Source: Seison nebaliae (Eukaryota). Taken from it: DNA of 34,193 nt. Positions 1 to 34,193 of the stretch are shown one piece after another. Each line of letters begins with the position of its first letter. Positions within the stretch are counted from its first letter, which is position 1. The DNA lies in NCBI GenBank assembly GCA_023231475.1, contig JALJEE010002886.1, positions 1 to 34,193 of the forward strand, in the 5' to 3' direction. Position numbers and translations under genes: made by a program. Below the pieces are notes generated by a model. That model saw only the letters and a program-made list of their open reading frames with translations. It made no database searches and was not told the DNA's origin.

Positions 1-629
1 CAAGAGAATGAAATTCAAATAACCAAATTGAATGAGAAGATCATCGATGGCAACATGTGTCAGGAAGTGATGAAGAAGAAAATTGAGACGATGGAACAAG
101 ATCTTGTTGAGAAGACGAAATCACTTGGCGATTTCAATGAGAGAAGGAAATTGCATGGTGATTATCGAATGAGACGAATTGAAGAAGAATTTAAACAAAA
201 AACAAATCTTGTTGCAACAACGACATAAACGACTAAATGTTTCACGGTCGAAAGACGAAGAGAATTATAATGTGGACGATATCGAAATTAATACGTCATT
301 AGCAGTTGAGAGGAAGAAGGTGGAATTCCTTCAGTCCAAATGTTAATCAACTGACCGAAGTACATAAGCGATTGGTAAGAGATAATTGTGATTTCAGAAA
401 TGAACTTCCTGCTATCGAGAAACGTTTCCGAAACGCAATGGAACGTGTGAAATTGTTGGAAGTAAATTTGAAGCAAGCGAGAAATGCGTCGATGGCGCAA
501 AAGAAGAAATATCAACAAGAAGTGGAAAGGATTATGGAAGCGGTGAAGAAACGGAATATTGGGAGTGGTTTTCGGATGAATGCGAATATTGTTAAATCAG
601 TTAGAGCGGGACAACATTTACGAAAATAA
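1..629 (+). CDS. Khc: Kinesin-1 heavy chain, C-terminal stalk/tail (5'-partial; two +1 frameshifts)
   Basis: NVNQLTEVHKRLVRDNCDFRNELPAIEKR...YQQEVERIMEAVK...NIVKSVRAG matches the kinesin-1 tail (LVRDNADLRCELPKLEKR, IAKPIRPG). A continuous frame needs one A removed from 197-202 and one from 338-340. Confidence 0.9.
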
Positions 630-1017
630 TATTGCTTATCATCATACTCGTTTCATTTAATTTAGTTAATTTCATATTATTCCAAATAACGTGAATATAA
701 TGATGATGGAGGATATAGTGGAAATTAATTCCAACAAATTTAATTTCCCCCCATACAAAACAACAATTTATTTCTATAAAATAAAGTTAATAAAAAAAAT
801 TAAACAATTTCAATAATTTCTTCCTCTATAAGATAATTGTTCGACATCTAAATTTCGAATTGGTGAAAGGAGTTCACTTTTAAGGAGTAGTCGACCCTCT
901 TTTAAGCAAAAAGAAACATATTAACCCTCTTTTCTGAAAAGGGAAAGAAGTTAACCCATTTCCTATAAACAATAAAATTGCTGGTTTTTGGTAAAAAAAG
1001 AATGAAGTAAACCAATT

Positions 1018-2749
1018 TTGAAGAAAAAAATTTTGTTAAAAATCGTCAATAGACGTGTGATGATTTCCAAGATCGACAGGAAATATCGACTGCCGAATAT
1101 AGAAATCCGACAGGTATCGAGGATCATCAAATCTTCCAGTGGTGAATTACTAACCAGCCCAAGATGCAAGTTTATAATTGCAATATCAAAAAAAGATATA
1201 CCAACGCTAATGGACCAAAAATTTTGGCCAAATGGGGTCGAAATACGAAACTTCTTCTACAATAACGATACAAAAAGTTTCCAGACGAAAAATATATATG
1301 AACATTTAATAGAAAAGAGTGAAAAGTTCGTTTCATCATCAGAGCAACCTAACTGTAAGTCTTAGGAATGACTGAATCTCGTAACATTAACATTATCAAT
1401 TTCAATTCCCACTGACCTGATGGATTAATCCCATTCCGCCCCAATTGATTTTTCTTTGATATAATTTTGCTACAGGAAGTGTGGTTACTATCCCTTCCTC
1501 AATATCTTCAAAACATCAACTCACATTCAATATTTCTGACACCTGCGGTAGCTCCCAACGGTGACAGTGGAAGAGGTAGATGCTCTCTGGGACTGATCAT
1601 AATGGTCAAGAAGGATTTATATCCGTTTAATTTTCGCATCATTCCTGATCGTATTTGCTCCATTCAGATAGGATCATTGGTCATGTTTAACGTTTATAGC
1701 GATAATATAAACATGCCGTTCCTGATTCGAGAATTATGTAATTTATATAATGAATCTTCTGAGATAGTAGAGAAATCTTGGCTGGTTGGTGGTAGCTTTA
1801 ACTTGTCGTCTACTGATGTCCGCAAGTATATGAATTCGTTTCGTCTGAATCGCTTTACAGATATTGATATGTCTCCATCCTTTTGACACCCATTCCGTTT
1901 TCACATACACTTTCAGATACTATGGGTTATTACGAAACATTTCTCTAACCGATTTTAAAAATTTCATCTCAACATACGATTCCACCTCTAGTCTACCTAT
2001 CAAGCGCGATTCCCTAGATCAATTACGCCTTTTTATTGACACAGGGGATGATAGTAATTTTTTTCCTCTTTTTTCAAGTTTATCCCGACGGGAATTTTAA
2101 CTAATAAATAATAATAATAGGGGAAGAAAAATTGTGACTGGAAATAAAATCACGGTCACGAGACAACCGATCCCTCAGATGAATAGGAATAAATGATTCG
2201 AGACTAAAGTTGTCAACGAGTGCTTCCAAATCTTCCATGGAGATGGGATATTGTAAAGCATAATATTGACAGAAAAATTTTGCAGAACTGTTGAATTGTT
2301 CACATTTTGCATATGTCGGATGATGAAAAGAAGATATGTGAATATCGGAAACGAGGGACAAATACCTCTTAACGATTAACAATGGGAAAGAAGGGATGTC
2401 CATTAGACAGAACATAAATGCTCGATTGAAAGGACGTTTATATCCGAGTAAGATGCGGCAGCACCGATTGTATGCTCTATCCATACAATTCATGAACTGT
2501 GTAGAAAATGAGATAAATGCGTGAATTCCATAAAAATCCGTGCAGAATGTACGAAATAGCTGGATTTTCAGTTCGATTGAAAATAGTTTACACCGATGGT
2601 GAAAGGAATAAAACGCTCGGATAAATTTCGATCTAATTTTATCGATTTTTGAGAATAAATAAACTGTGGTCGAGGAACACGTTACACTAACGTTCTGACG
2701 TTTCACTCCATTTGATTTTAGTTAGAGAATCTTTTAAAATAAAAAAAAA
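1018..2749 (+). mobile_element. Decayed non-LTR retrotransposon (LINE, CR1/L2-like) with internal deletion and inverted 3' segment
   Basis: ORF1 C-terminus (FWPNGVEIRNFF, stop 1365). ORF2 ATG at 1368 with APE endonuclease motifs (IINFN, DIILLQEVW, GRGRCSLGLIIMV, FNVY, VGGSFN) broken by TGA at 1413 and 1446. Post-RT region (KIQLFRTFCTDFYG, AYNRCCRILLG) on the minus strand at 2101-2706. AATAAA plus A-run at ~2738-2749. True 5' boundary not determined. Confidence 0.8.
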
Positions 2750-3373
2750 CTATTATCTAGATACAAGCTTAAACTATGCTTCATACTTTTACATTGTAGT
2801 GAAATTCCTTACAAGTTTTTGTTCGTCATCAATTAACATATAGTTTTCGTTGTGTTTTCGCAATTTTATTTTCACAACTAAGATTTCCAATAATTAATTG
2901 GCAATCGATAGGTGGCAAAATTTCGATAAATAAAGCCTGTAAATAATATACCAATTGAATAAACTACACTTCATTTTTTAAGACTATTTGTATAATGAAA
3001 TTTAGAATATGGTAGGAAACGAGTTGGATAGAAAATACCACTTGAAACCCACGGAATCTATTAAGGGGACACTCTGCGGGATAATCATAATCAATTATTT
3101 TATATTTTATTAAATTGAAGTTAAACAAATTAAATTTCTTAAATTTAAATAAAAGATAATGAATGGGACTTAAATCAAAATAAATAGAAAGCAAAGGAGA
3201 AAAATCATAAAACGAATTACCGATGTGGTTAAAAGTTTCCGTATTTGACCCTGACTTTATTGGAAATTGAATTGAGAGCATATTTATATATATATGTAGA
3301 AGGGATCGTTTAGTTTGGAAAGAATAGAACACTAATTGACGAAATTATTTCATGGCTAATAAATGTTATTAGA

Positions 3374-5577
3374 TTATTGAAGTATAGACTGTAAAGAATA
3401 ATCTCTTAATTGATTTTTATTCTCATCTTTTCTTTTTGATATATTATTCATGATGGACGTTGTTCCATTGGAAGTTGCTGGTAATGGTTGTTTAGACATT
3501 AACGATAACAAATATGAAACATTTTCATTGAAAGATTTCTGATTTGGTTTTTCCTGTTAAAAGTGAAGATTTAGAATTTTACAAATATAATATGAAAATG
3601 AACTTTCTCGTTATTTCCAATTGGTTTCTTTTCATTCAGTTCCTCTGATAATTTCATATGTTTTCTTTTTCCGTTATATTCATGGTTCTTATTGTCACAT
3701 GAATCAGACGAGTCAGATGTGGGAGATGGATGACTACGTTTATTAAACTCATTTGTAATTGATGGTTTTTGATTGATGCTGGTAGAAGATTTGTTATCAA
3801 TAGATTTGAGAATTGCTGAGAAATTTGATGAGATGCCGTTCGTGTTTGAACTGCTTTCAGATTTGTTTAAATCCGTCTTCTCCGATGGAATTATTGTAGG
3901 CAACGGCCAAAATGAAGGTAAACCATTAATTTGATTTATTTTCGAAAGAAAATTACCAATTTGTAAGGAGTCGGAAGTCGAAGAGTCTTGAATATTAGGA
4001 ATATTTAATGTGCCGTTCACTGATGGCATCGATAATTTCATTTTTTCCAAAATATTATCAAATATCTCATTTCTGCAATTCGATTGTAATTTCAACTGAT
4101 TTTGTTGTTGTTGTTGCTGCTGTTGTTGTTGCTGTTGTTGCTGTTGTTGCTGTTGTTGCTGTTGTTGAAATAGTAATTGTGTGGCGAAATGTTTAAGAAT
4201 GTTACTAGTCATCGAAGTTGAATTATCTATTTTCTGATTAGAATCGATTGATAGAGTTTTACCTTCATCGCTTGTTGTCGAAGTAGAAATTTGGTCGACA
4301 TCAATGGATGATGATGTTTGATCATTATCTGTATCATAATCTTTCACAGAATGAGATTCTAACATTTTACTAAACTTCTCGTCATCCAATTCATCATCTT
4401 CATCTTCATCATCAACTTCATCATCAATATCATCTCCAAACATTTCTCCATTATTCTTCATTCTTGTTCCGTTTTCTTTACTCATCTGCCGATGACGTCG
4501 ATGTTTATTCGAATCGAACAATTCTAATGGATAAGAGAATTGCGGATTACATCCATAATTACCATATTGCTTCTTATTTTTTAATGCTGCTGCTCTATCC
4601 CGCTGACGTCGATTTTTGAACCAGTTACCAACTTGTGTGGAAGTGAGTCCAGTCGCTTTTGCTAATTCTTTTTTTTTCTGAGGATTCGGATAGGGGTCTT
4701 GAAGATACCATTCTCTTAAATGTGTTCTGGTACGTTCTTTGAAACAATGAGTCTTCTGTTCGCCATCCCAAATTGTATTTGGCAAAGGGAACTTCTTTCG
4801 GACTCGGTATTTATCAACTGGACCAAGAGGTCTACCACGAATCCTCTCCGCTTCAATGTAATGCGCTTCTAACCACATTGCTTGTAATTTAGCATGAACC
4901 GTCATCGGTTTACTATTCGCATTAGCTGAAGATATTTTATATACATCATTTGGAAATTTATTTTTTTCAATAATCGAATATAATTCCTTAAAATTTCCCG
5001 TATGATAAGCGATAACCGCTCGACAACGTAATACAATGGAATTTTGAAGATATAATCCATTGTATTGAGGAAGAATGGAGAGAAAGTAGAGAAATTGGGC
5101 CAATTTCTCATAACATTCATCTTCTTCTAATTTCCTACAATAATCGATACATTTCTGTTGGGAACCAATTACATTAAACGGCGACTCCACCATCAACTTT
5201 TCCATGTTCTGATTGTTGATTAGAGTCATATTCGTACCATTGTTATTTGTATTATCAAGATTATCGTTAAATTCAGTCAAATTCACTTTCTTCTCATTTT
5301 TAATTAATTCGTTGTGATGATGTGAATCGTTCAAATTAGTTGGAATGGAGATATTGGTCGATTTCGACAATTCTTTCTCTTCGTCATTATGAATAGTTTT
5401 ATTCGACATGATCTCGTTACCGTTAACTGTGTTTGGGACTAATTGTTGTAATAATGTTGTAATATTATTATTAGTTAAGATGTTACTCCAAACATTCATC
5501 GTTGAAGAGAAATCGACAGAAGAAGAATCTAATGTAGTCGTAGTTGAATTAGATGAAGTTAACGATTGTTCATTCAT
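3374..5577 (-). CDS. Six3/6: Six3/6 (Optix-like) homeobox transcription factor, ~717 aa; exons 5577-3604 and 3553-3374
   Basis: SIX domain ([32 protein letters not shown]) and homeodomain with Six3/6-diagnostic QKTH and [12 protein letters not shown]. Intron 3554-3603 (GTTCAT..ACAG) joins an open exon ending DYSLQSILQ*. Confidence 0.97.
4102..4167 (-). repeat. CAA/CAG repeat encoding a 22-residue polyglutamine tract in Six3/6
   Basis: Mixed ttg/ctg triplets on the + strand, in frame with Six3/6. Confidence 0.95.
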
Positions 5578-8077
5578 ATTTTATCCATCAATTTCGAATA
5601 AATCTACTTAGAATAAGCAATTCCCAAATAATCCATATATTAGCATTATAATTAGTTATGTTGGTTAACAGAGATACTATTAATTGGAAATCGAAGAAAA
5701 TAATTGGAAATTCAGAAAAAATTGATTGGAGATTCGTATTCGTGCATCAACTAACTGATAACAAAAGAAAAAAGGGGAATCGTCGAAAAAGAAAAGAGAG
5801 AAGGTTGCTTGTCGTTATCGTGTAAATTTCAACCATATACATTACGAGTAACAAGTAGCGAAAAGGCCAATCAAAAATCTAGAATACGAAATAACTTTTC
5901 CGATTTGAACGAATATTTGAAGGATTACTTCAGAGAGGAATAGAAAGAAAACTCAGAACTATATGAATATGAACAACGTCATCTTAATAATAAAACAATA
6001 TACATCCAATACATTAAATTGGTGTAATATAATAAAACTGATTAAATTAAAATTAATACGAAACATTACGAAAATTATTAAAATTTATATTAATTAACAT
6101 TTCTAAATGTTTATCGATTAAACATGTTCAACTTATTTTTGATTGAATAAATAGATAGTTGGGAAAGTAAACTGCTTCAATCAATGTCGTACAAAAATCA
6201 TTTGGTTGGAGAACTGGTTGCCGGATAAATTTTCCATTTGGTATTGATTCATTAATAAGTGGATATAGTGCAATTATTTTACTTGTTTCACTTACACCTT
6301 GAATGAATGATTGAATGGATAGATAGTTGTAGATAAATTATTAAATGAGTTGACAAAATGAAAACAATAGGGTAAGGATAGACGTATCTGATTCGAGGTT
6401 CTTCTACGTTGAGCCTCGAAGTAAGAGAAAAGAAATGTTTCATAATTACATGTTTGACACCCAAAACAACTAATGTGTCTGATGCAAACTTTAGATAAGA
6501 ACTGAAATGTGCCATTTTCCTAATAGTTTCGATAAAGGAATATATCGATATGCAATTGGTTGAATGAACTATAATTGCTGTAATTATTTATTTTGGAAAT
6601 TGATTATATGAATTGATTATATCGAAGAATTGGACGTATGAAAGAAAACTTCCAATATAGTCAAATGAATGTGTCAATTGAAAACAGGAAAAATCATAGA
6701 AATCGATAAGGACCAAATCAAATAGTCTTCTGGTGGGCGGTGAACATGTTATTTAACAATTGAAATTTAAAGTTTGTTGATTATTTCCTGTTGGTTGGGA
6801 AGAAGACGAAGAAGAAGACGCAGAAGAAGAAGCAATTATTTAAGAATTCTCCTATCGATGTTTAAAGGAAATGGAATCGGTTTGAATAATGTCTTGATAA
6901 TGGAGAACATTGAATATAAGTATATGTTATCGTATGAATTAATCGCGGATAAATATGTCATCAGGAGAATGGGTTGAAAGCTCACGAAATACGATATGTC
7001 GTTCTGAAATAAATATGTCACATATTTCGGTAGGATGACAATACGGAATTGTTTTCGAAGAAAATTATGTGCATCTCAAATTCAGTTATCATCACTGATA
7101 TTCTTCATTATTCTCCTCTAAATTATCATTCGCTTATGATGAATGATACATAAACAAACACAACTCAGATCTTGCATACAGATATGCGATCGGCTACATG
7201 TGAATAAGAGACTCATAATAATGTATCGAAATATTTCTTACGGTTTTCATAATTTTTCCTATGCTACATCTCATATGCTCTCATTCGTCTCAATGATTAT
7301 TCGAATAGAAATAATGAGACTTGTCTCAAATTTTGTTCTTCTACGGTTGGCATTCAATTACAGAAGCTACTACAAGAGACGAATCTAGTTCGATAACAAG
7401 TGTGTGTGCAATATTTTCGGGTGGAAAATAACAAATTGACATGATATGAGATTAAACATATAGAATGATAAAAAATGCCAGGTTCATAAATTAATGAAGC
7501 CATCATCATTTTTGGTTGAATCGATGGATCGATCAATAAATAATGAGAAATGATCGTCTTATAATAATCGGTGAATATATATATATAATAATCGACTGCT
7601 CTCCGATATGGAAGTAAGAAGATTGAGAGGAGAATGCATATCCATTGGATAGAATGAAGTTACAAGTAATTAGGAAATCAGAGAACTATGAAGGAAATGA
7701 TATCAACATTCTAATGAATATGTCGAGACGAGGGGAGGAAGAATGCATTCTATTACGTATTTTTGTATGCATATCATTCGAAGAGGATAGTTTTTGTACA
7801 TTAATATCTGCTCAACAAATCCCAGTTAACATTAGAGTTATGTGTTTGATTTAAGAAGTACCACATATACAACTATAATTGAACAGACGATTATGATAAG
7901 TGATCATAATAAGTATCTCTGTTTCCCATACGAGTTAAATATTTCAATTGAATGAGAACTTCGAATAAGCGATTCGTTTCTCACTTTCTTTTCTTCTCAC
8001 ACCAACAAAGAGGAAATGAAAGAGAAGATGTAGAAGAAACATAATTATGAATAATTAATCGAATAATCTCAGAAATT

Positions 8078-8306
8078 TGAAGTGGCTCGAAGGGAGAATA
8101 GGCAGTCTTGATTCGAACTTTGCTGCCTCCGGAGTCATTTCAAGTCGTGATGTCTTTACTACTGTGTGGCGCCCATTACAGTGGTACTATCAAAAAAAAT
8201 TGGCAGCTTGAGATCTTTCGGCTGCTTCTTTCTCCTACCACTTTGTTTGACTGTGGAACGAGGGTGCTATTGAATGAGGGAGAGAATTCTTATTCGTTCT
8301 ACTTCA
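8078..8306 (+). ncRNA. Candidate structured RNA of unknown family (closed multibranch fold)
   Basis: GC-richer island. Terminal stem TGAAGTGG/CTACTTCA and internal stems AGGCAGT/GCTGCCT, TACTACTGT/ACAGTGGTA, GGCAGCT/GGCTGCT, TCTTTCTC/GGGAGAGA, CCAC/GTGG. Mismatches are mostly G-U on the + strand. Confidence 0.45.
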
Positions 8307-11300
8307 TAAATTAAGAAGTTTCTTACTGGCATATTGATCACTTGTTCCCTTGTGTCATATCTCTCTATTTTATTTCATTTATACGTCTCTATTCTATGTA
8401 CACATATCATCAATTGATGCTCCACAACTACTTACTTACCAACTTATCTACCAGTATTCAATACGTATTCTAGTTAGTTGGGTGAGCTTGCTTACTTACT
8501 TATTTACTTATAATCATCAGAATGGAAAGAAATGAGAAATTCATACAAAGAAACGTATAAAAATATATGTTTGATGATGTCTAATAGATATTGAGCAGTT
8601 CACATTACGATTTGCATTTACAGATATAAGAACATAGATCTTTATGGCTGGAGTAATTCTTCTGATTTTCTGCTAATCTTAACATATGGTAATTCGCTAA
8701 AGGCGAATCGGAGATTCTCATCTCATTATTTAGAAATTGCCGTTCCCTCTCATATTTTCACATCATGATCAATTGGTAGTCAATATAGGAAAGTAAGAAG
8801 TTGACGATGAAGAAAGAAAAGGAGATAGAATTCGCATACATATAAATAAATTAAGTTGGAAGCAATAATAGTACTCGTAATTTCAATTTGCAATCAATTA
8901 GCATATAAGTAGTGTCACTCGTAAGCTGTTCTCAGTTTTCGGTCAAAATAATGAAGCTGATCAATCCCCTTTTTTCATTTCTTCACTGTTGGATATCAGC
9001 AGAATCATCTTTCTACTTCTTCACTTAATCATGCGATGAAGAAAACCAAACGAACCTTTCCCTTCCAATTCTCTTCCAACAAATGACAAATGAAATAGTG
9101 GAACTGAATTGCCTAATTGGTCGTTTGACACCAAATTTGAGAACATTGGTAACTCTATATTTGTCTTTCATATTAGAAGTTTCAATAGCAAATAAAGAAG
9201 AACAACAGACATACTCCTAATTCATCTATTGTTTCATTGGAAATTACTGCTATTGGTTTCGATCGTAGCTCGCTTGTATTCTTTACACTTATTCAATGGA
9301 CTAGTTTTCGCAGAAAGGAAGAAGTTGACGAAGTCGAAGGAAACTTTTGACAAAAGATTTCCCCAATAACTTTTTTCTTTACGATTATAATTTCATTTAC
9401 CTTCTTCATTGGCAACCTTTCTTTTCGAAAGTTCGTTTCATTTTCTGATATACTAATGTAATAGACTAACTTCCACCGGATTGAACTTCTTCGCTCATTC
9501 TCTAATTGTTGGAGTCGAAAATGAGACATGCGATTAAACGAATGATTCCTTATTCTGTGCTTTGCCGACAGCCTATCATTGGTGCCCATTTCGTGCATAA
9601 GAACTTTGTCAATAATTTGTCAAAACGTCTTATGATTTGTTAGTAAAGAATGCACAATTATGAATTAATACAATACAATATAATTGTGAAGTCTTGTAAC
9701 AATTGGTTGGAAGAAATTTAAAGAGTCCTCATATTCAAGAAATATTATTACGAGTACTTAGTTGATATACCTTATTTTTGTTTACATAATCCTTGAAACA
9801 ACCATTGAAAGTAATTGTAACAAATAATCTTTGATGAAATTGAAGTTACTTCAATAATGAGATTTAAAACATTTAACCAGTTTTATACCTTTCGAATTGA
9901 AACGTAGGAAATAAGTTCGAATCAGCTAAATAATTCTTTTGCTATTAAATTGTATAAATTTCAAAGAAGATTGTATATGTATTCTGTATAAGCTAGATGG
10001 GAAATGAAATTAAATTCTTTAAAAAAAATTGAAACCGGCTGAAACTTTGATGACTAGTAATTTTCGTTAATATTTTTTAAAGACTTAAACAACATAACTA
10101 TATTTGCCAACTAGTGTTCGCCTTATTAGGAGAGAAGCCATATGGCTAATTGTATAAGTGAAAATATTCTTATTCAAATTCAATTATTTGTTGACCAGAT
10201 TTATAACATAAAGAAAATGGAGATATGGATTGTTTATGGATAGACGGATGGATGGATAGTTTAAGCCCGATACAGATCTTTATTTCTACTCATACATTTC
10301 TCATATTCTAAATGAATTATACATCAATCATTATCAACAACAACAAAAACGATAATAACAACAATACGAAGAGAATGATGAAGATTATAATTCTTGATGC
10401 ATCAAAAAATGGCAAATAATAAGGTGAATTGATGGGGAGAATGATGTATTATAGATAAATTAACGATATGCGTACATCATTGTTTTACTTGAGTTAACAA
10501 GTAATGAACACATTTTCGTCAATTGATTCGCTTTGCACAATAGATTAGAAAAGCTTTCGTCTACTATTAGATTGTACCATTTGAATGAATCGATTCGTTA
10601 AATTCAAAATATTAACAAGCTTCTCATCTTTTCATATTTTTCTTATATTATAAAGGATCTCGATTAACTTTCGAAAGTTTATCATCGTTCTGTGATCCAC
10701 ATTAACTCATCACGACAATTACCATTTGAAGTTTCGTTAATTTATATCGATTCTCTTATATTCAATTACGTCAAAACAAAACTGATTAATTAATTTATCC
10801 GTAAAAATACTTTTTATTAACAAATTATTGATCATCATTATTATTTAGTTTCATCTTCCCTAAATCGAACAACATAGAAGACCGAACTTTACTTATTCGT
10901 CAATTGAAATATGTCGAGATAAATATCATTTAATTGAAGCCGTTATTTATCGTCGAGTTTTTCAATCTGATTTTTATAAGAAATGTGAAGGACGAAATTA
11001 AAGAAAATAGAAAAATTTCGGGAGGAAAATTCATTCAAAATATTTTATGACAACCTCATCGTCAGTAGATGATTTAATTGTTTTTTTGGGAGACGAGAAA
11101 CGAATAATTGAAGTTGAATGAACATAGAGACGGTTTTGTTTTCTTTTTCTCATTCCAATTTATCGATAATGGATGAAAACTCCTCGTCTCATCGAAAATA
11201 TTTCATAAACATTCTACACTTGAAAAGAAGAACTTGTAGATTTGATTGAAAAATCTTTCCGGTCACTCTTGAAATACTTTCTTCGATCAGTCAATTAGAT

Positions 11301-11992
11301 GACCAATTAAATCGTTTTACATTTCTCAAATTCTACTCCCATGTTCGTACGAATAGAATTTCACGAATATATTCAATAAAACAGAAACAACTCTTCCACT
11401 TCTTAAACAACGGTAACTCGTGATAAACAAATATTCTAATTTACATGTCTTCAACATATCAAAAAGTTTTACGAATTTTCTAATTCCATTAGATTTTTTT
11501 TAACATAGTTCCTTTTCGGTTCTATCGCCTTACTCTGATATACGTCTTCATTTTACCTTTGAATCCGAACGAAAAGTTCAAGCAATCAATTTCTATTCGC
11601 TTCCGATTTGATTATTTACTACAGGAATCGTCATTTTGACTCAATTCAATTAAGTGGGAACATGCCTCAATTCACACCTCAATAAATAAATGAAGTTATC
11701 GTTCCTACTTTTAGAAATTATTCCACTTCGTTTCATTCTGATTCATTTAATCTTTCTTTATCAGATACAAATATCAAAAATAATCTGATAATATCTCTCT
11801 TATAATCATAAGAATAATTTGAGCAAATAATGTAATTAATAGAATTATCAGATTGAACAATTATCTTCCAAGGATGCATTTTAATTTACTAATAATATTT
11901 TATTCATACACTAATTCATTCCCCTCAATATATAGTCGAACCATAACACTTTTTCGATTTTAATTTAATTTCCCTTCATTTTTTATATTAAA

Positions 11993-12169
11993 ATGAATTT
12001 TCTGTTATATCATTTTCTTATCTTGACCATGATAATCTTCTTGATAAGAAGGGCTGATCAATTTTCGTTGAACGATCGAAAGAAAAGAAATGTTGAAGAT
12101 TTGATGGATGAAACAATGCCCATGGTAATTAATGCAATGCATCCCGAATTATTAGATAGAAACAAATAA
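11993..12169 (+). CDS. Small secreted peptide precursor, 58 aa (signal peptide + RKKR furin site)
   Basis: MNFLLYHFLILTMIIFLIRRADQFSLNDRKKRNVEDLMDETMPMVINAMHPELLDRNK*. TATATA ~60 nt upstream, AAAATG start context, AATAAA at 12267. Confidence 0.65.
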   Translation: MNFLLYHFLILTMIIFLIRRADQFSLNDRKKRNVEDLMDETMPMVINAMHPELLDRNK

Positions 12170-12339
12170 AATTTAATTGAAGCGAACTGCACATCGTATT
12201 GGCATGATTAAAGCATATTTCTAATACAATTTCTTCATAATTTTTCAGTTAAAATTTTTTTGCGCCAATAAAGCATTTACAAAAATTATTTTTAAAAAGA
12301 CATTCACTTAACATAAATTATCGTCGATCGAAATAGATA

Positions 12340-12441
12340 ATGTCCGGTTTCTTCATAATCTTTATTCCACTCTTTGTATTATTGGTGGTTGCAGTACTTG
12401 GTGGTATAACGGGAATGTACATTTATACTGGTACGAATTAA
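12340..12441 (+). CDS. Candidate 33-aa single-pass membrane micropeptide
   Basis: MSGFFIIFIPLFVLLVVAVLGGITGMYIYTGTN*. GC-richer than flanks; AATAAA at 12499. Confidence 0.3.
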   Translation: MSGFFIIFIPLFVLLVVAVLGGITGMYIYTGTN

Positions 12442-12521
12442 GAGAAAGAAATTCTCAAAAAATGATTGAAAAATTGATGATGTTGTGAATGATTTACTAA
12501 TAAACTATTCTCTTCATTATC

Positions 12522-14353
12522 TCATACATTCTTCTTTAAACTTGCTTTAATCCATTCAATATAACTGGCAAGTCTTGTATAGCCACCTTTTGTACCCTTA
12601 CATGATCGATCTAGTGGTCCAAAACTTACAATACCCAACTGCCTAAATACGTTGTTGACATAAGAGAAAGCCGGACCTCCACTGTCGCCCTAGAAAGAAT
12701 ATTTTTTATAAGTTAGAAGAGAAGTCTAACTTGACATGCGTCTTTCACTTCATTGGAATTTCCTGCACAAAATGCTTCTTTCGTATCTGTAATACTACAA
12801 GAACTTGGAAGTAGCACAGGTATTGTAACTTTCTTCAGTTTAGTTGATATAGCTCCTTTTCCATCTTCATCTGTAAGGCCCCATCCTAAAACAGTGAGAT
12901 TCTGATTAGATGTCGGTAGTTCGGTGGTGTCATAATTTGAGTTTGGCAAACATGTGGGTCTTATTCCATCATTATAAGTTAATGGGGAACATAATCGAAG
13001 GACAGCAATGTCGTTTTGTAATATTTCCGTGTTTTCAGTAAATTTTGAGTGCTAGAATCATAATTAGAAATTAATAAATGGAGAAAAAAATTTAAAGTAA
13101 CATATAGTACGTAATCAATTTTTCGTTGGAAAGAAGATGATGTTGTTAGGGAGTTTAATCTTACACTTGATTTTGTTAAATTAATGTTCGATGGAAAACA
13201 ATGGGCAGCAGTCAATATCCAGTGTTTATTAAGAATCGTCCCTCCACATAAATGATCATCACCAGATATGCTCAATTGTAGACTGACGACTGCAGGATAA
13301 TTCGAAATATCTCCAACATTAACACCACCAACTATGCGTCCCGAATTTTTACACCAATCCGAATCATCCGGTAAAGTTTTTGCATCATCGGTTTCTACAG
13401 ATGAACATTTTGAGTTTCTTAAAATACTTGATGTAAGAATGGGTGCTTAAAAAATATAAAGTTATTTAAATATTTGAAAACTTTCTAAAATTCTAAACCC
13501 ACAGTAGATTTGGTAGATGTTGTGATTTGTGTGGTAGTTATTGTTGTTGTTTTAGTAGTTGTAGCGGTAATAGGTTGGGTGGTGGACTTCGTTGTTGTTT
13601 CCGTAGGTGACTCGGTGGTAGCGGAAGATGTAGTCTAAAAAATATAATTAAGAATATTAAATTAAATGTAAATTTGACAGTAGGTGTGGTTGATGCGGTA
13701 AAAGTTGTTAGGGTAGAAATAGTAGAAATGGATGTAATTGTCGTTATGGCAGAAGTAGTTGAAGTGGAAATAGTTGTTATTAGGGTAGTTAAAGTAGTGG
13801 CGATTGTTGAAGTTCCGATAGTAGTTGGATTGACAGTAATAGTGGAATTAATTGTGGTAGTAATATTGGTGGTAATTGTGGAATTAAATGTGGTTATGTT
13901 CTGAGTTAATAATTTAATTTATTCAAACCGATTATAAACGAAGTACAAACTGTCATAATAGTTGTGGTAGTTTGATCGTCATCATCATCTTTTGTGATGA
14001 AATAGATTATTAAACCGGTCGCCGCTAGTAATAATAATGTTGCAAGAACGAGAGATACGATTAAAGGACTAAATAAATAAAGTATCTCATTATAATTTGT
14101 TCTATAATGAATGACCCAACATGTTCTTCCGAGGCCCATAATACGGACTAATCGGATAATTTGAATAATTTACAGGATAGCCAGAATTGGGATATGAAGA
14201 ATAACCGGCTCCATGATAGTTCCCCGGATTATTAGCAGAATAATTATTGGGATAAGGATATGACGATCTATACGTTGTATATTGGGGATAGCCGGAATAA
14301 CCATTAGCATTGGGATAATTATGACGATGATAAGTTGTGAATGTTTGATACAT
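12522..14353 (-). CDS. Type II transmembrane trypsin-like serine protease with Thr-rich mucin-like stalk; introns 14069-14120, 13901-13950, 13635-13678, 13446-13498, 13052-13101, 12690-12730
   Basis: Spliced product: Tyr/Pro-rich N-terminus, TM helix (LIVSLVLATLLLLAATGLIIYFI), Thr-rich stalk, R-IVGG activation site, LTAAHC, NDIAVL, DACQGDSGGP (S1 Asp, trypsin specificity). Confidence 0.93.
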
Positions 14354-14466
14354 AATTCTGATATTAAAGTACCTTTCACTATTAATCCTTCAAATGTATG
14401 TCTTAATAGTTAAGGAACATTCAAACTTCATCTTAATTAATACTATCGATATTAAAATTCATCATC

Positions 14467-14494
14467 ATTACGTAATCGTTTGATTTTGACGTCA
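14467..14494. promoter_or_regulatory. Adjacent bZIP palindromes (ATTACGTAAT PAR/NFIL3-type and TGACGTCA CRE) upstream of the protease
   Basis: Two perfect consensus palindromes 10 nt apart, 115-140 nt upstream of the protease ATG. Confidence 0.35.
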
Positions 14495-15587
14495 TATTTG
14501 TAAAATTATTGTTTACCCACCCAAAGATCCACTTTCATTTAATTTCTTTTATCGATAGTATTAACGAGAAAATAATATGTTGGGAATTCACATCAGAAAA
14601 TCAAATTTTTTCTGAATTTAAAATTGATCAACTATGTTGAATCATTTAATATTGATAGTTTATTCGAAAAGTGTAGTTATTATATTTAATATATTATCCA
14701 TGTGAAACTATATCACTATGATCAATGTCATGTCATTATTGTCCAAACATCATATAATGTTTGCAACATTAACTAACACTTATTAAATTTAACTTGAAAT
14801 TTACAAATTATTTCCATAAGTTTTATTTATTCGTTCAGTTGCGGTAAATACAAACAGCTAACAATGCAAGTGTAAAAGTAAATTTAAACCCAATACTTTA
14901 TACTCGAATAATTTTTAATTTGAATATTGAAATATTCAACAAATTATGGAATTACCATATGAAATTCAACTTCCCATTTCACTAACAAGTTTTTTTTAAG
15001 GTAAATAGAATTGTCGATCATCCATTTAAAAAAATTTATTGAAAGCAAAAAACATGTGATCTGACGTTTCGATAAATGACGGGGAAGATGATACGACAGA
15101 GAAAAATAATAGAAAGAAGCTTTTAATTCTAAAATTTGAAAAGTTCATAATAGAAAAAGAAAAAATTAGAAAACCAAAAAATTAATTTTGACTTAGATTC
15201 ATCTTCCAACGTATAACGCAACACAATTCTGACACGTTTAACCCTTTTACAATTATCATTTATTGATGGTTTCTTAAAGGAATAAGGAAAGTATCATCAT
15301 CAGAATAGTGAATTTTTTGTTGGAAGGAACGAGATTGATTTACTTGGAAACGGTTGATGAATTCGAAATTCGAGAAAACTTTTTTAAAACTGTGTCATTT
15401 AATTAGATTCTATTGTTTAACAATCGAATAAATTGATTATTCATATTCTTCCTTCATTCATTCATTTATTTTCTTCTTCATTTACAATTTCTTTTATCAA
15501 GAAAGATCTTCATTCCAAGAAGAGAACGATAAAGATTCACATCATAAAAATCTCAATTGATTTTTCTTCTGCTGTTAAGAAAGAGAG

Positions 15588-18500
15588 ATGTTGAATGATC
15601 AAACAGATGAGAATGGTGGAATCTTGACTGATATTCCATTAGATGATGAAGATATTTCTAAAGTTCCAACTTTACCACCAGTGGCCTCATCATCAGTTGC
15701 ATCACAAAGATTTGATCCACTACAAATGGAGTCAATGATTCCTCCACAAATGATAAATATAGGAAATGAGCGTAATCTGAATAACATGACAAATCAATTT
15801 ACTAATTTAACGACGATAATGCCTCCCATGCCATCACAAATTTCGTCGATACCACCAATATCGAATAATTTTTCTCAACAACCTCCTCCATTAATCAATC
15901 CAGATGAATTATTGAAAAAATTTGTTCCTTCATCTATAATAAAATCGAAAAATCAATCCGAAAATGATCTGAAGAGTAAGTTGTCAAATGATGAAAGAGA
16001 AAGAAAACCGTCTCCATTTGAAAAACATTTAGTGAAAGATAATTCACGAGATTCTTCACCATTCTCTTCATCAAACGATTTAAAAAAAGAGTTATCATCA
16101 GGAATTCAATCGCATTCTATGAGTCATGAAAATATTGATAACATCTATCTATCTGATCAATCATTACAGAATACAGGAGAAGGAAAATTAGATTTCAATA
16201 GTTCTATGAATCAGAATGAAAATTTGATAACAACAAATCCATATGATGGATCATCAACATCCATCGATAAACAAATACCGTCTGAAATTCCATCATTAAC
16301 TTCGTCAAATTTTCAAACAACATCAACTTTACAACAACTATCATCAACAACGTTTTCAAGTCATGAAATGGTTTCTTCATTAAATCCAGTGACATTGATT
16401 GAAAAACAAATATTACCAGAAATTCCTTCATTAATTGGTAATAATTTTCAACCAATTTCAACTATACAACAACAAACATTATCAGCAATTCCACCTATTC
16501 AATCCAGAAATGTTTCTACGACATTATTAAAAGGAGATTCAGGAGAGAAACCTCCAACAATGTTCTCTGGATATGGTTCATCTCAAACTTCTTCCGGTAT
16601 GGTTCAACCGCCATTTTCAACAACACAAACTGCAATACCAGGAATGCTACCAATGGATGGTAGACTTCCTTCATTGCAAGCGATATCAACAATGTCATTG
16701 AATCATTCATTCAATCCTCCATTTGAACAATCATCATCCATGATTCCGTCAAATTCCATGAATCAGAGACCACCCATAATAGATTCAACTACTCTCACAT
16801 CGTCGAGAATGCCACTAGGGCCAATGAATCAGTCTTTAAATAAACTTCCGCCAACATCATCAATTGCTCCTTCACCAATGATGCCATTAGGATTAATGAC
16901 GCAACCTCCGTCTACGATACACACTTCTTCAGCAAGTCAACCTCCATCAATAATGCCTGAAACAACGATAAATCAACCTCCTTCAATGATGCCTCCATCG
17001 TCATCAAATGAACCTTTATCGTCAATAAGTCCTTTGACAATGAATCAATCTCCGATGATGATGTCACCATCATCAACAATTCAATCTCGTTCTATGGTGT
17101 CGGAACAAACATCAAATCAGCCAAAACGATTAATGGGACAAGTTCCTCCAACAAATGTGTCAATAGTACCAGGTCAACCTCCCATAACAATGTCATCAAA
17201 TTCTTTTGGAGAATCTCCAAATATGATGCCACGTAGTTCGACAAATCAACCACCATTTAAGGGGGCAACAAATTCTGTTGGACAAGCTGCATTTCCAATG
17301 CAGCAAACCACATTGGACCAACCCCCAATGATGCCACCAGGTTCGATGAATCAATCTTTAAATATAATTCCACCTGGTTCGTTGGGTCAGCCACCAACAA
17401 TGATGCCACAAAGTGGATTGAATCAACCTTCTAATATGATGCCACCAGGACCATTGGGTCAACCGTCAACAATGATGCCACCAGGATCAATGAGTCAACC
17501 GTCAACAATGATGCCACCAGGACCATTGGGTCAACCGTCAACAATGATGCCACCAGGAACTATGGGCCAGCCTCCGAATATGATGCCACCAGGACCATTG
17601 GGTCAGCCACCAACAATGATGCCACAAAGTGGATTGAATCAACCTCCTAATATGATGCCACCAGGATCAATGAATCAACCACCATTAATAATACCTCCAG
17701 GATCAATGAGTCAACCGCCAACAATGATGCCACCAGGATCTACGGATCAGCCTCTGAATATGATGCCACCAGGACCATTGTGTCAACCACCAATAATGAT
17801 GCCACAAAGTGGATTGAATCAACCTCCTAATATGATGCCACCAGGATCAATGAGTCAACCGCCAACAATGATGCCACCAGGACCATTGGGTCAACCGCCA
17901 ACAATGATGCCACCAGGAACTATGGGCCAGCCGCCTACAATGATGCCACCAGGACCATTGGGTCAGCCACCATCATTGATGCCACTAGGAGGAATGAATC
18001 AACCACCATCAATGATGCCACCACAAATATCTGGAATGCAACCGAATCAAATCGTTCAACCAGGAATTCAAACAATGCCACCATCAATGGGTGGAATGAA
18101 TCAACCAGGTAATCAGCAGTTCAATCAAATGGGAGGAGGAGTACCACAATCAAGTGGCCCAAAATTGAGTATGATGCCAGATAAATTATTAATTGAAGAA
18201 GATAATCGATTAAAACATGGAGAAAATGAATTATTCCGAGATGATGTAATTGGAAATGTTCCTCCACTCGTTACTACAAATTTCAAATATACTTCCTCCA
18301 GAGGTCGATGTCATCCAGCATTCATGCGATGTTCAACTTACGTCATTCCGACAACACCCGACATTTCTCGACGAATGGATATACCGATTTGTACCGTAGT
18401 TTCTCCTTTTGCTTCAGTAGACGATTATCAAATTCCGTTAATCAATTGTGGTGCTGATGGTCCTGTCCGTTGTAAGCGTTGCAAAGCATATATGGCACCA

Positions 18501-21062
18501 CAAATGCAATTTATTGATGGTGGTCAACGATTTCATTGTGTGTGGTGTGATTCGTTTACAGATGTTCCGAATGAATATTTCAATCATTTAGATCATACCG
18601 GATGTCGAATTGACAAATGGCAACGAGCAGAATTATGTTGTGGTTCATTCGAATATACGACGAACGATTTATATAAACATAATAATCGTAAAGGAGGACC
18701 AACGGCATATTTATTCATGATTGATTGTGGTCAAGAAAGTATTCAGAAAGGATTACTCGGATTAATTGCTCATAATCTTTTCGATCAGATCTTAGCTCAA
18801 TTGCCCAAAGATTCGAATGAACAATACTCAAAATGTCAAATTGCTATTGTGACTTATGACACGAAATTCTATTTCTACAAATTGACAAAAGGATATAAAC
18901 CTCAAGTGATTATCGTTAACGATTTGGAAGATGTTTTCATTCCATTATGTTCCGATCTTTTCGTTGATCTGAATGAACATGAATCTGATTTACGACATCT
19001 CCTCCAACAATTACCCGAAATGTTCATCAATAACAAAGAGAATAAATCAATGCTCTCTCCTGTACTCCAAATTGTACAACAAGCATTTAGTTCTACTCGA
19101 TTGGTCGGTCGTGCATTTATCTTCCATACTAACTTGCCTACAATGGACCTCCCAGGCAAATTGGACATCCGTGACAACAAACATATTCTCGGAACGGAAA
19201 AAGAGAAAGTTCATTTTACCAAAATTATTCCTGTTCATCTTTTTTCCTCAATATTTTTAGACTATTTTAGTTTCAGCAACGAATGAATATAAAAAATTGG
19301 GAGAAGTATGTGTTGATAATGGTGTCGGTATCAATATGTATCTCTTCCCAAAAGCATATGTTGATATCGCAACATTAAAAGATGTGACAGCGACTACTGG
19401 TGGAGAAATTCGTTTATATTCTGATTTCCAAGTTTTTTCTTAATAATATTTTATTATTTAAATTTGTATATTATTAGGTGGAAAGTGATGGGGAACAATT
19501 TTTAATTGATCTACAAAAAAATATCAAGAAACGATGTGTCTATGATGCTATTTTACGATTGAGAACGAGTCCTGGTTCGAATAAATTTCTTCTAAGGAAA
19601 ATTAAAACAAAAATAATTTTATTTTAAAGGAATTCGACCTGTTGACTTTTTGGGCAATCACCAAATGTATAATTCAACCGATGTCAATTTAGCGATTGTA
19701 GATGAAAGCAAAGGTTTCTCTTTTTTCAAATTAAAATTTAAAATATAATTTAAAAAATAAATTTAGCTGTGACAATTGTGTTGAAACATGATGACAAATT
19801 ATCAGAGGAACAAGAAATCTATTTACAAGTTAACAATTTTATTCTAAATAAAGTGAGAAATATAATTTATGTTAATTAGGCAGCATTGTTATACACAGAT
19901 TTCGATGGAGAAAGGAAAATCCGAATTCATAATCAAATATTGAAAGCATCTTCAGCATTTGAAGTGTTATACGCAGCGTGTGATGTAGATGTCATTACAA
20001 ACTATTTATTGAAGAGTAGCATCAAATGTTGTTTGGAGACATCACCGAAAATTTTGAAAGATGAACTAATAAAAAAAGTATCGAACATTTTCACTTGTTA
20101 TCGAAAAGAATGTTCGAGAAGAACATCATTAGGATCATTGATCTTACCCGATACCATGAAGACATTGCCATTATTCACTTGTTGCATTCTACGATCGAAT
20201 GCTTTCGGTTTTGGAAATACGATTACAGTAGATAGTAGATCGGAATTAATGACAAGTTTGATGGCATCGAAAGTCTATCAATCCAATCATTTCCTTTATC
20301 CAAACATCTATATTGTAGTTAGATATGGATTTTGATTCTATCAATTTCTAATCAATTCCATCAATAGACGAGTGATGAATCAGAGAAAAAAAATGAAAGG
20401 AAACATGCCGGTTTGTCTACCCCAGAACAAAATGGAGATGATTCGAAAAAGAACAATGAAAATGAGAAGGAAGAAATAGCAGAGAATGATTTTAAAGAAA
20501 GTGATCTTCCTCCTCGAATTCGTTGCAATTATGAATCGATGAAAAATAATGAAATATATTTATTAGGTTCATATCAATTTTATTCATTTAAATTAATTAT
20601 TTTAATTTCATAAATTTTAATAGAAAATGGTTATCGAATGTATTTATGGATTGGAACTGAAGTCGAACCGAAATACATCACTGATATTTTTGGTGTGAAA
20701 TCTTTACAACATGTTCAATTAGAGATGGTTAATCCAATTCTTTTATGCTTCTAACTAATTTCATTCCTTTTCAGTATAAACGTTTACCGAAAATTGGAAA
20801 TGACATTTCTATTCGACTGAATAATATGATCGACTTCTTAAACTATCGAGCACAACGATCCATGAAGGTTGGAATTTTATTTAAATTAATAAATGAATTT
20901 TAACAAAATTTATTTTAGTTCTCAATCGTAAAACAACGTGAAGGTACAGAAGGTTTATTCAGAAACATGTTGGTGGAGGATCAAGGAATTCATGAAAACT
21001 CAACTTCTTATGTACAATTCTTATGTTCGATACATGCAAAAGTAAGATCTGCGATTAATTGA
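15588..21062 (+). CDS. SEC24C/D: COPII coat subunit Sec24C/D; introns 19209-19260, 19432-19477, 19575-19629, 19714-19766, 19829-19879, 20318-20367, 20567-20623, 20728-20774, 20868-20918
   Basis: VPPLVTTNF, zinc finger GPVRCKRCKAYM...FHCVWC, YFNHLDHTG, vWA trunk (YLFMID), LYTDFDGERKIRIHN, LILPDTMKTLPL, C-terminal LVED...SYVQFLCSIH. Frame is continuous after removing 9 short introns. Confidence 0.97.
17319..18023 (+). repeat. Coding minisatellite, 36-nt / 12-aa unit (QPPxMMPPGxxx), about 20 copies, in the Sec24 N-terminus
   Basis: Recurrent atgatgccaccagga units; higher-order 180-nt periodicity (17581 vs 17761; 17641 vs 17821). Confidence 0.95.
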
Positions 21063-21501
21063 ATTGAATGGATATAATATATGAAACGATTTTCATATCA
21101 TCATTCAACTTTCAAGAATAAAAGACGAATAAACTGGAAGAAAATTATTTAAAGTAAGAAAACTTTCATTTTCTCTATTTTTCTGCTCTCATTTAATCTT
21201 CATAAAAACCATTTATCAACAAATACACATTATTATTTATTCGACTATTTCTTTCTTTTGTTTGTCTCGTCATAAAATTTTTCCGTTTCCGTTGACATTG
21301 TTTTGACATTCGATTCTAAATGATTCATTAAATCTCATTAAACGTTCTTTCGCTTCTTCTTTCATTCGTAACGAAAAGATTGAGAAGAGTTCTATTTGTT
21401 TAGGAAAAAATAACTGAGATGAAATGGAACCGTCAATGACCGTCCAATTGAATAATATTTTGTGAAATCATTTATCTTTTTGTTCTGTTGATGAGATCCA
21501 T

Positions 21502-22065
21502 TTATTTTCCATTATCCATTTTCTTCGTCCGTTCATTCGTTTCATTTCGGGGAATGTTAGAAGGAGAATTGTGAAAAAGATTGATGGTAGCTGCGGGATC
21601 ATTCAACGTTAAAATATTAACAAGTGAAGTGAATATCGGTTCACTGATACTGATGGTGGAATCATTAACGAGAGTCTGAATGATATCAATCGATTCCTCA
21701 CTCACTTCACCACTCAACTCTCCACTCACCAATTCACTTAACAAGAGAATTAAATCGTTCACTTTATCTTGTTTCGATTCTTCGTTCATCGTTTCCAGGA
21801 AGTTGGGAAGAGATAAATATTGAAGTTGAATTTCCATCGACAATTTCTCATTCTCTAATTCTTTCATCTTCGTTTCAAGTTTCTCAATTTTCTCCTCTTG
21901 CAACTGAATATCCGAGTCCACACTCAAATCATTTTTTATACGATTGACTAATAAATCCTTCAATTCATTCGAAATGACACTGACATCACAATTATTTGTC
22001 ATTATGTCTAACGTACTTCTTTCCTTTTTTGATGTTATAAGCTTAACTTTCAAATATTCGAACAT
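21502..22065 (-). CDS. Uncharacterised acidic coiled-coil protein, 187 aa, apparently intronless
   Basis: Long ORF in AT-rich DNA with heptad segment LQEEKIEKLETKMKELENEKLSMEIQL; no family recognised. Confidence 0.6.
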   Translation of the reverse strand: MFEYLKVKLITSKKERSTLDIMTNNCDVSVISNELKDLLVNRIKNDLSVDSDIQLQEEKIEKLETKMKELENEKLSMEIQLQYLSLPNFLETMNEESKQDKVNDLILLLSELVSGELSGEVSEESIDIIQTLVNDSTISISEPIFTSLVNILTLNDPAATINLFHNSPSNIPRNETNERTKKMDNGK

Positions 22066-22654
22066 AAATTCAAAAATAACTTTGAAAATTTAAATAATTT
22101 GTTGTTGCATATTATTACGTGATCAGGTTAGTCATCTTCAATGTTCGAAAAGGTTGCATCCATGAAGGGGAGAAGTTAGGCTAAAAAGAAAACGTGCGTT
22201 TCAATTGATAACAGAGAATCTTTATTGCAAAGCGAATGTAATAACCGAATGATTGATTATATTCGTTTTAATTATATAAACTTGTATAAACTGTAATAGG
22301 TTATATTGTACTGAATTAAAGAATTTGCTAATACAACATTCTGTCTATTTCTTTTACTGATTTCTATTGGAATTCTTGGAATATGGTATATGAATAATTA
22401 TTTAAGAAATTTATTCAAATATCATTTTCTTTTCTAAATTCCTCCTCGCTTCTTCAAAGAACATTTTTCTTTATTAACTATTCTATAAAATTTTATCTTT
22501 TATTCTTCAAATAAAAGAAGAAACTTCGGTAAATTTCATTTTGTTTTTTGCGGCTATTCTCATTTTAATTTGAAATTTATATATTTATCTTTACTCCCCA
22601 TTACGCCTGATATACACTGACACGCATATACGTATACATACAGATATCCCTGTA

Positions 22655-22679
22655 CATATATATATATATATATATATAT
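22655..22679. repeat. (AT)n microsatellite
   Basis: About 12 uninterrupted AT units. Confidence 0.9.
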
Positions 22680-25367
22680 CCTCGCATACAATAATAAAGA
22701 ATACCAAATTTTTTAGGGTGTTTCCTTTCTTTTCTCCCTTCGCCTCTTCTACTAGTACGATAAAGTCTCTCCAAAAACTAATATAATTTCATTATAGTAA
22801 TTTCTTCACAATATGATGTTAAACAATTTACTTAAAATCATTAGAAGTTGAAGGGGAAGTGCGATAATCATTGTACTATCGAGTTGTCGAAGAACAAGTT
22901 AAAGTTTATGTAATTATTTCTTATCCTAACTATCTAAAAATTATTTTGTTTTTTATGAAATTAATTTATTCAAAAAATGAAATATTATGAAAAATTTCAG
23001 AGAAATTAATCAACTGGAAAAATTTTGTTTTACTTAGGTTTAAATTTTGTTTTAGTTACTCTGCTTCTGATAATGATTCTTGTAGGAGAATGTTATTTAA
23101 TTTGATGATATTTTGCTTTGTCAGACAATGATTAATTGTTAGGAGAACATGTTGTCAAGTATGAAACATTGCGCCCAATAATATCTGCACAATTTAATGA
23201 ATCATTAGTTATTCGTTCTTTATCGAAATGAGACGTACTTACAGAATGAAACAACTGTATAAATATTAAAAGAGAACAGTGCGTCAAGGAGTTACGTAAC
23301 TCATCAACACTTTCCACAAGAATGTACAAACATGCGTAAATACACCGTGTTATATGTAGTAACATATTCGAATTGAATAATTTCTCTTTAAATCATCCAC
23401 TTTTTCAAACTAGTCTGACAACGTATAATAAGAACAATGACCCTATGTTCTTTTATTCACCATCTAACTTTATTCCGATTATTCGTTTTTGTACACTTTC
23501 CATTATTATTCCAATTACTTATTCCTCATCCGTACTACACTCGAATTTTCAAGAAATGATAATGAACAATTTGCTCTTTTCACTCTTCCCATCATTGTCC
23601 CTTATCATTGTCGACAATATGAGCACTATGCAAATGTGAGAGACATACAAATAATTAATCAATTTATTTCCTGGTTTATACTAACGTAAGTTAATCGAAC
23701 ACAGTCAATGATGTACATTGAGAGAATATCCTGTTTCGTCAAATAATTATTTCTTTTCATTCACTGGATAATTTATTGTCATGACAAAGTGCTTATAGCC
23801 ATTGCGTTGAATAAATCATGAAAGAAATGTTATCTAGTGAAAAGTATCGAATTTTCCCTTGTGTCAGAGGAAAAAATAAAGAAAAGCAAATGCAAATAAT
23901 CCAAATAATGAACATCTCGATTTTTAATAGTAGTTTCATGTAACTAATATCATATCTATGTAATCATTTATCTTCTTATTTTATTTTGAGAATAAAACAG
24001 ATTAAGAAACTTAAATAAGATATGCCAAAAGTTAATTAAATATGTTTTTCGTTATTTTATCTGATAAAAATATCATCATTGATGGTTTCGACCTTGGCAG
24101 CATGTTTCAACAAAATTTCCAAAACAAAATCTTTATTTAGTTCATCGAACGATTTAAATTCCACCTGATTTTCAATGTTTTAATGATAACATTCAAATGA
24201 AAAATAAAGCTTTTTTCTCCATCTGACGGTTGTGTTATCAGCGGAACACTTTTTCTTCGATTGTCGAAAAAAAGTCCTGCAAATGTAGAGTGTCCGTTTC
24301 AATCGATACCTTTGTAATTATAAAACCGATAATGGAAATGATATGATCCATCATAGTTCTTCTTTTTTCATATCAATTCCTATTGTTGTTGGAAGTATTG
24401 TCATTTTTTAAGATTTTTCCTCTTTCCTTTCCTTCCAATGTTCGATGAGGCATTCGTATAAACATATTCTATTTCACAAATGATATTCATTAATCTCCAC
24501 TTCATTCACCCTGTATTTGTTGAGATGGACGGTATTTTCGCTGTATACGATATAAAATTTCTATGAGTGGATATAAAACGAAAAAGTAGTTGTTCCTTTT
24601 CGACTGTACGGAATTAATTTGAAAATAGATTTGTACTCCTCTCTCCTCTTTTTGGTGATGTGTCGAATGATTTTTTCTTTAAACCTTTATCAATTTATAA
24701 CCGAACACATAAAAAAGGATCATGTACATCACATATAGTCCTCATAATTGTGTAGGACAACCTCCATGATAAAGGGAGAGAGAGAGAGGAATGAGGGAGA
24801 TTAGCGATGGACCAAGATGGACATCTAATGTATAAAGAGATAAGTATTCAATAGAATGTGTGAAGGAAGAGAAGGATGTGAGAGAGAGAGCATTTATAAT
24901 TGATTGGTGAGGCAGAAGAAATATTATACCGATTAAGAAGAAAATTGCGGTTTCACCAATTTTTCGTCCTCTTTCATACACATACGCATACATGTACATC
25001 ATGGGAAATATTTGTCCACTTATTTCTCTTAAATCACACATTGTTCTTAAGATCCCATCGATTCATCATTCGATTCATCGCACATTTAATTCGACCAAGT
25101 TGTATGGATGGACATTCGTCTATCACTACTCTAAGAATCGACCATGAATGTATTTATATTATATTTTTTATGGTTTACTAGAGACTTCATTCTGAATTTA
25201 CTTCCATTTTGCATTTTAACATTTCTTTCTTTTTCATTCTCACAATGAACTTTCCTTATTGATTCCATCAATATCTGATATGCCGATCGAAATATTATCG
25301 TTCAAGCGATTGACTTATCATTTTGTTTGAAGAATTCACTTCTACCGAATCAGCACTCTTATCAATT

Positions 25368-25531
25368 ATACGATGATCGGAGGATGAATGTTTCACGGTT
25401 GATGTTGTTTATTTGTATTCAATTTCATATGAATCCCACTCGCTGAAGTTCAATTCATATTTAATTTGAATTCATTAAATTTTATTCCTTATTTCGCATC
25501 ACCGGGTTTCACACATCCTCTGACTTCGTAT
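25368..25531 (+). ncRNA. mir-36: miR-36 family precursor 1; predicted mature 3p UCACCGGGUUUCACACAUCCUC (25499-25520)
   Basis: 5' end UCACCGGGU is the miR-35/36 family signature. Star arm GGAGGATG...CGGTTGATG at ~25379-25404 and basal stem ATACGA/TCGTAT pair with it; loop ~90 nt. Confidence 0.72.
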
Positions 25532-25574
25532 CAACAACGACTACTTCTCTTCAATCATCATTTCAATTCAAATC

Positions 25575-25708
25575 GAAGATTCATTGCTGGAGAGTGTATC
25601 TACGGGTCGACATTGTCTTTGTACTCATTCTTTTTATAAGAATTGTCAAGAATTTATTCTTCTTACTTTATGTCACCGGGTACTACACTTTCCCACAAAG
25701 ATTCCTTC
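25575..25708 (+). ncRNA. mir-36: miR-36 family precursor 2; predicted mature 3p UCACCGGGUACUACACUUUCCC (25673-25694)
   Basis: Same seed. 5' arm TGGAGAGTGTATCTACGGGTCGACA (25588-25612) pairs with TGTCACCGGGTACTACACTTTCCCA; basal GAAG/CTTC; loop 58 nt. Confidence 0.78.
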
Positions 25709-25806
25709 ATCTCATCATTCATTTAATTTTAATTGATTTAATAAGCTAAATAAAATTTTATATATCGAAAATTCGAGAAACTCTTTGAATTTTCTGGTGA
25801 ATTCTA

Positions 25807-26374
25807 TTACAAATTCATATCGACATCTTTCTTCATTGAAGCGATCCATTCTTTAATCTTATCTTTCGGCCATGATTTGTGATTCGTTATCAAAGTTTTC
25901 ATTTTATCCGAAAATTTGTTCATAAACTTCTTAATCGGATGATTGAATCTTGTATCGTCTAACTCGTCCGCGAAATTTGACAATTGATCTATAGGAAAAA
26001 TTTGAGTAGAATTTCGGTTATTAATCGAAGAAATTTTGAAACTTTGATAATGTTTGAATTGAATAGCAGTTTCCGGCGTCCATTGATGTTTTAATGCTTT
26101 AACAATAAATGACTTATAATTGTCCATGAATTGATTGAAATCATGTACATTGCCAGTACTTCGTTTACCAAAAAGATTTGAGAAGAAAGTAGTCAGAAAG
26201 TCTAAATTTCATAATGTTTACAAAATTAAGTGTAAAAAAAATTTAAATAAGAAAAAAACTCATTTTTGCTGGTTGAATAACATTGTCATGTATAAATTGA
26301 GTAATATCAGTTTGACGTTCTTCATGAGCGAAGACTGCACAAACCGTTATTGTTAAAATAATTAAAATTTTCAT
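25807..26374 (-). CDS. Secreted pre-pro-protein, 169 aa, with GKR amidation/cleavage site; intron 26202-26259
   Basis: MKILIILTITVCAVFA signal peptide, then HEER-QTDITQFIHDNVIQPAKMNFLTTFFSNLF-GKR, spliced in frame onto ORF 25807..26127. Confidence 0.8.
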
Positions 26375-26560
26375 TTTCTCTGATTTTCCTTCAAGTCAAA
26401 ATGAAGTTTATCAGTTTATAAAATGATCATGCTTCGTCCGTTAGCAGATGGAAGAATTCTCAGCAGATTCTGTGAGATAGATTCTGGTTGTGGAAAATAG
26501 TTTTTGGAAAAATTCAGGACAACGTTTTATTTAATAGTGAAAATGTGAAATGTTTTTCTT

Positions 26561-29500
26561 TTAAGAAGTTGTTGAATCAACTTTATCGTTATCAATTTCT
26601 TTTTTCCCTAAATGCTCCTCAATGTATTGGTGGAGAATGTCTGGCACATTAATATCACAAGAATTGATATTCATTATTGGTTCCATAGCTCTCAATAAAG
26701 AATTATACAAATTGGGAAATAATGATTCCTGTTGAGCTAAAATTCCTTTGATTCGATTTCGTTCCTGGTATAATTGAATTGTAGGAAATTAAGAAATAAA
26801 TACAAACTTTTGGAGCAGAGAAACAACCTGGACAATTTTCACTGATTATCGGAAGGTTTGACGACAAAGCGAAATGTTTCAAATCTTGTTCACGACAATA
26901 GACTAAAGGACGAATTATTCTTAAATCTTTCTCTCTGGAAAAAATAAGAATTTTTATTTATCATATTCTCTAACTTCACCGTATAAGATGCTTTGATCGT
27001 TCTCAGTAATCCATTATGAAAGATTGACATAATAAAACTGGAAGTAAGTGACAAATTAATAATAAAAAGTGAATGAATACTCGAACCTTTCTGCTAAATC
27101 GTCCAAATGTTGTCCCAATGCTAAAACGTTCCATCCTTCTCTTCTGGCAGCCGTGTACATTCGTCCTCGTTTCATTCTCGAACAGAAGGAACAGATTGAA
27201 CGACATTCATCTCCAAGATCTTTCGCTTGTTGAATAATATCTGTTAAATTATTTATAAAATAAAAAATATTGGGAATTAAATAAAAAATATAACTTTGTT
27301 CTTCGTAAAGATATGGTACATTCAATTCCTTCAAATATAATTTTAACGGTGACGGATCGTAATCTGCGGATTGTGGATCGATAGTCAATGCACCAAGTTC
27401 AAATTGAATATTCTGAAATTGTTTCAATATTTCGAATAGTTGATAAATATAGTAGTTAACTTGTGCTTCCAAATAAAATTGGAGAAATCTCATTGATTGG
27501 AGTAATGTCAACGAATCCTTCCCACCTGATAAACAAACTAGTACTCGATCGTTATTCCGGATCATATCAAAATCTTTTATCGCCTTACCATAAATGAAGT
27601 AATATTTAAATTAAGACGAATAAAAATAAGAAGAAAACTCTTAGAAATGGTAATCTGATAGATTTCGGCGGAGTGTACCATAATGATTTTCTTTCCATTT
27701 TCATTTCAATTTCACAATTCTTATTTTGGAGATTAGATGTAGAATCATTTACAATCTCATGAATATCATTTGTATTTGAATTTGAAATGAGTTCATCATA
27801 TTTCTTTACATTGAAACAAGAATTGTTCAATAATGAATCATCATTTATTTTTAAGAAAATTTCTAATTTATCATAAAATTCATTTGTCTTCTGATTAATT
27901 TCTGTGAGATCGAGTGATTTCTTTATTCCATTTAATATTGATACATAATGATCTCTTTCCGATTTATTCATCAAATGAATTGCTGATGTGACTTGATTTT
28001 GTAAGAGGAACCATTGATAGTTCATCATACCATCGTCATCATCAATATTCGTAGTAATTTTGATATCATTCTCAAATTTACTTTTTTTCGGATATTTAAT
28101 AATCATTTGAAGAAGATTAATTGAGTTGATGAGATTTTGATGAAAAGACATATCGATTTTCTTCTCTGATATATTTTCATTTTTCATTTGAATTTTATTA
28201 TTATCGAAATGGAGATTATTCAAATAAATTCGATTATTATCCAGTTTCCATTCTCGATGGACATATTCCCCAGTTTGTACATCATATCGATAGAGTGGTA
28301 AGAAGAAACTTCCAAATTTACCAATAAACTTTAAAACTTCCATCACATAACATAATTCTTCCGTTGTCGTAATATAAGAGAGTGAGATTCTTGTGAAACC
28401 GGGACGATAAATCTCATATGAAGGAAATTCATTTTTTCCTTTATTCTGGTGATCATTAACATCACTAAAAAATTAATGTTACATGCTTAAATTTGAAAGA
28501 AAATTAACGTTCCGATCAATAATAATTTCTCGAATTTTTTCACTAAATCATTCGACATTCCAAGAAGATGTTGTGCATAAGGACCAGCACACGAACATCC
28601 ACCACGACTACATATCCCGAATAAATCATTCAACAAACTAGTTACGAAATTGTAATGAAGATATTGGTTGAAAATTCGGTTGGATGAATTGATTCGATTT
28701 TGTAATTGGACGTTGATCAAGAATGAAAATATTGGAAGTTTTCTCTTGAATTTCCCTAATAATTTTAACGAATTCGATTTTTTTTGAAATGTTTGCACAA
28801 TATTGTCTATCAAATATTGATCTCTTCTCTCTATTTCATCAGTTGATAAAAGTTGTTTGTTAACAAGCATGACCAATCCTGCTCTTATCGATTCCATAAT
28901 AGCTGCTGTTCCACCTTCTTCACGAATCTCTTCATTTTTTAAATAAATCTCCGAATCTTTTCGTACCTGTTCAATTCGTCAATAATGAAAATAATGGATT
29001 ACTTCTGACCAATTGTATTGTGAGAGTACTAACGAAAAATACGCTTCCACCACCACAATTGAAAGGAATTGGATTGTTCAATAATTTCTTTTTAACAATT
29101 AATATTCCTGGAGTTTGAGGACCACCTAAGAATTTGTGCATTGAAAAATACATTGCATCTTTTCTCGTCAAATATTTCATTTGTCCATCAACTGATGGAT
29201 TCATATTGAGTGAAACATAAGGTGCGGACGCACTATAATCCCAGAAAACTAAAGAATCATTTTCATGCATTATTCTCGTGATCAAATCAATCGGTTGTTC
29301 AATTCCATTAATATTCGATGCACCATTAAATGTTCCTAAAAGGGATTTTGATATTGAATGAAATTTTTAAAGTTTAATGAAGAATTTTACCGATTATTTG
29401 ACGAGATGATGATGATTTTCTTAATTTAATCAATTCGCCTTTCAATTGGTCAATGTCAATTAAACCGGAATCAATATCTTCATTAATGATGATCATTTCT

Positions 29501-30094
29501 TCACAAACTTCTTTCCATGGTAACAGATTCGAATGATGTTCGAACAAAGATGAAATTATTATCTAACAAAAAGGTTTTTTTTAGATAATTGATATCAATT
29601 TGAATTAAACCGGTTTAGTTTGAAGATTTAGACAATGTATCAATAAATGAACAGCAGCTGTAGATCCACTTCCAATGAATATAACAGCATCCCCATCATC
29701 TGCATTGGTACTACTTCGAATAATTTGTCGTGATTCATCTCGAAGCATCGTCGTAATTAATGCATTTCTATTTAATCTCGTATGAGTATTCGCATAAAAT
29801 GGAAGACATTCTCTCAAAATAAATTGTTCTATAAATTCCAATGATTGACCTGATGCTGCATAATCACAATAAATAGCTAAAATAAATGAAAAATAGTGAT
29901 AAAACAGTTTTGTATTAAAAGACAGTTCAACTTTTCACTTGGCCGAAACATGTAGTAAATTGACCATTTTCTATTAACTGACTTCTCAAATATTTTATTA
30001 ATCTTTCGTAATATTGTTCGTTGTGTTGGGAAGCATCAAATATTATTTCAGATAATTTACCATCAACATGGTGGTAAAAATTACGATAACTCAT
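26561..30094 (-). CDS. Fusion protein: class V PLP cysteine desulfurase-like domain + TtcA-type PP-loop tRNA thiolase; introns 29877-29931, 29563-29610, 29336-29390, 28967-29033, 28465-28508, 27584-27638, 27413-27460, 27241-27294, 27038-27086, 26935-26974, 26765-26807
   Basis: N-half: YCDYAASG, YANTHT, EHHSNLLPW, DYSASAP, SMHKFLGG (PLP Lys), EEGGT, RGGCSCAGPY. C-half: DFDMI, LSGGKDS, ICSFCSRMKRG, LGQHLDDLAES, IIRPL, ENCPGC. One continuous spliced frame. Confidence 0.92.
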
Positions 30095-30356
30095 TGAATT
30101 TTACACGTGACAAATTTGGATTAGCTTCTATTTTAGAGTCGAATCGTTTAGTTGCAATAAATAATTTACAATTGTTCGTCATTTCAAATTTCGTATAAAT
30201 CTAAAAAACCATTTGAGAAATAATTGTACTTTAAAGAATCAGATAAATTTCATTTTAAATTGACAAATAGACGATAGCATTGAATAAATCAATTGAAAAT
30301 GATAAATTATTTTATTATAAGAAAGAAAATAAGAAAGAGATTTTTTGACATAATTA

Positions 30357-30512
30357 TTATGTGAATATTGGTAGTACAACGTTCATCAAGGATAATTCTG
30401 GACCTCCAGGATCTCCACCGGCCTTATAACCCATATAGATAACGGTTGGAACAAATCCAAAATAAATTGTTTTTTCTAAAATATAGTAAAGTTCTTCTGT
30501 TGTTGAATTCAT
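30357..30512 (-). CDS. TOMM7: Mitochondrial import receptor subunit TOM7, 51 aa (below ORF-track cutoff)
   Basis: YFGFVPTVIYMGYKAGGDPGGPELSLMNVV matches the TOM7 motif WGFIPLVIYLGFKRGADPGMPE. Confidence 0.92.
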   Translation of the reverse strand: MNSTTEELYYILEKTIYFGFVPTVIYMGYKAGGDPGGPELSLMNVVLPIFT

Positions 30513-30923
30513 GAGGGATTTCTTAATTTTTCGTTTTGAAATAAGAAAGGAGTTTAGATTTCAGTTGAAAACTATTTATTCAGTTTGAAAAAGTATTGCA
30601 CTATGATTCTGAAATTTCAATTATCATGAAAAGCCAAAGAATAAAATCAGAAGAAATTTTAAATTATTTTTCTTTCTTGGAACTTGAGAAATTTAATTTA
30701 TATGATCGAGCATTATATTCTCAAAGGAAGGAAATGTAATTTATGAAACGTATTTTTATCATTTTTATAAGATAAATTAAGAACAAACGTATTCGACTTT
30801 TGTTTATTAAAATACTAATTTAAATTTGATGGTGAATAATTACCTAGTTTGATAAATAAATGAATAATTAGAAATTTAGTTACTTTTGAAAAGCAGATTA
30901 TAATAACAAATTGTAATAAAAAG

Positions 30924-31972
30924 TTACTCGATGAACGGTATACCAGAGAAAGTGTTAAGACGATAAATGGCGAATTTGTTTTTGTATTCATTTTGTAATA
31001 AGTCATCTTCTAGTCTAATACGATTCTGGAAGAATTTCCATCCGACGAAAGTGAGAAAGAATAAGGAACAATAATTCTTTAGCATCAATTGACCTCCCAT
31101 AACCCAAAGAAGCCAACCGGCATAAGCAGGATGTCTCATATAATGGAAAATTCCACTAGTAACTAAATTGGCATCTTTGGTTGAACGACTTTCAAAATCA
31201 TCTTCAATAACATGAGAGAAATTTGAACGAAGAGAAACAAACGACGATTTTCTCAAGATCTCTCCTCCCAAAATCATTGCTAATCCATACCATCTTATGG
31301 AATTTGGAAAGATATCTTTACCAGTTGTCGATGCATAATGCATAGAGAAGAATTCGACACAACTTAATAAAATTGCCATATGATAATGCATCGAATGACT
31401 CATGAGGAAGGAATCATTCTTTAATGTTCTCGGCGTATAGAGAGCGGTGAATACGAATTCCGTCATATGAAATAGAGAAACGGCTGTACTATAAGTGAAG
31501 AACCATTTCCATGGTATACGTGCGTCTAAAATACCATACGTACTGGCGCCACATGCAGTTCCCAGGATACTACTTCTGACAAATATCTGAAAAGAAATAG
31601 TTTGAGAGAAAACACAAAAAAAGTATCAACTTCACTCAATCTCAATTTCGGATCAAAAAATTCTTCTCGTTTTCTGAACTTTCGATAGGAAATTAAAGCT
31701 GCGATCGTTCCAGCTCCAATGAGAAGAAGTAGAAACGGTTTTTGATATGAAGAATATTTGATTTCTTTTAAAGCAAATTTCACATTTTTTGTCCGAATGG
31801 CTTGTTTGAAGAATCTGGAACAAATTGATTTGATTGTTAACTTCTTTACATAATTTAACAGAATGAAAGACGAAGTAGACACAATACCACCGGCGAATCC
31901 ACCAATAGCTACATTAAGACACCATTCTCCATTATTGCGATAGTGTGCTTGCATATAATGCGCTGCGTACAT
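30924..31972 (-). CDS. ICMT: Protein-S-isoprenylcysteine O-methyltransferase, ~334 aa; intron 31587-31630
   Basis: SLFHMTEFVFTA, DSFL, GEILRK, NFSH, LVTSGIFHYMRHPAYAGW, FFQNRIRLED. Start at 31972 is inferred; a further in-frame 45-nt GTT..CAG intron near 31815-31859 is possible. Confidence 0.9.
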
Positions 31973-32241
31973 TGAAACGTGAAAAATTAATTTAAAGACG
32001 AATAAATTCTGTAAAAATGGGATTCCTGAGAAAAAATGAGAAAATTTGACAAATAAATATTTTGTTTGTTTTCTAATTATTTCATCATATTCTTCACAAG
32101 AAACCAATAAAGAAAATGTTGAAAACTTTGATAACAAAGAAATTTCTGATAAATTTTATGTTCTTTCAAAAAGGAAATTGAATTGTGTAAATAGAGAGAG
32201 AGAACATACAAGAAATTTGTTTTTGAGTAAATATGGGAAAT

Positions 32242-33093
32242 TTAGAGAAGTGATGTATTTATATAATCGATGAAATGTGTAGTGATCAATTGAATATTTG
32301 TGGAATGAGTTAATTCCTTATTTCGTTGACGAAATTGGGTAGCAACTCGTTTGATCTCTGCTTTCCTGTAATCTCTTTTTAGCATAAATGGAATTTTACT
32401 GTTCTCAATCGGAATTTCAGTAACTGGAATGACATCTTTCATCTTCTCTAATAGTTCCAATTGAATATTATTTATGATTTGTCCGAACGATATGATGTTG
32501 GTGGAAGAGACGATGGTGGTGGGAAGTGTGGCCATATTCGGTTTCTGTTTCATTCCATCAATTATCAAATTTAATACTTGTTTCATTGACAATTTAATTT
32601 TTTCTTCATTATAAGAATTGAAAATTTCGATTAATGGCAATTCCCATCTATCATCAACAGAGGGATATTCGAAACGTTGTTGAACTGCTTCAATCGTTGA
32701 TGAATGATATGTTTTGAGTGAATGATTTCTTCTCAATAATTCATCAATTCCTACATTCATCAAAATTAAACATTGTGTAGTCTCTCGTTCTTTACATAGA
32801 CAATAAAGTTCATAACGATATCCTTTTATATAATTAGCTGCGTCAACAATTACAATTTTTTCTTGGTCCAAATGATGAACGATATTCCCTTTAATTAATG
32901 CACGATGTTGTTTTTCATTATCCTTGTCCAAATACATCGCTTCTTTACTCATATTGATCGTCTTGAGAAGTTCATCTTCATCAACTAAATGAACGTTCGA
33001 ATAATTTTCATCTTCTTCGATAAAATTTTTTAATTTCCGAACAAATTCTGTTTTACCGCTCATCATATTCCCAACCATTGTGATAAGAGGCAT
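32242..33093 (-). CDS. KTI12: KTI12 Elongator-associated P-loop protein, intronless
   Basis: MPLITMVGNMMSGKT P-loop, EKQHRA, DAANYIKGYRYELYC, RFEYP...RWELPL, KPNMAT. Confidence 0.95.
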   Translation of the reverse strand: MPLITMVGNMMSGKTEFVRKLKNFIEEDENYSNVHLVDEDELLKTINMSKEAMYLDKDNEKQHRALIKGNIVHHLDQEKIVIVDAANYIKGYRYELYCLCKERETTQCLILMNVGIDELLRRNHSLKTYHSSTIEAVQQRFEYPSVDDRWELPLIEIFNSYNEEKIKLSMKQVLNLIIDGMKQKPNMATLPTTIVSSTNIISFGQIINNIQLELLEKMKDVIPVTEIPIENSKIPFMLKRDYRKAEIKRVATQFRQRNKELTHSTNIQLITTHFIDYINTSLL

Positions 33094-33414
33094 TCTTACG
33101 AAATCGAAGAGTGAATCTCAAAAAATGATTCCCTAAACTAACATTTTGAAAGAATTAATCTTTCCCTTCATCCTTTCCTCAAATACATGACATATTCGAA
33201 CAACTATTATCTGTTAATTTCTTTCTCATTCTGAACAATAATTTGCCATATTTTATCTTCATTATTTATTTAATTACACAGACTTATCGTTATATTTTAC
33301 AAAATTTAATATTAAACATTCGAATTATAACTTTTTAATAAAAAGTTTTTATTAGAACAATTAGTGCTTGTAATAAATTTCTAAAAAATATAAAAGAATA
33401 AACTATAATAAAAA

Positions 33415-33965
33415 CTGTTACTGTGTTGTGAGCGTTACTGTTAGCGCGCTAATATACAATAGGAATTTAAAATAATCGGACACTTTTACGTTTTTATAAA
33501 ACCGGTCATAACTTCTGTTATATGAAGTATCTTTTGTAAAGGTGGATATCACAAAATAGCCCTATTCAAGCTCTTAAAGATAGTGCAAAAAAATTTGAAA
33601 TAATTTAAATATTTCATGCATTAACAGGGCATTTTGCATAAGAGTTCATTTTTCTCTCTCCCGCATGTTTCGAAAATATCGTTTAAAAGTTTTATCCTTC
33701 TCAATTAAAAAAACCTTTTATGCCTATCTTGTAGAGCATGTATAATTACATTAGAAAAATTTAAAAAAAAATTAAATTATGACATAATTATTGAGCATTT
33801 TCTAAAAGTTGTGTTTTTGCATTTCCGGATCAACCGTAAACTATTTTAAATCGTGGTATGATTTTTTGAAATCGTCGCCATCGAAAACCCCCATGTGTAA
33901 ATTTTCAACGATTTTGGAAATACTGAAGCATTACTCTTCGTGCAGTTTATAGCGCAAAGTATAAA
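33415..33965. mobile_element. Possible non-autonomous DNA transposon/interspersed repeat fragment
   Basis: Non-coding stretch compositionally distinct from flanks, with motifs reminiscent of invertebrate MITE-like repeats (GGTCATAACTT; TCGAAAACCCCCA...AAATTTTCAACGATT). No termini identified. Confidence 0.25.
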
Positions 33966-34193
33966 ATTATATTAACTTAATTATAATTTTATAATTTCTA
34001 ATTATAAATATACTTTTTTGGGTTTGAGCATACAAACTTATAATTTAACTTAATATAATTTTATAAATATAATAACAATAAAGTTTTAATTTTTTACTTT
34101 AATAAATAAAAATTTCATTTAAAAAGAATCTTCTTGTATAGAATATATAACAAAAAAATCCAGATTTACAAAAGCATCATCCACAAAAAAGGA

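Follow-up and report, generated by a model that had tools for sequence, protein, structure and literature searches.

Introns in a 34-kb contig of Seison nebaliae, a relative of rotifers, analysed over its whole length of 34,193 nt and hereafter called the window, start with GTT in 31 of 33 cases, with one GTC, one GTA and no GTG. The GTT rule is real and applies to introns that are spliced out of mRNA, 24 of the 33 being identified as gaps in published transcripts. On these data an altered reader of intron position +3 is favoured, as T is chosen there and not only A and G but also C is avoided, and it is likely that the splicing machinery here has changed in how it reads the start of the intron.

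Intron set and mapping evidence

Junctions were taken from Trinity transcripts mapped by GMAP (supplement 2 of PMC8351084), with contig coordinates identical to those of the window; supplement 1 contained no text on snRNA or splicing. The 24 transcript gaps are each 39–67 nt long and have a single GT..AG placement among one to three equivalent placements, only one placement of any kind being possible for 14 of them. Two NCBI proteins, P0008 (Sec24) and P0042, mapped exactly in spliced form with 20 introns, 19 of them GTT; the 11 introns of P0042 are the same junctions as in the transcripts, while the nine of Sec24, taken from the NCBI gene model alone and without a transcript row, complete the set of 33, all from this one contig. 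The introns are spread over seven genes on both strands, the GTT rule being common to them, and are listed below (a slash marks the exon–intron junction).

3554..3603, minus strand: intron of a Six3/6-type homeobox gene (SIX1_SD and homeodomain), 50 nt, AAA/GTT; transcript gap
12690..14120, minus strand: trypsin-family protease gene with six coding introns (12690-12730, 13052-13101, 13446-13498, 13635-13678, 13901-13950 and 14069-14120), five GTT and one GTC; transcript gaps
13635..13678, minus strand: the GTC exception in the protease gene, ACT/GTCAAA, 44 nt; transcript gap, only one placement possible
14388..14426, minus strand: 39-nt intron 5' of the first in-frame ATG of the protease (ATG position from sequence), probably in the 5' UTR, GAA/GTT..AAG; transcript gap
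19209..20918, plus strand: Sec24C/D gene, nine introns of 46–57 nt, all GTT; exact P0008 map
20318..20367, plus strand: Sec24 intron preceded 3 nt upstream by an in-frame GTA; GTT in the NCBI model, its only source
21109..21163, minus strand: 3' UTR intron of the gene at 21502-22089, AAA/GTT..AAG; gap in a transcript isoform, beyond the ORF stop
21359..21414, minus strand: 3' UTR intron of the same gene, TCA/GTT..AAG; gap in a transcript isoform
25989-26042 and 26202-26259, minus strand: two introns, each starting GTT, of a small gene that has no Pfam match; transcript gaps
26765..29931, minus strand: class-V aminotransferase/TtcA-like fusion gene, eleven introns of 40–67 nt, ten GTT and one GTA; transcript junctions identical to the P0042 map
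29336..29390, minus strand: the GTA exception in the fusion gene, TCG/GTAAAA, 55 nt; transcript gap and P0042 map
31587..31630, minus strand: intron of the ICMT gene (ICMT family match), GAA/GTT, 44 nt; transcript gap

GMAP wrote 22 of the 24 gaps as deletions and two as introns, one of the two being 29336-29390. Circularity with the annotation was considered and rejected, since it was sequence identity that fixed the position of the transcript gaps and for 22 of 24 no intron was called at all. On other contigs 10 of 114 short gaps were written as introns, with like lengths (median 49 nt); with GMAP gap calls as an indirect proxy, this suggests that the window is typical. With the protease introns spliced out, the longest stretch free of stops grew from 155 to 535 amino acids. 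The Sec24 introns are the sole ones in the set on the plus strand; compared with 11 homologues, eight of their nine junctions were gap-free, the one at 20318 adjoining a gappy insert. Some transcript isoforms retain introns. Searches for KTI12 and ICMT homologues added nothing on splicing. The region 25700-33200 was present as one piece in the contigs of three of four sequencing runs and absent from the fourth; these contigs were of DNA type, with no spliced joints across the region. Among minor contigs about 15–20% diverged, eight of the 12 listed indels fell inside two introns.

A preliminary description, made from the sequence alone, had reported 27 of 29 donors as GTT between positions 3554 and 31630, which are the ends of introns 3554-3603 and 31587-31630. 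The larger set bears this out, as does the RNA-defined subset (22 GTT of 24). The GTC and GTA exceptions it listed were both recovered in transcript gaps, and the GTA upstream of 20318 is present as described. Its length range of 40–67 nt was correct at the upper end, the shortest intron being 39 nt.

Donor statistics and the wider splice signal

The share of GTT at donors (31/33) is far above its share of all GT in the window (0.409; p = 1.7e-10), also in the RNA-defined set of 22 GTT, one GTC and one GTA (p = 2.9e-7). T at +3 exceeded even the T share of introns (p = 3e-8), and C was under-used (1/32 against 20% expected, p = 0.008), indicating a T-specific rather than pyrimidine-specific preference. 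Unused GTs that would give an intron of 39–67 nt with the same acceptor (n = 23) carried A in seven, C in six, G in five and T in five cases at +3, so that 12 in-range GTA and GTG competitors were passed over by splicing; used and unused GTs differed in GTT share (Fisher p = 2e-8). Among GTs inside intron bodies +3 was T in 11, A in 10, C in six and G in two. As GTA is thus about as common as GTT and not depleted there, the GTT bias at donors does not come from mutation bias. All three UTR introns, which have no reading-frame constraint, begin GTT.

The overall donor signal can be written A(A/G)/GTTN(G/A). All 33 introns have GT...AG termini, as expected for the U2 type; a purine at +3 was found in one and a GURAG donor in none, placing them outside the standard metazoan class. 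The exon end has A at -2 in 21/33 (p = 0.0016) and, at -1, A in 19 and G in nine. Positions +4 to +6 had been called degenerate, which is true of +4 A and +6 T, both at background level, but not simply of +5, where G is enriched (11/33 versus 4.6% background, p = 1.4e-7) and a purine is found in 24/33. T at +4 in 11/33 and GT at +5/+6 in 3/31 do not form a rigid motif of the Entamoeba type. The acceptors are those previously noted, TAG (17), CAG (10) and AAG (6). The introns are 84% AT (T 49%), with 4.6% G in intron bodies versus 16.7% in flanking exons. A YTRAY branch-point motif occurred in 18/33 introns, compared with 18.2 in shuffles; weak branch-point motifs are common in animals. Minor, U12-type introns have GTATCCTT-like donors, and were rejected as candidates since such a donor was found in 0/33.

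Candidate readers of position +3

In the prevailing cryo-EM register, +3 faces a pseudouridine of U1 and then G44 of U6, and exon ends face U5 U40–U42 (PMC8283771). Our preferred, though tentative, reading is that the pseudouridine at position 6 of U1 snRNA has been replaced by an A that reads +3 in the short GT-AG introns of the contig. The major spliceosome would then read sites in the normal register, with -2 A and +5 G still in place; since an A facing +3 would accept no partner but U, GTA and GTG would be purged, and U5 loop 1 would find its pairing partner in the A-rich exon ends. Given that +4 and +6 lack a signal, the remaining specificity would be supplied by short length and by G-poor, U-rich intron bodies (intron definition). 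The under-use of C at +3 agrees better with an A partner than with U6 G44. Canonical-register U1 pairing separated true from decoy sites among GTT sites (31 true versus 26 decoys, AUC 0.74, p = 8e-4); a model with A at U1 position 6 gave an AUC of 0.83 over all sites, which is circular and was left out of the evidence. An Rfam search of the window gave nothing at gathering score and six sub-threshold, chance-like matches, none of them to a U snRNA. A precedent is described for Entamoeba, in which GUUUGU donors are accompanied by a U1 with ACAAAC (Roy and Bowser, bioRxiv 10.1101/2022.06.08.495308). Against an A in U1, the GTC and GTA introns are spliced despite mismatching it at +3, the GTC site having almost no other U1 pairing. 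Further counterpoints are Fritillaria, whose splice sites are more altered than those of any other animal and for which the U1 5' end, U6 ACAGAGA and U5 loop 1 are reported as strictly conserved (PMC13326754), and yeasts, Giardia and Trichomonas, where +4 is described as changed with U1 unchanged (bioRxiv 10.1101/2022.06.08.495308).

The main rival of a U1 change is a change in U6 or in a protein, in which U1 is canonical and U at +3 is imposed later, through the U6 ACAGAGA (G44 to A), an snRNA modification or a protein contact (PRP8, U1C, LUC7, SNRNP27 and the like). We consider this rather unlikely, although signals of the U1 type are weak (-1 G in 9/33, with neither +4 A nor +6 T above background), those of the U5 type (-2 A) and of the U6 type (+5 G) persist, and the AAG acceptors (6/33) hint at wider change at the protein level. 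Literature on other systems adds to its case: modifications and U2AF, not snRNA sequence, are reported as altered in Fritillaria (PMC13326754), the Entamoeba authors note that additional pairing with U6 ACAGA is available to U-rich donors (bioRxiv 10.1101/2022.06.08.495308), and the lack of +4 A bias is what loss of METTL16/SNRNP27 function is described as favouring in C. elegans (PMC11347140). Those METTL16/SNRNP27 data, however, concern +4 rather than U at +3 (PMC11347140), and with G44 unchanged C should serve at +3 no less well than U, which its under-use contradicts.

Tests went against AT drift, against a shift in the U1 register and against an introner-type transposon origin. It is improbable that an unchanged but tolerant machinery relies on length and AT content, with +3 T a product of T-rich drift or indirect selection. 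The AT- and T-rich make-up and small size of the introns, the absence of a branch-point excess and the retention of introns in some isoforms agree with this, but drift predicts about 35% A at +3 and 1/33 was seen (p = 1.4e-5), T surpasses even the intron T share, and the in-range GTA and GTG competitors are ignored. Length and AT content alone, one of the interpretations first put forward, does not explain the purging of GTA, as GTA is about as common as GTT in intron bodies; the other, changed recognition at +3, is favoured. More improbable again is that the contig is unrepresentative, or that a single mobile element which happens to begin with GTT gave rise to its introns by recent insertion. 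Donors were read on one contig only, but seven genes on both strands agree and the GMAP calls elsewhere (10/114 versus 2/24) are similar; sequence sharing between introns lay within the shuffle range (best pair 32, shuffles 29–41), and neither terminal inverted repeats nor target-site duplications (1–3 placements) were found in them. Least probable of all is canonical U1 pairing one base downstream, with A(-1) and U(+3) paired. Human sites of this kind, attributed to Roca and Krainer in 2009, reportedly begin GTT, often after an exon-final A. The frequencies of A at -1 (19/33) and of a purine at +5 (24/33) would suit it, as would the existence of this register in humans (Roca and Krainer, cited in PMC11162779). 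In such human sites, which are rare, the rest of the consensus lies one base downstream, whereas in the Seison contig G(+6)T(+7) is missing (+6 G in 2/31, GT at +6/+7 in 1/31), -2 is A rather than a pyrimidine, and separation of true from decoy GTT sites was poor (AUC 0.61, p = 0.08).

Comparison with known systems and significance

Few features of animal splicing are as conserved as the purine at +3 and the 5' end of U1. Literature look-ups found no published description of GTT donors in Seison and no case of a GTT-donor rule in any animal. The standard metazoan U2-type donor consensus is given as MAG/GURAGU (PMC11162779), and standard donors share with the Seison contig the GT..AG ends, -2 A, enriched +5 G and short introns; GURAG, however, is reported in 44% of C. 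elegans donors versus 0/33 here. GTR made up 7/8 donors in two outgroup Sec24 loci versus 1/33 in Seison; these came from four loci that a search of metagenomes with Sec24 of Brachionus had returned, all with best matches to other Sec24 proteins, neither Brachionus nor Seison. Nearly all GT-AG introns of Entamoeba are described as carrying U where +3 is usually a purine, as in the Seison contig, but Entamoeba is an intron-poor protist with a rigid motif of 6–7 bases, 88–90% GUUUGU (bioRxiv 10.1101/2022.06.08.495308). In the Seison contig only +3 is fixed, +4 and +6 being at background, with +5 G in a third of introns and A-rich exon ends, and introns are numerous in its genes (11 in one of 991 aa). 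A U1 change is reported for Entamoeba; for Seison it is a candidate mechanism. Fritillaria borealis is likewise an animal in which the U2 spliceosome copes with changed intron starts, there genome-wide, and is described as having lost the terminal dinucleotides, with conserved snRNA, duplicated U2AF and re-patterned m6A (PMC13326754); in the Seison contig both GT and AG are retained, and the re-specification concerns a single inner position.

Seison may possibly be an animal with a recoded core snRNA base, a prospect we hold a little less firmly than the U1 change in the contig itself: U1 position 6 (or U6 G44) would read U at +3, and across the genome tens of thousands of donors, among them ancestral ones, would have changed from GTR to GTT with no rigid consensus. 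An intron-rich animal with +3 swapped to U raises the question of how the donors of a whole genome and their reader change together, and Seison differs from Entamoeba as a study case in being intron-rich with otherwise loose signals. Sequenced relatives (bdelloids, monogononts and acanthocephalans) and a second Seison lineage could time the switch. Introns of this kind are misread by software trained on other animals, aligners as well as gene finders; GMAP, for one, wrote 22/24 as deletions.

Genes of the window and support for their introns

Seison nebaliae, which lives as an epizoite, belongs to the rotifer-acanthocephalan clade, and its genome measures about 46 Mb (PMC8351084, available text). 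Pfam searches identified a Six-type homeobox gene, trypsin, Sec24, a class-V aminotransferase joined to a PP-loop part, Tom7, ICMT and KTI12 in the window. Protein searches matched the Sec24 gene to SNEBB_010895 and the aminotransferase/TtcA fusion to SNEBB_010898, and the ICMT gene corresponds to SNEBB_010899 by look-up. Two features of these genes are:

15588-19208, plus strand: first coding exon of Sec24 (3.6 kb), with a long Pro/Met/Gly/Gln repeat
26561-30094, minus strand: fusion of a class-V aminotransferase and a TtcA-like PP-loop domain

Introns were checked against supplement 2 of PMC8351084, containing Trinity transcripts mapped by GMAP, in which at least 19 rows lie on a contig sharing the window's coordinates. 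Gaps in these rows defined at least 24 distinct introns of 39-67 nt, all on the minus strand; each of the 24 allows exactly one GT..AG placement, and for 14 no alternative placement exists. Their donors were 22 GTT, one GTC (13635-13678, protease gene) and one GTA (29336-29390, fusion gene). For 22 of the 24, GMAP recorded an ordinary deletion, and their placement therefore owes nothing to a splice model. STAR prefers GT-AG ends and is indifferent to +3. It was the first mapper of the reads, according to the available text of PMC8351084.

The NCBI proteins for Sec24 and the fusion map letter for letter onto the window with 20 introns. The 11 in the fusion gene coincide with transcript junctions; the nine in Sec24, for which the rows listed include no transcript, all begin GTT, and eight of these nine junctions lie in gap-free alignment (11 of 33 homologues found). 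With the introns removed, the open frame of the protease grows from 155 to 535 residues, that of ICMT from 233 to 352. The transcript and Sec24 introns together form the set of 33 used below. One isoform retains the intron at 29563-29610 (minus strand).

Donor and acceptor composition

T occupied +3 in 31 of 33 donors (Wilson interval 0.80-0.98), whereas GTT accounts for a fraction of 0.409 of the window's GT dinucleotides (p = 1.7e-10), and the RNA-only set, with 22 of 24, gave the same picture (p = 2.9e-7). The preliminary description, with 27 of 29 donors GTT and single GTC and GTA exceptions, thus holds for both rule and exceptions. A at +3 fell below expectation from intron composition (p = 1.4e-5), and GTA is common within introns (10 of 29 GT). 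Among unused GTs giving an allowed intron length, 5 of 23 were GTT (Fisher p = 2e-8). C was under-used among pyrimidines (1/32, p = 0.008), and the three introns outside coding frames were all GTT. In two outgroup metagenome loci, animal-like by Sec24 matches, 7 of 8 donors were GTR, a count made without a third intron-bearing locus that overlaps one counted and a fourth with no intron in its match.

Exons ended with A at -2 in 21/33 and with A (19/33) or G (9/33) at -1. Degeneracy from +4 to +6, as described earlier, was borne out at +4 and +6, which are at background, but not at +5, where G reached 11/33 versus 4.6% in the background and T was depleted. None of the 33 donors was GURAG. The upper end of the earlier length range (40-67 nt) stood, whereas a transcript gap lowers the minimum to 39 nt. 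Acceptors were TAG (17), CAG (10) and AAG (6), the three types already listed, with a mild T-rich tract. The 33 introns showed no excess of a branch-point motif, no common sequence and no terminal repeats. AAG ended 3/30 coding introns and 3/3 UTR introns:

14388-14426, minus strand: UTR intron ending AAG
21109-21163, minus strand: UTR intron ending AAG
21359-21414, minus strand: UTR intron ending AAG

The 39-nt intron at 14388-14426 has a 9-base match to the U12 branch-point consensus; its donor is not U12-like and the match is probably due to chance.

As a rule, GMAP labels a short gap as an intron only when a model trained on human sites rates its two ends highly. It did so for 2 of the 24 window junctions, the most standard-looking ones (AAG/GTTCGAGT and TCG/GTAAAA), and by hand tally for 10 of 114 short gaps (median length 49 nt) on other contigs (Fisher p = 1). 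This proxy, uncalibrated and blind to +3 itself, suggests that the window is typical. The GTT trait may be older than Seison.

Candidate readers of position +3

The GTT donor on this Seison contig is real and RNA-backed. As a U2-type donor of an animal it takes a new form, for which we infer a mechanism. Listings of literature on Seison introns, splice sites or spliceosome, and on atypical donors of rotifers, bdelloids and metazoans, contained no account of it, with thin coverage of subscription journals; the accessible text of papers combining Seison and splice sites held nothing on donor sequence. Supplements of pan-eukaryote intron surveys may contain a Seison logo.

In the donor, +3 stands opposite a pseudouridine of U1 at first and opposite U6 G44 afterwards; exon ends face the U-rich loop 1 of U5, in a register whose exact form the same source disputes (PMC8283771, available text). 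GTA has been purged although unchanged parts should favour it, and therefore some reader of +3 has likely changed. The preference for T alone would fit an A partner, with a precedent in Entamoeba, where U1 ACAAAC stands opposite GUUUGU donors (bioRxiv 10.1101/2022.06.08.495308, available text), and a change at U1 position 6, the base opposite +3, accordingly ranks first, at somewhat less than an even chance. Against it count the splicing of the GTC and GTA exceptions, the snRNA sequences kept in Fritillaria despite far odder introns (PMC13326754) and the U1 kept by several +4-shifted lineages (bioRxiv 10.1101/2022.06.08.495308), both as far as the available text goes. A change in U6, a modification or a protein ranks second and is rather unlikely. 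Shifted U1 pairing was rejected, with G at +6 in only 2/31 and an AUC of 0.61 versus 0.74 for the canonical register in separating true from decoy GTT sites, scored as simple pair counts on a canonical U1 5' end. No snRNA was found within the window.

Given the weak signals elsewhere, short length and composition would help to define introns. The protease junction between CQ and GDSGGP lies at a position probably shared with an intron of vertebrate trypsin genes, which would mean that old donors were converted.

Other features of the window

Proteins of Penaeus, Homarus and Orchesella combine the same two domains as the fusion. A Sec24 region with several introns in outgroup locus L003 is intronless in the 15588-19208 exon. 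Within 20935-22089 a minus-strand gene is transcribed as far as 20935, antisense over the last coding exon of Sec24, and its two 3' UTR introns are spliced or retained depending on isoform. Broken frames at 1000-2720 resemble by eye a decayed non-LTR retroelement, with an endonuclease-like part at 1449-1886; Pfam at E 0.01 gave no match there. The long stretch 5600-12100 has no transcript among the rows listed, and none of its ORFs is longer than roughly 110 residues. Contigs aligned to 25700-33200 showed no spliced joints. Over this interval, low-depth contigs from runs X1, X2 and X5 diverge from the window by about 15-20%; they possibly represent a second lineage of Seison nebaliae and are useful material for a test of +3 conservation.

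Follow-up and report, generated by a model that had tools for sequence, protein, structure and literature searches.

We consider it very probable that the 34,193-nt window (the whole stretch of Seison nebaliae DNA that was analyzed) carries two hairpins of the microRNA family MIR-36, likely co-transcribed from the plus strand, from which the ordinary Drosha-Pasha/Dicer route probably yields guides of 22-23 nt. Hairpin 1 with its flanks (25352-25550) is identical to the published gene Mir-36-P21 over 199 of 199 nt, and hairpin 2 with its flanks (25559-25725) to Mir-36-P22 over 167 of 167 nt, as compared by eye with rows 37 and 89, respectively, of Table S1B, a table of MirGeneDB loops with 30-nt flanks in the supplement of PMC12553114 (Javad-zada et al., 2025). 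Each of the two mature sequences was found once in the supplements of that article (Table S1B), and no difference from the published entries was found in hairpins, flanks, mature and star sequences or loops. Owing to this identity, the feature is genuine but already known, and it has little value as a discovery, since the two loci and the long-looped hairpins of Seison are in print. The neighbourhood of the two genes, which lie 68 nt apart, is visible in the window, while the rows of Table S1B do not mention it.

The first precursor (139 nt, 25382..25520, plus strand; Mir-36-P21) consists of a 23-nt star (5p) arm (25382..25404), a 94-nt Dicer-excised region which begins with UUGU and is mostly a paired extension (25405..25498), and a 22-nt mature 3p arm (25499..25520). 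It is followed by a 68-nt spacer (25521..25588, plus strand), which accommodates the two basal stems and, at +15 and +18 downstream of hairpin 1, CNNC motifs. The second precursor (107 nt, 25589..25695, plus strand; Mir-36-P22) comprises a 24-nt star (5p) arm (25589..25612), a 60-nt Dicer-excised region also beginning with UUGU (25613..25672), and a 23-nt mature 3p arm (25673..25695) with CNNC at +13 and +18 downstream; the arm ends are those of Table S1B. The seed CACCGGG occupies positions 2-8 of the mature sequence and comes from the 3' arm in both hairpins, as is characteristic of MIR-36, while the two mature sequences diverge after position 9. The family is a protostome one, which agrees with the identity of both entries to those of a rotifer, and the same seed was present in most of the Mir-36 rows of Table S1B that were examined. 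The preliminary description, made from the sequence alone, had placed the mature 5' ends at 25499 and 25673 and had assigned both hairpins to the MIR-36 family with expression from the 3p arm; the curated entries agree on all these points, and its loop lengths of about 90 and 58 nt correspond to 94 and 60 nt according to the curated arm ends.

An exact search of the window recovered the 8-mer TCACCGGG in exactly two copies, at 25499 and 25673 on the plus strand, 174 nt apart, just as had been claimed before. By chance, 0.16 copies would be expected, and only one of 100 shuffles of the window gave two copies. No third copy of the seed was found in the window with up to one mismatch allowed per 9 nt, nor any 7-nt seed-match site elsewhere in it. 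Each copy opens a 3' arm, and both hairpins have a 5' arm complementary to it as well as a basal stem, so that the predicted folds bear out this part of the preliminary description as well. The folding check which it had proposed gave -43.9 kcal/mol (z -4.95) for hairpin 1 (25368-25535) and -34.6 kcal/mol (z -3.95) for hairpin 2 (25575-25710), neither value being equalled by any of 200 shuffles. Structure alone is non-discriminating here, since the two hairpins ranked 18th and 24th among the more than 150 stem-like regions of a loose de novo scan. An Rfam search of the whole window at the gathering score produced no hits, and none of the 11 weak hits in the region 22000-26600 belonged to a mir-35/36 model; the expectation that standard predictors would miss such precursors was thus justified as far as Rfam is concerned. 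The case cleanly confirms that long-loop microRNAs missed by Rfam can be spotted by a reader of sequence.

When the curated arm ends are placed on the predicted folds, both duplexes have 3' overhangs of 2 nt at the Drosha end as well as at the Dicer end. Canonical microRNA arms are paired over a minimum of 16 positions. The predicted mature/star pairs number 13 in hairpin 1 (14 at 12-18°C) and 16 in hairpin 2, the database mean being 19 +/- 1.6 according to the MirGeneDB 3.0 paper (PMC11701709); both hairpins are curated entries all the same. With respect to processing motifs, defined as in that paper (basal UG, apical UGU, CNNC, mGHG/CmR), UGU directly follows the 5p arm and CNNC stands at +18 in both hairpins, a basal UG at -14 is absent from both, and the -6/+4 mismatch with G at +5 occurs in hairpin 2 only. 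The UUGU with which both loops start puts the known apical UGU motif at the junction.

Long loops are found throughout the species. Among the 29 Seison rows of Table S1B the loops range from 34 to 170 nt with a median of 62 nt, 26 of them being at least 42 nt long, and those of P21 and P22 take only the 5th and the 16th places by length. Long loops throughout Seison were stated in two papers of 2025 (PMC12256650; PMC12553114), of which the former gives hairpin lengths of about 75-175 nt with a mean of 117 nt (Herlyn et al., 2025). The earlier suggestion that the processing machinery of this animal tolerates long precursors is consistent with all 29 tabulated hairpins. Compared with the MIR-36 genes of other protostomes (Caenorhabditis, flatworms, octopus, Adineta), the Seison pair has in common the 3'-arm seed and the occurrence of tandem paralogues, at least in the rows examined, while at 94 and 60 nt its loops exceed all others in the first 30 of 97 Mir-36 rows of the table, which is apparently sorted by loop length. 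The next ones within these 30 rows belong to Schistosoma (54 and 54 nt), Gyrodactylus (48 nt) and Echinococcus (40 nt), whereas the loops of Adineta Mir-36-P26a/b measure 19 nt.

Both excised regions, of 94 and 60 nt, exceed the threshold of at least 42 nt which PMC12553114 sets for extended-hairpin microRNAs, and both are predicted to be mostly paired extensions rather than open loops. The pair shares with Drosophila mir-989, Daphnia mir-375/let-7 and lepidopteran mir-12, as these are presented in that article, an excised region longer than 42 nt; like theirs, this region is predicted to be largely paired, more clearly in hairpin 1 than in hairpin 2, and to have a bulge adjoining the dicing site. 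In those animals, however, the lengthening is confined to single families, whereas in Seison it extends to nearly the whole complement; at the same time, the lengths in the Seison pair are modest against lepidopteran mir-12 (>1 kb). The constraint on precursor length was named an open question in the MirGeneDB 3.0 paper (PMC11701709).

A motif at the loop start specific to Seison was considered and rejected, since a similar bias is shared with Brachionus and is therefore not special to Seison. As counted by eye, 17 of the 29 Seison loops begin with UUG and 22 have G at loop position 3; for the first 30 of 45 Brachionus rows the corresponding numbers are 9 and 22, while a UUG start was found in three of 30 mollusc rows examined and in one of 19 acanthocephalan rows. 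In both Seison and Brachionus the G at position 3 occurs mostly as part of UUG or UAG, which is a rotifer form of the apical motif.

Close to the Dicer cut, each fold contains a large pyrimidine-rich bulge predicted on the 3' strand, of 15 nt in hairpin 1 (25481..25495, plus strand, a 1x15 internal loop) and of 18 nt in hairpin 2 (25652..25669, plus strand, a 2x18 internal loop). The two bulges stand in the same register, the last nucleotide of each lying 4 nt ahead of the mature 5' end. Their mean P(unpaired) at 12-37°C is 0.91-0.93 in hairpin 1 and 0.79-0.92 in hairpin 2. The asymmetry of the bulge was matched by seven of 300 loop shuffles for hairpin 1 and by 21 of 300 for hairpin 2, and thus goes beyond chance for hairpin 1 only, being borderline for hairpin 2. 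The stability of the loop fold was matched by one of 300 and by 71 of 300 shuffles, respectively.

In the processing scheme that we propose, a single primary transcript, presumed from the 68-nt spacing, would carry both hairpins, and Drosha would crop them above their basal stems to yield the precursors of 139 and 107 nt. According to the ruler model, Dicer places its cut at a distance of about 22 nt from the cropped end, which makes the length of the loop of little importance to it. The Dicer cut would release the long loops, the 3' arms, which start with U, would be loaded into Argonaute, and the two guides with one seed would repress a common set of mRNAs, probably in development. Pasha would be unable to reach the distant tip, and its docking site would be formed by the UGU which directly follows the 5p arm and by the large 3'-strand bulge. 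Such docking next to the Dicer cut is the tentative step of the scheme, and we give it somewhat less than an even chance.

The serious competitor of this step, and of this step alone, is a reading in which the same microRNAs are produced, while the long loops are neutral, having arisen through relaxed control of length in this lineage, neither the 3' bulges nor the stems of the loops serve any function, and Pasha requires only the junction between single and double strand; it comes close to an even chance of being right. Since all 29 Seison loops are at least 34 nt long, no locus-specific reason for the length is necessary, and the values for hairpin 2 given above, both for fold stability and for asymmetry, lie near the range of its shuffles. 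The loops of the two paralogues are, moreover, only weakly alike, their similarity being matched by 112 of 2000 shuffles, which is not significant. Neutrality of the loops is, however, at odds with hairpin 1, the loop of which surpasses 299 of 300 shuffles in folding stability and shows an asymmetry rarely reached by them, as well as with the pyrimidine-rich composition and the identical position of both bulges relative to the mature 5' end. It also has to face the observation, reported in PMC12553114, that long loops which were unpaired or had no bulge were not processed in fly cells.

The fly data of the same source bear on the side of the bulge as well. Processing of fly mir-989 requires a bulge near the dicing site together with a paired extension, and it was blocked when the bulge was shifted from the 5p to the 3p arm (PMC12553114), which argues against docking at a 3'-strand bulge in the fly and speaks for the neutrality of the Seison loops. 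The mir-989 bulge itself is located on the 5p arm, whereas the one predicted in the Seison pair is on the 3' strand. A re-wired Microprocessor of Seison, in which the pyrimidine-rich 3'-strand bulge, three base pairs past the Dicer cut, would serve as the internal dock for Pasha and mirror the mir-989 rule, is a bold proposal, and we regard it as unlikely. If true, this mirror-image dock would explain the loss of the length limit across the entire microRNA complement of Seison and would make the constraint on precursor length directly testable. Irrespective of that, both hairpins are ready test substrates for precursor-length limits, with the predicted bulge on the side which fails in the fly. 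No discussion of the bulge side in Seison was found in the available parts of PMC12553114, PMC12256650, PMC11701709, PMC10435380, PMC8351084 and bioRxiv 10.64898/2026.05.19.726197, although figures or MirGeneDB pages may cover it; the main text of PMC12553114 contains neither 'mir-36' nor 'UGU', and PMC12256650 contains none of the words Dicer, Drosha and Pasha.

A quite different route, in which the long hairpins would enter the endogenous siRNA (hpRNA-like) pathway without the Microprocessor and the miR-36-like reads would be one of several phased products, is very improbable. Instead of a long near-perfect stem with several phased duplexes, both loci have short stems broken by many loops and mismatches, with one curated duplex of mature and star species each; basal stems are present, and the Drosha end carries the 2-nt overhangs. 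Besides, orthologous families take the canonical route. What can be said for an hpRNA origin is that small hpRNAs of the fly fall into the same size range as these precursors of 107-139 nt, and PMC12553114 cautions against this overlap.

Expression of the pair is reported in the literature, our basis being the statements of published papers. According to PMC12256650, small-RNA data contained every one of the Seison microRNAs, and curation expected both arms, 5' homogeneity and 2-nt offsets. In the expression sheet of the same article, two Mir-36 rows contain Seison values of 748 and 1508 RPM; these rows are labelled after Adineta paralogues, and the values are assigned to neither P21 nor P22. 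Seison Mir-184, with about 271,000 RPM, is far above both values. For annelids, one of these two Mir-36 rows contains 47 in the early embryo, 174 in the late embryo, 5494 in the larva and less than 2 in adult parts (PMC12256650), and these stage values are consistent with a developmental role.

The family matrix of the same work (PMC12256650, Supplementary File 1, sheet 1) gives Mir-36 a score of 0 in every one of the 25 syndermatans, and Mir-8 a score of 1 in Seison. Table S1B lists two Mir-36 and no Mir-8 genes among the 29 Seison rows and includes Adineta Mir-36-P26a/b as well, and Seison has 0 in the Mir-8-P16 row of the expression sheet (PMC12256650). The MIR-36 column of the matrix thus appears to be wrong, being contradicted by the database of the same group and by the expression sheet of the article itself; Figure 1a of that article may differ from it. 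If Mir-36 and Mir-8 were exchanged, the Seison total would stay at 14 of 44 families; in Adineta, the losses would decrease from 10 to 9, as counted by eye. A corrected MIR-36 column would shift the loss counts by one family in the species bearing MIR-36.

The view that one of the hairpins, with hairpin 1 as the likeliest candidate, is a duplicate in decay that yields little or no mature RNA deserves hardly any weight, for the low number of its predicted duplex pairs (13-14), the RPM values not given per locus and the zero score of the family in one published matrix are opposed by the curation of both loci with distinct mature and star sequences, by the two non-zero Seison values and by the fold of hairpin 1, which is the stronger of the two.

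Contigs of the runs X1, X2 and X5 carry the stretch unchanged; they are possibly the window's own source and so argue only against an assembly artefact. The run X5 contains, in addition, a 408-nt contig (record 15) with a depth of 4.7 versus about 30, which was aligned over positions 25672-26082 of the window. It has two differences in the 46 nt at 25672-25717, followed by about 180 nt unlike the window and by two later pieces with seven differences in 52 nt and six in 44 nt. This single low-depth contig points to the existence of a diverged copy, the best kept part of which would be the mature arm of hairpin 2. Two lineages of Seison nebaliae with mitochondrial genomes 82% identical have been described (PMC8351084).

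The cluster is situated in a stretch that looks gene-free, with a Sec24 gene on one side of it and an aminotransferase-V/PP-loop gene of the minus strand on the other. The Sec24 gene (15579-21040, plus strand) has an N-terminal part with many proline/methionine-rich repeats of about 13 residues. On the other side, aminotransferase class V (cysteine desulfurase-like) is matched by consecutive exons at 26561-29934 of the minus strand with E-values of 4e-11 and 8e-5; a weak match to the PP-loop domain ATP_bind_3 (E 8e-5, below the cut-off) comes after them, and this region is possibly one fused desulfurase and TtcA/Ctu1-like gene. Nearer to the cluster, two minus-strand frames without Pfam hits flank it, one of 195 codons (21502-22089) and one of 133 codons (25807-26208), the latter being probably a chance frame. 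A purine-rich segment at 24770-25000, with GA repeats followed by CA/TA repeats, lies about 400-600 nt upstream of hairpin 1 and is a possible promoter region of the cluster. The AATAAA at 25749 was discounted as a signal, being too frequent in the surrounding DNA.

Farther away, a Six3/6 (Optix-like) homeobox gene occupies one long open frame on the minus strand (3571-5580); in this animal gene, about 14 extra residues interrupt the SIX domain, a long run of glutamines is present as well, and the best relatives are 62-68% identical. The open frames at 1006-2721 gave no Pfam hit; the one at 1449-1886 (plus strand) may resemble the endonuclease domain of a non-LTR element, and that at 2101-2721 (minus strand) the tail of one. 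Trypsin-family protease exons at 12713-13446 and 13538-14409 (minus strand) come after threonine-rich and tyrosine/proline-rich frames, and together they may possibly form one membrane-anchored protease. A protein search with KTI12 retrieved nothing but KTI12 itself among 810 candidates. At 30924-33117 of the minus strand, this gene, an unassigned membrane-like protein and ICMT are tightly packed as three frames, the last two overlapping as stop-to-stop frames.

Follow-up and report, generated by a model that had tools for sequence, protein, structure and literature searches.

A SufS-like desulfurase domain joined to a TtcA-type domain in one gene of Seison nebaliae, a candidate tRNA 2-thiocytidine enzyme

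Described thiolation systems and fused relatives

The known eukaryotic cytosolic system for s2U34 is Ctu1/Ctu2-Urm1, whose archaeal counterpart is NcsA. The gene of Seison nebaliae analysed here shares with this system a PP-loop superfamily domain and, if our prediction is right, the task of tRNA 2-thiolation. The two differ in that the Seison protein carries a fused desulfurase instead of a ubiquitin-like sulfur carrier. Furthermore, its score with the NcsA model is 19 bits (cut-off 500), and it has no additional zinc-finger CxxC pairs.

A closer relative is E. coli TtcA, a stand-alone enzyme whose sulfur comes from IscS, a separate protein, and which requires a [4Fe-4S] cluster assembled by other machinery. 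In the reported mutants Cys122, Cys125 and Cys222 were essential and Cys219 was dispensable, and in vitro the enzyme worked with sulfur supplied by a cysteine/desulfurase system (PMC4081106). The C-terminal domain of the Seison protein has a PP-loop and two CxxC motifs at matching positions, and TtcA is its best-scoring family model; adenylation and sulfur delivery by a [4Fe-4S] cluster are presumed to be common to both. Unlike its E. coli counterpart, the Seison domain is fused and of a short type described below. Desulfurases of the SufS type normally require an acceptor protein. The N-terminal domain of the Seison protein shares with SufS and other group II desulfurases (PDB 6a6e, 5vpr and 6c9e) the fold, the PLP lysine, the EHHSN motif and the catalytic-loop cysteine. 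It departs from them in the loop itself (GGCSCA, where SufS has SGHHCA) and in having 140-200 extra residues after the fold.

To our knowledge, 2-thiocytidine had been reported only from bacterial and archaeal tRNA before a 2026 preprint on Aplysia. A fusion of the two domains is not new: well over 100 animal proteins are annotated with it, and it has been published for Toxoplasma (2022) and Aplysia (2026). In Toxoplasma gondii, the protein TgTtcA (TGGT1_294380) resembles the Seison protein in combining aminotransferase class-V and PP-loop domains in one chain, and was assigned to the TtcA/TtuA family; when HA-tagged it was seen at full size, together with smaller bands, and was located in the cytosol and nucleus (PMC9420914). 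This protist protein is far longer; its PP-loop spans residues 1353-1528, and its aminotransferase match is split (PMC9420914).

In Aplysia californica, s2C32 was mapped in tRNA-Lys(UUU), position 32 being the only one at which a thiolated cytidine was found, and a fused gene was named as the candidate enzyme. This gene, 'IscS-TtcA' (LOC101861551, 1177 aa), is the sole TtcA homologue reported there, and RNA-seq coverage supports one transcript (bioRxiv 10.64898/2026.09.27.754811, September 2026). As the preprint presents it, the link between gene and product is one of co-occurrence, not genetics. The Aplysia and Seison proteins are alike in domain order, with a class-V aminotransferase followed by a variable linker and then TtcA, and in the PLP lysine, the paired Cys-x-Cys, SGGKDS, CSFC and CPxC. 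The Seison protein is shorter (991 aa), as is its linker. The preprint does not assign the catalytic cysteine, for which we align Seison Cys427 with that of SufS. Its candidate Cys588 probably falls in an alignment column with cysteine in 22 of 40 fused proteins and Asn564 in Seison.

Gene structure and domain identities

The window, by which we mean the whole stretch of 34,193 nucleotides analysed, was spliced by script against the deposited S. nebaliae protein SNEBB_010898 ("hypothetical protein"), and the resulting translation is identical to it over all 991 aa. The coding sequence lies on the minus strand (30094..26561) and comprises 991 codons and a stop in 12 exons (Table 1). Its 11 introns are all of the GT-AG type and measure 55, 48, 55, 67, 44, 55, 48, 54, 49, 40 and 43 bp. 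Two genomic contigs compared with the gene retain its introns and have no joints. The ATG stands two codons downstream of an in-frame stop, and Met1 is where most aligned homologues start. Exon 6 is free of stops and joins both domains, with the TtcA profile match already beginning at aa 721. An earlier note, made from the DNA alone, had proposed a single spliced fused reading frame at 26561..30094, and the splice match gives identical coordinates, with exon 6 open through the junction.

The same note took the 11 introns to be of the local type and the gene to be a resident nuclear one. This description agrees with the GT-AG borders, with the neighbouring genes (SIX homeobox, Sec24, ICMT and KTI12) and with a GC content of 0.315 in exons (0.217 in introns) vs 0.312 for the window. 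The 34,193-base window yielded no tRNA genes and no Rfam matches.

Table 1. Features of the fusion gene in window coordinates
Feature	Position	Strand	Basis
CDS exons 1-6	30094-29932, 29876-29611, 29562-29391, 29335-29034, 28966-28509, 28464-27639	-	splice match
CDS exons 7-12	27583-27461, 27412-27295, 27240-27087, 27037-26975, 26934-26808, 26764-26561	-	splice match
SufS-like class-V aminotransferase (cysteine-desulfurase-like) domain, aa 56-435, exons 2-5	28565..29874	-	Pfam PF00266 Aminotran_5, E 2.4e-32
Lys268 codon (SMHK, aa 265-268), predicted PLP-binding	29133..29135	-	aligned with SufS HK lysine
RGGCSCA loop, aa 422-428	28586..28606	-	aligned with SufS loop
Cys427 codon, predicted persulfide former	28589-28591	-	aligned with SufS catalytic cysteine
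Exon 6, 826 bp, aa 454-729: end of desulfurase fold, family-specific extension, linker, first TtcA-match residues	27639..28464	-	exon map
Asn-rich, poorly conserved linker, aa 527-715	27681..28247	-	composition and 40-homologue alignment
TtcA-type PP-loop / Fe-S thiolase domain, aa 721-975, exons 6-12	26612..27665	-	NCBIfam NF007972, 207 bits, E 3.6e-61
SGGKDS PP-loop, aa 748-753, predicted ATP site	27512..27529	-	aligned with canonical TtcA SGGKDS
CSFC, aa 826-829: Cys826 and Cys829 predicted [4Fe-4S] ligands	27182..27193	-	aligned with canonical TtcA
CPGC, aa 916-919: Cys919 predicted third cluster ligand	26823..26834	-	aligned with CNLC of canonical TtcA

The N-terminal domain was expected to be SufS-like, with an intact PLP site (SMHK) and the loop RGGCSCA; both motifs are present, and fold and aligned catalytic residues bear this out. 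Specifically, a sequence search of solved structures returned SufS-type desulfurases (best E 5.2e-17). Foldseek with an AF2 model (mean pLDDT 76.6) matched SufS structures with E values down to 6.8e-24 and TM scores on the target of 0.75-0.83. All of the top 50 Foldseek hits are cysteine desulfurases, nearly throughout of the SufS/CsdB type. The motifs EHHSN, HK and RxGxxCA all have aligned counterparts in SufS; Lys268 stands opposite the lysine of HK in three SufS chains and is invariant in 40 of 40 fused proteins. In the phmmer alignment, 'srggcscagpy' of Seison stands against 'trsghhcaqpl' of SufS 6a6e, which places Cys427 at the SufS catalytic cysteine and predicts that it has the equivalent role. 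Cys425 and Cys427 are both found in all 40 fused proteins. RGGCSCA recurs in 12 of 12 bacterial relatives, and 14 of the 15 stand-alone animal relatives examined have R[GS]GCACAGPY. The sufS model TIGR01979 gives the Seison protein 98 bits, far under its 475-bit cut-off. On these sequence grounds the domain is a subfamily apart from SufS that is marked by RGGC[SA]CAGPY. The CxC loop may resemble that of MOCOS/ABA3-type NifS domains.

The extension of 140-200 residues that follows the desulfurase fold is common to a bacterial family of proteins of about 570 aa. The linker had been called Asn-rich, and indeed asparagine makes up 15.9% of aa 527-715 vs 8.1% of the whole protein, with scant conservation across 40 homologues. 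The AF2 model is ordered to about aa 646 and disordered at aa 647-711 (pLDDT <50). A search for a carrier-like fold, as of a SufE-, SufU- or CsdE-type sulfur acceptor, in a model of aa 455-729 (mean pLDDT 67.6) returned no Foldseek match at E <= 0.001, and the matches from VIA-align (best Z 7.3) were all generic helical ones, with no carrier fold recognised among them.

For the C-terminal domain, profile scores are 207 bits with TtcA, 59.5 with TilS_N, 50 with TtuA and 19 with NcsA, and Pfam PP-loop PF01171 matches aa 743-911 (E 1.3e-12). The assignment of this domain to the TtcA rather than the Ctu1 type is thereby upheld, as is the absence of the extra Ctu1 zinc-finger motifs, since aa 700-991 hold no CxxC besides the predicted CSFC and CPGC. 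Because the score of 207 bits lies under the NF007972 equivalog cut-off of 272, as do those of five other fused proteins scanned (167-201), we file the domain as a short-type relative within the TtcA family, not as an equivalog. The anticipated SGGKDS motif is also in place, and Ser748 to Ser753 are invariant in the 40 fused proteins. CSFC stands opposite the CSLC, CGLC or CALC of canonical gammaproteobacterial TtcA, and Cys826 and Cys829, as well as Cys916 and Cys919, occur in 40 of 40. With the numbering of the E. coli mutants transferred through the alignment, Cys826, Cys829 and Cys919 would be the counterparts of Cys122, Cys125 and Cys222.

Distribution and origin of the two halves

Similar architectures were suspected to be annotated already in invertebrates, and this proved correct: Aminotran_5 and TtcA domains occur together in 114 of the best 120 long TtcA-domain proteins, many of them automatically named TtcA. 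Pfam PF00266 and PF01171 were found in one chain in Seison and in all seven other fused proteins scanned. Among the proteins listed, the fusion occurs in sponges, placozoans and cnidarians and as far as amphioxus. The PLP lysine, the Cys-x-Cys loop, SGGKDS, CSFC and CPxC do not vary in an alignment of 40 fused proteins, that of Seison among them. The invariant columns number 94, with Lys268 and all six motif cysteines among them, and chance is therefore excluded as an explanation of the fusion protein. The Seison gene is an ordinary representative of a eukaryotic fusion family.

We placed the TtcA domain in a FastTree phylogeny of 102 rows, rooted on TilS, with SH-like support only and with no Ctu1 sequence among its rows. 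Eukaryotic fused domains and stand-alone short-type proteins group in one clade (support 96), next to that of canonical TtcA (support 98). Seison falls within a 46-row clade (support 95) in which nine short rows join 37 of the 38 rows of fused eukaryotic proteins; the fused rows in it are mostly of animals, with the protist Creolimax, three EukProt entries and one metagenome. Its neighbours in the tree are Dimorphilus, Brachionus and Nymphon. The Seison domain is 57-69% identical to the TtcA domains of the other proteins listed, which are 545-1735 aa long (52% for Haemonchus), 47-54% to bacterial short-type proteins and about 33% to canonical TtcA from one gammaproteobacterium. Short-type TtcA is about 250 aa long and has ENCPxCF where the canonical protein has PxxCNLC.

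A sample of 151 gammaproteobacterial genomes contained short-type TtcA in 41 and the canonical type only in 75, and one of the 116 genomes with a match (G048) had both. The near absence of genomes with both types fits the view that they are isofunctional, and in the genomes sampled the short-type clade replaces canonical TtcA.

The two partner families are unlinked in the bacteria searched. No TtcA gene lay within 8 kb of 80 desulfurase-family loci, 15 of which have an Lrp/AsnC regulator alongside. Similarly, no desulfurase was found near 14 short-type TtcA loci, although flanks were only about 1.5 kb in 10 of these; of the other four, three had longer stretches and one (L100) holds a canonical-like TtcA. 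None of the 41 gammaproteobacterial genomes with short-type TtcA carries the desulfurase family. An open frame of 887 aa at one bacterial short-type TtcA was considered as a possible fusion and rejected, its contig having 70% GC, long open stretches in several reading frames and no desulfurase.

Proposed function, alternatives and meaning

We propose, with a probability of roughly 0.7, that the product of the Seison gene is one chain of 991 residues, in which a SufS-like PLP domain precedes a TtcA-type domain, and that this chain makes s2C32 in cytosolic tRNA. Gene structure, domain identities and residue conservation were observed directly in the present analysis; the chemistry is modelled on E. 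coli TtcA and SufS, and the tRNA product on the Aplysia report. PLP bound to Lys268 would take sulfur from free cysteine and form a persulfide on Cys427, within the CxC loop that marks the subfamily. This sulfur would reach, directly or via a carrier, the open iron of a [4Fe-4S] cluster that has Cys826, Cys829 and Cys919 as its ligands. The target cytidine would be adenylated at C2 by the SGGKDS loop, and cluster-bound sulfide would then displace AMP to give s2C. The earlier note's suggestion of s2C in animal tRNA has gained correlative support from the s2C32 of Aplysia tRNA-Lys(UUU), found in an animal with the same fused gene, and may extend to Seison. Its description of the machine as self-contained was too strong. 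The cluster of E. coli TtcA needs other assembly machinery (PMC4081106), and since the cell's Fe-S assembly system would supply that of the fusion enzyme, this enzyme is not fully self-contained; the hand-over of sulfur between its domains is hypothetical. Only tentatively, and at somewhat less than even odds, do we suggest a carrier-free relay from Cys425-x-Cys427 to the TtcA cluster iron, in cis or across a dimer, that would operate without NFS1, Urm1 or a SufE-like protein.

Other readings concern the target and the sulfur source. Were the short-type clade a paralogue with its own specificity, its TtcA-like domain might thiolate another position, nucleoside or RNA than tRNA C32. Such a role would accord with a score under the curated cut-off (207 vs 272 bits) and with identities of about 33% to canonical TtcA vs 47-54% to the short type, and the Aplysia target tRNA-Lys(UUU) lies outside the E. 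coli TtcA substrates listed in the preprint. Furthermore, our literature search found no biochemical assay of a member of the short-type clade, nor of the CxC desulfurase subfamily. However, the meeting of both types in one of 116 genomes is a pattern of replacement rather than of a second function, and in Aplysia the preprint reports thiolated cytidine only at position 32 and no TtcA homologue other than the fused gene. We consider a different target unlikely. It is likewise improbable that the N-terminal domain is not the sulfur donor, and that it instead performs other PLP chemistry (as a selenocysteine or C-S lyase, or a sensor) in a fusion kept for co-regulation, with sulfur coming from NFS1. 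The subfamily does stand alone in animals and in bacteria, there with Lrp/AsnC regulators at some loci and unlinked to TtcA in those searched; its sufS score is far under the cut-off (98 vs 475 bits), and its invariant CxC differs from the HHC loop of SufS. Yet the SufS catalytic cysteine, the PLP lysine and EHHSN are conserved. All 40 fused proteins compared, from animals and protists, have the same domain order and retain both catalytic motifs, which argues for functional coupling of the domains, and a cysteine/desulfurase system serves E. coli TtcA in vitro (PMC4081106).

Two further alternatives concern the gene and its products. An internal start or cleavage of the linker could yield two separate proteins and leave no single-chain machine in vivo, a possibility that the Aplysia authors raise for cleavage (bioRxiv 10.64898/2026.09.27.754811) and that suits a disordered, poorly conserved linker and the smaller TgTtcA bands, which may result from processing (PMC9420914). 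We think this quite unlikely, given the stop-free exon 6 across the junction, the full-size tagged protein in Toxoplasma (PMC9420914) and transcript-derived fused ORFs in EukProt (for example, P0043); a fused frame kept across Metazoa would also be pointless if the products were always split at the RNA level. Bacterial contamination or recent horizontal transfer, rather than an old animal gene, might be suspected from the nearest stand-alone relatives of both domains, which are bacterial. This explanation is refuted for practical purposes by 11 spliceosomal-type introns, a composition equal to that of the window, flanking animal genes and the position of Seison inside a mostly animal clade of fused proteins.

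The obvious candidate for the s2C enzyme of animals is the fused desulfurase-TtcA gene. Seison is an early-branching rotifer relative with a reduced lifestyle, and its copy adds one more lineage that retained the fusion gene. Alongside the survey, which reaches from sponges, placozoans and cnidarians up to amphioxus, this copy favours an old animal gene passed on by vertical descent over a peculiarity of molluscs. The present analysis adds the predicted assignment of the catalytic cysteine, the short-type origin of the TtcA domain and the separateness of the partner families in the bacteria searched. If the carrier-free relay is true, the ancestral short-type clade would be an isofunctional stand-in for canonical TtcA in many bacteria, and s2C32 would be a widespread invertebrate tRNA mark, Seison included, that model organisms have missed.

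The gene and its setting in the Seison genome

Pieces matching the Aminotran_5 and PP-loop families lie in minus-strand stop-to-stop frames at 30094..26561. The deposited Seison protein P0001 (991 aa, 'hypothetical protein SNEBB_010898 [Seison nebaliae]') is 100% identical to the searched frame piece, and threading it through the window by script gave an exact solution of 12 exons with a CDS at 30094..26561. All 11 introns (40-67 bp) are GT-AG. Exon 6 (28464..27639, 826 bp, aa 454-729) is free of stops and holds the junction of the two halves, and the TtcA profile match starts within it, at aa 721. Because the junction is located within one stop-free exon, the reading frame itself yields a single chain, whatever happens later.

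A bacterial contaminant was considered as the source of this gene and is ruled out by the introns, by base composition (exon GC of 31.5%, near the 31.2% of the window; intron GC of 21.7%) and by flanking open frames that belong to ordinary animal gene families (see table). On this evidence the fusion is resident in the animal genome, and its CDS coordinates and 11 introns are those given in the earlier note.

Features of the window and, in the last row, of a bacterial desulfurase locus
Feature	Position	Strand	Remarks
SIX homeobox (SIX1_SD + homeodomain)	3571-5580	-	one 669-codon open frame
Trypsin	12979-13446		open frame matching animal gene family
Sec23/Sec24 family (zinc finger, trunk, helical domains)	15579-20335	+	1235-codon open frame
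ICMT homologue	30924-31625	-	PF04140, E 4.8e-20; between KTI12 and fusion gene
KTI12 homologue	32242-33117	-	Pfam PF08433, E 2.7e-50; ~2.1 kb upstream of fusion gene
Lrp/AsnC-type regulator (example)	L002:7365-7823	-	

Several other features of the window were recorded. The Sec23/Sec24 frame is unusually long, and its middle contains the window's sole GC-rich stretch (17001-18000, 0.455 vs ~0.31). Just downstream of the fusion gene, a short minus-strand open frame (26243-26395) starts MKILIILTITVCAVFA, a signal-peptide-like beginning; it could be exon 1 of a small secreted protein. KTI12, a factor associated with Elongator, serves in mcm5(s2)U34 tRNA modification, and its homologue shares a strand with the fusion gene, placing two genes for tRNA anticodon-loop modification within 7 kb. 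This closeness is probably a coincidence.

Two putative catalytic domains and their conserved residues

The motifs listed in the earlier note (SMHK, RGGCSCA, SGGKDS, CSFC and CPGC) are all present where it placed them, and its Asn-rich linker contains 15.9% Asn vs 8.1% for the whole protein. Modelling of the full-length chain with AlphaFold2, using 40 homologues (mean pLDDT 76.6, pTM 0.62), gave two well-predicted bodies, with disorder at aa 647-711. For the N-terminal half, a search of solved structures by sequence returned SufS-type desulfurases (best E 5.2e-17), and Foldseek also ranked SufS structures at the top (E 6.8e-24, TM ~0.8 on target), in keeping with the SufS-like loop and PLP site proposed previously. 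Seison EHHSN aligns with the SufS EHHSN/EHHAN motif, and the lysine of SMHK with that of SufS HK. Since 'srggcscagpy' of Seison aligns on 'trsghhcaqpl' of SufS, Cys427 is, as judged by alignment, the SufS-equivalent catalytic cysteine, with Cys425 as an invariant neighbour. The authors of a recent preprint on the fused 'IscS-TtcA' of Aplysia could not pinpoint the catalytic cysteine of its desulfurase part (bioRxiv 10.64898/2026.09.27.754811).

On the C-terminal half, the NCBIfam TtcA model scores 207 bits (E 3.6e-61), vs 59.5 bits for the TilS N-domain model, 50 bits for TtuA and 19 bits for NcsA, the archaeal Ctu1 counterpart. The TtcA score is below the NCBI equivalog cut-off of 272 bits, as are those of five other fused proteins scanned. 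By these scores the domain is TtcA-type and not Ctu1-type, so that the grouping with Ctu1 which the earlier note had named as counting against its reading is not seen. Canonical TtcA proteins for alignment were taken from gammaproteobacterial genomes that score 476-500 bits on the family model. They have SGGKDS in common with the Seison domain, and their CSLC and CNLC motifs align with CSFC (Cys826, Cys829) and CPGC (Cys916, Cys919), respectively. E. coli TtcA binds a [4Fe-4S] cluster that has an open site; its ligands Cys122, Cys125 and Cys222 are essential, and Cys219 is dispensable (PMC4081106). As was noticed earlier, aa 700-991 of P0001 carry no CxxC pairs beyond CSFC and CPGC. TtuA/Ctu1-type enzymes, unlike the Seison C-domain, have zinc fingers with further CxxC pairs.

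An alignment of 40 fused proteins has 94 invariant columns, including Lys268, Cys425, Cys427, the PP-loop, Cys826, Cys829, Cys916 and Cys919, and the distance between the two catalytic motifs ranges from 261 to 709 residues across fused proteins. Another column has cysteine in 22 of the 40 and Asn564 in Seison, and it probably corresponds to the third candidate cysteine of the Aplysia preprint. If so, that residue is not generally required.

Distribution of the fusion and relatives of its halves

A search with the desulfurase piece gave 30 proteins with both Pfam domains among its 120 best long relatives. In a list of 120 long proteins ranked by their TtcA domain only, 114 have both (the exceptions being P0298, P0300, P0318, P0324, P0338 and P0360). 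Named carriers include sponges, placozoans, cnidarians, annelids, molluscs, brachiopods, nemerteans, flatworms, a monogonont rotifer, tardigrades, a nematode, chelicerates, crustaceans, hemimetabolous insects, echinoderms, hemichordates and amphioxus, as well as an ichthyosporean and a chlorarachniophyte. Many of the fused entries already bear the automatic name 'tRNA 2-thiocytidine biosynthesis protein TtcA'.

The loop RGGC[SA]CAGPY is the mark of a distinct desulfurase subfamily, which scores only 98 bits on the sufS model (cut-off 475). The loop is present in all 12 bacterial proteins of ~570 aa examined. Of 15 animal proteins examined that stand alone, 14 have it as R[GS]GCACAGPY, the exception (P0026) having matched elsewhere in its sequence. 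These stand-alone paralogues (638-897 aa, motif R[GS]GCACAGPY) lack a TtcA domain and occur in echinoderms, cnidarians, cephalopods, a bivalve and a bryozoan (among P0004-P0094).

The Seison TtcA domain, a member of the short-type clade of ~250-aa stand-alone proteins, shows 47-54% identity to gammaproteobacterial short-type proteins and ~33% to canonical TtcA. A quick FastTree analysis (102 TtcA-type domains, TilS as root, local support values only) resolved canonical TtcA as one clade (support 98) and the short-type and eukaryotic domains as another (96). Within the tree, 37 of 38 eukaryotic rows and nine short rows, one of them the spider fragment P0166, form one clade (95). Neighbours of Seison are Dimorphilus, Brachionus and Nymphon, and Amorphochlora is placed elsewhere.

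A sample of 151 gammaproteobacterial genomes, many of them incomplete, was searched with a short-type query, and 116 gave a match. Short-type proteins were found in 41 of these (identity at least 48%) and only canonical-like proteins in 75 (at most 43%), with one genome, G048, containing both. The two types, canonical (~300 aa) and short (~250 aa, with an ENCPxCF motif), are therefore nearly mutually exclusive, a split for which no description was found in a literature search. This is the pattern expected from isofunctional replacement, and it argues indirectly that the short type also makes s2C32.

The bacteria searched do not pair the two halves. No TtcA gene is located within 8 kb of any of 80 bacterial desulfurase-family loci, and canonical TtcA is encoded elsewhere in all five named desulfurase-family genomes tested. 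Strong matches to the desulfurase family are confined to four of the 151 genomes in the sample, with one weak match besides, and none of these is a short-type genome. The gene most often found next to the bacterial desulfurase encodes a divergent Lrp/AsnC regulator (15/80 loci); a regulator of this type is positioned ~170 bp upstream of the 570-aa RGGCSCAGPY enzyme, and 11 of the 16 copies are encoded on the opposite strand. This arrangement hints at amino-acid-responsive control of the subfamily.

A possible route of sulfur transfer

We predict the chemical steps by homology and infer the tRNA target. PLP on Lys268 would desulfurate cysteine, and Cys427 would bear the persulfide. Sulfur would then arrive at the open iron site of a [4Fe-4S] cluster held by Cys826, Cys829 and Cys919, the PP-loop would adenylate C2 of C32, and the bound sulfide would displace AMP. 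A cytosolic location is suggested by the N-terminus, which begins two codons after a stop and, in our own reading, would be unlike a mitochondrial presequence. The family-specific extension showed no recognisable acceptor of the kind on which enzymes of the SufS type usually depend.

The earlier interpretation of a single-chain tRNA thiolation machine holds in its main lines, and there is published correlative support for its central guess. Its term 'self-contained' is too strong because other machinery must supply the cluster (PMC4081106). The Aplysia preprint (28 September 2026) describes s2C32 in tRNA-Lys(UUU), a 1177-aa fused gene found by BLAST, RNA-seq coverage that fits one transcript, and occurrence of the fusion in 28 species of molluscs and in other taxa (bioRxiv 10.64898/2026.09.27.754811). 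Toxoplasma TGGT1_294380 was named 'TgTtcA' in 2022; its authors report a single match to the PP-loop and two to aminotransferase class V, and a tagged protein of the expected size plus smaller bands, present in cytosol and nucleus (PMC9420914). A published assay of a fused enzyme was not found in our literature search.

The Seison gene joins a family that is annotated widely and was described recently, and to which it adds a lineage and no new principle. What is added here is the assignment of the putative catalytic cysteine, the placing of the TtcA domain in the short-type clade and the unlinked state of the two halves in the bacteria searched.
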